Source of the DNA: Monocercomonoides exilis PA203
Lineage: Eukaryota; Protista; Preaxostyla
Length of the DNA stretch: 64,000 bases
Direction: 5' to 3'
Assembly (NCBI GenBank): GCA_001643675.2
Contig: LSRY02000017.1
Location: forward strand, 496,001 to 560,000
Notes under the pieces: model-generated
The model's database searches: none
Told to the model about the DNA's origin: nothing
What the model saw: the letters and a program-made list of their open reading frames with translations, nothing else
Translations under genes and position numbers: made by a program
Shown: positions 1 through 64,000 of the stretch, piece by piece
Layout: every line of letters begins with the position of its first letter
How positions within the stretch are numbered: the stretch's first letter is position 1

Positions 1-939
1 TTTCGACTTCTCCAAAAATCAAAATCAACTTCTTCTTTCTTCTTTAATGGAATTTCTTTCTATTCCAGACTTCTTCGAACATCTCCACAATCTTCACCAC
101 TCCTCCAATTTTGTGCAGGTTTCTGATCCAATTTCGTATGAAGCAGCACTTCGTAACACAAGCCCAATCTGTTTCTGTCTTTCTATTCACAGATAATAAC
201 ATTGAAACAGTTCTAATTGGAAATTTTTACGAGAGATGTTGAAAACAATGAGAGAAACTCCTCGGGGCTTTTTCTTATTTTTAAAAACTGTTTCAACGTG
301 ATCAGAACTCTTGAATATTCTGCATCTTGAACAAATCCAATATGTGTATCCTTCTTCCATTCTGCTCGTTTTTTCTTTTTTGTGAATTCTGCATATTGGT
401 GACATTCCGTCTCTCAGCACAGTGAAACACCAATTTCACGATTTCTCTTCGTTAAAAAAAGGCGCTATTCATCAATGAAATTGACATATCTTTCAGAATC
501 AAATTTGGTACAGACATAAAAAAATGTTGATCATTCCCTTTATCTGTGAAATATTTTTTGATCAAAAAATTGAAAAAAAAACATTTTTTAAACAAGTTTC
601 AACACAAATTGAACAACTTGCAAAAATGAAATAATTCTTTATAAACTGGTGTATGCAATTTGAAATAGTTTTTGAATGATCCGGTGAAATATATTGATAC
701 CGTGAAATTGTCAAAGAATAAAAGAATGGAAAAAAATGCAATAACATTTCAAATAATGAATTATTAAATAAGCTTATTGGGCAAGTTTATTGAACTTTAT
801 TTTTTTCAGATAAAAAATTGGCTGAGTTCAGTTTTATATTGGACACACAAAAAAATTCAATGAACGTTGCATTTTTTTGGGTGATCTTGAACATATCTCT
901 GAAAGAGAAACACTTTTCAAAAATGGGACCGTAAATACG

Positions 940-968
<29 letters not shown>
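940..968. repeat. Poly(A) tract
   Basis: An uninterrupted run of about 29 A upstream of VAMP7. Similar T-runs occur at about 33788-33819 and 51643-51677. Confidence 0.9.
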
Positions 969-971
<3 letters not shown>

Positions 972-1222
972 AGAAACTTCACTTGGAAGATGGAGTGGGG
1001 AGGGGTGTGGTGAGAAAGAGGACATTATTATTCATAAATAGAAATTGAGGTTGATAATTAGTTTTTGATATTTTGGAGCTTGGCAAATACAAAAAAAATG
1101 CGACCATTATTGAAGCAAATTGATCATAAAATTGTTTGAGATTTTTTGAGAATTTATATTTTTAAAAACACTTTTTCTCAAAAATATCTTCTTTTTTAAA
1201 TAATGACAAACTTTTATTTAAG

Positions 1223-2177
1223 ATGCCGATCATTTTTTCTCTTGTAGCTCGTGGGCAATATATCATTGCAGATGCATCTCAGCAATCTGGAAACTTCAAG
1301 CAAGTTGCACAACGAATTCTTGCTAAAATGTCTCAAACAGATTCTAAGATGTCGTATCAACATGACGAGTGTGCATATTTTGTTTTAAGTCGCATTATTT
1401 TATTATTTTTTTTTTCATGGGAATATATTTTGTTCATTTTTAAGATATACTTTTCACTATGAAGTGAGCAATCAATTAGTTTTTATGTGCTTGACAGACC
1501 ACAATTTTGATAGAAGAGTTGCCTTTTCATTTTTGTCTGATGCAAAACAATTGTTCATTTCAAGATACGGTGTATCTGTAGATATTTCAAGTAGTTATCA
1601 ATTCCGTGATTTCAACGGTGAACTGAAAAGATTAATGAACCAATTTTCTGCACAATCCAGTGATCGTATTGCTCGAGCAAAAGCCGATGTTGATGTTCTT
1701 CGGGGTGCTGTTGAAGAAAACATTGGTTTGAGCTGTTTTTACGAAAAAGAAGAATTACCATTTTTTTATGTGATAAATATTTCAATTTTTACATTTATTA
1801 TCTTTCATCATTTTTTTAAAATTTATTTGAACATTTCAGATAGGATATTGGATAGACAAGAAAAAGTTGAACTTTTAGTTGATCGTTCTGAATCATTAGC
1901 ACAAGGCTCAATCCAGTTTAGAAAAAAGAGCACACAACTGAAAAAGTCTATGTGGTGGAAAAATTGTAAACTGTGGATTGTAATAATTATTATACTTCTG
2001 GTTTGGCATTTTCCTTTCAAATACCAATTTATTTTAAATAATTTCATAACTTTGTATTGTTCGTACTTCTTGAACTCATTTTGCACAATTATTTAGATTT
2101 TAATTTTCTTTGTGGTTGTTGTGGCATGTGGCGGATTTACGTTTTCTAGGTGTAGAAAACAGGACGACAAGAAATAA
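1223..2177 (+). CDS. VAMP7: VAMP7-type longin R-SNARE (4 exons)
   Basis: Longin N-terminus (MPIIFSLVARG...YTFHY...FMCLTD...RRVAFSFL), R-SNARE core (ENIDRILDRQEKVELLVDRSESL) and MWWKNCKL plus a C-terminal TM. Joined through GT-AG introns at about 1369-1444, 1726-1839 and 2001-2096; stop TAA 2175-2177. Confidence 0.92.
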
Positions 2178-2853
2178 GTTATAAAAGATTTTGTCTATCT
2201 TTTTTTCTATAAATCAATTTATTTTTTTTGTGACCATTTAAAAGTTCCATAAGAATTATAAGCTTATTGTTGAATACAATAAATATTTCAGAATGTTCAA
2301 TATTTAAGAAACAAAAATTGTCAAAATAAGAATATGGAGCAGCTTTTCTTTCTTTCATTTTTTTATTTGAATGACACATTCATTGCAATTTATTTTTTGA
2401 GCGTTTCTTGAGCAGATATAAACTGTTCAAATTTTGTTTTTAAGCCTCTCTTTTTCTTTTATTTTTTCTTTCAGTGAAATGAACATTTCCGATATGCAAC
2501 ATATTCAAATACTACACAAATCAACAGTGCTTATCACATATTATTTGTAATGTGCATAAGTATTTTTTATTTCATTTACTCCTTGCAACATACACTTTTG
2601 TTTGCATTAAGCTGATGAACACACACGTCTGCTAAAACCACAATACAACAAAAAAGGAGCAATATTAGAAACATTTGTTTATTTTCTTTTAAGCTGAAAA
2701 TGATTGAATTCAACAATTTTTGTTCTGTTCGTTCATAAATCAAAAAAGGTTAATGAAATAATTCAAAGTTAGCATAAAAGAGTGAAGCGTAATGTGAAAA
2801 TAAAAACTGAAAATCACTGAAAGTGAAGATACAAAGAATAAATGGTGAAGTGT

Positions 2854-5800
2854 CTATTTCTTTGCAAATGGATTTCTTGGGCGAACAGGCTTTGGAGGCT
2901 GCTGTTGAACGTCCTTCTCTTGTTTCACTTCTGGTGCATCAAACAGATTTGTTTCTGGCACCTCTTTTGCTTCACTTTCTGATGGAGCAAAAAGAGATGA
3001 AGACGAATCCAAGGAAGAAGAAGAAGATGATGAGAGCAATGTCTCTTTGTCCAAATCCAATGACTCATCAGATGGTTGATGCTCGTTTATATCAACAGTA
3101 GACGATGCTGGAGGATCACCCGAAAGCTGAAGAGACGAAGGAGCATCAGTTTCTTTGTGAGTTTCTGTTGCTTGTGGTTCATCTGTCATATTTCCTTGGT
3201 CCAATTCTTCTTCAAACTCAGGAGCAGAAGCAGACGAAGAAAGCAGCCCTCCGGGTGAAGTAGCAATTTCTGATTCTTTCTTTGAATTTCCTTTTGTCAA
3301 AAGTGTGGATTGTTGTTTTGGTTTTGTTGTTCTTGTTCGTTTTCTTGGCGATGTGACTGCAGAACTTGACTTGTTGAATGGATTAATGATCGAAGGAAGT
3401 GGATCCTCCTCCGAAGATGGTGTTGCCGAAGATGAAGCGTGCTGCTTTGGCTGTACAGATGACGATGAACCATCGAGCGTTGGTTGTTTCAATGTTTTTG
3501 TTTTTGAGATAAATGTGTTCACTTGAGTTTTCATCGCCAGAAAATCACTGAAAATAAGATATTTAAACAATACCAAAAAGTACGCATTAAACAGAAACAT
3601 TAAATCCAATAGAGTTGGACACACTTTCTTAATGTATCATATGCTTTTTTGTTTTGTTCGATTTGTTTTGCTTGCTCAACAATTATCTTTCGAAGTTGAT
3701 CAGTTTCCAAAAGGATATCTTCCTTTTTCAAGCCTCCCAATGCATCACTTTCAATTAGTGATTCTGCAATTGAAGCTTGTTGCTTATCTGATGAAACAAG
3801 TTTGAAAAATAAAAAAATCAAAAAATCAAAAAATCAAAAAATCAAAAAATCAAAAAATCAAAAAATCAAAAAATCAAAAAATCAAAAAATCAAAATATGT
3901 ACAATGATGTTGTCACACCTCCAGCAGCAGATATCCCCGATCCTCCACCAGCCATCATCAACACAGTCTGTGGGTCGCTTGACCCCATTCTGTTACAACC
4001 AAGTTGACGCAGATTGTCGTATTTCTGATCGGGGAATCGAGTTTTCATAAGCAAGTCAATTCGATCTTGCATTGGTTTCGTCTTTGAACGGAAAGCAAGT
4101 GTTCGAACACCTTCAAGTGCAATTCTGTTATATATTGATGACGAAATTTCATAAGCACGTGCTGGTTTTTGAGATGCAAGTGAAAGCTGTAAATAATAAA
4201 TTACAAATATTCAATCAACAATCAGAGACATCGAATGAAACATAGATTGAAAAAAATTAATTAGAGACTTTTTGAAAAAAAAATATACAAACTCCAGCCA
4301 TTTTTACATAATTGGTATCAAGCGATGCTTCCTCATTTCTTATCTGTTTGAGTGTTGGCGCTCTGCTTTTAACGATATCTGCTCCAACCCCAACACTTGC
4401 CTTGTCCATTCCTTTGTTAATGCCTCCACCAACAGATGCATGTAATGGATCAGTTCTCCACCATTTGCCTTCAATTCGATTAACTCCGACAGCTTCAACA
4501 AAGGCTTGTTCTCTGTGTTGAGACATCAATGCCAATTTCAATTCGCCGCGTGCTGCTTCTTCTTCCAAACGAGCAGTTGTTGACTGAGTATCCAAAAAGT
4601 TGAGAGAGAAAGGAATCGAACGAGACGGAAGTACTTTTTCTGTCAGCGGAGGATATCCAATCGAGCGAGGGCATGCAATACACAACACTTCACTTTCTCT
4701 ACATCCATAAATCCAAAGCGACTCAGCTCTGCTTTGCACACTCATTGTCAGATCACAGATTGGTATCCACAAGTCTCCCCATGCTTCAACAAGAATTCTG
4801 ACAATTCCTGATGAGTCGCAAGAGACAAGTGCACCTCCATCAGTAAATCCCAACCATGTTAAATGCGATCCAGCTGAAATCGGAACGCTTCCACTCTTTT
4901 GAGGAGCACCAAATGCGGATGATGGAGAATAGATTTCATAAGTGAGAGATGGTGTGAGTACAGATGATGATGAACCTGATTCATCCGAAGAAGATGAGCC
5001 AGCCTCTTTCTTCATAGAAATAGGAGGAGCTGAGTGATAGCAAACAGCAAATCTTCTATAACCGCCAGCAATACAAACAACAGAAACCGGAACAGAGAAA
5101 CACAGTTTCTGCTGGCCAGTCGGAGTGAATACGCGAATTAGTCCTGTGTTTGTCAGAGCAGCAACATATGAATCACCCACAGCTAATCCAATCACGAAAT
5201 CAGGGCAATTCAAAGTCCAATCGCTTTTATCTGCCCATTTTTGGAAAGCCTTGAAGTATAGAACGTTTTCGCTTGCTAAAAAAAAAAGTTAAAAGGAATT
5301 TTTGTTATTAAATGAATATCAAGCAAAACAAAAATAGTTATTCCCAAAATGTATTTGTGCTCAAACCCTTATCTTTCCCTTTCTTTTGCTGCGTAAGCGA
5401 TAAAGGAGAAAAGAAAGCAGCACCAGAACTTCCCATTGCTGCAAGAGTAAAGTTGTAATGATCCAACATTCTCATATTTGGTATGGCGGAGTCAGTGAAT
5501 TCTATCTCAACGGTCGAGTCGAATTCAGAGATTTTTGTTGTCATTATGTGTCCTCGTGGAGTGCATGCGAGAAGACGCTTGCTCGAATCAAAGGCAGCTT
5601 CGGTTGAACCAGGCTGGAATGGCTGCTGAATGGAGTAGACTAAATGGAGTGATTAATTAATTAATAAAAATTTGTTTGATAATACAGAAATCACAAACAA
5701 ATTTAAAAAGATTTTAAAAGGTAATAATAATTTCATTCAAAGTTAAAAAAATATAGATGTAGTTTAAACAAACTATCGCTATAAGGAATGAATTGAGTTG

Positions 5801-7490
5801 AGCCAATAACTTCAAGACCATCTCCAGACATATCTGAATTCATTTTGCTTCCAAAACTTCCTGCCTGTTGCATTCCTCCAACAACCGAGCTCCATCCACT
5901 TTTTGGCTTAACTTTGCTTTTCTTTTCATCTTCTTCATCTTCGATCAGGTCTCCTGTTTTGTCAGCAAAAGCTTCATTTAAATCACCTTCATCGTCATTA
6001 TCTTCAATTGAAACATCTCCATCTTCTTCATCAGCTCCAGCTTTCATAATCAAACAAATATTCAATAAACAAACAAACAAAAATAAATAAATAAATCACT
6101 ACCTTTCTTCTTTGTGGCACCATTTCTAACTTTCTTCTTTGATCTTTCGTTGCCTTCATCGTTATTATCGTCACTTTCACTTTCAGATCCTTCTTCGCTT
6201 TCGTCACCATCCTTAAAGATATTCATATCATCAAAAATGCTGTTGTCTTTTTTTCCTTCAAATTTTACATCTTCATCGTCGTCACCAAAGCTGGCCATTT
6301 GTTTCAATAGCTTATGCTTCCGTTTTTCATCTGCTTTTCCTTCCTCTCCATTCAAGTCACTTCCATCTTTTTCGCTTGTAAGAGATGAAACAGCCTCTCC
6401 AGGCAAAACAGGCTTCAAAGGATCAGATCCCAAGAACTGTGTTGTATCCAACACAGAAATCGAAGTGCCAGAAGTGGAAGATGATGATCCTTTTTCTGCC
6501 TTTTTCTCTGCAAATAAGTCATCTGAAGCAAAATCCTGACAGACATTAAGAAGCCCACTGTCGGTTACAAAAGCAATGCCCTGCACTTCTGGTGCATAAG
6601 TTAATCCATATATATTTGATCCATCACTTGAATTTCTCTCTCTTCCAACAGATTCTTTCATGTTTCTAATATCCCAAAGCGAGAATTTCGATGAAGAAGC
6701 AACAACAATGTGATATTTATGCGGGAGCCAATGAACTAAAGTTGTAGGAGATTCAAATGAATCTTCATCTAAATATCCAGCTTTTTGCCAATTTCGTCGA
6801 TCATAAAATTGAACAGTATGTTCCCCAGGCATTGCAAGAACGGTTCCATCAGGAGAAAAAGAATGACGTAAAATTTGAAACGAGCTATTCTCGTCAAACT
6901 GTTCGCAACATCTCAAAGTTTTAACTTTTGCTCGAGCTCCAATATCCCAGATTGAGCATTCACCTTTTGATGATGTTGCAGATATGTAATCTCCACTTGG
7001 ATCATAAGCAGTTGACAAAAATGGTCCCGTTGCGCCAGCCATTTCTTGTGCTGTCCCAGTTGCAGTGTTAACAACCAAAACATTCTCTTCTTCTCCACAG
7101 CAAGAAAGAAATGTTCCACTTTGAGAAAATGATAAATGTCGAGGTGATGCTTTGGTGTAATAAAGAATCTTTTTAAATTCAAAATTCGGAAGAGCAAATT
7201 GAACAAGTGCATTTTCCTGTGTTGCAATGACTGCCCATTGATTCTACAAGAAAAGAATAAAAAATTAAGCAAATATGTTTTGTAATGCAAACCAAAGGTG
7301 CAACAGCGATCGCGTTTATCGCATCTGTGCAAGAGTAAGGCAAAGTCTGGGGTTCTTTTAAATTTCGAAGGTTGTAAAGTCTCATTTCTCCATCACTTCC
7401 AACTGTAGCAATTGAATAAGGTTCATCATCCTTTGGCTTAAATCGAGCTATGTCGCATCTCCCGGCTGAGTGGGCTGGGGTGGAAAGCAT
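2854..7490 (-). CDS. WDHD1: Ctf4/AND-1 (WDHD1) replisome adaptor, multi-exon
   Basis: N-terminal WD40 repeats (IATVGSDGEMRLY, CSIWDI) and an acidic linker. SepB-domain motifs PFQPGST...KRLLAC and WLGFTDGGALVSCDSSGIVRIL. Ends in NPFAKK; no HMG box seen. Confidence 0.88.
3812..3891. repeat. Perfect 8-mer tandem repeat (AAAAAATC)x10 inside a Ctf4 intron
   Basis: Read directly from the sequence; it explains the spurious KIKKSKNQ ORF at 3802. Confidence 0.95.
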
Positions 7491-7689
7491 CGCTATTTTT
7501 CTTTCAAATTTGTTACCACAATTTGTTTTTTGAATAATTATTTTGATTGTTTTCAAATTAATAAATTTTTAAATATTTCATTTGAAGAAAAACAAAGTGT
7601 TCTTTATGTTTCAGTTGTTGTTTGTTTCATTAACTCGATGAAATCCAAACAATATCGGTTATTTTGATCTTTTTAATTGCGTTCGGTGA

Positions 7690-9560
7690 ATGGGCCTTCA
7701 CGTTGTTAATTGTTCATCTGAAGATCCAAACTTTCCATCCCAAAACGCTATTCGAAAAGACGTATGTTATGCTTTTGCTTTAATATTTTTTATTCATAAT
7801 TTCAAAAAATTCACAGCGTTTTTGGAAGACACGCGGATATGTCAGACATGCATCTATCATATTTGATATTAACCCTCCATGTTGCATTCATTCTTTGAAT
7901 TTCACAAACTGTGGCGCAGAAACAATCGAAATATTTTCTTGTTTAGCAAGTGATTCTCTCGATGAATATAGGGTATGCCTTGGAAATTATTTTATATAAC
8001 ATGGAATGTTATATTTTTGAAGACGCTTCTTCAACGTTCAATGCTTTTGACCCCAACAGATATTACTAAAAGAACAAATTCCGAAAGAAACTTTCATTTT
8101 GGAGCTGATGATGTTGCTATTGTTGGATTAAAATCACCAGTCCGTCGTTTAAGAGTTGTTATTTCTACAAGATTCGATAATGACCATCCATATGGATTTG
8201 GAGGTTTTAATGTGGTTCCACTGCTTGATCCGTTAATTGAAAACTTTCTACCAAAGCCAGTTTGTTTATTGCAAATCTAATATGTTATTTTGAGGATACT
8301 AATTTCCTGTTATTTTTTAATTGAAAAAAAAATATATTTCTCAATTCAACTCACTTCTTACAGGCAAAGCCAATAGCTATTCCAGACGAATATAATGTTT
8401 TCACAAAGCATGAATCAGAACTTATGAAATCCATTACATCAAACTTTGTTTCAAAAATCACTTTAGCATCTTTGAATGAAGCTGATGAAGATCCATTTTT
8501 AGATGCTTTGAAAGGAAAAGAAAGAGGTCAAAGCACATCTTCACGGGGGTCATCATCAGCAGCTAATTCTCCAACAAGTTTGTCTTTGAAAGAAAAGCTT
8601 GGTCTTTTAGCAAACATAATGAAAAAGAAAGGAGCTGCTGCAGCTGCAGCTGGTGACGGAGGTGCGAATTCGAATGCATCTTCTCCGCATTCTATTCCAA
8701 AATCTCTTTCCCCATCAAATTCTCCTGCATCGTCTCCAACTACGACATCGCATCCACCTTCTGGATCGTCTTCATCAACCTTTTCTGCATCTTCGCCGTC
8801 TGCTGGGATTGCAGCAAAAAAGGCATTATCACCTTCTTATTCCTCGTCTGCGCCAGCTGCTCGCCCTGGAGACAAAATACCTCCAAAGGGGATGCTTCCT
8901 TCACTCAGCACACTCACACAACCTTCAAAACAACCTTATCACACACAGACTGCATCTCCTTCTGCTTCATCCACGCATCATTTATCAAATGAACCAACAA
9001 AGAGGAAGAGAGAAGATATCGATGAAGATGACAGAGCCATGAAGGAATATGCAAGAAAAGAACCACAAGCGAAAGAAGATGATAGGGGAATGGAGAATAA
9101 GAAAGTTAAGATTGATGACAAAGAAATACTTGTTTGTCAAAATTTCTTCTTTCTCTGTGAATTGCATTTTTAAATTTTTTTCAATATTTGCCATTTCTAA
9201 TGTCATTTATATATATACATACGTGGTGTTGCATTTATGTAGAAAGGGGTGAAGTTTGCGCTGAGTGGCTTCATGGGCCAAGATCGATCCGATTTGCGTG
9301 ATTTGGGAATTAAACTGGGAGCTACCTATGTTGCTGATATGTTTGAATCTTTATTACTGCAAGTTATTTCATTTTGTTTGATAACAATAATTTTCTTTTT
9401 CAGAAACGATCCTTATACACATCTTGTTGCTCGTTATTCAAACACTCCGCGTGTTCAGTCGGCAATTGCAGAGGGCAAAAGAATAGTAAAGAAGGAGTGG
9501 CTAGAACAATGCAGCAAACAGAAGAAGAGGCTGAATGAAAAGGATTTCATTCAAAAATGA
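7690..9560 (+). CDS. XRCC1: XRCC1-like DNA repair scaffold (N-terminal domain + one BRCT), multi-exon
   Basis: Exon 1 MGLHVVNCSSEDPNFPSQNAIRKD resembles the XRCC1 start (HVVSCSSQD). SMLLTPTD...NFHFG and RVVISTRF...PYGF match the NTD. GVKFALSGFMGQDRSDLRDLGIKLGATY...THLV...IVKKEWL matches BRCT1. Confidence 0.85.
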
Positions 9561-9973
9561 ACATCTTCACGATTTATGCATTGGAATAACTTAACTATTT
9601 TGGAGTTTTATAGTAAAATTTTTAAAGTTTGATTTATTGAAATGGAAAACTGTTCTTTGAATTTTCAATTGCATATGTTAATTCATTTATGAAATTGTGG
9701 TATCTGACAACTTAATTTATTGTGCTGAGATTGATGATATATATTTTTTGTTTCAAATACTGTACAAATAAATATCAATTTTAAAGACTAATTCTTTGTT
9801 TAATTCAATAAAAGATGAATGTTTAACAATAAAAATAATAATAAAAAAAAAGAAAATTATATAAACAAATGAACGAAAAAGTTAAAATGTTAAAAAACAA
9901 TCAATAATAATTATTTTTGTTTTATATGATAATTCCAAAATGACGAAATTCCCAAAAGTGTTTATATGCATAT

Positions 9974-12010
9974 TTAATCAACCTCTTCGATCTTTGGACC
10001 AGAAGAAGGTGCAGAGTTGGAACTATTTCCACTGCTTGGTGCACCTCCCATAGGCATTCCTCCCATTCCGCCCATTCCAGGCATGCCACCCATAGGCATC
10101 CCACCCATTCCAGGCATACCGCCCATGGGCATATTTGGCATTCCTCCAGCTGCACCAGCTCCTCCTGCCTGATATGCTTTCATCATGATTGGTTGAGACA
10201 CATCTTCCAATTCTTTCTGCTTCTTCTCATATTCCTCTTTTGGTAAATCAGTGCTTCCACGGATTGATTCCAACCATTCAATAGTTTCGTTAACTTTGGT
10301 TTCAAGTGTTTTCTTATCGTTATCATCGATCTGTAATTTTCCTTCTTTGAGTGTATTTCTCAGAGAGAATGCAAGTCCTTCGAGTCCATTTCTTGCTTCA
10401 ATTGTTTCTTTGACTTTTTCGTCTTCAGCCTTGAATTTCTCTGCTTCAGCAACCATTCTATCAACCTCTGATTGACTCAGTCTTCCTTTATCATTTGTGA
10501 TGGTGATTTTCTCGTGTCTACCGGTAGCTTTATCCTCAGCAGACACTTGAAGAATACCATTTGCATCAATGTCAAACTTAACCTCAATTTTTGGAACTCC
10601 TCTTGGAGCAGGAGCAATACCATCCAATTTGAATGTGCCCAAAAGATTGTTTTGTCTTGTCATCTGCCTTTCTCCTTCATAAACTTTTATAACAACAGAT
10701 GTTTGATTGTCGCTGTATGTTGTGAAATCCTCTGATTTTCCACATGGAATTGGTGAGTTTCTCTTGATCAAAACACACATGACACCACCTGCGGTTTCAA
10801 GTCCAAGTGACAATGGTGCAACATCAATCAACAAAAGATCGTCTCCTTTTGATCCAATGGTTCCTTTCAAAATTGCAGCTTGAACAGCAGCACCATAAGC
10901 AACGGCTTCATCAGGGTTGATGGATTTGCACAATTCTTTTCCTCCAAATCTATCACGAATCAATTGTTGGATGCGAGGAACACGAGTTGAACCTCCGACC
11001 AAAACGATTTCATTGATTTGTGATTTGTCCAATTTTGAGTCCAGCATCGCACGATCCAACGGTTCCAGGCATTTTCTGAATTGTGATTCGCACAATTGTT
11101 CGAATTTTGCACGAGTAATCACGGCGTTGAAATCAAGTCCTTCAAAGAGAGAATCGATTTCAATTGTTGCTTGTGTTGAAGTTGAAAGTGCTCTCTTTGC
11201 ACGTTCGCAAGCAGTTCTCAAACGACCGACTGAGCGGGAGTTGCCCATCATATCTTTCTTGTATTTTCTCTTGAATTCATCTGCCATGTAGTGAGTCAAG
11301 ATGTTGTCGAGATCTTCACCACCACAATGAATATCTCCAGCTGTGGCTTTCACTTCAAAGACACCAGAATCCAAGCACAAAATTGAGACATCAAGGGTCC
11401 CCCCTCCGTAATCGAAAATGAGAACATTCAATTCAGTGTCTTTCTTCTTGTCTAGACCATATGCAATTGCAGATGCTGTTGGTTCGTTGATGATTCTGAG
11501 CACATTCATTCCAGCAATTGTTCCAGCATCCTTTGTAGCCTGACGTTGGCTATCGTTGAAATAAGCTGGGCAAGTCACAACAGCTTCTGTGACTTTATGT
11601 CCAAGATAAGCTTCAGAAATTTCCTTCATCTTTGAGAGCACCATGGAGCTAATTTCTTCTGGCGAAAATTCTTTTGTTTCACCTTTGTACTTGACCTGAT
11701 ACATTGGCTTTCCGTCTTTCTCAATGACTTTGAATGGCCAATGCTTGATATCGTTCTGAATTTCGGAATCTGAGAAACGACGTCCAATCATTCTTTTGCT
11801 ATCAAAGAGAGAGTTTTCTGGGTTCATGTTTCCTTGGTTCTTTGCAGCATCACCAATCAAACGCTCCGTTGGAGTGAAAGCAACCCAGGATGGAGTCGTT
11901 CTATTTCCTTGATCATTTGGGATGATCTCAACAGTTTCGTTTCTCCACACACCAACGCATGAATATGTTGTTCCAAGATCAATTCCGACAGCTGTAGTTG
12001 CTGCACACAT
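9974..12010 (-). CDS. HSP70: Cytosolic Hsp70, intronless
   Basis: [33 protein letters not shown] repeats and C-terminal EEVD. Confidence 0.99.
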
Positions 12011-12321
12011 TACAATGATATTACAGAATTATTACAAAAAACAATAATAAACTGATCAAGAAAAGCAATTGAGGATATTTATTATGCCAAAAAATTTTTA
12101 TGATGGTCGTGTTCATGTTTCTTTTGAATTTGTGATTATTTCTGTCTCAATAAGCAATTTCATAAATACATAATTAAATAAACTGGAATTCATGACACTT
12201 TAAATTTAAAAATGATGAGATGAAAATTGAGATAAAAAAAAAAAAATACAGGATGTGAAGCGGAAAAATTATCCCTAATCCAACAATAGAGAGAAGAAAA
12301 CAAATTTGGAAAAAAAAATGA

Positions 12322-15300
12322 TTATTGCTTTTTGGCTTTTAATTTTTCTCTTTCGGCTTTTTCTCTTTCTTCTTTCTCTTCAGGGCCTTCAATTGTTGCA
12401 AAGAAATCCACGTTCACTTCAGGAGGAATTGTTTCTTCATCCAATTGACCAAGACACTGATAATAAGGAAAAAATAAAATAAAATAAAATAAAATAAAAT
12501 TAAAAATAAATTTTAGAAAATAAAATAAATATTAAAAATAGCAACAAAATATAGATACAAATTTGATATGCAATTAATATCAAATAATAAATTAGACTAT
12601 AATAACGATCAGATTCACACCTCCCAAACAACAAAATCGTCCATGTCATAAACAAATTGTCCCTGTGCATCCTTCTTCTTCGGCGGCAATCTGTTAGACT
12701 CCTCTTCTTCATCCTCTTTATCGCTATCTCCATACCCTCCTCCTCGCTTCGCTCCGCTTCCCTGAGCAGTTGCCGGCATTTTGTGATCTTTGATCATCCT
12801 TCTTTCCTTCAGAAGCCGCTCCTTCTCCTTCTCCTCTTCCTCTTTCCTTCTGCTCTCTTTAATCCTCTGTGTCTCGTGCTCAATGAACATCTCCAGCAGC
12901 TTCCGCTCAGTCCGCGACGGCGCTGACAGCGACAGCGGCATCTCCACCACACTCATCCTCCCGGACTCATCTCCCAAGCACAGCAGCTGCGGGTCTCTCA
13001 GCCCTCCTCCAACAGACAGAGGGAGGGGCTTTGACACAAACAGAGAGACTATCCCGTGTGGAGAGAAAGTGTGCGACAGCACTGGCTCGTTTGCCCGCTC
13101 GATGATCGACCACACCTCCACATTTCCTCCACTCCTCGCCAGGATTATCACTGACGCCCTCGTCGGCGACCAGCTGCATGCAGTGATTGCATTCGGAGAA
13201 GGTGGAGATGCGACTAGTGGCACGTTGATTCCGTCCTTCCAGATGGAAAACTCCCCACCAGACACAGCCAGCGTCAGCTTGTCCACAAACGGGTTCCGCG
13301 CCACGAAGATCAGAGGAGAAGAACCGACCGTCAAAAAATCGCCAACAGCCATCAAAGACGATGAAGAAGAGGAAGATGACGAGTCATCACCTCCATTGTC
13401 CCCGCCTTCACTGCTTCCTCCTCCACTTCCTCCACCGCTGCTGCCTCCATTTCCTCCACTCCCACTGCCTCCACTTCCGCTTCCTCCTCCTCCTCCTTCG
13501 CTTCCACCGCCTCCAATCAGCCCTCCGCCAGCCCCAGCTCTGTCGAATATGTCCTTCTGCACGATCTCCCCGTGGTCTGTGCCCACGATGACCGCGTTCG
13601 CATTGATAGAAGTGAGAGAGGTGAGAGAGGCAGTTGTCATGCCGTCGAGGGAAGAGGAGGATGAGGTGAACATAGGGAACCACACTTCAGACGGGAGCGG
13701 CTGGTAGTCAGCTGTCTGGTCGAGACGCAGCAGTGAGGCAAGAGTGATGGCTGGGGTGCTGGAAGAAGAAGAGGATGAAGAGGAGGAGGAAGAAGAGGAT
13801 GATGATGATGATGATGAAGCAGAAGCAGACGCAGAAGACGAGGAAGATGCCTTTGCAGCAGCCTTCTTCTTCTCTCGCTCCGTCTTCTGCTCAAACTGAA
13901 ATGCAGTGATCGAGTCAAAAGGCAGGTAAGTAAAAGGGGGCGGTGAATCCAGCGTGAAAGACGAGAACGATGCCATAAACACACCCAGCATCTTCAACGT
14001 GGCGTAGATGTCCCACATCTTCATCTTCCCATCACGAGACACCGACAAAAACGTCGACGGCGAAATCCACTTCAGCTCCGTCACATCCCGCTGGTGGCTG
14101 CCTTCGATCTCTCTGTCTTTCACTTTCCCGTTCTCCAGCGACGACACACGTGCAGGAGCGACAAATAACATCCCTTTCGTCTCGTTCTCGTCTTCCAGCT
14201 CGGCTCTGATCGACGTGTTTAGCGGCAGCCCATCTTTTCCCACTTCTCCTTCTCCGCCCACACCCCCGCCGACGCCTCTGCCCCTGTTCCGAAACGCGAA
14301 ATCCGTGTTTCCCGCAGACAGCTGCGCAATCGCAGCAAGCAAAGCCGTTCCACCAGACCCACTGCTGCCCCCGCTCGCACCGCCAGAGGCTCCCCCCCCT
14401 CCTCCGCTTCCTCCTCCTCCTCCACTTCCCCCGTCTTTTCCCGCACCACTTGCATCGTCTTTGCCCTTCCCGTCTTTACCACCGCCACTCCCGCCGCTTC
14501 CTCCTCCTCCTCCGGAGCCTTTCTTCTCCTTCAGGCCAGAGATTTTCATCCCTCTCTCGTTCTTCAGCTGCTCAAGGGCGTTTGCCAAGTCGTATGTCAG
14601 CACACGCCCTGTGTTTGTACCGGCAATGATGATGTTGGAGCGAAGTGGGTGGAAGTGCGCGATGGTTATTTCAGAGGGAGACTCGAGTGCAATCTGAGGG
14701 GATAGGAAGAAGAAAGAAGATAAAGAAGAAGCAAAAGAATGGTACGGAAATATGATATATGTTAGGAAGAGATTGAAAAATAATACGAATATATATTATT
14801 ATTATTTAAAAAGAAAGAAAAGAATAAGAAGGGTTTAAAATGATTTATTGAAAGTATTGAAGAAGAAGAAAAGGAACATACAATTGGCGCAGGCTCAGGG
14901 GGGTTCCATATCAAAACATTGCTTTTTTGAAGCAAGTTTTCGTTCTTCAGTTTTTGCTCGAAAGAAGCAGGAGAAGAAAGAACTTCAAGAATAAGTCCGA
15001 CCCTTTCCCTGTCAGTTGTATCTGTAGTTGATAACATTGATTGTAATAAATTCATTATGTTTTTGAATTCAAATTATTTATGTTAATAAAAATAGATGAA
15101 AATATAAGTTTCGAGAATAAAATGCAAATCAACAATTACAAAGACAATTTTAGAGATAATAAATGTAGGTTAAACGTAAAAAATATAAATTAAACACACT
15201 TTTACCGATGGTAGCTGGTTGAAATTCAACATGAGATGCAACTTTGTTTTTTGTGAATTGAAAGTTTTCCAGTGTAGACAAAACCTATTGAAATTTTCCA

Positions 15301-16098
15301 CAAAATAATATTCATATCAAACACCATAAACCGCTTTTGAATATGAAAACAAACTTTTAATGATTTATCTCCACGTCCTCCAATTGCACTATCATCAGGA
15401 GGAAACTGACTGAAATCATCTGCATACACATCCAACAACGTGTTTTGAACGAGCGAAAACGAAACTCTAAAATAAGTTTTTAAAAGCGAGAAAATGTTGA
15501 TGATAACAATTAGCCTCAACGGAAAAATTCCACAAACTGAGACTCTGCATCTTTCAAAAAATTTTTCATTTCTTTTGAATAAAACATTTGGTCCTTTTCT
15601 TCTACAGACGCATCAATTTCTTTTGTTTGCACTCCAAAATTTGTGTATTCGATTCTTATTTAGTTCCGCACAATGATAAATAAATTGAAAAAAATAAAAA
15701 CAAGCATACGGATCGGGTCCGACTCCAATATCGCAACGACGTGGTATCTGAGTGTTCATTTCAAATTAATAAAGTTAGCCGAATATATCCATCGACGTTA
15801 AAATTTGTTAAAACAATTTAATAATTATTTTTGTAAAAATATATTATATTTCAAAAATTCATAACAAATAAACAGCGAAAAGAAAATTATCAAATCAATA
15901 TAACTAAATTCAAACATCACAAGAGAAGTCAATCATGAGTTTTCGTTCATCTGCCTTTGCATCAGCAAATCTAATAATTTCTGTATAACTTTCATGTGAA
16001 TCCTTATCTCCAAGAAGTGTATCCTCTCTGCGAAAATCTCTTCGACGCCGAGAGAAAAGTATTGACGCCTTCCCAGAGGACAGAATTGTTGACGTCAT
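12322..16098 (-). CDS. Axonemal dynein intermediate chain, WDR63/DNAI3 (IC140)-like WD40 protein, multi-exon
   Basis: LVQNTLLDVYADDF resembles the QQN...DD motif of dynein ICs. WD40 motifs (HQRDVTELKW, SVSRDGKMKMWD, GTDHGEI, RNPF, WSPTRASV, GDESG). Final exon ends at TAA 12322. Confidence 0.78.
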
Positions 16099-16292
16099 CT
16101 ATAAATAAATAAAGCTCTGTTAATTTTTCAACCAACAGTGATCTGCCTTATTATTTTTTTTCAAATCAGAGGAGCCCATCATATATAACAATTATTATAT
16201 GGAGAATGAAGATGTTTGCTTTTGAATTAAAAAAAATACTCATTAACATATGTGATATTGCGAAAAACATTATTCATTAAATTATATACTTT

Positions 16293-16930
16293 ATGGAGAA
16301 AGCTGAAATTGCAGAAATAATTTCTGAAATTCGAGTAGCTTTTTCTCTTTTTGACACAGATGGTGATGGAGTAATTTTGACAAAAGAATTGCGACAAAGT
16401 ATGTCTCACATTTGTGCATATTTATTATTTGAAAATTTTCATCTATACTTTTTTATTCAATCATCATCGTAGTTATTCGTGCTTTAGGAATTAATCCAAC
16501 AGAAAAAGAAATGAATGAAATGGAACATATTTGTGATCCAAAAGACGAAGGCGCTGTAACATTTCCAACAGTTTTGGAAATGCTTAAGCCGAGATTACTC
16601 TATATCAAAGAAGAAGACTTGAAACAGGAAATATTTGAAGAATTTGACAAAAATGAAGATGGATTTATAAATGTAACAGATCTATATCAAGTTTGAATTA
16701 TCTTTCTTTGAATGTCTTGCAGAGAAGCATTATTTTTATGAAGGTTATGAAAGAATTAGGAGAAGAATTAACCCAAGAAGAACTTCAATTTATGATCCAA
16801 CAAGCAGGTTTGGAAAATAACTTTTAAGCGAATTTATTATTTTCTTCTTTAATTTCATGAATTAGCTGGTGGCAAAGATGTGCAGAAAATTGATAAAAAT
16901 ATGTTCTTAAAAATGGTGAAAGATTGGTGA
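16293..16930 (+). CDS. Calmodulin/centrin-like EF-hand protein (4 exons)
   Basis: [37 protein letters not shown]...IFEEFDKNEDGFINVTDL...ELGEELTQEELQFMI. EF2 and EF4 are degenerate. Confidence 0.88.
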
Positions 16931-17307
16931 ATTAAAATTAAGAATTTGTTCTTTAATTCAAGTTCATCAAGCAGTTGTTCAGAAACAATCGGATCCGTTC
17001 TCGAAAGTTCTCTCAAAGTCGGAACCTGAATATTCATGCGACTTCAATGTTTAAAACGAACAAACAATAGCTTTTCTTTCTTGGAATGATGTTTGATCTT
17101 TTAAAAAAAAGCATTATCAGACACAAAGATGCTCAAAATCATTTTCATAATTATTATATTTTTGATATATACATGTATATTAAAAACAAAAAAAATATCA
17201 CGTTGAATCTTGATATTAGTTTCACAGAAAATTAAAATAAATGAATAAGTATATGGCAAACGCAATGACATACATTGGCATATTGCCAGAAATTAAATAA
17301 TAATGTT

Positions 17308-18597
17308 CTACAAAGGAAGAACTCGTGGTTTCTTTGCATTGAGCAGATGCTCCATAACTGCGGCTGGATCTTTAAACTTGCTTGTGATGATCATTGAAGC
17401 AATAACGTATGGCTTGTGGGATGCTTCCTTGTAAGTGTCAATACGATATCTGTCAAAGACAGATGACTGGACTTCTCCTTCTTTGCAGGAGACACCTGTG
17501 ATATCAGCAGGCAGGCAGTGCATGTAAAGGGCTTTTCCGTCTTTTGTGAGTTTCATTTTCTCTTCTGTGCATTCCCACGAAGTGAAACGAGCATTCATTG
17601 CAAGAGCACGTTTTTCCAATTCCTTTTGCTCTGGACCTTCACGGCTTGGAAGCTTGACTCTTTCTTGCATGATTTCCAATGGAGCCCATGATTTTGGATA
17701 AACAACATCAGCGTCTTTGAAGGCTTCTTCCATTGTCTTTACAATAGTCAATGACCCTCCTCCTTCAGCAGCTCCTTTCTTTCCAGCATCAATAATCGGA
17801 GGAAGAAGATCGTAGCCTTCTGGATGCGCAAGGACAACATCCATTCCAAATCTTGGAAGAAGAGCGATGATTCCTTGTGGAACAGACAATGGTTTTCCAT
17901 AGCTTGGAGAATATGCCCATGTCATTGCGATTTTCTTTCCTTTCAGATTTTCAACTCCACCAAAGTGCTTGATGAGATGAACAAGATCTGCCATTGCCTG
18001 TGTTGGATGATCTTCATCGCATTGCAAATTGACAAGGCATGGGCGTCTTGGAAGAACACCTAATTCATGACCTTCTTTCACAGCATCTGCAACGTCAACT
18101 TGATATTTATGACCTTGTCCCAACCATTTATCATCACGAATTCCAATAACTTCTGTCAAGAATGAGATCATGTTTGCTGTTTCACGAACTGTTTCACCGT
18201 GAGCAATTTGGGATTTTCCTTCATCCAAATCAGAAATGTCCAATCCAAGGAGAGTTGCTGCAAATGAGAATGAGAAACGAGTCTAACGTTGAAAACAATA
18301 AAATAAAATTTGAAATTATAAAAATTTCAAAAGTTTGCATTAAATATTTCAAACTCTTGTAGAGTTATCACGAAAGACTGAAGCTGCAATTCCACCATCG
18401 AACACTTTGCAAGAAATGTTTGCTCTGTAGAGTTCCTCAAGAATTTCAGCAACAAGAATAACGGTGCGAAGATCGTCAGGAGATTTGTCCCATGTACGAA
18501 GGAAATCTTTCTCGTACAAAGATGGGTGAAGTTTCTTCAATTCATCGATATATTTCTGAGCTGCTTCAATATTCTTAGCGGGATCTGCTGCTGCCAT
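17308..18597 (-). CDS. ygeW: YgeW-type (knotted) carbamoyltransferase, bacterial-like, one intron (18283-18354)
   Basis: The spliced product reads FRDNSTR|TRFSF...LDEGKSQIAHGETVRETANMISF...NLQCDEDHPTQ...WAYSPSYGKPLSVPQG...YPKSWAP...MHCLPADI. These are YgeW signatures, distinct from OTC and ATC. Confidence 0.92.
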
Positions 18598-18836
18598 TTC
18601 AAGCTTCAATCAATCAGAAGTGATCAAGTCCCAATTAATGCACTTCGTTCATAACCTTCAAAAGTGTGAAGAAAACTGATTTATGAAAATGAAATTATAT
18701 AACATTTGTAAAAATTATTAAAATCAATTAACTTATATTCATTTCTGCAATGAAAAAAATATTTTTTGTGAATGACACATAATTAATTATTTAGTTTTTT
18801 GTCAAAACTTACAACGTGTATTTTTATTGGAACTGA

Positions 18837-21800
18837 ATGAATAAATACGATATCCTATGCATCCAAGGAGAAGGCATAATTTTATATTATAGTGCAGTTT
18901 ATCTGATATTTCATTAATTTGTTTGCAGGAGCATATGGAGTCGTTTTACGTTGCAGAAACAAGGAAACTGGAGAGCTTGTTGCAGTGAAAAAATTTAAAG
19001 GGGATGGAGGTTAAATCATTTGAAATTATACATATTTTGTATTTATATTTTCAAATTATTGTTCTGATTAAATTAGAATCAGAAATTGATAAAAAAACTA
19101 CTCTCAGAGAAGTTAAAATTCTGAAAATGCTAAATCATATAAATATAGTTAATCTTATAGAAGCTTTCAAGAGAAGAAATAAGCTTTATTTGGTATTTGA
19201 GTTTTGCGAAAAGAATATGCTTGAAATCTTGGAAGAGAGTCCAGATGGATTGGAGCCAGAACTTGTGCGCTTTTATATTTGGCAGCTTTGCAGAGCCTTA
19301 GACTATTGTCATAAAACTGGAATAATTCATCGGGGTTTTGTTGAATTTATTTTTATTTTTAGCTCAACATTATTGACATAAATTTTTATTTTAGATATTA
19401 AGCCAGAAAATTTACTTGTATGCGCAAATGGGGAACTTAAACTTTGTGATTTTGGTTTGTTTTGCATTTTTCTATTATGTATTTTTGAAATATCAAATTT
19501 TGTTGATTAAATAGGATTTGCACGTTTCATCAGCAATCGAGGAGATTATACGGAATATGTTGCAACTCGCTGGTATCGAGCCCCTGAATTGCTTTTAAGG
19601 TTTTTAATTCATTTTTCTACCGTTCTCTCTTGCTTAAAGAATTTTATTAAACTTAATTTATCTTTTTTAAAATCAAATATTTAACTTTTTGTTTTTAAAT
19701 AAAAAAATTTTTTGAAATCCAAACTTGCCAACATTATTAAAGTACTTCAAATTATACGACAGCTGTTGATATGTGGGCAGTTGGGTGCATCATGGGTGAG
19801 CTTGTTGATGGGCAGCCGATGTTTCCGGGAGAAAGTGAACTGGACCAGTTAAATGTTATAATGAAAGTGATGGGAAATTTAACAAGAGAGCATAAAGAGG
19901 TTTGTTAACATTAACCAGATAGTGTTCTAATTTGGAAAATATCAAACAAATTTATATATATATATATTTTGAAATTGAAATACCTCAACTTATTTTTGAA
20001 ATTTTGAAATTTTTTGTTCATTAAACACAAAATTTCCATTTTCAATTTGTTGTTTTATGATTTTGATTGCACATTTTGCACATTTTTATTATTTATTTTA
20101 TTTTATTTTATTCATTTTTTTCTTTATTGCATATGCTCCCTCAATCCAGCTGTACATGAAGCACCCTTCTTTTTCCTCCCACCAGCTGATTTCTGTGACC
20201 CGCCCCGAGTCACTCGAAAAGAAGTATTTCGCAAAAGTCTCAAAAAGAGCCCTTTCCTTCATGAAAGCGCTTATTCGGATGGACCCTGCGGAAAGAATGA
20301 CTGCAGAGCAGGCACTGCAGCACCCGTTTGTGTTTTTGAATTCGTTTGGTTGTTGTGTTTCATGCTTATTTTATCTCTTTCTTTCTCTTTCTTTCTCTTT
20401 CTTTCTCTTTCTTTCTCTTTCTTTCTCTTTCTTTCTCTTTCTTTCTCTTTCTTTCTTTCTATTTTTCTGTGAAATACAGTTATTTTGAAGGAATGGAGCA
20501 GCTGCATCCGACAATAGCAGCACAAAAGGGGAAGATTATGAATCGCGAGCGATCTGCCCAGAAAGGGAAAGGAGCAAAAGAGAAAGAGAGAGAAAGAGAC
20601 AGAGACAGAGAAAGAGAAAGAGAAGGGGTTAAGACAAAGAGCAGAGATAGAGAGAAGACAAGAGACGAGGATAGAGAAAGAGAAAGAGAAAGGGAGAGAG
20701 AAAGAGAAAGAGAAAGAGAAAGAGACAGAGACAGAGACAGAGAAAGAGAGAAAGGCGATGATAAGAAGAACGGAATGAATGCAGCGCAGGCAGCTGCAGT
20801 GGCTGTGCGCGAAGCTGAACGGCAGCTCACAACAATCTCAATGGCAGCACAAACAACATCAAACATCCCTTCTTTTTCTCCTACTACTACTTCTTCTTCT
20901 TCCTCTTCCTCTTCTTCTTCTTCAATGACTTCTAGCCCTTCTGTTCTTCTGCCTTCACTGGGAATGGGTCGAAGCAATAACAACAACAATGCAAACAACC
21001 CTTCCTCCTCTTCTTCTTCTTCCTCTTCTTCTCTCTTACTCTCCTCTCATTCAACCACCCAGAGTTCTTCGTTCATCGGGATGGCGCCTCTCAATCCGAT
21101 GCCTGGCAGAGAGAAAGAAGACAGCCGAGACAGAAACGAGACCGACAGAGAAAGAGAGCGGCTGAGGAGCAGAGGAGAGGTATATTCGAGGGAAAAAGGG
21201 AGGCTGCAGGTGATTGGATCCTTCGCACAGGGCGAGGAGCAAGGGGAGTTTGGATCGACTTTGCATTCGAATAACTCTATAGGGATGGGTGCTATGCCTT
21301 CTTCACATTCTTCTTCTTCTTCTTCTTCCTCTTCCTCTTTGTCTTTGTCTTCCTCTTCCTCTTCTTCTTCATGTTTGGCACAGACATCGCAAAGGCGCCC
21401 GTTTTCGCCTCTTCCGGTGATTCCTCCGTTTGTAGACAGAAAGAAGCTGAAGGACTTGGCGAAGAAAGGAGAGAGAGAGAAGGAGAAGGAGAAGGAGAGA
21501 GAAAGGGAAAGAGAAAGAGAGAGAGAAAGGGAGAGAGAAAGAGAAAGAGAGGAAGAGCGAATTCGAATGAGAGAAGAAGAAGAGTTCACATACGACGATC
21601 CAGAAGCAGAAAAGATACTTTTAGCAGACCGAATGGAGGAGAAGAGGAGGAGAGAGAAAGAGAGAGAAAGAGAAAGAGAAACAATGATTGCTGTGGGGGG
21701 AGGAGGAGGCAGCGGAATGGGGCTGGGCGAGAAATACGGGGTGAAGAAGAAGATGAGCGAGATAAGCGGAGAAGGGAGAGAAAGAGAGAGGGAGAGGGAG

Positions 21801-22817
21801 AGGGAAAGGGAAAGAGAAAAAACTCTTCCTGTACTCACTCCAGTTGGCAGTGAGGATGACGAGTGGATCGACCAAGACGGCTTTGGCGCGAAACCTCCAC
21901 GACACAAAAACGCTTCTTCTTCTTCTTTCTCTTCTTCCTCCTCTTCTTCTGATCAGCCAACGAAGATGAGGGCACAGACAATGCAGGCTACCTCGAATGG
22001 AATGTATCAGAACACTGCTGGCTATTCAAGTGCAGATGAGTATGAGGGAAAGAGCTATGAGAGAGAAAGAGAGGAGGAGAAAGACAAAGCAGCTTATCCT
22101 TCTTCTCTTCCACCGCTGAATCAGTCTTCTTCTTCTGCTTCTTCTTCTGCGTTTCCTCAGCACCCGCCATCACGTGCTGGAAATCGAAGTTCTTCTCTTT
22201 ATCCTCTTTTATCTTCATCATCATCATCATCTACTTCTTCTTCACCCTCAACAACAACAACAACAACTGTTTCTTCTTCTGCTTCTTCTGCAATGTCATC
22301 ATCGTTTTCAAACTCCACGACAAATCTTGCCACTTCACCTTCTTCTTCTTCTTCTTCTTCTTCTTCTTCTTCTCTTTCCATTCACAACATTCACAGCACA
22401 TCCAGCAGCCCCTCTCAATCACCTCAGCCTTCATCCTCTTTTTCCTCCTCTTCCTCCTCCTCCTCTTCTCCTTCTCCTTCCTCCTCTCACTCCTCATCTC
22501 CTTCTTCTTCCTCTTCTTCTTCTTCCTCTTCTTCTCGTTCCTCTGTTGGATATGGCAGCGGAAAGGGAGATTCGCGAAAGGCACCTATTTTTTTGTCTGA
22601 TGAGCCAATTTTGGAAGAAGAAGACGAAGAGAAAAACGCAGCCATTTCACCAACAAGAGAGGGAGAAAGAAGAAGAGAAAAGAGAGAAAGAGAAGGTCAT
22701 TATGAGAAGAAGGCAAAGAAGTCGAGAAAAGAAGAAGAAGACAGAGAGAATGAAGAGAGAGAGAGAGACAAGCGAAGAGATAGAGAAAGAGATAGAGATA
22801 AGAACAGAACGAAGTGG

Positions 22818-22848
<31 letters not shown>

Positions 22849-24098
22849 AAAGAGAAGCCGAAAAGCCAGTTGCCATTTCGTTTTCTCCGTTCCAGCATTT
22901 TGTGCCGCCGGCGTCTGTCCATTTCAACATCAGGCAGAATCGAGAAGGAGAGCAGAGAAGAGGAGGAGGTGGAGGAGGAGGTGGTGGTGGAGGAAGTAAT
23001 GGAGATGAATGGAAGAGAGGGAAGAGAGGGAAAGGAGCAAAGGATAAAAGCGACAGACAAGAAAGGAGTGAATATGGAGATTTTGATGTGGAAGAGCGCA
23101 ATTTGCATTCAGAGAGAGAAAGAAGGAGAAGTGACTTGGACGATCCACAAATACGAGGAAGGGAGAAAGTGAAAGATTGGGAAAGAGAAAGAGAAAGAGA
23201 GAGGGAAAGAGAAAGAGAAAGAGAAGAGTATAAAGATAGAGACAGAGAGAGAGACAGAGAGAGAGAGAGGGTTCCTACATCTCAAGGGAGACGAGGGGGC
23301 ATTGGCCCATCAGCCTCTCCACCTATTCATTCAACAACGCCAATCACTTCAACACTCATTCCGCCTCTTCAGCATCTGGTCACCACATCACATGTGTCAC
23401 CTCCATCATCATCATCTTCTTCTTCTGCTGCTGCTGCTGCTTCTGCTTCTTCTGCATCCACTTCAATGAATCCAAACACTTCATCAACATCTTCTCCTTC
23501 TTCTTCCTCAATCTCTTCCTCTTCCACTTCCTCAGCATCCACACTGGGAAGACACCAATATTCTCTTTCACCTCCTCCTCGCCGCGGACTGTCTGTCTTT
23601 GCGTCTGACAGGTCTTCTCCCTCGCGCCACCAGCCAATTCCGTTCCCGCCCATCCATCTGAAGGACAAAGAGCGCGAAGAGCGAGAAAGAGAAAGGGAAA
23701 GGGAAAGAGAACGGAGTGAGCGAGAGAGAGAAAGAGGCAACGCAAAGAAAGGGCACAAGCCAGCTGGATATGGCGGTGTGATTGCCCACTCGCACCCGCA
23801 CCCGCACCAACACCACCGCCAGCCGCAGATGATGGCGCCTCCGCCAGCCCCCCCTTCCATCACGCCCACCCGACGGGTCGTTTCTATCTCCCTCTCTTCT
23901 GCCTCCTCCACTCCAGTTCCGCCTTCTTCGAGCTCTTCCTCCTCTCCCACGCTCCTGTCCTTTGGCGCTGCTTCTATCTCGCCGAAGAGACACACCCCGC
24001 CTCCGTTTCCGCCTCAGTCACAGCAACAAGGGCTGGGCATGGTATTCCCTCCGCTCAGTTCAGCCTCTGAAAACGAAAATCCGTTTGACTCGCTTTAG
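18837..24098 (+). CDS. CDKL-family protein kinase with a very long low-complexity C-terminal tail, multi-exon
   Basis: [78 protein letters not shown]. The last exon (20480-24098) encodes RE-dipeptide and poly-Ser blocks. Confidence 0.92.
20374..20460. repeat. (CTTTCTCTTT)n 10-mer tandem repeat in the last CDKL intron
   Basis: Seven perfect copies at 20381-20450 plus partial flanks. Confidence 0.95.
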
Positions 24099-24562
24099 AA
24101 TGGAGTGATGAAAACAATGGAATTTTCGAAGTTTTTATTTTGTTTTATTTTATTTTATTTTATTTTCTGTTTTTTGATTGTTGTTTGCAAAATTTTTCAA
24201 TTTACATGAAAATTCTGCTTTCAACAAACACTTTTTAATTATTATTTTCCACTGTCTTGCAATGGTTGTAATTGATTTAACTGATTCATTTTTTATATAA
24301 GTTGTGCTGCAGAAAAATTGAATGGAGCATAATCATTTCTTTGTGTTCACTCTTTTTGTTTGTGAAATATTTATCCTCAAAGTCGCATGTAGTCATTTCA
24401 ATTAAAATAATTTTTTATGTAGATTTAACCTTTATGAATCAAAAGTTGTATTTTATTTTGAAAAAGTATTTATTTTTATTTCTTATTTTTTGATCTGGTG
24501 TGATTGCAGAATGGATAAAAGCTATTATTTTCAATTTTTATTCAAAAAGAATATTTTAAATG

Positions 24563-24710
24563 AAAAAAATAAATAAATAAAAAAAAATAAAAAAAAAAAA
24601 AAAAAATAAAATAAAATAAAATAAAATAAAATAAAAGAGAGAGAGTGTGTGTGAGTGAGTGAGTGAGTGAGAGTGAAAAAGAGAGAAAGTAAGAAAGAAA
24701 GAACGAAAAA
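24563..24710. repeat. Compound simple repeat: A-tract/(AAAAT)n, (GA)n, (GT)n, (GAGT)n
   Basis: Read directly; intergenic, upstream of the first giant receptor gene. Confidence 0.85.
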
Positions 24711-25003
24711 AACAAACGATAAACATAATTAATTTCATAAAAATTTGAAAGCAAAAATCACTATAAATTATCATCCACTTTTTTACCACATTTATCTTAT
24801 GAATTAGCATTTATTGAAGAACTATAGTTCAGATGCAAAATTTTTTCGACAAATTGAACGAAGACGTTGGTTAATTTACACGGAGCTAATTTGATATTTC
24901 TATTAATCACTTCTCACTATTCCACACATTCGATTTATATCAAAAGAAAATAATAAGGGGTGCAGGCAATTTTGATTTTCGTTTTTTTCTTGAATCCACA
25001 TCA

Positions 25004-28000
25004 ATGGTGAGGTGCTCCACCAACATGAAAGCTGCATTCCGTTTTGCTACATTGTTGTTGCTTGTTGTCCACAGCTGCAGCTGCAGAGGCATTGAAGAAA
25101 GACAAATTCAACAAATATGCGATGAGGAGATGCCAAAAGTCGAGATCAACATTTCAGACGAAAAAGGAACGAATAGCAATATTTATTCGATTCGAAGGGA
25201 AGTGATCGGGAATGCAGCTGGCAACCGGCTGTGTTGTGCTGAAACAAGTCTTGTAATCGTCAACAGCTCGTTGTGCGTGAGCCGCCTCACCATGGTGCCT
25301 CTCAGCGGCTTTGCGTTTGTCACTGCCCACAAGCGCTCAGCTGCCACCATTCTCTCCTCTGCCTGCCAAATCCACACACACCACAATCACAATCACAAGC
25401 ACCACCCACTCTTCCTCTCTGCACACAGCTCCCTCTCACTCACGAACTTCTCCCTCCTCATCCCTCAACCGGCCATCCTCTCCTTCCCCTTCTTCTCCAC
25501 CCCAAATTATCTCTTCTCTTCTTCCCACTCCACAATCCCTGCCTCCTTCTTCATCTCCCACTCCTCTTTCTCCTCTTTCGTCCCCCTCCACCAGCCCTTC
25601 CTTTTTTCCCCTTCTTCCTCTCTCCACCCCCAAATCCGCCTCAATCTCCATCTCTCAAGCACGCTCTTCTCCAACATCTCTTCTCTCTCACCACATTTAA
25701 CACGAACACCATTTTCCTCATACTCACCCAATCCATTCTCCACCACAACCACAACCATAACAAACAACGCACACAACTCATTCGCCACAACCACTTCCAT
25801 TTCCAACGCCATGTCAATCCCCTCCTTCTCCATTCGCTCATGCCTCTCTATCCACTCAACTCTCTTCCACCACACCCACAACCCCATCGATGGTTCCATT
25901 CTCCCCTCACTCAACAGCCCATCCACTTCTCTCTCTGCCGTCAACACATCTTTCCTTCGCCAAACACGATCTTCTCCAAATGTTCCAATTGTATATGTTG
26001 GAATTGAAACAGACAGAAAGAGACCAGATAGATTGGATTCGTTTGATGAGAACAGCCATAAATTTGAATGGTGCGAATGGAATGGTTCAACTGGTGGATC
26101 AAATCATGGAGGTGCACTTTATGTTGTTTGCACAAATGCAAATCTTGCAATCACATCTTGTTCGTTTTTCAATTGTTCAAGTGGTGATCATGGCGGAGCG
26201 TTATACTGTAATCGTTCGTTGAAGTTAAACATCTTAAAATCAAATTTCACAAGCTGTACAGCTGCTCATGCAGGAGCAGCTTATGTTGGATATCCACAGT
26301 CTAATTCTGCTTATTCATTCCCAGAAAACAGAGTGGAAAGTTGTTCAATAACAAGCGGAATTGGAAGTGGTTGGTATTTTGCTCTAGCAAATAATCAAAC
26401 AAATTTTCAATTCTTGTTTTCCAAATGCAAGAGTATCTCAAATTCCGGTGGAGATTCAGCTGGCGCTCTTTTATTGGATTGGCCTCCACAAAATAAACCA
26501 AATCAATTTTTGATTGATGATTGCCAATTCATAAATAACAAATTAACAAGTTCATCAGCTTTCAATGGTGGCGCTGGGCTGTGCTGCACAACCACTTTCA
26601 CTTGGATGAGCGGGTTCAAATTCATCACATTTTGTTTCTTCGATGGCAACACTGCAACTAATGGCAGGGGAAATGATGTGTTCTTCAATGGCAATGCAAT
26701 CACTCAATCTCCATTTGAGAATTGTGGATCAACAACCCCAGCTAAAAGAGTGTGGAATAGCAATACAGCTGACAATGCAGTGTACAATGGCTGGCTTCCA
26801 ATCATCAACCAGAACAAAATCGTAGCAAACAACGGGGAAGATATCGATGCCTGTGGCAAAACACAACAAAGCCCATGTGCTACAGTGGAGTATGCCCTTA
26901 GATGCGTTGCTCCCTTCAGCAATGCCTCCCTCTCTCTTCTCATCTCCACTTTCACTCCCACAAAGACTCTCACATTCCGTGCCCCAAATACAAAAATCAC
27001 TGGAAATGGCACAACTACCACAACTATCGCCTCCAGTGGCATTCCCCAACCAACTTCTTCCTCTCCATCATTTTTATCATCCTCTTCACCAGATCCATCT
27101 GCCTCGTCTGCCCTCTTTGCACAAACTCAGGGCTCCCTCACAGTCTCTGCCCTCGCCATCGCCCACAACTCCACTAATCCCATTACCCCCATCCTCTTCC
27201 ACCTCTCCCAAAACTCCCCTTCCCTCAACCTCAATACAACCACCATCACTGGAGTTGCCTCCAATTCAATAAAAACACCCATCTTCTTCCTCACTGCTGG
27301 CTCCCTCGCCCTCAACCACACAGCAATCACAAAACTCATCCTCAACAACCCCAGCATCTTCCATCTCACCTCCCTCATCGCTCCCCTCACCCTCAACTCC
27401 TCCAACATCACCGACATCACCTCCACATCTACCCCCGCAAGCTGTGTCCTCTCCTCTACCACCTCCCCTGTCCTCACTCTCTCCATCACCAACTGCACCA
27501 TGAACAACATCAGCTCATCACAGCTGAACCAACAGGCTGTCACCAATGGAGGATGCATCTCATTCGCCTCATCTGCCTCTGACAATGCATTTTCGGTGAG
27601 CAACGCCACGTTCTCCAGCTGTTGTGTGAGCGAGGATGCGAGTTCCGGAGGAAGAGGCGGAGGGATATATCTGGATTGCAGCCTGAATGAAGAAGGATTT
27701 CAGCTTTCATCAATATCGTTTTCTGGGTGCAGGGCAACAGTCGGGAAGAACATTTTTGTGAAAAGCAGCAATTTGATGAATTGTGTGAATACAGAGCGTT
27801 TTGCAATTGTTAACACAGATTACGTGGAGGATGGAAATGCATTTGTTGGAGAAGATGCGATTTATGGAGAAATGGATCTCCGAGTGTTTCTTGTATCTAT
27901 GAAGTGGATAGTTGTGTCTGTGTCGAAGGATGGGCACGACACATTGGGATGTGGAAGTGAAATATTCCCATGCAAATCACTGAAAAGTGGAATTGACCAC

Positions 28001-31000
28001 ATTGACAGAAGTGAGACAGAAGGAGAAAGGAAAGTGAATGTGAGAGATGAAGGGACAATTGAAGATATTAATTCATTCACAGATACACTTGTGATTGATG
28101 GGTGCTTGAATGAGGATGATGCCATTAAACACAGGCCAATTCATTTTGAAGGGACTATTAATGGAGATTCTGCAGCAACTTCATCTGTTATTTCATCAGC
28201 AGTTTCACTCAGTTTGTATTCTTTAAAGTTACAGATCCCAAGTCAATTTGAGCCAAACATGAATTCGTTGATCTCATCGAGTGGGATTCTTCAACTCAAA
28301 AACTGTTCATTTGAAAACCAATCATCAGATATCATTCAATACTCGTTGATAACCACAACAAGTGGGAGTTGCACATTGAAAGGATGTAGTTTGGTAGATT
28401 CTTCATTTATCATTTCACCACTGGTGATGGCTTCTTCTATTTTGCTTGAAAACAGCAATTTTTCAAATATTGTCAACACAGTCAGCAAAGAAGGAGGCGT
28501 TGCAAAAGTGACATTGAAAGAGAATGAAAAGCTGGAGATCAAATCGACAAATGTTTCATCTTGTTCACTTTTAACAACAAATGGAAAAGGAGGGTTCTTG
28601 TATTTGGATTGTCAAAATTGTTTGAATGAAACACCATTTCTTTTGGAAGGTGTAACGTTTGATAGCAACAAAGCAGATATTGGAAAGAATATGTTCATTT
28701 TGGGAAAGGATTTCAACATTTCCGTAACGAATGACTCATTCAAGTTTGATTATTCATCAATGAAGGATGATGGTAACTTATTTGTTGGAAGTGATGATTT
28801 TCATCAAGAAAAGGATTTATTCATGTTTTTGAGTCCATTCAGCTCAACTGAGATATTTATCTCATCGAATGGATTTGATGTGTCACGTTGTGGAAGTGAA
28901 GAAGAGCCATGCTTCACAATGTGGAAAGGGATGGAAAACATGAAAGAGGGAGATGAAATGAAAACAATACAAATTGAAGGATCAACAATTATTCGAGATT
29001 CATTCAATGTTTCCAATTATCAGATCAAAAAGAATGTGAAGATGGGAGAAGAGAATGTGAAAGCGATATTGAATTTTGAAAAGGCAACTGATAGTCAGCT
29101 AGAATATTTCATAGAAAATGATATTCACCTTGAATTGTCCAACATCCAACTTCAACTGTCAACTGGATTTGACAATTCGGACAAAACGATTATTTCAAAC
29201 AAAAATGGAGCTTTGGTGATAACTGGATGTTCATTCCATTCAGAAGCAGGAGTGAACAATGGATTAGATTGCGTATTTGTGGATGCGATTGGAGGAAGTG
29301 TGGAAGTGGATGATTTGTCGATTGAATCGTGCAATGTTGGAAACAGTATTTTTGTCATTCATGATTCTGGAATTACTTGCCATTTTGTGAATGTTCGAGT
29401 GGATTCGTTAAATGAAAGCGGCGGACGCATTTTATCAATCAAGAAATCTGAATCAGGATTGAAGATAAATGAAGTGGGTGAGGAAATGAGTCTCAACATT
29501 GATAATTCGTCATTTTCAGGAGTGAAGAGAAGTGACAATGGAGCGAGCATTTTGGAATCAAAGAGTGAGAATAAGATTTGTTTGGTTGTGAATGAGAGCA
29601 ACTTTGCAGAAGACAAAGCAGAATTGAGTGAAAAAGGAGGGGCGATATTCTTCACATTGGGTGCATCTGGATCAATGAAAATGATTGACTCAACAATCAG
29701 CCATTGCAGCTGCAGCGACAGCACGGGAAGAGGAGGAGGGGTGTATTTGGCAACAAAGGAAAGAGGAGAATTGGATTTCACATTTATGGGAATGAAGTTC
29801 AGTGCTAACACAGCAAGAGTGGGGGATGACATTTTCATTGAATGTTTCAACATCTTATCCCAGATCAACGAAAGCCAATTTCGATTTGATCTTCGAGAAG
29901 GCCATTACACCAGAATTAATGCGATATATGGAAGAGACGAATGTGATTATCCAATCGATACGGATCTGATTGATTTTGTGACGATCCATCAGAGCGACAC
30001 AATAATTGTGAGCAGTGTGAATGGATCGAATGAGAGGCAATGTGGAACAAACACACTTCCATGTACTTCGATTGATTATGGACTGATGCATCTGACTTCA
30101 GATTTCATGAGTCTGATGTTCATTGTTGAGGAGAGCGTGATTGGTGATGAGGTGAATCTGAAGGAGATGAGTTTGAGTTCGAAGAACAGAGAGATGTGCA
30201 AAGTTAAAGTGAAATCAAACATTGAAAAAACAAGAGAGACATTGATGACAACAGCAGGAACAGTTTCATTGCTGAGAGTGAACTTTGTGTTTGATTCGAA
30301 TTTCAATTCTCGACATGATTCACTGATATCACCAGAGGGAGGGATTCTTGAAATAATGAATTGTTCATTCACCTCAAAACAATCGGCGGATGGAGAAAAT
30401 GCTGATTTTGCAAACATTCCATTTCACATCATTAATATGGCAAAAGGAGAATTACAACTTGATGGATGCATAGCATCAAATCTTATTCTTCAAGAATCTA
30501 CATTATATCTTTCATCACCACTCCCATCAGTCATTGATTCATTAACGATTTGCAATTCAACAATTTCAAAACCTCTATTAGATATTAATGAATTCGGTCA
30601 ATTGAATATGGACAGATTGAAGGTTGAAAATATCACAGTTGAAGGAAATGAAGAATCATTGATATCTTGCCTGTCAATGAAAAAGACAATGCAGTTAACG
30701 AATTGCACAATGGGTAAAGTCAGTTCAAAGACTACAAAAGGTAAATTGATGAAATTGGAGAATTGCACAGATGTGAAAATGGACAGTTGCATTTTTGATG
30801 GGAGCGCAAAGGAAAGAAATGAAAAGAATTTGAATGCAGGAGAAGATGAGATGTGCAAATGGAATGGATCTCTTGTGGATATTGCGAAGAGTTCTGTGAT
30901 GACGAAAGACACAACAATCTCGAATTCACCAGAAGGAGGAATAACAATGAGTGGAGGGGCATTGACCGTTAATGATGGAAGATTTGAGAACAATAATCCA

Positions 31001-32854
31001 TCAATTGAAGGATATCCATCACTGAGAAGAAACATCATATGTTCTGATTCAGGAACATTGAATGTGATGAGTTTGAAAGGAGGAGATGGATTGGAGAGAA
31101 ACACATCACTTTGGATGTTGAATGATGGTTGCAACTTTGAAGGGATTGCTTCTGAGAGAGGTTCATCATTTTTCATTCCTGTATTAGAGAGTGTGGAAGC
31201 AAAAGAAGAGACAGATAGAATGAAGCTGACATTCAAAGGATTGCTTCTTGTTCCATGCAATTTGTCATTCTCAATTGTGAAGAGAAAGGGAGAAGAGAAA
31301 GAGATTGAAAAATACATGTTTGACGGAAATGGATTCTTATCAGAAAAAGAAGCAGAAGGAAGTGCAACAAATGATCTCCTCAGTAGCTGTGGAGACGAAA
31401 TAGAAGTTAGTGTATGCATCCTCTTTGGCAATGCAGAGTCTCCTTCCTCAACAAATCCATTCATTCTGAAGAATGTGAGCGAAACAAAGGAAAACGGAAA
31501 TGAAAGGATTGTTGAAGGAGGAGAAGAACGAAAATCATTTTGGCCGGTCATTGTAATTGCTCTTGTTGTAGTTTTATTGATTGTGCTCATTGTTTCAATA
31601 ATATTGGCTGTTCGATGGAGAAAGCAAAAGAGAAGGACAAAGGAATTGGAGGAGATTGTGAATGATAACATCAGAAAGGATCCGAAGGCGTTTGAGATGG
31701 TGACGATGGATATGTCGCCTGAGGAGCAGTGGAGGAAAGCAGAAAGGGAGGCAGAGAAGAAGAATGATGAAAGGATCAAGAAGAGGGTGTATGAGAAAAG
31801 TTTGGGACACTCGAAGTCATCAGAGCATCTTCTCTCTGAGAGTGGTTCAACAGAATACATTTTGGGGAGAGATTCAGACAAGATTCCTCAATGGGCACTG
31901 GAGAAAGATGAGGAAGAGGAGGATGATACAAGAAAGAGAACACCTTCACCTTCCATTTCGTCTATTTCATCCACTACAACAACTGATTCGGATTCAACAT
32001 TTGTTCAATCAGAAAGTCTGTGCCCCACCACCTCATCGATGTCGAACTTGGTGGATGCAATGGCCTGCTCATCTCCACACGAAAAGTTGATTGTGGATCT
32101 GAGGGATTCGCTGTTCATGCTGTTGCACGTAAGTAACGAGAAGAAAGAGATGGCTATTGGAAGCTTGAAGGAGAGGGAGCAGACAGCTTCCCAAATCCTG
32201 TTCTGGGTGGCCAATTTGGCACTCCACTCGTTTGACGAAATGGAAAACCCACTCCAATCCCTGACCAATCTCAGCCCCCACATTGTGTTGTTATCAGAGC
32301 ATATGGTCATCTGCATTGTGATGCACTCAGATCTTTTATCAGATGACTCAGAATCATCTTCCATCTCTTCATCGACTGTTGTGACATCTGCAAGTGATGA
32401 TGAGGAGGAGGAAGACTCTCTTCCTTCATCAGCGTTTGAGGATGAGAACGATTTCAAAAAAGAGTGTCTGAGGTGGAAGGCGCCAGAGCTTTTGATGAAC
32501 AAGAAGATGGGAGCAACAAAGAAGTCGGTGGTGTTTTCGATTGGGATGATGGCGTGGGAGTGTCTGACGCTTCAGATCCCGTTTGGGGAGTATCCGACAG
32601 AGGTGGCTGGGTCTAAGATTGTGAATGGGGAGAGACCTACATTGGAGGAGTTACAAGCAAACTCATATTTTGAAACCATCAAGAATTGCATTTCTTCATC
32701 AGCAGAAGACCGTCCGTCGCTCACGCAACTGAAGCGTGAGTTCATAAAGCGCTTTCCAGCAGAGATGGTGATTGTAACTATGTCAGATGCAATTGATTTA
32801 GAAAATTCCTCTGAAGAAAAGGAACTGAAAAAAAAGTGGACCTACCAAAATTGA
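25004..32854 (+). CDS. Giant intronless type-I membrane protein (2616 aa): signal peptide, repeated pectin-lyase-like beta-helix modules, TM, degenerate kinase-like tail
   Basis: Signal-like FATLLLLVVHSCSC. GGAL/GGGI/GGAI and FxxN motifs and four V-S-x-x-G-x-D/N...CG....PC caps. TM WPVIVIALVVVLLIVLIVSIILAV followed by RWRK. Kinase C-lobe motifs RWKAPELL, VFSIGMMAWECLT, IPF, GERP, RPSL. Confidence 0.88.
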   Translation: MVRCSTNMKAAFRFATLLLLVVHSCSCRGIEERQIQQICDEEMPKVEINISDEKGTNSNIYSIRREVIGNAAGNRLCCAETSLVIVNSSLCVSRLTMVPLSGFAFVTAHKRSAATILSSACQIHTHHNHNHKHHPLFLSAHSSLSLTNFSLLIPQPAILSFPFFSTPNYLFSSSHSTIPASFFISHSSFSSFVPLHQPFLFSPSSSLHPQIRLNLHLSSTLFSNISSLSPHLTRTPFSSYSPNPFSTTTTTITNNAHNSFATTTSISNAMSIPSFSIRSCLSIHSTLFHHTHNPIDGSILPSLNSPSTSLSAVNTSFLRQTRSSPNVPIVYVGIETDRKRPDRLDSFDENSHKFEWCEWNGSTGGSNHGGALYVVCTNANLAITSCSFFNCSSGDHGGALYCNRSLKLNILKSNFTSCTAAHAGAAYVGYPQSNSAYSFPENRVESCSITSGIGSGWYFALANNQTNFQFLFSKCKSISNSGGDSAGALLLDWPPQNKPNQFLIDDCQFINNKLTSSSAFNGGAGLCCTTTFTWMSGFKFITFCFFDGNTATNGRGNDVFFNGNAITQSPFENCGSTTPAKRVWNSNTADNAVYNGWLPIINQNKIVANNGEDIDACGKTQQSPCATVEYALRCVAPFSNASLSLLISTFTPTKTLTFRAPNTKITGNGTTTTTIASSGIPQPTSSSPSFLSSSSPDPSASSALFAQTQGSLTVSALAIAHNSTNPITPILFHLSQNSPSLNLNTTTITGVASNSIKTPIFFLTAGSLALNHTAITKLILNNPSIFHLTSLIAPLTLNSSNITDITSTSTPASCVLSSTTSPVLTLSITNCTMNNISSSQLNQQAVTNGGCISFASSASDNAFSVSNATFSSCCVSEDASSGGRGGGIYLDCSLNEEGFQLSSISFSGCRATVGKNIFVKSSNLMNCVNTERFAIVNTDYVEDGNAFVGEDAIYGEMDLRVFLVSMKWIVVSVSKDGHDTLGCGSEIFPCKSLKSGIDHIDRSETEGERKVNVRDEGTIEDINSFTDTLVIDGCLNEDDAIKHRPIHFEGTINGDSAATSSVISSAVSLSLYSLKLQIPSQFEPNMNSLISSSGILQLKNCSFENQSSDIIQYSLITTTSGSCTLKGCSLVDSSFIISPLVMASSILLENSNFSNIVNTVSKEGGVAKVTLKENEKLEIKSTNVSSCSLLTTNGKGGFLYLDCQNCLNETPFLLEGVTFDSNKADIGKNMFILGKDFNISVTNDSFKFDYSSMKDDGNLFVGSDDFHQEKDLFMFLSPFSSTEIFISSNGFDVSRCGSEEEPCFTMWKGMENMKEGDEMKTIQIEGSTIIRDSFNVSNYQIKKNVKMGEENVKAILNFEKATDSQLEYFIENDIHLELSNIQLQLSTGFDNSDKTIISNKNGALVITGCSFHSEAGVNNGLDCVFVDAIGGSVEVDDLSIESCNVGNSIFVIHDSGITCHFVNVRVDSLNESGGRILSIKKSESGLKINEVGEEMSLNIDNSSFSGVKRSDNGASILESKSENKICLVVNESNFAEDKAELSEKGGAIFFTLGASGSMKMIDSTISHCSCSDSTGRGGGVYLATKERGELDFTFMGMKFSANTARVGDDIFIECFNILSQINESQFRFDLREGHYTRINAIYGRDECDYPIDTDLIDFVTIHQSDTIIVSSVNGSNERQCGTNTLPCTSIDYGLMHLTSDFMSLMFIVEESVIGDEVNLKEMSLSSKNREMCKVKVKSNIEKTRETLMTTAGTVSLLRVNFVFDSNFNSRHDSLISPEGGILEIMNCSFTSKQSADGENADFANIPFHIINMAKGELQLDGCIASNLILQESTLYLSSPLPSVIDSLTICNSTISKPLLDINEFGQLNMDRLKVENITVEGNEESLISCLSMKKTMQLTNCTMGKVSSKTTKGKLMKLENCTDVKMDSCIFDGSAKERNEKNLNAGEDEMCKWNGSLVDIAKSSVMTKDTTISNSPEGGITMSGGALTVNDGRFENNNPSIEGYPSLRRNIICSDSGTLNVMSLKGGDGLERNTSLWMLNDGCNFEGIASERGSSFFIPVLESVEAKEETDRMKLTFKGLLLVPCNLSFSIVKRKGEEKEIEKYMFDGNGFLSEKEAEGSATNDLLSSCGDEIEVSVCILFGNAESPSSTNPFILKNVSETKENGNERIVEGGEERKSFWPVIVIALVVVLLIVLIVSIILAVRWRKQKRRTKELEEIVNDNIRKDPKAFEMVTMDMSPEEQWRKAEREAEKKNDERIKKRVYEKSLGHSKSSEHLLSESGSTEYILGRDSDKIPQWALEKDEEEEDDTRKRTPSPSISSISSTTTTDSDSTFVQSESLCPTTSSMSNLVDAMACSSPHEKLIVDLRDSLFMLLHVSNEKKEMAIGSLKEREQTASQILFWVANLALHSFDEMENPLQSLTNLSPHIVLLSEHMVICIVMHSDLLSDDSESSSISSSTVVTSASDDEEEEDSLPSSAFEDENDFKKECLRWKAPELLMNKKMGATKKSVVFSIGMMAWECLTLQIPFGEYPTEVAGSKIVNGERPTLEELQANSYFETIKNCISSSAEDRPSLTQLKREFIKRFPAEMVIVTMSDAIDLENSSEEKELKKKWTYQN

Positions 32855-33299
32855 TGAATAAGGGAAAAAAACATGGGAGAATGCCGCACAATGAAAAATC
32901 CAACAATAAATAAGGTGAATCATTTCGATGAATAAATGTATTTTAGCAGCTGTGAAAGGTATTTCTTTCTTCAGATTCTTTGAATGAAGCAGAATAAAAG
33001 GTTTTTTTTTGTTGATATGTATTCCGTGTAAAGTTGTATTTTATTTTTATTATGTTTTTGAATGAAGCTCACAAAATTTCATCTGTCTTGATTGAGCTCA
33101 AAGATTATTTAATGCAAACAATAGTTGATATGAATTCTTGACTTAACGATTTTTCTATCAATTTCATTTCACAATTTTTCATAGAAACACTCGCAAAAGA
33201 GCTGTCATTTTGTTTTTGAGACGTTGCAAGTTCATCATTGTTTTTGAATGTCTATATGAATTTATTAATTCATTCGGTTTTATTCACAATTCGTAAATA

Positions 33300-33456
33300 G
33301 TTTTTTTATTTTTTTTATTTTTATTTTTATTTTTTTTTTTTTTTTTTTTTTTTTTGTTATGTGTGTGCGTGTGTATGTATGTATGTATGTATGTGTATGT
33401 GTATGTGTATGTGTGTGTATGTGTATGTGTGTATGTGTATGTATGTGTGTGTGTTT
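33300..33456. repeat. T-tract followed by a (TGTA)/(TGTGTA)n microsatellite
   Basis: Read directly; source of the spurious THTHTY ORF. Confidence 0.9.
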
Positions 33457-33786
33457 GTTGGACGAATTTATATTTATAAGTTTTCAATTATCAAGATATG
33501 AAATGTTTTCGTGTTGAAATTATTTCGAATTTTTATCGTTTGCGCTGTTAATTGCTCTTTCAAAGGAAATTCTTCATTTTTCAACAGTTTATTCTCAAAT
33601 AAAAATCAAAAATGAAATGTAAAATGTCTTATCCTTTTGTCTATTGAAAAAATGCTTTCTTTTTTTCAAAAACTTAAGTTGGATATCTTTCTCGCAAAAC
33701 CAATTAATCAGAAATATTAAATGTTATATGTCATAAATTACTGAAATTTTATTGCATAAAATAGAAAAGAAGGAATAAAGAATAAT

Positions 33787-33820
<34 letters not shown>

Positions 33821-33875
33821 TTTTGTGGATAATTAGATCAGATATTTACGTAATATAATTTTTTGTAAAAATTTT

Positions 33876-36800
33876 ATGATTTGGGGTTTTTTGATTGCAT
33901 TTCTGCTTGAAACCCAATGCAGCTCATTCTTCCGTTTTAACGGAGTATTGCCAAAAGGCTTATCGAATATTTTAAACTATTATTACTTATTTAACACAAT
34001 AATAATAATTTGATAAAAATTTATATTTTTCTTTCGTATCTTCTTTAAACTTTTAACACATCGTTCTTATAGACTACAAGCTTTTTAATAATACGGCATT
34101 TAAATGTTTTGATAATTACAAAGAGTTTGCTCCTTTTTATTTATGATTCGCATAAAGTTATTTAACATCCGAACTCATTTACCAAAACAAACATAGAATA
34201 TCAATCGATCGTATTAACGATGATTTTTGTGATTGTGCCGATTGCTCGGATGAACCTGGAACTTCGGCTTACGGTGGTAAATATGTTCGTTGTTTGAATA
34301 GAGGAATGAAGATGACTATTCTTCCTTTATCGCGCTTAAGGGATGGAATCTGCGGTTGGTTATTGTTTTCATGCAAATAAAGATAATGTCATATGTTTAT
34401 AACATGTTATTCAGATTGTTGTGATGGTTCTGATGAATACGACGAAAACAATGAATCACCATGTAAGAATACCTGCCTTTCTGAAACTTCAAATCCAATA
34501 TTTGCAAAAGATCAATATCAAACAACATATAAATCTGTATGCATCGATAATTTGTTGATATCATTGATTTTACAAGAAAATATTTTTAAATAATTAAGAA
34601 TCCAACAACCAGAGAAACAGAACTTTGGCACTCTCTTATTGATCAAAAACAATTAATCCAACAGTCTGTTGTGCTCACATCACAAATTTCAGATTATGAG
34701 ATAAAAATCTCAGAACTTGAAGGTTTGACAATATTTTCAACTTTCGTGCTCTCGAAAACATTATCAACATTCCATTTTTAACAAAAAGCTTCACATGCCT
34801 CCTGGATGAAAGAAAAAACTGAAGAATTTGAGAAAGCAAACAACGAATGGATTTTCAAAGAGGAACTGAAAGGAATGAAAGCACTTTTGGGCTATTTATT
34901 CAATAATGCATCTGCCTCAACAACTTCTGATTCTTCATCTCGCTGGCTTGTTTCAGTCGGGGAAAATGAATACCTCGAAAGCACCAAAACCACAAACGAA
35001 ACAAATAGTTCGCAAGAAGCAATAGCACAGCCTTGGATGCCCGTGCAAAGCACAGAAGAAGATAATACAGAGATAGATAGTGATATTGCCAATGATAATG
35101 AACAAATGCCATTCATTAATGAAACCTTATTTGTTTGGAATCTTATGGGGATAAGCAGAGAATTCACGGGTCTTCAAGAAGAAAGCACAGACAACAACAC
35201 ATTTCACAATAAGAGCTGGATGGATCTCTGGAATGAAGGCTGCAACGGATCTGCCCCACCTTTCACAACTCCAACCGACTTTGATGATTTATTGTGGTTG
35301 TTTGGGGAGATGAACAAAGTTAGTAAGAAGATGGAGGAATTCCACAGATGGGCAGGAAGGGAATTGCGAAATATCCGGTCAGGGAAGACACTTGACGAAT
35401 GGGGCAGAAGAAAAGTCAGAGAAGACGAAAGAGAAAGAGCAGTCTGGCTTTCGGAATGTGTCTGTGAAAAGGAAAAGGCGCTGCGTGATGCAATAAACAA
35501 AATTGTTGAGGATTGGATTAAAAAAAGAGCAGAGGCTGGAGAGACAAAAATTGAATGGAAAGATAGAGTAAATACAGAGAATAAGACAAATGAAGAGTCT
35601 TCAACTGAAGCTGATCAGAAACAGACTCCATTAAAAAGATGGGAAAGAGGGTGTGGTGGCCTTGGAGAAGGATGCGGCACATCTTTATGGCAGTGGAGAT
35701 CGGAGCGTGATCGCGAGAACAATGAAAAGCATATGCAACGTCCTTCAAAGCCAACTGATCGAGACAGTCCATTTGCGAAGGATTTGGACGATAAGAAGAA
35801 AGCGCGAGAGGCAGCTGAGTCAGAAAGACAGTTTATTCTGGGCGTTCTATCACGCGAAGCAACACAAGGATTCGGAAAGAAGGAAAGAGTCAAAGAAGGT
35901 TTTCAGCCAAAGCAGCCAGAAAAGAAGAAGCTGAATTTTGTCCCTCGGTGGCTGAAGGGATTTTGGAGCAGTGACAAAGAATCAAATGGATCAGAAGCTG
36001 CGTCAGCAGACTCATCAAGCGAGAAAAAAGAATCTGATAGTGGAGGAGAAGTGAACAGCTCAGTGGTAGATTCTGGTGCGAATGAGAATTCATCTACTAC
36101 CGCAGTTGGAAAAGAGATCGAAGACAACCCACAAAACGGGTCAATGGAAGTGGGATGTCTGCTGCACGGCTTATACAACAGCACATTGGAATACTCCTCG
36201 CCTGTTATGGATGCCACAATCGTCAACATGACGATGCTTGTGGTCCGACCGCAGAAAAGCGGAGGAGGGTCGTTTCTAACAAGCGAAGACATCCGGTGGA
36301 ATTCTTTGTCGCTGTCTGAAAAGCGGAAGGATCCTGACTGGTGGAGGAAGGACAGAGAAGTGAGAGACAGAGAGCGGAAGGAGAACGAAAGGAAGGAGTC
36401 ACTTCGCAGAGAAAGAGAGGAAATGAAGAGGAAAGGAACCGACAAGGATGAAGTTGCTAGGTATTTGTACTGGGATGAGGAACTAAATGTGTTTGTGATG
36501 CGGAATAGCGGAAGATGCTTTAATGAGAAAGAAAAGATAGCAAAACAACCACAACCCACATCACACTATAGTTGGGGACGTGAAGGATTAGACCAACCAT
36601 TGGCAGAACAGCCGCCGAGTGGAGAAAGTGAGCAGCAAATGATAGAACGTATTTCAAGGCAACTTAGAGAGGAGAAGCCTGCAGGTGTATTTATTGGTGA
36701 AGATAAGCAGACAATTGTCCATATTGTGTGCGGCCAGTCAACAAGGCTGGCGAAAGTGACTGAGGTTGCTCCATGCACATATGAAGCTATCGTTGAGAGT

Positions 36801-36926
36801 CCCTGCGGCTGTCGTTCTTCGCAAATCGCAGCACTTGAAGAAGAGCTGGATAGAATGAACTTTGAAAAGAAAATGTGGGATGAAGCTTTGAATGCTTACA
36901 AGATGCAAAAACAAGCAAATAGTTGA
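33876..36926 (+). CDS. Glucosidase II beta subunit (PRKCSH-like), multi-exon, with large insertions
   Basis: Signal peptide MIWGFLIAFLL. FKCFD...INDDFCDCADCSDEPGTSA...DGICDCCDGSDE...CKNTC. C-terminal MRH end VHIVCG...VTEVAPCTYEAIVESPCGC. Confidence 0.85.
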
Positions 36927-37836
36927 ATAATTGCGTAACATCAATTGTAATAATTACACGTCATGATTTTGTATTCTTTTGTAAGTTATTTTTACATTGT
37001 TTAATTTCTAAGTTTTGTTTAAATCGAATAACTATTGCGTTTCATGATCGTGGAATTCGTTTTTCTAAGTACTATGAACCTTCATAAGAAAGAATAAAAA
37101 CTCCACCCCGAACAACGCATGTTGCTTGAGATGGTTAAGCGAGGGAGAAAAGGATAGAAACTTGTGTCGGCAAGTGGGAGAAAAAACTGAAAAAATGACA
37201 TAACTTAGCTAAATAAAACCAACAAATCTACACGAAATTAAGATAAAACTAATCCGAAATTTGATCCAATAAATGAAAGCGTATTTAAAAAAATGCACAA
37301 ATACACCAGGACAGATGGACAGAGAGAAAAAACAAAAAATCAGCATTAACAAATGGATCATGAATTACTTAAAATCAATAAAACAAAAATGGAAAAAGAA
37401 ACAAAAGAATTTTATAATTATTTTTTATTTATCAAATAAACCGAAAACCATAAACATCAAAACGAAAAATTACAAACGAAAAAGGTAATAACAAAACTAT
37501 AAATCATTTAAATACTAATATTAAAAGAAAAAACACTTTGCAATATCACCAATATTAAATTCCGCAAATTTTGCGCACAAATATCTCCAATCGATTAATT
37601 GGCACCTTAACAATAACAGGTCCGCACACAGGAACAAACATCATCAGTGGAATTGCTTTATTCAAGCAACATTTTGTAATTGGGCCAGCTACGAAATACA
37701 CAAAGGCACTGAGCCAAAAAAAAAGCCAAATCGCTCAATCATCGTCCAAATGGATAGCTCAATCACATTTTCTATGAGAAAAAGCATAACGATTATGCTT
37801 CCAATAATATCAATAACACCCCTTTTCATCGACTGC

Positions 37837-39299
37837 TCACCCGAGGAACGAAAAAAGATACTGCTCTTCGAGATTTGCAGCCATCTCCTCATCGACAAGT
37901 TCCATCAGAGGAGAATCATCTGGCGAAGAGGCTTCAGACGCAAAGAAGTCGGAGTCCTCATCACAGCATAGCAAATCCCATTGCTCTCCTCCGACGGCGC
38001 AAGCATTTTGGGCATTGATAAAGTTCTGTTCGGCCTGCAATTGAGTTGGTGGGAATGAAGGGAAATTAGATTCTGCGCATTTAACAGGTTGGATATTTGG
38101 TTGCATTTCTGATGTCAATTGATTTCTTGACTGAGTTTTCATTCTTTTACTTAAAGTGACGTCCGAATCATCAAGTGCATTCACATGTCTTCTTCCACTC
38201 TTTCGCTTCTTCAATAACTCATCGTCTTCATTTTGATCCTTCGAGGCAACCTTTAATGAAGGTTCCAAAACAGGTGGTATTGAGAACTTTACAGTCGACA
38301 GTGGATCAATAAGCGGGTCTTTCTTAGCGTCTGTCTGCCAAAATCGGGAAACTTCATCAAAAGATGTTGGCGGCAATGATACAGGAATGTCTGTTGGTGA
38401 AGCAGGTGACGGGTTGATGATCGGCAAGGAGGCAAACTCGGGTGATGATGGGTTCGCTTCGGTTGAAGCATGAGCAGATGTTGCAGTTGAAAAAGAAATT
38501 GAAGTCAGATAGGACATTAGAGATTGAAGAGGAATAGTCTTTGTTCCAGCAGCGAGAGCCGGATTTATAATTCGTAGAAGCGACAGAAAACTGGAAATAG
38601 CTTCAATTTCTCTTCCTGTAATCGGCTGTTCTTGTTTGTTTGATCCATCTTTATCTTTCTGAATTGTTTGCTCAAATGTTTTGGTTGTATTTTCTTCTGC
38701 TTCAAAGCTGCTTTTTGCTGTAATTCTCTGAAGTAACGACATTGGAATTGGTACCCAAACCCAATCATCCTTTTGCTGTTCGATCTTTTCTGTCTTTGAA
38801 TTCAAAGAATCAGAATTTTCTTTGTTAACCTGTAATAAATCGAAATTTTGTTGAAAAGCACATGGAAATTCTTTTTGTTCAGTTTTTTGTGAGCTTCCAG
38901 GCATCTGATTCTGAAAATGGTTTGATGAGGGAAACAAATGTGTTGATCCAATTGGTTTTTGAACATGAGTAGGTTCAACTTGTGAAATAAAATGAAAACG
39001 TCCATGATAATCCGGAACGCTTTCAACCTTTCTGTAAGAAGCCATTTCACGATGAAAATCAGATCGAATATGCTTTCCTTTTGTGTCTTGACGTATTAAC
39101 TAATTTTAAAAACAAAATCACGAATGTCAAATTAACGGAAATAATAATAATTCATCATCGTAAGCCACACTTTTCGGCACACAGGACAATTCCACATTTT
39201 GACATTTTTCCCATCTTTGGAAACTACTGTAAGTTCTGACTGGAGATATGTACCATTGACTTGCAGAGATAAATTCATTGAACTAGAAACAGTGTTCAT
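37837..39299 (-). CDS. Hypothetical protein with an N-terminal matrin/U1-like C2H2 zinc finger
   Basis: Splicing across about 39102-39170 gives WNCPVCRK|LIRQDTKGKHIRSDFH, continuing into ORF 37837-39045. Basic NLS-like KKRKSGRR and an acidic C-terminus. Confidence 0.65.
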
Positions 39300-39593
39300 G
39301 TGCAACAACGCTTTTATGAGTGTATTTTGATGGAGATGAATTATTTTAAATTTAAATTGGAAAATTCGATCAATCAAGTCAAATTCAAACAACAACCATT
39401 TTTGAAATTTGTTAAAAAGCCAACTTATTAAAAATTAGCAAATTACACAAATAGTGATATGTATGTTGATATTCAATAAATTACATTAATTGTGAAGTGT
39501 TGTTAATCAACAACAAAAGTTTCCATCAATTTGAAACAAGACACGGCATGCTAAAATGAACATATTTTTTATATCAAAAAATATGTACATCTT

Positions 39594-40600
39594 TCATCCT
39601 TTTTGTCCCGTAACAAAATTAGGTCCAGTTTCAACAAAACCCCTTTCAGCAACCATTCTTCCTTCTTTCTTTGTTTTTTCAATTAGACGAGATGCAGTTT
39701 CATGATTGAATCCATTTTCAACAAGGACCTTGACAAGGACCTCATCTGGAACACCCCTAACAATGCTAAATTATTTGTAAGAAAAAACAATAATTCATAA
39801 AACAAATACTAAACTGCATATTTGCACACTTTGTGTGGATCCATTCAAGCCATTCATCAGGTATCCTTGTCATCATAGACTCATATAAATCGAGAAAAGA
39901 CACCTGTATAATTGTTCATAGTGCAAAATTTTGGGAAAACGTTTATATTTTCATAGCTTAATTGAGAAGACAAATACCTTTCCATCCCCATTCGAATCAA
40001 GAGTCATGAATTCATCAACATAATCCCGAATAGAATCATCCGGAACTCCTTCATCTTTGAGAACAGTTTCAATACCTTCTGCAGTAATGAATCCTCTCTG
40101 GTATTTTATCACATCATATTTCTTAAATTGAGCAAGTACATTCAATTCGCAAATTTCTTCATTTCTTCTCATCGCAACAAACTGGAATTAGATGTATGAG
40201 TTAATTATTTGTCATGATGTGTAATACAAATGATACCTCTTCAAAATTAACCACTCCATCCCGATCCAGATCAACTCGTTTAATAATATCTTTGATTTTT
40301 TGCTGAAAAAAATATAAATGAAAAATTTTGAAAATAAATTGAGTTGCAAACATTCGACGGATATAATCCAACAGACTTTAATGCTATTTTAATTTCATCA
40401 AAATCTATAACACCATCACTTTTCTAAGTATCAAAAAAGCAAATAAATGAAAAAACAAAAATCACAAATAAAATAAGTGTAACTTAGCTGTGTACAATAA
40501 AAATTTATGAATTTTGTTATACTATATCAAATTTTTTAAATATTTTTGCGATTGCTTCATCAGATTCCAAAATTGGCTCGTCTGTTTTGGGTGATGCCAT
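39594..40600 (-). CDS. Four-EF-hand calmodulin-like protein with a C-terminal extension, multi-exon
   Basis: Loops DIKSDGVIDFDE, DLDRDGVVNFEE, DVIKYQRGFITAE and DSNGDGKVSFLD, followed by an extra ~65-aa domain (RIPDEWLEWIH...VLVENGF). Confidence 0.8.
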
Positions 40601-40845
40601 TCAAAAAATACTTATGCATCACAGATCAAACAATTTGGATGATAAATATATTCTGAAGATGTATTTAAATATAAATATATAAATGTTATTATGCCATATA
40701 ATTATGCATGCGTTTTCTTGAGTATTAGTATAAATTAAATCGTTCAAACTGGAAATATGAAAAAGCCATAATATTTTAGAAAATTGAACATTAGCAAAAT
40801 GTTTGAAGTTAGTAGAGTTCGAGAAAATCATCATTTAGTTCTTTT

Positions 40846-42310
40846 ATGTCAATTATTTTTCTTGGGCCTAATATTCTCGTCAGCAATGTTGCATTTATGC
40901 TGATAACAATCGCTGTTCTTCATTTAATTGTTTTTGTCGCAAGTTTTCGTGTACCAATGGAAAAGCTAGTAGTTTCGCTTCCACTATGCACGTTCATATG
41001 TGGGCTTTGCGTTTTTATTTTCTCTCTTCATTTTAACTTTCGACAGGTATTCAAAGAATTTGTAAAATTGCATTTAATGATAATTTCTCCACAAATCTTT
41101 GTTACTAGATAATATCTGCAGTATTTCTTCTTGTTTGGTCCAGTAGGCTATTTGGCCATTTACTTATTAGGATGTTAACGGAGAAATATGATTCAAGGTT
41201 TGATTCAATTCGTGCAAAGGCATGGAAAAGGGCAACGTTTTACGCACTCCAGGCAATTCAATGTTTTTGTTATGCATTTCCAGCAACGTTGCTTCAATCG
41301 ATAAATCCATCAGAAATGAGTGTCTTTTCTGTATTTGATTTAATTGGTTTCGTCCGTTGTTTTTAGTTATACTTTCGAATATTTAACATTTTCATTCATA
41401 ACAGGAACAACAATTGCTTTGTTTGGGCTGCTGATGGAAACAGTTGCTGATATACAGCTTTATGCATACATTCATGAGCCAATCCATTATGCTCATTACT
41501 GCGACAAAGGAATCTATCAGTACATCCGCCATCCGAACTATCTTGGAAACATCATGCTATTGGGAGGATTATTTTTGCTATGTTGTTCATCATTAATACG
41601 CTATGAATGGCTTGTTGCATTGTGCCCTGTATTTAATATTGTTTGTCTCCTATTTGTAACAGGAATTCCACCGACTGAAAGGTTTGCTTGACTTTTCTAA
41701 TTTCAAATTTAAAATTGGCAACTCTTCAATTATTTTATTTAAACATTTCTTATAATTTTTGTTCATTTGATCGATTAATTATATTTGCAATGTTTTTTCT
41801 GTTATCAGGGCACTTCGGAGTCATTATGAGCGCGTCCCCACATTTTCCAATTACATAAAATCGACAGGTAAAATTCTTCCACCGATTTCTGCTTTTAGAA
41901 GAAATAAGCGCTCAAAGAATAAGAAATCGTCTATTCAATTGCAAAGTCAAGAAAGAGTTTCGCCTCCAACTACAAAATTCCCTGCTGAGTGCACTATTCC
42001 TCCTTTCTCCATTGACATTTCTTCTTCCTCAACATCTTCTTCTTCTTCTTCTTCTTCTTCTCCATTATCTTCGTCTCCGATAAATACTTCATCTGCATCA
42101 GCTTCTGCTTCTGCTTCTGCTTCTTCGTCTGCTTCAACTTCTTCTTTTGAATCTCTTCCTTCAAGCATGACAAACTTTCAACAAAATCATAAACATGATT
42201 CTCTATATCGCTCTCCTACATTCCCATCTTCAACTTCTAGCACAAAGCCTGAAATGTTTGATCATCTGTTTACTCCTTCTCCAGATGGTGCTGGTGGAAT
42301 TAGTAATTAG
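40846..42310 (+). CDS. DUF1295 / steroid 5-alpha-reductase-like membrane protein, multi-exon
   Basis: Hydrophobic helices, DSRFDSIR, GLLMETVADIQL, GIYQYIRHPNYLG and GIPPTE; Ser-rich tail. Confidence 0.82.
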
Positions 42311-42529
42311 CTTTTGAGATAAACAGCGATATGTAAATTATGATTGGATCATTTTGAATATCTGAATTGTGCAATTTTTCAAAATTCAATTTTTATTTAT
42401 TTTCATTCATTCATAATTGTTGTGTGTAATAATAATTATTTGATTTTTGTGTTAATTTTCGTTGTTTTAAATTCAATTTTTTTTTAAATGAAGCGGATAA
42501 AAATAACAATAAAAGCAATGCGATATGCA

Positions 42530-43078
42530 TTACATGACTGAAAGCTTATGTATTGAAACAAATTCATGATATCCGGACTCGATAACAAATCTTATCGATT
42601 GGGCTGTTCCTGGTAGAGATATCGTTTCCTGTTGCATGGCTCCTCGTTTTTCAGCAAAAACTGAAATTTCAAAAATGAAAAGGTTAGATTTGTTGAAAAG
42701 TATCACAAGACCATAGCGTTTAAAAAGTTGTTCTTTTATTTAAAATTCATACCAACATCCGTCAATAGTTGATGTTCTGACTTATCTTCAACTTCCAACT
42801 CAATTTTTAATTTTTTGACTGTTCAATAACAAATGTTGTCTTGTAAATGAACTTAAATATTAAAATGTAATCAAACTTCCACTTGAATTTATCACAATTT
42901 TCTCAAAATCGACAGGATTTGGGAATGATAAAACAAATTCTTGAGGAAAGCATCCAGTAGTCACCCAAAAAGTCCTATCATCGTTATCAATCATTGCATC
43001 AGGAGGGTACTCGGGATGAAAAGAAGTTGAAAAAGAAATATATCCTCCTTCAGATTCCAATGCATAATCTTTTGACAT
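42530..43078 (-). CDS. IFT25: Intraflagellar transport protein 25 (HSPB11), multi-exon
   Basis: MSKDYALESEGG...TSFHPEYPPDAMID...TFWVTTGCFPQEFVLSF...FVIESGYHEFVSIHKLSV. Confidence 0.9.
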
Positions 43079-43318
43079 TAATTTTTTTTATGGTTCGACA
43101 TTAAACGAATTTATGAAATAAACTCAAAATATTCTGGTACAGAAACAGTTTGCGAATGATTGGATGAAAATAATTGAAATATTTAAAAAAAATTTTTTTT
43201 TTGCAGAAATACTTCTCAGTTGTTGAAATAATTATGTATAATTATTTTATTCAAACTAATAAAAGTGTCTTTTCTTTTAAAAAAACCAGCAAAGTACTTC
43301 ATAAAATATTTTGCTGCT

Positions 43319-44932
43319 TTAACCATTTTTTTGATTCAGATGATTGTATTCGTTTTTCGTTGTGTAATATATAGTCTGCATTAATTTCCAACAGTGATGC
43401 AACAGGAAACTAAGAACAACAAAAGCAAAAAAATAAGGGAAAATAAAGTATAAGAAACAAATAATAATAAAGCACACCTTCATTCGAGGGTAGCCCATTG
43501 AAAATCGCTTGCAAAGAACTGATCCTTCCTTTTCATTAGAAACCACTTCCACAACAAACAATGGAAGATAAGGCTGCGATCCTTTCTGCTTCGGCTGGAA
43601 GGTCTTGTCAGATTCAACCAGATAGCAACTACCAGGAGACACAGATTCTGGATGTTGTACGGAAAGACGCATCGAATCAGAGTGCTTGACTGAAGAGATG
43701 GTGCGAGATCTTCGTTCATGTGATGGTTCTCTCCTGTTTTCGTCCTCAAATAACTCTTCTCCACTTATTTCATCTTCTTCTGAATCAGTTTGTTTTCCTG
43801 TCAAATTTGAATCATTACTGTTTGTAATCGTTTGCATACGATCTTTTATTATCGTTATCCACGGAAAAAGGAGAGTAATCAAGTTATGTTGTGTTTTCTG
43901 TTTTTTCATATAGTTGGAGTGATGTGCGGATGATAAGCCATTTAAATATTGAATTGCTATTGAGTTGCATGCCATCCATCCACTTTGACTGAAAACTCCT
44001 TGTCGAAAGATGTCATTGAGTTGCTCGTATCCGGTGTAAGGAGATTCAATAACGCTTCTCTCATTCATCATCGAAGTTGAAGAAGTAGATACAGATGCGG
44101 ATGTAGGAATAGAAGGAGAATTCAAACTTCTTTGTATTTCCTTTGATGGCCATGCGGCAATGTTGAGCGTTCTTTGCCATTCTTCTGCTTCTTCCTCGCT
44201 GATTAATCCCCTTTGTATCATACGATCTATTTCACCGCTCGCGCGTATTTCTCGTTTTTCTTGGGAATTTTCACAAAAATTCATCAATTTTTCGAGTTCC
44301 TTATGGAAATTCCATGTTGGAGACAATTTTGGAAAAAGCATTGGAACCAAGAATTGATAGTAAACATAAAGATCACCAAAGCAATATATAAGCGATTTTT
44401 CTTCTTCCTTTGCCAAGGAAATTAGAATAACTGTAAATAAAGACGCAAGAATAAGTTGAGTTAGTGAGTCATTTCCAAATGCAATTCCGTATATCATATT
44501 TATCAATGCAAATGTTTGAGGATGACGAATTCGAAGATAAATTCCTTCAAAAAATGTTGGATTTTCTTTAATGTTCAAAAACGATCCCCATGATGCAACA
44601 AGTGAATGAGAAAAGAAGAAGTATGCAATGATGAAGAAGAAGATTGTCAAGAAATTAAGAATCATTTCGGAAACGAAAAATGAAAGATTATCGATTTCGA
44701 AAAGTGGGGGAAATAACCACAATCCTGCTAACGACAGTATTAAAGAAATGAAAGACGTCACTCTTGCGGCACGTTTTTGTTGAGTCCAACCGTCTAATTT
44801 TTTAATAAAACGATAAGATGTTGAATATTGACAACTCCAGGCATAAAATTGATAAAATAGCGTAACCAAAACAAAGAATAACAGAAAAGGATATAATGTT
44901 GAAAGAAAGTTTTCGATAAGCAAATTCTGCAT
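43319..44932 (-). CDS. ICMT/PEMT-family membrane methyltransferase-like protein with a C-terminal extension
   Basis: Several N-terminal TM helices; GIYLRIRHPQ and EEEKSLIYCFGDLYVYYQFLVPMLFP motifs. A probable short intron lies near 43378-43478. Confidence 0.7.
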   Translation of the reverse strand: MQNLLIENFLSTLYPFLLFFVLVTLFYQFYAWSCQYSTSYRFIKKLDGWTQQKRAARVTSFISLILSLAGLWLFPPLFEIDNLSFFVSEMILNFLTIFFFIIAYFFFSHSLVASWGSFLNIKENPTFFEGIYLRIRHPQTFALINMIYGIAFGNDSLTQLILASLFTVILISLAKEEEKSLIYCFGDLYVYYQFLVPMLFPKLSPTWNFHKELEKLMNFCENSQEKREIRASGEIDRMIQRGLISEEEAEEWQRTLNIAAWPSKEIQRSLNSPSIPTSASVSTSSTSMMNERSVIESPYTGYEQLNDIFRQGVFSQSGWMACNSIAIQYLNGLSSAHHSNYMKKQKTQHNLITLLFPWITIIKDRMQTITNSNDSNLTGKQTDSEEDEISGEELFEDENRREPSHERRSRTISSVKHSDSMRLSVQHPESVSPGSCYLVESDKTFQPKQKGSQPYLPLFVVEVVSNEKEGSVLCKRFSMGYPRMKVCFIIICFLYFIFPYFFAFVVLSFLLHHCWKLMQTIYYTTKNEYNHLNQKNG

Positions 44933-45082
44933 TTACTATCAAATAAAAATAAAGATTTATGAATTCTCAATTTTATAATTACGGTTCAATATGATTTCTT
45001 TTTAATTTTTATACGTATTATTTTTCACAACAGATTATCTTCACAAAAAATATGCGATGAAAAAAGTTAACCTTTATAAATA

Positions 45083-47663
45083 ATGATGAAACATTGTTAT
45101 TTGTTTTTCCATGCTATTTTAGTGTTTTTTGGATTCACTCTATATGGAAAAAATGTGTTCACTCCAAAATGTCTTGAAGAGCTTGAAACTCCTCACGGGA
45201 TAATTACAAGCCCAGATGAAACGGTATTTGAATTTTTTTTTCAATTTTTCTTGGAACTGCATTTATTTGAGATAGAAATTTGCATTTTATACAACAAAAA
45301 TAAATTATGACACTAATGAAGAAATTTGTCGGTTATATATTGGTGATTCTAACTCAGAGAAGCCAAATTTATTGGATGTTGGATATACATCATTTTCAGA
45401 ATTGCATTGGACAGCCGATAACGATGTTATATCATTTGTCGTGGAAACAAACCATGTTTCGTCGCTTATTGTTTGGAATATTCAGACCAACGCTCACAAA
45501 AATATTTATTCATTTATCGCAACTCCATCAAATATTCGATGGAGCCCAAAAGGAAGCAGATTACTCTTCACCGCGCAAACTTATTTTGGAAAAAATTTAG
45601 AGGAAACTGTGAAAGAAGATAAAGATAAGGAAAAAAGAGCACATTTTGTTTCATATGATCGTACTCCAGTTTCAGAATTCTCATCTTTTCGAAATGGTAA
45701 ATATACCCATATATTCAGTCTTGTTACGAAAAAGGTTGAAGATGATACAAAATACGCTATTGATGAACAAAGTGCAAAGGATTTAATGAAAGATTTTGAG
45801 ACTGATTGCCCATCAGTCTTTCCTGAAGATCAACAGCAGTATGATATATCACCAGATGATCGCTATGTAGCATTTAATGCGCTGCCAAATGGACTAACTG
45901 CATTTAAAAATAATCAGCAAATATTCGTGGTGAACATTGAAACATTGGAGAAAGAAGTCATCACGGCTGGGGATGTTCGTCACTCTTGCCCAGTTTTCTG
46001 CCCAGTGATTGATGAAAGCATATCTCAAAAGAAACCAAGTTGGCGTTACATATTGTACCATCAGACGCATTTGCCCAATTATGAGACAGACGAAGAAGAA
46101 CTTGTGTTGTACGACCGGCTGTTTGACCAGCACGTCATGCTTTCCTCTGAATATCCATTTGGTTTATTCAGCACAGTGTGGTCGCCTCATCGGCCAGATC
46201 GCGTTTTTTCTCTTTGTGTTCGAAGGGGAAGGACTTTAATTGTACCAGTTCTGCTTGGGATTGAGCTTCCTGCAACTGCAGATACGTCTGATGAAGAGGA
46301 TAAGAGGAGTTACAATGGAAAGGAATGTTTAAAGGATGGCTTATTAAATTCGTTTGGGGGCAAAGTGATGGATGCAATCCCTGTTCATTCTATCGATCAA
46401 TTTGCTTTGCTTCAGGGAGATAAACTGATCTATGTGAGATCAACTCACAATTATCCCTTCGAAGTTTATGTATATTGTGAATCAAAAGAAACCACTCACC
46501 AAAATGGAGGAGAATCAGGAGAGGATGCTCGTATAAAGCAAGAAACAATGAAGTGGTACTATTCGTCTGATCCCAAATACTTTGGGCCTGTTCCTGAGTG
46601 TGTTCTATGTGGGCATACAATTTATCCTGTTCTGATGGACTCTTCAAAGGAGATTAAGCTGACAAGCTTCTGCGATGCAAGTCTAACTGAGTGTGCAACG
46701 TTGGAGCCTGCTTGGGATGTTTTCTGGAAAGGAGCTCGTGGCGAATGGGTGCATGGCTTTTACGTACCTGCAGCAGGCAGTGCATCTTCATTTTCAACAG
46801 AGAGCATTCAAAAAATGAGGAATATGCAAATTTCTCCATTTGAAGCCTCAATATCTCTTTATCCTGGATCTGGTTCTTATCAAAGAGCTGCTTTAAGCCC
46901 ACTTTTTTTGAATGTACACGGGGGTCCAGAGTCATGGACAGGTGATGAGTGGAACCCAGAAATCAACCCCGAGCTGTATTCACAGATTGGTTTTGGCGTA
47001 ATATCTCCCAACCCACACGGCAGCATCGGGTACGGATATGACTATGCCTGTTCTGTGCATGGCGAATGGGGTTCGCTTCCAGTGGAAGATCTGATGAGCG
47101 GAGTCGGAGCAATTTTGGCGCTTGATCAATCACTTGATGTGAACCGCATTTCTGCGCTGGGCCCGTCTTATGGAGGGTATCTGATGAACTGGCTGAATGG
47201 TGTTGGAGGAGGCATATTCAATTGCATGGTCTGCCATGGTGGAATCACAGACTGTGCGGACATGTACGGATCGAGCGACATTCCAATGTTCTTTGAGGTG
47301 GAAATGAGCGGAGTGCCTTGGAACTCGGCTGAACGGACAACACTTTCTGCAATGAAACAATATACCAAAAATAAAGAAAATGTTGATAAAGAAAGACAAG
47401 CAGACAAAAAACTGAACACATACGATTACTTTTCTCCGGGTCGTTTTGGAGCCAACTGGAAAGTGCCAACTTTGATCACGCACGGCGGCTGTGATCATCG
47501 CGTTCCCACACATCAAGGCTACATGGCATATCAGATTCTTCAGCACTTTGGTGTGCCTTCACGTTTTGTTCTGTTTCCAAAAGAGAATCATTACATCTTG
47601 GATAAATGGAACAGATTGCGTTGGCACACTGAAGTTATGAATTGGCTGCAGATGTACTCGTAA
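45083..47663 (+). CDS. S9 family serine peptidase (DPP5/acylaminoacyl-peptidase-like), with signal peptide
   Basis: Propeller repeats (WSPKG, ISPDD), VHGGPE, NPHGSIGYG, nucleophile motif GPSYGG, DHRVP and ENH; one intron near 45223-45274. Confidence 0.9.
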
Positions 47664-48074
47664 TTTTCTTTTATTATATAAATATTTATTTAATAGTTTG
47701 TTTGGAGAAATGTTTTTTTTTGTAAAGTTAATAATGAGTTCATCTTGCATTTAATAGAGATTTCATTTGATATTATTTTTGATTGTAAATTATTTGTATA
47801 TTGTTTCTGTCATTTTCAATGTTTCTTTTTATGTTTGAGAATATTCATCCGAAAATTACATTTATTTTGTAAAGTTAGAATATTTTGTTTTCATAATGAT
47901 TATCATCGATAAAAAATTTTTAATGTATTTCTATAAATGTGACTCGTCAATGTTTTACGAAATTCTCTCGTTTTATATGAAATATTTTTGTAAAGAAAGA
48001 CACTTCATATTTTTCAGTTTTTCTTGATCCAAAACTGAATTTATTTTCATGCAAACTAAAAATTCATTTTATCA

Positions 48075-51000
48075 ATGAATGCAATGAAATTATTTGTCAA
48101 GAATGGAATTGGAGGATTAAAGAATAATATTCTTTTAAGTATTTTGGAAGAATTAACTTCCTTGCGGGATCTAAAAACAGTTTGAATGAAAAATTAATCT
48201 ACTTTTTGGATTGCTAAATTTGAATTACAGTTTTTAATATTGTGTAGAACAACGAATAATTTAATGAATTGTCCTCAGTTTTCAAAAGCTATTGAACATG
48301 GTCTGAATTCTTTAATGCTTTTTTCACGATAAATATTAAAAATGTTGCTTTTTTGCAGTTACACATGATACAACAGCAAGTAACTATATAATTTTTGAGA
48401 ACATTGATGAATTTGAAGCAATTTGCGAAAAATGCACATCGCTTATGCCTTCGGAACTCGCTTTAAATTCTTTTTGTTTCCATTTGCCAACTCAAGCTCC
48501 ATCCATTGCAATTGAACCAAAAATTCAATCGTTTTGTTTTTATTCAGGTATTTTAGAGATAGTTCTTATTGTAAACATGTTTTCAAAAAAATTTTTTTGC
48601 AAGAAATGATAACGTTAGCAAATGAAAAACGGATTCCTTTTACAAGCGTTTTCTTTACAGATAGCTGCAACCACATGTATAAGAGAATGTGCTTATTTTC
48701 ACCTCTGCCTTCTGAAATGAAAGATATTGCGCGGCAGTGGATCCAAAACATTCCACTTCCATTTTCATCAATAAAGTGTAAAGAAGTCCGATTCAATGGT
48801 TATTATGGCTGTCTTCTCACAGGTACTGTATTGATTTTAATGACATTTAATGTGAATTATTTGTTAAATGCTAATTAATAAAGTCGGAGGTCAACTTGCA
48901 ACGTTCCGAATGAATGAAAAAGGAGAGCCTTCTCATCCACGAGAAGGGTGGATTCTAGTATGTTCAACAATTCATCTTCAATTTATTATTGTAACCTTAA
49001 AAATAAACATTGCTTGTGTTTTGTATCTTTGTTTCAGATTCCTCATTTTTCTTCTCCGGATGGCTTGGTTAAGAGTAGTCTTGGTATTTCTAGAGTTTCT
49101 TCATTTGATGTGGAAGATTGGGGTTCTGTCATTATAACTTTAGGTTTGTGTGGAATTAATTTAAAAATTTTTATTGAAAATATTTTTATCTTCTTCATCA
49201 TTATGTCAATTACGAATATATTTCCAAACTTTCATTTTTTTTTATGTTTATATGTGTGTGTGTAATGTAGAAAATCATGCTGTTTTTATGTTCGGAAATC
49301 TTCGTGAGTTACACCGTGCAGGCATTTTACTTCCACGATATGGACTTGTGGAGCTCACAAACAAGTCCTTGTTTCAGCCTCGATTTGTCAAAACCCTTTC
49401 ATTCTCACTCGACAAAGATAGGAAAGTCGAAAAAAAGGAGACATTTGCTGCCCCAAAAGAGCGGAAAAACAAGATTATTCTGAAAAAAGTCAAAGACAAA
49501 GAACGAAAAAAACATAAGAAAAAGGATACTCTCGAAAATGGATTTGGCAACAAAGTTCAAATAATGAAGCTTCAGAGGGAAATAAGGAGAACTTTTTTTC
49601 TTTCTCGTCCGAAAGCGACTGTTGCTGGAATGTATGATAGCGAGGAAGACATCACGTTCTCAAAGTCTGAAAGCGAAAATTCAGGTTCTTCAATCCTATC
49701 TGTTTCCCCTTCTCCTGTTTCCCCTTCTCCTGTTTCCCCTTCTCTTTCTCTTTCTCCTTCACTTTCTCCTTCACTTTCTCCTTCACTTTCTCCTTCTCCT
49801 TCCTCTTCTATTAGCACTTCAAGCAATAGCGTATTCATTTCATCGTTTCCCATTCCACATTCACCTGCTGTTTCCCCTCCTCCATCTTCATCTTTCACTT
49901 CATTTCCCACATCATCTTCTTCGATCCCATCTCATCCTCTGAGTGCAACATCAGCCAAAAACACCGCAGCCACTCCATCTGATGTGTTACCTTCAAGTTA
50001 CAACATCTCATCAGCTGCTGCCCCTTGCCCATCTCCAACGTCCAGCCCCACTTTTTTTTCAATTGCATATCCGAAGATGACTGTTCCCACACCTCCTTTA
50101 AACACATCACACGAAATTTTTCACTCGCAATCTTCTTTGAAATCATCTCCGCTTTCTCCACCCCCGTTTGCAGTGCATCCAAAAGTTGTTAAAGTTCGCA
50201 AAGTGTCTGCGAAAGAGTCATTAAAGCCGAAAGAAGCTTTGTCATTGAGCGACAAACCAGTTGCACAACCAAATCTGCAACAGAAGCTGGCAAAGACAGA
50301 AAGTTTGACAAAATTTCCTGTTCAGAAGGAATACACTCGGGGAGAGAATGATGAAGACGAAGATGATGGCGACGAGGAAATGATGAATTGGTGTGGAAGT
50401 CCGCCTGCTGTTATCGGTTCGGAGTATGGAATGTTTGGAAGGCATCGCATTGTTAAATTCATACCAAATGTGGGGCTGTACTTGACTGATGAAGGAATAG
50501 TGTTTTTGTCAACAAACTACAGTTTGCAAACTATTGATTATTCTTTTGCTTGAATTTCATATGTACTTATGAAATAAATTGAATTTTTGCTTCAAAAATT
50601 ATTTCTTCGTTTAAATTGCAATGATCACTTCTCAACAGGTGAAAAAGAGCGTATGAAGTTGTTTTGCTCTCCAATGGATCCTTCTGTGTTCTTTGATGGT
50701 GCAAAAATTCTTGACATTCAAAGTTCGTTGCAGATTTATTTTATTGCAGATAACAACAGAATCTACCATGCTTGGCTCAGGGATTTGTTTGTTATTTTCT
50801 TTTTATTCATATTTTTTGTTTTTACAGTTTTATTTACAAAACATACGATGATTATTCAATTTTTCATTTTATCTGTAACATTTTACTTTATTTTTCGCAT
50901 ATGTTCAATCAATATTTGTTTTTCTCTTATTCTTCTTTTTTTGTTCTTTATTATTGCCTTTGTGCCTATTGCTCATTATTTAGCTGGATCCCTCGTCATC

Positions 51001-51333
51001 GGCGAATGCACGAGTTGCATTATCGCATTACCCCTATTCTAATGCCCACCCCTTTCATGTCGATTCGCTCAATCATTTGCCTCAATACTTTTGTTATTTA
51101 TGTGAAATGTGTGTCTTTTGAAGTATTTTTTTAATCAATTATTTATTTATTTTTTCCAATTACAAATTTTAGTGGATGGCAGTGTGTTTTCACAGAATGT
51201 TCTTTCGAATGCTACAACAGAAATTACGGGCTCGTTATATGAAATATTGCATTACCGTCACCCATCGAGTGAAAGCTTCGAAATAAAAACAATCATTCGA
51301 CATTCAAACAAAGTTGTTGTGCTTTATGACTGA
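48075..51333 (+). CDS. Hypothetical multi-exon protein, possible N-terminal F-box-like helix, central Ser/Pro-rich region
   Basis: A chain of short + strand coding segments separated by GT-AG introns; starts MNAMKLFVKNGIGGLKNNILLSILEELTSLRDL. Lys-rich patch and (SPSL)n repeats at 49700-49800. Boundaries are uncertain. Confidence 0.5.
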
Positions 51334-51642
51334 AAGTTATGATTTTTATGTTGAATTGTGTATATCAAATTTTTTAAAATGAAGATTGTTTTTCTTTTGA
51401 GATCGAACAAATATATTCATTAGACAAGTTTAAATGTGTTGTATTTTTCTTTCAATGATAATTTTCTGTTTCAATTTATTTTCTATTATGTTTTTCGCAG
51501 TCATTTTTTATTTTGTTTTATTTTTTCTTTTTTAGTTGAATTTCTGTACTTATCGTTATTTTCATCATTTTTATAATCATATTGTTAGAAATTATTAAAT
51601 CGATTTTAGTGTATTGAATGTTGAATTATTTTTCGTGAGACC

Positions 51643-51678
<36 letters not shown>

Positions 51679-53648
51679 AGATTTTGTTTTTTGATTTTTA
51701 ACCTTTGATTTTAATTTCAAAATTTTTGTAAAATCTTGATTATGAACGACTAACAACTATGGCTTCATTGATTATAACTGTGATTAAGTTTTTGAAATTT
51801 TTAATTTTTCATTTTATTTTTTCGTTTTCTTCTTTTTTTATAATTTTTTGTCATTATCTTATTTTTCCATTTTTTTTTTTTCATTGGTTCTTAAAAGTAT
51901 ATTTCTATAATTATTTTGAATCGAAGTTTTTACGGAAAAAAATACAATTTTTTAAACAATCAATTATCTATAAATCGATTGAGCGTTGAAAAATTTTAGA
52001 AAATTCACATAATAAAGATCAACAATATTTGCATAATATAATTAACTATCATGAGTTATTTTATTTAAATTTGTGTGATAATTTTTGTAATCATATTTTT
52101 TCTTTCAAGAACTTCGGTTCGAAATTTTCCCTTGAATATCAACATATGAACGCTGAAAAATGAAAAGGCTTATGCAAAAAATCAACATTTTTGTTTGAGC
52201 AATAAACGTTTGTTTGAAACACATTTGAAATGAATAAAGAATTCGAAAAGGAAAATTTTTTCCAAAAACGAACAATCTTTGGAAAAAACAACACCCCTAA
52301 AAAAGCAATGATTTGAAAAATAATCACCCATTTGTCAAAATATTTAGGAAAAGTTCCTTATAAAAAAATTATTCAGTTGAAAATGAAATTGCAATATTTT
52401 CTTCACATGTTCATTCCAACTCACCAAATGACACAAGAATGTTAATAGTAACAAAATAAAGGATTTGCTTTTATGTCGGTGAATCTTTTAGAGTAAAAAT
52501 GAAATTTTGATAGCAAAATTCAATTTTCATTTTCACATGAAAATTAAACAAAAAAACTTTCAAAAAATTACAGATATTACAAAAGAAAATTCAAGAATCA
52601 GGGTCAATGCAAATTGAGGGTTTTTCACTCAAGTGCAATAAACATTAGTGAAAATATATGTAACTTCAAGCTTTTTCAATGAAAAATAATGCTCTTTTTA
52701 TTGACTTTTTGTTATCAAAAAATTTGAATAAAATGGGGTTCATTTAATGAAATACGTGTGAAGGAACATAGCACTTTGCTGAATATTTCTATGATTCCTG
52801 TTTACAAATTGTTAACTCCGATTTTTTTGAAATTTGAGAAAGCGAAAAATGGTTATGAGTGAAGCAATTTTTTCATGCATTGTGCATAAAAAGCATGAAA
52901 GTCCGTATTTTCCCCTATATATCTAAATTAGCAGACAATTTAATGATAAACACATCTCACACATTGGTTATAAAAACGACTAATAAGTATTTAACTTTTA
53001 AATCAAAAACTTCTTTCAAAGATAAAAAGTGTTTTTTTATTTTTCTGAAAAACAGCACTTCGAAAATAATAATCGACAAAAAATCAAAGATGTTCTGCCC
53101 ATCAGAATAATAAGAAGGATAAAATATATTATTAAGAAAAGTTGAAAGTTCGATTCTGTATAATTAATAATTTTTCAGAAGGATTAAAAGTGTTACAAAA
53201 CAATTTGATATCTTTTGTGAATCGAGTATTAAAAAAGAGAACCAAATATAAATTTCAAATTTGAACATGAATGACGCACCTAATCGTACTTGGAAAAAAC
53301 ATTTTTGAAAATATTTACATCATTTTTTGATAAGATAAATACTTTTCGACATAAATTGAAGTATAAAAATAATTTCGCTTAATTCAATTAAATGTCATTC
53401 CAGAAGAAGAAAAATTTCAAATCAAAAATGATTTGTGTTGCAATTTCTAAAATATAATAATATGTAATAAATCTAAAAATAGCCAAAATTGAGAAAACAA
53501 AATCACTAATACAAACCACAACAAACAAAATACATAAAACCTTAACATAAACAAAATTTGATGGAACAAAATATATTTAACATTAAACAAAAACAAACAA
53601 ACAAAACAACAAACTAAACATAAAAAATTATTATAAATGTGAAGTTAT

Positions 53649-54468
53649 TTATGATTCTCCTGAACGAACTGCCATGAGTCGATTATCTAATTCCGATGGA
53701 TGTTCCTCAGTTTTGGCAGGTTCAGAAATCTGAAAAATTAAATGAAAAATTTAATTGTCTACAATAAACTGAAATATTTAATACTTTTTTTGTGGAAATC
53801 TTTTCAAATGACCCATCAAGTATGGACTGTATAGTTTTTTCAACTTCTGCATCTGCCTCTTCATCAAGATCTTCGTCCATGTCATCCATTGTTTCGGTAA
53901 TCATTTCGTCAACAACTCCAGCCTTAAAATAGATAGATAACATAACTAATTCATTAATAAAATTACAAAAAAAAGCACACCTTCATCATTTCTCGAGAAA
54001 GATCCTGCATTGTCTGAAAAACAAAAACGGAAATTATTGTTCATAAAACATATAAATAAAAACTGCTCAAACTTCTCTCAAAGATGGAAGCTTAAAACAT
54101 TCATTCATATGACCGATGATACCGCTTGCACCTTCGATTGCTTTTGTTGTTCGATAAATTGCGTATTGATGTTGGAGTTCTGATTCAATTGAATCAAGAT
54201 GTGAAGAGGCTGTATATAACCTTTCTCTCGATTTTTTGCTTCGTACAATTTCCTTTGCCAGAACTTTTGCGTTAACATTATCATTTCGTTGCAAGCAATC
54301 TCGAATTTCTCTCTTAACCTTTTGCTCACCATTTTCAATATCACGTATTTGTTTATCTGTTTCTCTCTTTGCTCTTCTAATAGATCGCTTCCATTCTCTA
54401 ATAAGTTCTTTTGGATCGTCTTTTGATTTTTGAAGCTGAGCATCACTTTGAGATGTATTTGGACCCAT
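53649..54468 (-). CDS. VPS24: ESCRT-III subunit Vps24/CHMP3, multi-exon
   Basis: DPKELIREWKRSIRR...AKVLAKEIVRSKK...RLYTAS...MQDLSREMMKAGVVDEMI...EEADAEVEK...LDNRLMAVRS. Confidence 0.92.
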
Positions 54469-54660
54469 TTCGTATAATTAACAATAATTATATACAAGAT
54501 CATAATTCTTCGTTAACATAAAAATAAATATCTTTTTAAAAAAAATGAATAGAATTATTGTATTTGAAGGTTCCATATTGTTTGCTTTCAAACAGAAATA
54601 TTTTCATATTATTATTATGTGCAAAGATCACTTTTTTTGATAGTTATCTCTTTTTGGAAA

Positions 54661-55411
54661 ATGTCAATTGTTGTCAATGAGATCTGCCCACCATTTTCAA
54701 CTTGGTACGGATACTGCGGAGCTGCAGCTGCTATTATCTTTGCTAGTGTGCCTTCAGCATTTTTGTTCAAAAAATAAATTAAATCTTTTTCTTCTAGACC
54801 TTGGATCAGCATATGGAACAGTCACTTCAGGAATGGGAGTATGCTCAATTGGGCCGTCTCATCCAAATATGGTCATGAAAGGAATTGTTCCAACAATTAT
54901 GGCTGGTTTCTTCAAATAATTAAAATTTTAATTAACAAAGTTTCTTAAACCACATTAATACGCAGGTATTTTATGTATTTATGGACTGATTGTAGCAATT
55001 ATTATTAACAGCTCAAGTTTGAATAATCATAATTGAGTATTTAATGTCGAATATAATTTTTTAAAGTAACAAAGGAATATACGTATTTCCAAGGATTTGC
55101 ACATCTCTCAGCCGGACTAATGGCTGGACTTAGTGCCCTTTGCGCGGGTATTGCAATTGGAGTTGTAGGAGAAGCTGGGGTTAGAAGTTATGCAAGAGAA
55201 CCGAAGTTGTTTGTTGGAATGCTTCTTATTCTTATCTTTGGGGAAGCTCTTGCATTATACGGACTTATTGTTGGTTTGATTGTTGGGACAAAGACACCTC
55301 AAAGTTTGTTTTTTCTTTCTTTCGCATTTTATGTTCCATTTTTTTTGCTTCATGATAATTTATATTATCTAATTTTTTTCAATAGATGGATGCGACTTTG
55401 TAAGGGTGTAA
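54661..55411 (+). CDS. V-ATPase V0 proteolipid subunit c (16 kDa), multi-exon
   Basis: [70 protein letters not shown]. Confidence 0.95.
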
Positions 55412-55785
55412 CCGATGACATTTACCAATTCCTTGATTTTTTTCTCATTTCCCACTTCTTTTTGTCAAATCACCTATTCTATCTGAGCTGTTAGTTGAAT
55501 ATTTAATCTAAGAATTATTATCTAACAATTATTTTCTTTATCTTTAAAATTTTTGTTTTGCTTCAACGAAAAAGCATCAAGCAATCAGAAGCAATAGATT
55601 AAACATGCTATGAAAAAGAAATGCTTTTGTGAAATCAGCAAATTTCAAGAAATGAAAGAGTTACAAAGTTTTGCGAGATATCTAAAAACCAAAATATGTA
55701 ATGAAAAGTTCATAAAACGTGAGTGATGGTGATGCAAAGAAAGAAGTGAAGATTTGTAATAGAAAAAAACAATACGTGAAGTAAT

Positions 55786-57386
55786 TTAGCGAGATGATGT
55801 GCCGAATTTGTCGTACCAAGAGTCATCCACCACATTTGAATAGAGCTCATCTTGGGCTTTCTTCCTCCTCCTCGCCTCTTCTGCAGCACGCTTATTCTCT
55901 TCCAAAAGCTGTCTTTCCATTTCTTTCTTCTCTCTTTCCGTTCTACGCTCATGCGCAGCCAAAGTCCTTGCAACAACCTCTGCTTCGTGTTCTTCTGCTT
56001 TTCGTTGTGCTTCTTCGGCTTCCTTTCGCAGCTGTTTTTATAGAAGTCCAAACACAAGAGTCATCAAATATAATCACAATAATAATGATACAGAGATTCA
56101 CAAATATTTAAAGAAAAAAAAGTGAAACAAAAAAAGCAATCCACAAAAATAGTCAACTTCATTTTTCTATTTCATCTTGAACAAACCTTTGCTTCTTCAA
56201 CCTGGTTCTTTTGGATGGCTTTGATTTCTTCGACTTGATCCGGAAGAAGGCCCTTGAAATGATCGGGACGGAATCTTCGAGGATTTTCAGCGGATATTGC
56301 CATCGTCATATCCTCATTCATTTCTCTCGACTTCAGCTCTCTTTCAATCTCATCCATCTCTTGCAGCATTTCTTGATGCTTCTGCTCGTTTGCTCTTTTC
56401 TTTTTCTCTTCAGCCTGTAGACGTTTTGTTTGCAGAAATAAAATGCCATGAACATTCAATTGTCCATGTTCAAACATTGTTTGTTGAATATATGTGACAA
56501 GTTCATAAATACAAAAAACATTCATTCTCAAACCATTCTTTTGTTTTCTTCCCAAATTCCATGAAGCATTTCTTTTCTGGCAAATTGCTCTTCTGCATCT
56601 AACTCTCTTAAACGTCTATCAACTTCTTCTTTTTTCATTTGTTCCAATCTAATTAAAATAATATCAAAAGATGCAAAAAGCAATCAACGCAATAAATAAT
56701 GTTTTTAAACAACTTTAATATACCTTTCCAAAGCTTCTTCATATTTTTTGCGATTTGCCTTTTCTTCCATTTGAGCAAGAGCCCATTCCCTTTGTTGTTC
56801 TCTTTGTCTTTTTTCCCTTTCATCATGGTCAAGATCTTCCCCCTCCATTTTTTGCAAGCCAGATACAGACAGTCTAGGATCATCATCGCCAACCTGAAAA
56901 TAATTAATGTTCATTTTTTAAAAACAAATGAAGGACAAAATATTTTTTTGAAAAAATAAATTGAATTGTTTTTTGATTGAACAAATTTTTTAAAACAAAA
57001 TTTGAAACCCTTGCAGGCAGTGACATTGCAGCTTCTGCTTCTGGGCTGAGGTCGTATTCTCTTCTTGTAGTTTTCTGTTGTTGAGTTTTATAAAAATTCA
57101 GAAGTTCTGCTCTTGCCTCCTCTCTTTCACGTTGAACTTGTGCTTCCATCTCCATAAGCTTTTTATCTGCTGCAAGCATTTCAGCTTCCAATGCAAGTTC
57201 TCGTGCCTTTTCATCTTCAATCCGTTTTTTCTTTTCTTCAATCTGTTTTTGTAAACCCTCATAATCCTGCCCAATAGTCCTCCATTTTACATCGAATATT
57301 CTCTTTTTCCTTTCTTCTTCTTGCCTTCTTCGACGCTCAACATCGCGAGCAATCTTATCTTCCTTCAATTCCGTGACAGGCAACAT
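55786..57386 (-). CDS. RIB43A: RIB43A-like axonemal microtubule inner protein, multi-exon
   Basis: ERRRRQEEERKKRIFD..RTIG, RREYDL, PARVGDDDPRLSVSGLQKMEGEDL, RFRPDHFKGL; ends KFGTSSR. Confidence 0.9.
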
Positions 57387-57445
57387 TATTTTAAACGGTT
57401 GTGATATTTGATCGTACTTCCCATTCACTTTTCTGTCAATAAAAA
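57387..57445. promoter_or_regulatory. Putative 59-bp bidirectional promoter region with a central GATC
   Basis: Spacer between the inferred ATGs of RIB43A (-) and UMP1-like (+); GATC at 57410-57413. Confidence 0.5.
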
Positions 57446-58080
57446 ATGAGTGTTTGCTTCCTCTTCATTTTTGGCTATGTTTATTAAGATTTATTTGCTT
57501 GCTTCTAGTTCGAAACAGTAGCACCTTTAAGTGAGACAAAATATTTGTTTAAACTTCCAACTCGCGATGTTGTTTTCTCCGAGGAAATATCAGAGGGTTG
57601 CAGTTCTCCAAAGGAATTACAACTTCCTCGAGTTGTACCCGTTGGAGAAACAAAAGTCATTGGGGTCATTCCAGCACTTGAAGATTTTCAAAAAAAGGCA
57701 CCAGCAGCAAAAGTTGAATTTTTAAAGAAACGAGAAGCTGCTCCTTCCTTTGGAGTAATGCACCAACAGGTGTTGCAACAAGAGCAAAAATTGATGGAAA
57801 GATTTTCTGCTCCAGAACTTAAACTCACTTCAGATTTTGTTATTTCAATGTGCGAAAAATCACATAAAATGTCACATTTCTCTGCTAATCCTTCAATTGA
57901 GACATATCTTGACAACGATGATGAAATTACATGGGCAGATATATATGATGGTTTGTTTCTTTTCATTTTTTGAATTAATTGTAATCTAACAATTTAATAA
58001 AAGAACCATGCGTTGTTGGGCCGAAGATCGTTAATCCAAGGAAAATTTTTGAAAAAACCATGCTTGATGACGATGTTTAA
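57446..58080 (+). CDS. Proteasome maturation factor UMP1/POMP-like (3 exons; first coding exon only 4 nt)
   Basis: ATG A|GT...AG|TA GCA restores the frame into ORF 57545. C-terminal PSIETYLDNDDEITWADIYD...NPRKIFEKTM resembles the UMP1 pattern. Confidence 0.6.
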
Positions 58081-58929
58081 TTTATCAGAGCATTTCATTC
58101 TCTTCTTGTTTTTTTAAAATTTTTACAGTTGTGAAAAGAAAAATCAGATTTATTCATAATAGTATATGATTTTTTGTTGATTTTCACACAAGAGAAAAGA
58201 AAAGCAGATCAAAATGCAAACATTTGGGGTAGAGTTCTTGCATTGATGGAAAAAACAAAGACTTGACCCAATAATTTTTTGCAATTAGATAATTATAAGT
58301 CTTGCATTCTCATTCAAAAAAATCAAGAAAAATACAACAATTTCGAATAAAATAAAAAAATAATGTGAGGAGCATAATTCAAAAAGCAATAAATTAAGTC
58401 CATTTAGGTATTCTTTTAATTTTTATTTTTGTTGATTGAAAACTTCAAGTTAGATGCTTCTATTATTGGTTTTTGTGAATTGTTAAAATAAATTTGAATT
58501 TTAACGTTAACAAGAATCAGTTGCATTATGCTGACTGATGCTTTAATAATCATATAAACTTATAACTTAAACATGCATACATGAATATTTCAAAAATCAA
58601 ACATACATCAAACAAAAGTTGCTAGAGAATGAGCAAAGCAAACATAAAGAATATGATGTGGTATTGGGAATGAATAATAACAAAACGTAAAAAAATAGAT
58701 AAAACATTTGTTGAACATTACTCTACATTCGAATATTTTATTGAATAATTACAAAAATGTCAAAATACATGAACCTAATAATGACTCAGTGCAGACAAAT
58801 GGAAAGCAAAGTTATTAGGTTTAAAAAAAATGTTGTTGATTATAAATTTCGAATAAAATATATAAAAGCTAAAATGATAGAAGAAGCTTTTGTGTATTAT
58901 GAATCATGTATCATTCACCATATATTCCT

Positions 58930-61900
58930 TTACAAATTTGATCTAGAGCAAGATGCAAGGCGTCGTAGCTCGGAAACATTAAGATTCGAATCTTCATCGT
59001 AGGTGATTGCATCCGAAACCGTGAATATCACAGTGCCAGACGGAAAATGCTGGAAAAACTCCCGCTTCATCCCAATCAGCGTCGGCCTGGCTTTCTTGTC
59101 CTCTGAAAGCGCTGCCAGGATCACTTCGTCATACGACGAGCTCACCTTCGAGCAGTTCGGCCTCTCCCCATTCAGAATCTTCTGCCCCGCCACCACTGCC
59201 TCATACTCCCCAAACGGGATCTTCAGCGTCACACACTCCCACAGCATCATCCCAATCGAAAACACAACTGTCTTCTTCGATCCCTGGCTCTTTGTTCCAT
59301 TCAGCAGCTCTGGCGCTTTCCACCTCATGCACTCGTTCTTGCTGTCTTCCTCATCCTCAAACGCAGACGAGGGAAGAGAGTCGCTGTCATCATCATTATC
59401 ACTGGCTGATGTCACAACTGTTGATGAAGAGATGGAAGATGAATCTGAGTCATCAGACAATAAGTCAGAATGCATCACAATGCAGATGACCATGTGCTCT
59501 GAGAACAACACAATGTGTGGACTCAGATTGGAAAGAGATTGAAGAGGGTTTTCCATCTCATCGAAAGAGTGGAGAGCGAGATTAGCCACCCAGAACAGGA
59601 TTTGGGCAGCTGTCTGCTCCCTCTCCTGCAGAGTGCCAATCGCCATCTCTTTTGTCTTGTTCCTTCCATGAAGCAGCATGAATAATGAATCCCTCAAATC
59701 CACAATCAGCTTCTCATGTGGAGATGAACAGGCCATTGCATCCACCAGATTCGACATTGATGATGTGGTTGGACACAAATCTTCACCTCGAACAAATGTG
59801 GATTCTGTGTCTGATGTGTCGGTGGTTGAAGTGGAAGAAATGGAAGGTGATGGCGTTCGCTTCCTTGTCTCTTCTTCCTCAACCTTCTCCAGCATCCATT
59901 CAGGAATCTTGTCTGAATCTCTCCCCAAAATGTATTCTGTTGAACCACTCTCAGAGAGAAGATGCTCTGATGACTCTGAGTGCTTTATATTCGTCTCATA
60001 TATTCTCTTCTTTATCCTCTCTTCATTCTTCCTTTCTGCCTCTCTCTCTGCTCTCCTCCACTGCTCCTCAGGTGACATCTCCATCGTCACCATCTCAAAT
60101 GCCTTCGGATCCTTTTTCACTGTGTCTTCCACAATGATTTCCAATTCCTCTGTTCTTCTCTTTTGTTTTCTCCATCGAACTGCCAAAACAACAGATACAA
60201 TGAGCACAATCAATAAAACTACAACAAGAGCAATTACAATGACCGGCCAAAATGTTTTTCGTTCTTCTCCTCCTTCAACAAGTCTTCCTTCTCCATTTGT
60301 CTGAAGTTTGCTCCTGTTTTTCAGAATAATTTCTTCGGTTGAATAAGAAGAGAACTCATTTTTGAATAAAATGGAAACAGACACTTCTGTCTCTTCAGAT
60401 GCAGATGCAACCATAGAAAATGGAATATAACCCAACACATTTTTCTCAGATAAAAATCCAGATTCAGTAAATTGATATTTTTCAATCATATCCACCTCCC
60501 CAATTCTCGATATGATCTGGAAAGACAGATCGCAAGGTAGAAGAAGTTCTCCATTGAAAGTCAGTTTCATTTTTCCTCCAAATTCTTCTGTAGAAACCGA
60601 ATGCAACTTCGAAATAAAGAATGGAGACGGTCTTTCTGCTGCAATTCCATAAATCTTGCATCCTTCATTGAGTATCCACAACGAAGTTCTTGCATTTAAT
60701 CCATCTCCTCCATTCAAACTTATTACATTAAATACACCTGAATTGGAGCATAAAATATTTCTTCGAATTGAAGGATAATTATGAATTGACGGATTGTTGT
60801 CGAAGAATTTTCCTTCTGAAATAGAAATGTTCCCACCAAAAATTGATAATCCACCATTTGGAGATTTTGAAATAATTGAGTTATTTAAGGATACAAAGCA
60901 GCTAGCAAAATCAACTAGTGAAGTATTCCATTTGCAAATATTTTTCTCTTCAAAATTTTTTTGCGGGATTTGATCACTTTCTTTTGATAAATTTCCTTCA
61001 AACTGACATGATTTGATATTCACAGTCGAGCAATTTGAGAGCATTACCAAACTTCCAAGCTTCTTTCCACCAGAAGAGGAACTAGAAACAGTGCAATTGT
61101 TCATCCCCAGTCTGCTCCACTTTGAGCGGCACTCAAAGAAAGACGATGAATCCAGCGAAGTGACATTAACCAGATCTACTAGAGAAAATTCAAATTCAAA
61201 TGCAGATGCAGTTGAAAACGAAGATTCGCAGTTTATTTTCGCTTGTGTCTCAAAAACATCGTAACCAATCTCAAATAAAGACCCACAACACGCAGTGCTG
61301 TTGGAGGCTGTTAGCTTTTCGACTGAACCACACATGCTCTTCAGAAAGATTGCGCTTTTTGATGTATTGACATTTTCCAGTTTTGCATCAAACATAACCA
61401 ATCTTCCATCTTCGCATTCCATAATTCTTGAGCAATGCAAATCTTTCATTAATATTTTTTCCAAAGAGAGCTCGCTTCTGGCATCAGAAATGAGAATGAC
61501 AGAATCGAAAACGCTTCCTGCTTCTCCGCAAAATTTACATAAGTTATATGAGCTTCTTCCAGACACAGTGGAAAACAACACTGTATGAAACGCTCTGTAA
61601 TCAGCCGGAAGAATAAAACAGAGCCCTTCAAAAGCCACATCGTCGCCAACACTCACCACCCATTCGCGAGTCTTGCTCAGGATAGTTCTGAATGTCACAT
61701 TTGCCATCTCTCTAGAAATTGACTTCATTTCCATCCCGCCAATTTCGCATTCCCTCTCGATTTCGCTCTCCACATCCACAAGCAGCCTCGACCCGAAGTC
61801 TATGATAAGATGTTCTAACCCACATCCCACTGTAACACATGGCTGCTCCACCTTTCCACATTGTCTCCCCTTCGTCCCGTTCTTCTCCTCCGCAGACGAC

Positions 61901-64000
61901 ACAACGATCGTGCTCTGCTGGTAGATCGTCACATACTCAATCAGATCCACCGGCACATAGTTCTCCTCGTCGATCCCGTAGATCGCATCAAACCGATTGT
62001 ACACTTCTGGCCTCAGATCCAGGACAAATTGTGTTTCGTTAATCTGCTCTGCAATCTTCTTGCACTCCACAAATATGTCTCTCCCTTTCCATGCTCCGTT
62101 CCCTTTGAACTCACACTTTTTGAACACAAAGTCCAGCGCTCCCTGCCCCTCCGCCTTCATATACACCCCGCCGCCCCTCCCAGCTTTGGGTGAGCACAAG
62201 CAGTTCGTGATTTTGTTGTTATTCATCTCATACCGACAGTTCGCCCCTAGCACATACATCATCACTCCCCCCGCCTCTGACATCTCCGACCGGGACATAT
62301 CAAACACACTGCTGTTGATCTTCATCACCAGCACACTTGCCGATGTGTCTGTGAACACACTCGACCCGTTGTACCACGACATCACTCGACGGAATGAACT
62401 CCCGTTTATTTCCACACTTGGAACCTCGTTGCCTCCTGCCCTTGCCCCAGCTCCATCCGCATAGCTCACAATCCCCTCGTTCGCTGTCACATTCGCCAGA
62501 TCCACCCCATTCATCGCACAGCTGCACCCTCCCCACACCTCCACCAGCGCCCTTTCAAAGTTCAGCCCTACTGCTTCAAAGTCAGTCAGCGCCATCAATC
62601 CGCCATGTACAGCAACAAACGTCATACCTGAGAAGTGAGCCGAGCTGCTTGCTGCCAACGAGCACCCTTCAACAGTCAGCGACCCACCATGACTCCAAAT
62701 CACAACCCCCGACGCATCCTCCAGCGTTCCATCCAGGAACAGATCAACCCCTGTGAACGAGAGGCTCCACCAATTCGCAAACAGCCCCTCGCTCAATCCT
62801 GCACCCCCAGGCTTCTGCAGAACAAGCAACGCTCTTGCTGCTTCTCCTGACCCTGAAGGCGCTGCTCCAACCGAGCAGTTCGACAGATCGCATTCATCTT
62901 CCACAGCCAAAGAGCCTACAAGATACACTTTTTTTGCTTCTATATTCTCCTCGAGATGACTCAGCCCCTTCCAGAATGTTCGACACGGATCGTCCTCTGA
63001 CCCACACCTCATCACATCGCTTCCTGCACTCGAAACGAAAATCGTACTCGACAAAAACCGAATCAGGAAGCGAAACAGGTCTGTATTCTCAAACTGGCTA
63101 TCTGTACCGGCAAACACATTCCCATCGCTGCTCAGCCCCGAATAGTTAAACTCGAATGCTGCACCTGTGATAGTCGTGTTCAGCGCCTTTGCTTTGACGA
63201 AAAGACTCTTCCCAGCAAAGGCCTTGTTGTTGTCAAACGTCGCATCCTTGAACTTCAGCGGCTGGGTTCCATCAGCCAGCACACTGTCGACAAATAGGAA
63301 CCCTCCTCTCCCTGACGCTTCTGAGCACTTGCACGAGTCCATCACACACCCCTCCACCAGCAGCACCTGCCCCGCTGACAGATGGCATGCCACACACCCG
63401 CCTTCCATGCTGCTCGCTGCTTCCACTCCCATAAACTGGCAGCGAGTGGCCGAAAATCCTGAAGCAATCGCTAGCGGAACTGCACCAAACTTCTGCGGCT
63501 CAAACGAGCACAAGCTCATCCAAACTGTCCCTCCATTCGAATGGATCAGATAATACGTGCATTCTGCATTCATTGTTAAAGAAGAAGAAGAAGAAGGAAA
63601 AACAAAAGAGAAGGAACAGTTAGAGAGAGTCAGCCCTTCTTCTTGTGAAGAAGCAGACTGAAGCAGCCCAGCTTGCCCAGAAGTGAACAAAAGAGGCAGA
63701 GAAAACCCAATCCGCTCAAGCCTCAGATTCCCCTTGTTCAGCAAGACAGCCTCAGACACTCTACCCAAAATGGCTGCGCAAACACCAACCGTGCATTTAC
63801 TCGCTTCATCTGCAGATGCCACCGAAAAGGATGTCAGCTCGTGCCAATGGTCAACCAACGCTTCCGACTTAATTGTCAGGCTCTTGCGCACAGCATCAGT
63901 CTGGATGTTTCTCAGCCCTCTCCACAGCGAACAGCACGGGTAGCTCTCACTTCCACACCCAACCATGTCATATCCGCTTGGAGAGACAACAATCGCAGGC
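58930..64000 (-). CDS. Second giant beta-helix/TM/pseudokinase receptor-like protein, paralog of 25004-32854; 5' end lies beyond the window
   Basis: The frame stays open to the window edge (PAIVVSPSGYDMVGCG). It has the same module order as paralog 1 and a near-identical TM and cytoplasmic region. Confidence 0.88.
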   Translation of the reverse strand, partial: PAIVVSPSGYDMVGCGSESYPCCSLWRGLRNIQTDAVRKSLTIKSEALVDHWHELTSFSVASADEASKCTVGVCAAILGRVSEAVLLNKGNLRLERIGFSLPLLFTSGQAGLLQSASSQEEGLTLSNCSFSFVFPSSSSSLTMNAECTYYLIHSNGGTVWMSLCSFEPQKFGAVPLAIASGFSATRCQFMGVEAASSMEGGCVACHLSAGQVLLVEGCVMDSCKCSEASGRGGFLFVDSVLADGTQPLKFKDATFDNNKAFAGKSLFVKAKALNTTITGAAFEFNYSGLSSDGNVFAGTDSQFENTDLFRFLIRFLSSTIFVSSAGSDVMRCGSEDDPCRTFWKGLSHLEENIEAKKVYLVGSLAVEDECDLSNCSVGAAPSGSGEAARALLVLQKPGGAGLSEGLFANWWSLSFTGVDLFLDGTLEDASGVVIWSHGGSLTVEGCSLAASSSAHFSGMTFVAVHGGLMALTDFEAVGLNFERALVEVWGGCSCAMNGVDLANVTANEGIVSYADGAGARAGGNEVPSVEINGSSFRRVMSWYNGSSVFTDTSASVLVMKINSSVFDMSRSEMSEAGGVMMYVLGANCRYEMNNNKITNCLCSPKAGRGGGVYMKAEGQGALDFVFKKCEFKGNGAWKGRDIFVECKKIAEQINETQFVLDLRPEVYNRFDAIYGIDEENYVPVDLIEYVTIYQQSTIVVSSAEEKNGTKGRQCGKVEQPCVTVGCGLEHLIIDFGSRLLVDVESEIERECEIGGMEMKSISREMANVTFRTILSKTREWVVSVGDDVAFEGLCFILPADYRAFHTVLFSTVSGRSSYNLCKFCGEAGSVFDSVILISDARSELSLEKILMKDLHCSRIMECEDGRLVMFDAKLENVNTSKSAIFLKSMCGSVEKLTASNSTACCGSLFEIGYDVFETQAKINCESSFSTASAFEFEFSLVDLVNVTSLDSSSFFECRSKWSRLGMNNCTVSSSSSGGKKLGSLVMLSNCSTVNIKSCQFEGNLSKESDQIPQKNFEEKNICKWNTSLVDFASCFVSLNNSIISKSPNGGLSIFGGNISISEGKFFDNNPSIHNYPSIRRNILCSNSGVFNVISLNGGDGLNARTSLWILNEGCKIYGIAAERPSPFFISKLHSVSTEEFGGKMKLTFNGELLLPCDLSFQIISRIGEVDMIEKYQFTESGFLSEKNVLGYIPFSMVASASEETEVSVSILFKNEFSSYSTEEIILKNRSKLQTNGEGRLVEGGEERKTFWPVIVIALVVVLLIVLIVSVVLAVRWRKQKRRTEELEIIVEDTVKKDPKAFEMVTMEMSPEEQWRRAEREAERKNEERIKKRIYETNIKHSESSEHLLSESGSTEYILGRDSDKIPEWMLEKVEEEETRKRTPSPSISSTSTTDTSDTESTFVRGEDLCPTTSSMSNLVDAMACSSPHEKLIVDLRDSLFMLLHGRNKTKEMAIGTLQEREQTAAQILFWVANLALHSFDEMENPLQSLSNLSPHIVLFSEHMVICIVMHSDLLSDDSDSSSISSSTVVTSASDNDDDSDSLPSSAFEDEEDSKNECMRWKAPELLNGTKSQGSKKTVVFSIGMMLWECVTLKIPFGEYEAVVAGQKILNGERPNCSKVSSSYDEVILAALSEDKKARPTLIGMKREFFQHFPSGTVIFTVSDAITYDEDSNLNVSELRRLASCSRSNL

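Follow-up and report, generated by a model that had tools for sequence, protein, structure and literature searches.

In the oxymonad Monocercomonoides exilis PA203 (Preaxostyla), a two-exon gene is, on the evidence of its sequence, a true bacterial-type YgeW, and its identity as an ornithine transcarbamylase (OTC) is rejected. It stems from one ancient bacterial transfer, which took place before the split of Preaxostyla (oxymonads and Paratrimastix). The encoded enzyme quite probably works in the catabolic direction and yields ATP, and the balance is slightly in favour of a substrate that derives from urate. Taking the data as a whole, we lean towards an ancient YgeW that acts catabolically on 2,3-diureidopropanoate delivered by a hybrid and dispersed urate pathway, with ATP made through carbamate kinase. 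We infer the direction of the reaction, its substrate and which enzymes open this route with its two initial reactions and close it with the final one.

Gene structure and family identity

The window, a stretch of 64,000 nucleotides, corresponds to positions 496001-560000 of contig C11 in an assembly of 82.3 Mb and 101 contigs. The features of the gene and of its surroundings are collected in Table 1. Exon 1 ends in D-N-S-T-R at position 18355, and the intron sits between R81 and T82, splitting S79-T80-R81/T82-R83 of the SxRT carbamoyl-phosphate motif exactly as had been noticed from the letters of the DNA. Joining the two exons in a script gave a translation identical, letter for letter, to a database protein of 405 amino acids, hereafter P0001, that GenBank names 'aspartate/ornithine carbamoyltransferase family protein [Monocercomonoides exilis]'. 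Splicing and expression of the gene in M. exilis are predicted on the basis of this GenBank protein model. The exons have a GC content of 42% with a GC3 of 32%, resembling six other coding stretches of M. exilis, and a WD40 protein gene is found among the eukaryotic neighbours in addition to those listed. The flanking Hsp70, WD40, EF-hand and kinase genes, the host-like composition and the intron confirm the earlier view that the gene lies among eukaryotic genes and is not contamination.

Table 1. Positions, in the window, of the M. exilis YgeW gene, its motifs and its neighbours
Feature	Positions	Strand	Remarks
YgeW gene, whole	17308-18597	minus	two exons and one intron
Exon 1, residues 1-81 (81 codons)	18355-18597	minus	residues 1-81 of P0001; ATG at 18597-18595
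Spliceosomal GT-AG intron	18283-18354	minus	72 nt, GTTTGA...GTTAG, 17% GC, phase 0
Exon 2, residues 82-405 (324 codons) and stop	17308-18282	minus	opens with T-R-F-S-F; TAG at 17308-17310
HPTQ (H173-Q176), HPxQ carbamoyl-phosphate motif	17998-18009	minus	invariant in the YgeW alignment; definition in PMC4581275
Proline-rich loop region W203-Q217, WAYSPSYGKPLSVPQ	17875-17919	minus	invariant in the YgeW alignment; signature in PMC4581275
HCLP (H336-P339), HxLP carbamoyl-phosphate motif	17509-17520	minus	invariant in the YgeW alignment
Intron-split EF-hand protein gene, exons	16511-16827	plus	eukaryotic context
Intron-split Ser/Thr protein kinase, first exons	18930-19381	plus	eukaryotic context; start approximate
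Hsp70	9977-12010		eukaryotic context

Profile searches were run with each exon separately, and P0001 was used for later whole-protein searches. The NCBIfam YgeW equivalog model NF005538 (cut-off 453) is matched by exon 1 over its positions 4-73, with 76.6 bits, and by exon 2 over 74-395, with 550 bits; the YgeW match is thus unbroken across the intron. Exon 2 also scores 532 bits on the YgeW model TIGR03316. P0001 reaches 645.7 bits on NF005538 and 621.8 bits on TIGR03316 (cut-off 500), and besides the YgeW models no family profile attains an E value of 1e-40 with it. Pfam goes no further than the generic domains OTCace_N and OTCace, and a feature search of the ESM Atlas returned the YgeW assignment once more. 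The solved structures closest to exon 2 are the YgeW proteins (YTCase) of Enterococcus faecalis (2YFK, 475 bits) and Escherichia coli (3Q98, 470 bits), with about 70% identity, followed by N-acetylornithine and ornithine transcarbamylases at no more than 66 bits.

P0001 aligns over its full length with bacterial YgeW proteins, as well as with 2YFK and 3Q98, and belongs to the same length class as the E. coli and E. faecalis enzymes. An alignment of 12 YgeWs (those of M. exilis, Blattamonas and Paratrimastix together with nine from bacteria) has more than 150 invariant columns, including STRT (79-82), HPTQ, HCLP and the proline-rich loop, all of which the E. coli and E. faecalis proteins share. 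The carbamoyl-phosphate motifs SxRT, HPxQ and HxLP and the proline-rich loop of knotted transcarbamylases were defined previously (PMC4581275), and the M. exilis protein would accordingly be classed in the knotted YgeW group. Besides this loop, the knotted YTCase fold is typified by extensions at both the N- and the C-terminal side and in the 240s loop, with which the end-to-end alignments of P0001 are consistent. These scores and invariant motifs bear out the YgeW-specific identity proposed in the initial annotation.

The OTC equivalog model TIGR00658 gives exon 2 only 93.5 bits, far under its cut-off of 280.85. At the position of the ornithine-binding loop (DxxxSMG type) the pairwise alignment shows YPKSWAP in YgeW against DSWMSYG in the genome's own OTC, the two proteins being 26% identical. 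The M. exilis genome has only three loci with an OTCace domain, namely the YgeW gene and two others on contigs C14 and C29, which encode true OTCs (332-348 bits on OTC models). Both OTCs end in KKMTIE, which is also what the reverse primer used for cloning the OTC in Novak 2016 (PMC5052871) specifies, and hence the OTC of that study is a different gene from YgeW. Enzymes of this kind, which serve the arginine deiminase pathway of metamonads, belong to the same superfamily as YgeW and share with it the phosphorolysis of a ureido compound to carbamoyl phosphate, followed by ATP formation through carbamate kinase. They differ in being unknotted, whereas the M. exilis YgeW is predicted to be knotted, and in the site for the second substrate.

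Age and bacterial origin of the gene

Orthologues lying between eukaryotic genes are found in Blattamonas nauphoetae (79% identical) and Paratrimastix pyriformis (74% identical). Fitting each protein to its own locus by script located a phase-0 GT-AG intron at the identical STR/T place in Blattamonas (50 nt, positions 4238-4287 of locus L036) and in Paratrimastix (53 nt, positions 4265-4317 of L037), whose gene carries three further introns. An intron position common to three genera is most simply read as a single intron gain before oxymonads and paratrimastigids diverged. Other samples contain two short, intronless contigs that encode 85%-identical proteins. One of them ends in a poly(A) tail preceded by AATAAA, which indicates that relatives produce a spliced, polyadenylated YgeW mRNA.

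The phylogeny comprised 92 sequences: 80 named bacterial YgeWs, 11 of eukaryote type and one divergent YgeW-like outgroup. It was built by an IQ-TREE quick search under LG+C20+F+G4, with SH-aLRT as the sole measure of support. Within bacterial YgeW, all 11 sequences of eukaryote type group together in a single clade (SH-aLRT 100), which is divided into a Paratrimastix-type and an oxymonad-type group and adjoins a large group of Bacteroidota, Spirochaetota and Bacillota (support 93-94). The protein thus does not branch with ordinary OTCs and is nested among the 80 bacterial YgeWs. No specific donor emerges from this tree and its root is unsure, because bacterial YgeWs are uniformly 58-67% identical to the M. 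exilis protein and a very long branch (8.86) leads to the outgroup.

Lateral transfer from bacteria into what is now a eukaryotic genome, as first suggested, is upheld by the nested clade and by the spliceosomal intron. To read the transfer as an adaptation of a gut protist proves too narrow: the free-living P. pyriformis has the gene with the same intron, so the transfer is older than the gut life of oxymonads.

The bacterial urate pathway and partner genes in M. exilis

The anaerobic pathway of urate breakdown in bacteria was reconstituted by two studies in 2025. XdhD/DOPDH reduces urate to 2,8-dioxopurine, whose ring is reduced by YgfK or, in some species, by UacX and then opened by the amidohydrolase SsnA. 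Opening of the hydantoin by HyuA yields 2,3-diureidopropanoate, which loses one ureido group through phosphorolysis by YgeW and the other through hydrolysis by YgeY; in the last step the diaminopropionate ammonia-lyase YgeX forms pyruvate. YgeW coupled to the carbamate kinase YqeA yields ATP. In the published work that we found, phosphorolysis of 2,3-diureidopropanoate to carbamoyl phosphate is described for E. coli YgeW only, and a 2025 review states that the reductive urate pathway is confined to anaerobic bacteria (PMC12990295). Enterococcus caccae has the full cluster, in the order ssnA-ygfK-hyuA-ygeX-ygeY-ygeW-carbamate kinase-permease-xdhC-selenium XDH (xanthine dehydrogenase). Within 10 kb of 80 bacterial YgeW loci, an M20 hydrolase of YgeY type is the most frequent partner (49 of 80), followed by XDH-like genes (37), carbamate kinase (25), SsnA-like genes (24) and YgeX (19). 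The 2025 papers and the E. caccae cluster agree with the statement of the initial annotation that YgeW is part of a bacterial cluster for anaerobic urate use in which carbamate kinase provides ATP.

Several such partners were found in the M. exilis genome. Carbamate kinase is encoded by a single two-exon gene on contig C47 (212 and 151 bits on arcC). SsnA is present at two loci, on C6 and C68, whose DNA is 93% identical; the protein (P0121) scores 512.9 bits on its family model (cut-off 444), the next family giving 235. The SsnAs of M. exilis, Blattamonas, Trimastix marina, an EukProt transcript and Anaeramoeba flamelloides group in one eukaryotic clade (FastTree, support 99) among sequences named Chloroflexota/Anaerolineae, a placement that is provisional in view of long branches.

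A long-form M20 hydrolase is likewise encoded at two loci, on C44 and C61. Its 517-residue protein (P0241) finds YgeY as its best family with 204 bits, under the cut-off of 321, the next family giving 65 bits, while its identity to canonical YgeY is no higher than about 30%. This long form is present in all five sampled Preaxostyla and has bacterial relatives with 62-64% identity. In a deltaproteobacterial metagenome-assembled genome (MAG; locus L038) it directly follows a YgeW-like gene. In an acidobacterial one (locus L125) it lies inside a YgeW-YgeX-YgfK-like-XDH-M20-SsnA cluster, the carbamoyltransferase of which scores 630 bits as YgeW. The long form therefore replaces YgeY in some bacterial clusters. 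The acidobacterial locus holds homologues of the M. exilis YgeW (59% identity), M20 hydrolase (62%) and SsnA (42%) side by side. Unlike M. exilis, it also has YgeX, a YgfK-like reductase and bacterial XDH subunits, and it serves here as a comparison, not as an established donor.

The candidates for the remaining steps are more distant. Three XDH genes are of eukaryote type; the two that were scanned score 603-607 bits on xdhB, 137-224 bits on the model of selenium-dependent XDH and 98-157 bits on the XdhD-type model, and no urate reductase of the selenium-type XdhD/DOPDH was found in the genome. YgfK was not found either, the genome having two proteins of the dihydropyrimidine dehydrogenase (DPD) type (992 and 951 amino acids) with only the central domain in common with YgfK. 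The sole cyclic amidohydrolase is a multi-exon dihydropyrimidinase-like gene on C54, whose exons together reach about 164 bits, the HyuA cut-off being 393; in two exons the identity to Enterococcus HyuA is 32-41%. The best NCBI match of this gene is a Chloroflexi protein according to the supplement of Novak et al. 2023. YgeX was not found in the genome: the best match, with 47 bits (cut-off 532), is a threonine ammonia-lyase (467 bits). A search for uricase, backed by a valid control, gave no match, and neither did one for allantoicase, where the control was uninformative. No match to an NCS2 purine permease was obtained with one Enterococcus query, which does not imply absence.

Partner enzymes do exist in M. 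exilis, with SsnA, carbamate kinase, XDH and an M20 hydrolase that is YgeY-like below the model cut-off all present, YgeX not found and HyuA represented by a distant candidate only. Given also the position in the tree, neither of the two outcomes that the initial annotation had named as refuting its view came about. Unlike the YgeW genes of E. coli and E. faecalis, the M. exilis gene is nuclear, split by a spliceosomal intron and outside any operon, and its partners are dispersed over different contigs. Compared with the bacterial partner set, M. exilis has the long-form M20 hydrolase in place of YgeY, DPD-like proteins in place of YgfK and eukaryote-type XDH in place of the selenium-dependent enzyme.

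Proposed route, alternative readings and significance

In the scenario that we propose, YgeW moved from a bacterium to the ancestor of Preaxostyla, gained the intron in the STRT motif and adopted the composition of its host. It would since have been retained under strong constraint, and it is predicted to be a functional knotted carbamoyltransferase. The protein is 74-79% identical across Preaxostyla and the reading frame is intact. Together with phosphate, YgeW would split off a ureido group of 2,3-diureidopropanoate as carbamoyl phosphate, which the single carbamate kinase, an enzyme that would have to be shared with the arginine deiminase pathway, would use to make ATP as a second substrate-level source besides that pathway. 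Carbamoyl-phosphate synthetase was not found in the genome, and aspartate carbamoyltransferase is the best match of none of the three OTCace-domain genes. Without these two enzymes carbamoyl phosphate could come only from catabolic transcarbamylases or from carbamate kinase running in reverse, a limitation that makes a catabolic, ATP-yielding role the natural one for YgeW.

The substrate may be supplied by a hybrid form of the reductive urate (2,8-dioxopurine) pathway known from bacteria, with its genes scattered. Urate would be made by an XDH of eukaryote type and reduced by a candidate XDH paralogue and a DPD-like reductase, and the two ureido groups would be removed by YgeW and the long-form M20 hydrolase. 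The retention of YgeW, SsnA and the YgeY-like hydrolase, whose homologues occur in one bacterial cluster, favours 2,3-diureidopropanoate as the substrate. Since the upper steps and the last step are without orthologues, the route is either a hybrid that employs eukaryotic paralogues or consists of the lower half only. Judged from the gene content, an ATP-yielding purine route in M. exilis is plausible but incomplete. That a eukaryote runs the anaerobic reductive urate pathway with acquired SsnA, YgeW, M20 hydrolase, hydantoinase-like enzyme and carbamate kinase, complemented by recruited XDH and DPD paralogues, is a tentative proposal to which we grant a little under an even chance. A parallel is offered by the UacY variant of Clostridioides difficile (PMC12507026), which demonstrates that ureido cleavage in the urate pathway is modular and exchangeable between lineages. 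UacY is, however, a hydrolase that wastes the carbamoyl group, whereas M. exilis retains YgeW and carbamate kinase, which would conserve it as ATP.

Should M. exilis possess only the lower half of the pathway, from SsnA or a later step via YgeW and the M20 hydrolase to carbamate kinase, it would feed not on its own urate but on 2,8-dioxopurine, ureidomethylhydantoin or diureidopropanoate that uricolytic bacteria living alongside it release or that it gains by digesting these bacteria. All specific enzymes found do act from SsnA downwards, and the searches for orthologues of urate reductase and YgfK and, with the one query, for a permease of uricolytic type were negative. We nevertheless regard this reading as unlikely, as the three XDH and two DPD-like paralogues could fill the upper steps and YgeW and the M20 hydrolase are kept in the free-living Paratrimastix.

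Still less probable is a place in pyrimidine breakdown, where YgeW would cleave the N-carbamoyl-beta-alanine produced by DPD and dihydropyrimidinase, replacing beta-ureidopropionase and saving the carbamoyl group as ATP. The two DPD-like genes and the dihydropyrimidinase-like gene are compatible with it, as is the supplement of Novak et al. 2023, which lists beta-ureidopropionase for Trimastix and Paratrimastix only, not for oxymonads. Yet Paratrimastix has both beta-ureidopropionase and YgeW, SsnA has no part in pyrimidine breakdown, and we found no published activity of YgeW on N-carbamoyl-beta-alanine. The 58-67% identity to bacterial YgeWs of urate clusters, with invariant substrate loops, also argues against this role.

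The idea that the gene is a third OTC of the arginine deiminase pathway draws on shared OTCace domains and on existing labels. GenBank calls the orthologues from Blattamonas and Paratrimastix 'ornithine transcarbamylase', and three rows for Preaxostyla in the Novak et al. 2023 supplement read 'OTC 2.1.3.3'. Given two true OTC genes, elimination leaves one M. exilis entry for YgeW, and the entry counted there as an OTC, MONOS_603, is probably the YgeW gene. Published metabolic tables thus appear to count YgeW genes as OTC paralogues. The two orthologues in fact score 641 and 636 bits as YgeW; with exon 2 of the M. exilis gene below the OTC cut-off and above that of YgeW, a different loop and low identity to the real OTC, an OTC paralogue is rejected as highly improbable. 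For contamination by bacteria, an artefact of the assembly or a relic in decay, nothing more than high similarity to bacterial proteins could be quoted; these readings are refuted and have next to no probability in view of the eukaryotic splice sites, the intron position common to three genera, the eukaryotic flanks on a contig that spans at least 560 kb, the host-like composition and the intact, conserved frame.

The YgeW family and gene transfer into anaerobic protists were already known. A full-text literature search found no paper tying Monocercomonoides or Preaxostyla to YgeW, SsnA or uric acid, the M. exilis SsnA gene appearing only under an automatic name in a published supplement. What is new is that YgeW has eukaryotic members, that the OTC label is corrected and that a pathway held to be bacterial gains a eukaryotic version open to testing. 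The annotation of the Blattamonas and Paratrimastix proteins is corrected from OTC to YgeW, and the same intron in a catalytic motif, marking a single ancient acquisition, makes this a clean, dated case of gene transfer. With YgeW and SsnA, the most diagnostic enzymes, and a YgeY-like hydrolase conserved in Preaxostyla, the statement that the reductive urate pathway occurs in bacteria only (PMC12990295) becomes testable.

For M. exilis itself, YgeW with carbamate kinase would provide a third, purine-fed source of ATP. This organism is the model eukaryote without a mitochondrion, its known ATP sources being extended glycolysis and the arginine deiminase pathway, and uric acid reaches the hindguts of insects, home of many oxymonads. 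If the proposed route is true, it would mean purine-fuelled substrate-level ATP synthesis in oxymonads devoid of mitochondria, and perhaps in other metamonads such as Anaeramoeba.

YgeW proteins of relatives and a bacterial module

The YgeW proteins of Blattamonas nauphoetae and Paratrimastix pyriformis score 641 and 636 bits, respectively, on the YgeW equivalog, whose cut-off is 453 bits. Both are named 'ornithine transcarbamylase' in GenBank, an annotation that, judged from sequence, looks wrong. Two mRNA-like contigs from relatives of M. exilis, L122 and L123, encode YgeW proteins that are 85% identical; both have very short 5' leaders and L123 carries an AATAAA signal and a poly(A) tail. 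In a deltaproteobacterial MAG, the gene of a divergent YgeW-like carbamoyltransferase (341 bits, under the cut-off) overlaps by 4 nt that of a long-form M20 hydrolase, with no further urate-pathway genes within 10 kb of this module.

Coordinates of the features discussed
Feature	Source	Position	Remark
YgeW	B. nauphoetae, locus L036	4001-5262	
YgeW	P. pyriformis, locus L037	4001-5699	
YgeW, mRNA-like contig L123	JGI sample 3300052735	1-1367	
YgeW, mRNA-like contig L122	SRR27243490		
YgeW-like + long-form M20 hydrolase	MAG locus L038	8868-11545	two-gene module
SsnA, two copies	M. exilis assembly	C6:1519223-1521049; C68:43822-45663	93% DNA identity
Long-form M20 hydrolase, two copies	M. exilis assembly	C44:162357-163424; C61:268453-269520	98% DNA identity
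Ornithine carbamoyltransferase (OTC), two copies	M. exilis assembly	C14:1469608; C29:257415	97% DNA identity
Xanthine dehydrogenase/aldehyde oxidase, eukaryote-type	M. exilis assembly	C9:515964; C14:2293374; C60:164121	three genes
Open frame, 2616 aa	window	25004-32854 (+)	downstream of YgeW gene

YgeW and other genes in the M. exilis genome

YgeW and carbamate kinase are each encoded by one gene in the assembly. SsnA, the M20 hydrolase and OTC come as near-identical pairs whose members lie on separate contigs, and the DNA match of the M20 hydrolase and OTC pairs is confined mostly to the coding part. Recent duplication could account for these copies, or they could be alleles that the assembly left uncollapsed. 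M. exilis, an anaerobe in which no uricase was found, has three xanthine dehydrogenase/aldehyde oxidase genes, two sharing 86% DNA identity and the third divergent. The carbamoyl-phosphate synthetase large subunit (TIGR01369) was not found in the whole genome, while the control matched 14/14 control genomes. No aspartate carbamoyltransferase turned up among the three OTCace-domain loci of the assembly. The very long frame near the YgeW gene was labelled a mosaic ectodomain in the initial annotation, a putative assignment.

SsnA in other anaerobic eukaryotes

The SsnA homologues of Anaeramoeba flamelloides (P0198) and Trimastix marina (P0126) cluster with oxymonad SsnAs (FastTree support 99, on long branches). 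This grouping hints that SsnA was acquired before Preaxostyla or passed between eukaryotes.

Follow-up and report, generated by a model that had tools for sequence, protein, structure and literature searches.

Giant beta-helix membrane proteins with a kinase-derived tail form a large predicted family in the oxymonad Monocercomonoides exilis

Two giant open frames in a 64,000-nucleotide stretch of the Monocercomonoides exilis genome (the window) raise the question of what kind of protein they encode, and how large a family stands behind them. The first-pass annotation took them for intronless receptor genes with variable ectodomains on a constant transmembrane (TM) and pseudokinase tail, belonging to a large recognition or adhesion repertoire. 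Both frames lie where it placed them, gene A at 25004..32854 on the plus strand and gene B from 58930 on the minus strand. Gene A is a single, uninterrupted 2616-aa ORF; the corresponding public model, MONOS_600, is shorter (2167 aa) and differs at the N-terminus. The intronless description is supported for gene A, as the ORF is unbroken and RNA-library contigs across 24700-30600 contain no joints. The end of gene B at 58930 also stands, but the true length of the gene is about twice the part visible in the window: its C-terminal 1689 codons occupy 58930..64000 (-), and the full ORF of 3275 aa starts at window-equivalent 68757.

Gene A opens with a hydrophobic, signal-peptide-like segment recognized by reading the translation (25004..25090, +). 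Residues ~120-340 (25361..26023, +) form a region of low complexity with abundant S, L, T, P, H and F, to which RNA-library contigs map. Four junction domains of ~130 aa are then found on the same strand, at 26531..26911 (HMM iE 1.9e-32), 27614..28006 (8.9e-37), 28553..28948 (9.5e-46) and 29696..30097 (2e-49), and the C-terminal end of the first is the CG..PC cap that opens the next beta-helix. The last right-handed parallel beta-helix (~370 aa) and a ~100-aa beta-sandwich stalk, assigned from an AF2 model and VIA-align, span 29981..31480 (+). The TM helix (31538..31612, +) consists of 25 hydrophobic residues and then RWRKQKRR in the translation, and is helical in the AF2 model of the tail. 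Gene B, on the minus strand, carries junction domains 5 and 6 of its six at 62950..63339 (HMM iE 5.9e-40) and 61807..62211 (2.3e-43), a TM helix at 60178..60252 (from the translation) and a cytoplasmic tail of 415 aa at 58933..60177 (from translation and alignment).

The two genes thus share one architecture, as first proposed: a signal peptide leads into 5-7 tandem beta-helix modules, which a stalk and a single TM helix connect to a tail of ~413 aa. The six sequence strings quoted in support of that claim are all present in both proteins and in identical order. BLASTP aligns A and B at 44% identity over 1706 residues, and the description of loosely similar ectodomains on near-constant tails is borne out when the proteins are split at GGEERK (32% vs 76% identity). 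Along a sliding window, identity is 0.13-0.6 outside and 0.78-0.90 from the TM helix to the APE motif. "Constant inside" applies to the core of the tail; the last ~70 tail residues are variable.

Modelling of the gene A ectodomain predicts a right-handed beta-helix with three faces and ~10 or more coils. For the last beta-helix and stalk, the AF2 model has a pLDDT of 79 and a pTM of 0.73, and its residues ~19-397 align by VIA-align with 2pyg at Z 24.6 (rmsd 3.1 A, 301 residues). Many other beta-helices match at Z >20, and the best matches include AlgE4, Vag8, PL6 lyases, NosD and tailspikes. In the ESM Atlas the fold matches a NosD/Beta_helix cluster at TM 0.54-0.60, and the language-model features of the ectodomain modules lie nearest to the DUF1565/Chlam_PMP clusters. 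A Foldseek search of the PDB gave TM scores of only 0.2-0.33, which are weak because the model comprises two domains, and the fold was settled by VIA-align instead. Profile searches of gene A found no match to the beta-helix families PF13229, PF07602 and PF05048 at E up to 1, nor to PF02415 (Pmp); PF13229 is on record for a few M. exilis paralogs. Self-BLAST of the ectodomains at 1e-3 did not find internal repeats, but the 130-aa junction HMM did reveal them, with four matches in A, six in B and 3-9 in other members. Motifs of the GGA[LIV][YF] type are few, five in each of A and B.

Beta-helices are no less characteristic of polysaccharide lyases and hydrolases. The modules could be membrane-anchored lyases, hydrolases or epimerases acting on bacterial or host glycans. 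The best structural matches would fit such enzymes, since AlgE4 epimerase, PL6 lyases, tailspike depolymerases and GH110 all align at Z 21-24.6. However, sequence identity to those structures is just 7-12%, Pfam at E up to 1 returned nothing relevant and no enzyme family from six ectodomain pieces, and tandem strings of 4-9 helices with Pmp/DUF1565 features are typical of adhesins. Carbohydrate-active function is accordingly considered very unlikely.

Inside the membrane, the conserved core of the gene A tail, as delimited by omega and alignment, extends from the juxtamembrane region to alpha-F/alpha-G (31613..32641, +). Kinase homology in both proteins is limited to a C-lobe remnant, running from APE to alpha-I at 32453..32740 (+) in gene A (PF07714 E 8.3e-10, profile 163-257) and located at 59065..59352 (-) in gene B (E 2.8e-06, profile 160-255). 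[quoted passage not shown] Yet Pfam finds only the second half of the domain (profile positions ~160-258), corresponding to the APE motif and alpha-F to alpha-I (subdomains VIII-XI), and neither Pfam at E up to 10 nor hhalign finds kinase homology upstream of APE. A profile of the tail against the PDB matches ILK best, with TAK1 and BTK, at E ~5e-6, and hhalign against a real kinase gives a probability of 96% over only 84 C-terminal columns.

The Gly-rich loop, VAIK lysine and alpha-C glutamate of the N-lobe are not alignable, as Pfam and PDB matches begin at ~160, and neither HRD nor DFG appears in columns that are invariant or consensus, whether among 30 tails or in a cross-genus alignment. 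By eye, LxxLSPHIVLL may align with the catalytic loop, in which case the Asp would be replaced by N or A, and the position of the activation segment is taken by an acidic, Ser-rich insert. The AF2 model of the tail (pLDDT 38.6) is too poor for a fold search, and the secondary structure that it shows would fit a lone C-lobe. When PF07714 was run against the genome to look for members with an intact kinase, it gave giant ORFs with complete kinase domains; the two examined are unrelated low-complexity proteins without junction domains. The word "pseudokinase" in the first-pass annotation is thus apt insofar as the G-loop, VAIK, HRD and DFG cannot be aligned and only APE to alpha-I is kinase-like. 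Tails from a second oxymonad, Blattamonas nauphoetae, show the same truncation. An active kinase is hardly credible on these data, and the ~413-aa tail is predicted to be what remains of a TKL-type kinase, without catalytic activity.

The expected large repertoire is found in the genome. A degenerate tail motif occurs 949 times (465 + 484) in 82.3 Mb, and a control 0 times (0 + 0). An initial survey listed 1482 tail candidates, of which 93 were scored, all at E<1e-216 and without internal stops. Proteins of the family range from 2300 to 4000 aa, and 535 long annotated M. exilis proteins belong to it. The best 120 homology matches are all M. exilis paralogs; relatives beyond the species came from a search of representative sequences, and those in Blattamonas nauphoetae combine Beta_helix, TM and a C-lobe-only tail. 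Blattamonas P0345 matches PF13229 at E 4.1e-05 and 23.7 bits, just below the gathering score of 25.9 bits. As judged from sequence, the best explanation is a family of ~950 type-I membrane proteins in M. exilis that is specific to oxymonads.

So many copies might also reflect selfish or neutral expansion, whether as transposon cargo or by segmental or inverted duplication, with most copies lacking a cellular role. RepeatModeler "unclassified repeats" overlap these genes (PMC8767320), and near-identical inverted pairs are common among the copies, as such an origin would lead one to expect. Against it, about 81 of the 93 scored copies lie in ORFs at least 2000 aa long and have tails free of stops, omega is far below 1 at dS ~1, and the layout is also kept in Blattamonas. 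Expansion without function is therefore highly improbable. Transposon cargo was rejected for gene A itself, as the flanking inverted matches are only A/T runs, no terminal inverted repeats are present and the neighbours are ordinary genes. Copies resemble one another in only 60-140 nt of 3' flank and not in their upstream flanks.

Comparison of paralogs indicates how the contrast between outside and inside arose. Seven genes were analysed at full length and 29-31 for the tail and proximal ectodomain, all drawn from the tails most similar to that of A. Omega is 0.06-0.15 at dS ~1 in the core tail (406 paralog pairs) and 0.21-0.63 in the ectodomain; purifying selection is strong on the core tail and relaxed on the ectodomain. 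The proposal that divergence is not uniform along the gene is therefore upheld by omega as well as by sliding-window identity. No 75-codon window has omega >1, so that at this resolution the comparison gives no sign of positive selection for diversity. The C-terminal ~70 residues of the tail (32642..32851, + in gene A) differ by 58% on average, with dS ~2.1 and omega 0.24-0.39.

Selection accounts for part of this pattern. Trees of ectodomain and tail conflict by the AU test (delta lnL 4449, p 2e-10; 1178, p 1.6e-4), and Mantel comparison with ectodomain distances gives r 0.05 for the core tail vs r 0.62 (p 2e-4) for the variable C-terminus. Together, the tree conflict and these correlations point to a core tail subject to ectopic gene conversion. 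A 99% inverted repeat between two genes with unlike ectodomains starts 75 nt before the tail. The contrast between tail and ectodomain thus seems to stem partly from selection (omega 0.06-0.15 vs 0.3-0.6) and partly from ectopic conversion in the core. Because the C-terminal ~70 residues co-vary with ectodomain class, outputs specific to subfamilies are possible.

An extension of this idea is that the core tail doubles as a recombination handle, re-pairing ectodomain cassettes with tails and loci, so that the repertoire would be driven by recombination and possibly expressed clonally. On this view, core-tail DNA that stays ~80% identical across ~950 loci would enable ectopic conversion and inverted-repeat exchange. 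If true, the family would be a protist counterpart to innate receptor repertoires, with dead kinases as its base and the C-terminal patch as class-specific output, but such a role is regarded as unlikely.

Giardia, another metamonad, works by variant-antigen logic. In a similar system in M. exilis, each cell would express and switch a single gene or a small number out of ~950, as with VSPs in Giardia or VSGs in trypanosomes, and the tail would be used in sorting and offer a stretch of homology through which cassettes are exchanged. The repertoire is huge, a variable ectodomain sits on a conserved C-terminal part, its paralogs recombine and the organism is a gut dweller, all of which suit such a system. 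However, a 413-aa tail at omega ~0.1 far exceeds what a coat protein needs, the copies are scattered among housekeeping genes, and no upstream sequence was found to be conserved between them. M. exilis is also regarded as a commensal. Exact contigs from four RNA runs of one study cover gene A from 25110 on, with DNA carry-over possible; no RNA-library contigs fall in 24700-25093, and no joints occur over gene A. Gene A sequence is thus present in RNA libraries. Few copies, uniform divergence and a lack of transcription or surface localisation were the three outcomes that the first-pass annotation named as counting against its reading, and none of them was observed. RNA contigs 95-99% identical to gene A are present too, which suggests that bulk culture contains transcripts of several close paralogs and speaks against switching. 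A variant-antigen system is consequently judged quite unlikely.

Several known systems resemble this family in part. Entamoeba histolytica TMKs are likewise a large protist type-I family with variable ectodomains and a kinase-like tail, and some members are predicted inactive. They differ in having CXXC/furin-like ectodomains, a full kinase domain and ~90 members, instead of beta-helices and ~950. Chlamydia Pmps and the Pmp-like and BspA-like families of Trichomonas vaginalis share ectodomains of beta-helix or repeat adhesin type and big expansions in mucosal or gut microbes, and may share GGA(I/L/V)-type motifs. Pmps, however, are bacterial autotransporters with a beta-barrel anchor, whereas the family here has tandem helices, a eukaryotic TM and a long kinase-derived tail; a C-terminal autotransporter beta-barrel is absent from A and B, which end in the TM helix and tail. 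In Giardia, also a metamonad, the VSPs are surface proteins whose ectodomain varies while TM and tail are conserved, and recombination has diversified them. They are, however, small proteins, rich in CXXC, whose tail has 5 residues, unlike the proteins of 2300-4000 aa with a tail of 413 described here. Receptor-like and scaffolding pseudokinases (plant RLK pseudokinases; ILK, RYK, ROR, PTK7) also have a catalytically dead, kinase-derived cytoplasmic domain under selection, presumably for docking. In contrast to the tail described here, in which only APE to alpha-I is detectable, they retain the complete bilobal fold, and their ectodomains are of an unrelated type.

Taken as a whole, the reading that is probably correct is an oxymonad-specific surface family of ~950 members that binds ligands outside through beta-helices and uses a dead-kinase tail as a scaffold. 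It retains from the first-pass annotation the very large repertoire, the type-I membrane layout, uneven divergence and presence in RNA, but not a fully constant inside. Each member would comprise a signal peptide, 3-9 right-handed beta-helix modules that are homologous to one another and DUF1565/Pmp-like, with a CG..PC cap at the opening of each, then a conserved membrane-proximal stalk, the TM helix and the tail. The string of beta-helices may bind extracellular ligands, for example glycans or bacterial surfaces, and the tail may act as a docking scaffold through which ligand engagement is passed on to common cytosolic machinery that serves adhesion, uptake or signalling; each ectodomain class may owe an output of its own to the ~70 variable residues at the end of the tail. 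The family would have grown by duplication, including inverted duplication, while its core tail was continually swapped between paralogs through ectopic gene conversion. Members are presumably surface-exposed and act as receptors or adhesins that bind ligands above a scaffold, and the one common intracellular partner posited by the first-pass annotation is likewise presumptive.

Published genome papers know the family only as "protein tyrosine kinases". With ~950 copies, the family is about three times larger than the 332 genes reported, and at ~7.5 kb per copy it would make up some 8-9% of the genome, an estimate from copy count and typical ORF length. It accounts for part of the "unclassified repeat" load. 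Since its members appear to be giant beta-helix surface proteins on a dead-kinase scaffold and not kinases, the kinome count of M. exilis changes. The layout is common to a second oxymonad genus, and the family offers a large natural data set on the interplay of purifying selection and ectopic gene conversion within one gene. M. exilis is a gut protist and the model eukaryote without mitochondria, and this family is a candidate for the means by which a gut flagellate surrounded by bacteria could recognise or hold on to prey and partners.

Gene A (window 25004–32854, + strand) is a single ORF of 2616 aa, and its paralog gene B lies on the − strand, with its stop-codon side at 58930, and extends past the window edge to give an ORF of 3275 aa when 8.5 kb of additional sequence is included. 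The first-pass annotation had described the two as giant receptors whose loosely similar ectodomains sit on a nearly constant tail. Every string it quoted is found in both proteins, and the identity between them is 32% in the ectodomains versus 76% in the tails, with sliding-window values of 0.78–0.90 from the transmembrane (TM) helix to the APE motif and 0.13–0.6 outside. The observation on these two genes stands. The GC3 of both genes in 150-codon blocks is patchy (0.26–0.68), with gene B near 0.5–0.68 at residues 600–2400 and at 0.26–0.37 further along, a pattern that either a mosaic origin or GC-biased gene conversion could produce.

The public model of gene A, MONOS_600 (2167 aa), differs from the 2616-aa ORF at its N-terminus and enters it near residue 418 (window 25004–26260 compared). 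Since the ORF is unbroken with a signal-like start, and RNA-library contigs fall exactly on its 5′ part (25110–25382, 25674–25938, and 26103–26257), the annotated 5′ end of MONOS_600 is probably wrong. In four RNA-seq runs of one study, 32–34% of the words sampled from gene A are present. Contigs from the runs match the gene exactly from 25110 onward, with none over 24700–25093, and no joints are seen in those on gene A. These data suggest that gene A is transcribed as an intronless gene; the same contigs may stem from DNA carry-over. The neighbors of gene A are ordinary genes (HSP70 and a prolyl-oligopeptidase-family peptidase, with weaker PEMT-like and PRKCSH-like matches), no terminal inverted repeats were found flanking it, and its flanks resemble those of other copies in 60–140 nt of the 3′ flank only.

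Both proteins begin with a hydrophobic signal-like segment, and each carries 42–46 N-glycosylation sequons and 69–111 extramembrane cysteines. A junction domain of ~130 aa that has a CG-x(2-9)-PC cap at its end is repeated at a spacing of 320–390 residues, with four copies in gene A, six in gene B, and three to nine in other members. The last 500 extracellular residues, modeled from a 28-sequence alignment (pLDDT 79, pTM 0.73), are predicted to form a right-handed parallel beta-helix, followed by a beta-sandwich stalk of ~100 residues. The top structural match is the AlgE4 A-module (Z 24.6, rmsd 3.1 Å, 301 residues), and Z is also above 20 for Vag8, PL6 lyases, NosD, and phage tailspikes; that the proteins are surface enzymes, as the AlgE4 and PL6 lyase matches might be taken to mean, is less likely. 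A search of the gene A ectodomain against Pfam detected no families, PF13229 is on record for some paralogs in the public annotation, and the language-model features of the modules have DUF1565, Chlam_PMP, and Beta_helix clusters as neighbors. In gene A, residues ~120–340 (window 25361–26023) separate the signal peptide from the first recognizable module; they are of low complexity, with abundant S, L, T, P, H, and F and a C-rich coding strand, and may be a mucin-like stalk or a degenerate module. In the membrane-proximal ectodomain (window 30900–31480; residues 292–400 of the 500-aa piece), a block invariant in 28 paralogs contains a CxW motif, YPSxRRNIxC, GGDG, and several Cys. This block is far more conserved than the remaining ectodomain in the alignment, and may serve the paralogs as a common structural or co-receptor site.

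The TM helix of 25 residues is followed by RWRKQKRR and a tail of 413–415 aa. Kinase similarity occurs only from RWKAPE to the end, where PF07714 is matched at profile positions ~160–258, the tail profile matches ILK, TAK1, and BTK (each E ~5e-6), and hhalign against a kinase gives a probability of 96% over 84 columns. Upstream of RWKAPE there is no kinase match up to E 10, and HRD and DFG are absent from the tail consensus. Because the match is confined to this C-terminal part and these motifs are missing, the tail is catalytically dead, at minimum, and active kinases, as the C-lobe matches alone might suggest, are less likely. The predicted structure of the tail was too low in quality for use. 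ORFs of 4400–6900 aa with complete PF07714 kinase domains also exist in the genome (C52:244016–244684, C23:935922–936590, and C47:332771–333481), and two smaller complete-kinase ORFs were rejected as relatives, being Ser-rich, of low complexity, cytoplasmic-looking, and unrelated to the family.

Nei–Gojobori estimates for 406 pairs of 29 paralogs, with dS ~1 or higher in every region, give an omega of 0.06–0.15 for the core tail (the conserved portion), 0.24–0.39 for the last ~80 codons, 0.21–0.40 for the membrane-proximal 240 codons, and 0.37–0.63 for the distal part of the last helix. Divergence is non-uniform: omega is 0.31–0.42 for the whole ectodomain versus 0.12–0.23 for the tail. The tail is under strong constraint and the ectodomain is relaxed. 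No 75-codon window in the closest subfamily has omega above 1.

Pairs of the same ectodomain class have a lower dS in the ectodomain (0.37–0.6) than in the tail (0.6–0.9), and in pairs of different classes ectodomain dS is saturated with a tail dS of 0.5–0.8. The proximal-ectodomain and tail trees reject one another (delta lnL 4449, AU p 2e-10; 1178, p 1.6e-4). Mantel tests show no correlation between the distances of the core tail and those of the ectodomain (r 0.05, p 0.28), and the last ~70 residues follow the ectodomain distances (r 0.62, p 2e-4). Inside one subfamily, dS along the gene jumps between 0.18 and 1.44. A convergent gene pair on contig C22 (G000:C22:980504–984829 and 986567–990892), unlike in its ectodomains, has in common a 2.9-kb inverted repeat of 99.07% identity, which starts 75 nt upstream of the tail and continues at least 1.5 kb beyond the stop codons. 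The simplest reading of these sequences is that the true duplication history would be kept in the ectodomain and C-terminal end, the conserved core tail having been overwritten through ectopic gene conversion. Convergent tail-motif pairs about 5–5.7 kb apart are numerous genome-wide, as at C1:2073(+)/7770(−), C1:75382(+)/81034(−), C1:189334(+)/195015(−), and C6:727144(+)/732093(−), and at least nine opposite-strand tail pairs have identical scores in the genome protein search; inverted duplication looks like a common route of family growth.

In the genome of 82,301,135 bp (101 contigs), a degenerate 30-nt pattern built on the invariant TEYILGxDSD motif, with one mismatch tolerated, has 465 + 484 matches versus 0 + 0 for the reversed control. 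The protein search gave 1482 first-look candidates, of which 93 were scored, every one at E<1e-216 and without stops, and about 81 of these 93 lie in ORFs of at least 2000 aa. Both ends of the 2.63-Mb contig C1 have a tail motif close by, one within 2 kb (2073–2102) and one within 700 bp (2630885–2630914), so either chromosome ends or assembly breaks fall inside family copies. Among publicly annotated proteins there are 535 long relatives and 131 short ones. "Protein tyrosine kinases" were reported as the largest M. exilis family, with 332 genes (2019 genome paper, PMC6759080), and overlap unclassified repeats (2021 paper, PMC8767320). The family is real and large, and is present in public annotation but mis-described as kinases; no published description of its architecture was found in the literature searched. 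A profile search of 1.84 billion representative sequences gave 107 cluster representatives at E<=1e-30, as well as weaker relatives in Blattamonas nauphoetae and metagenome contigs that have the beta-helix region, TM, and C-lobe-only tail in common with the family. Given this common layout in B. nauphoetae, the architecture, including the truncated kinase, is older than the Monocercomonoides/Blattamonas split.

The proposal of one common partner for the tail needs qualification, because the last ~70 tail residues differ by ectodomain class. Taken together, the build of the proteins, their copy number, the constraint on them, and the age of the layout point to a functional repertoire of surface proteins with a non-catalytic scaffold as its inner part. 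Less likely than this reading are a variant-antigen system and a selfish expansion, along with the surface enzymes and active kinases considered above. From the fold class and habitat, the ectodomain may bind glycans or bacteria and may be coupled to adhesion or uptake. The variable-outside/constant-inside logic is of an already known kind; what is new in this family is the combination of tandem beta-helices with a kinase C-lobe remnant.
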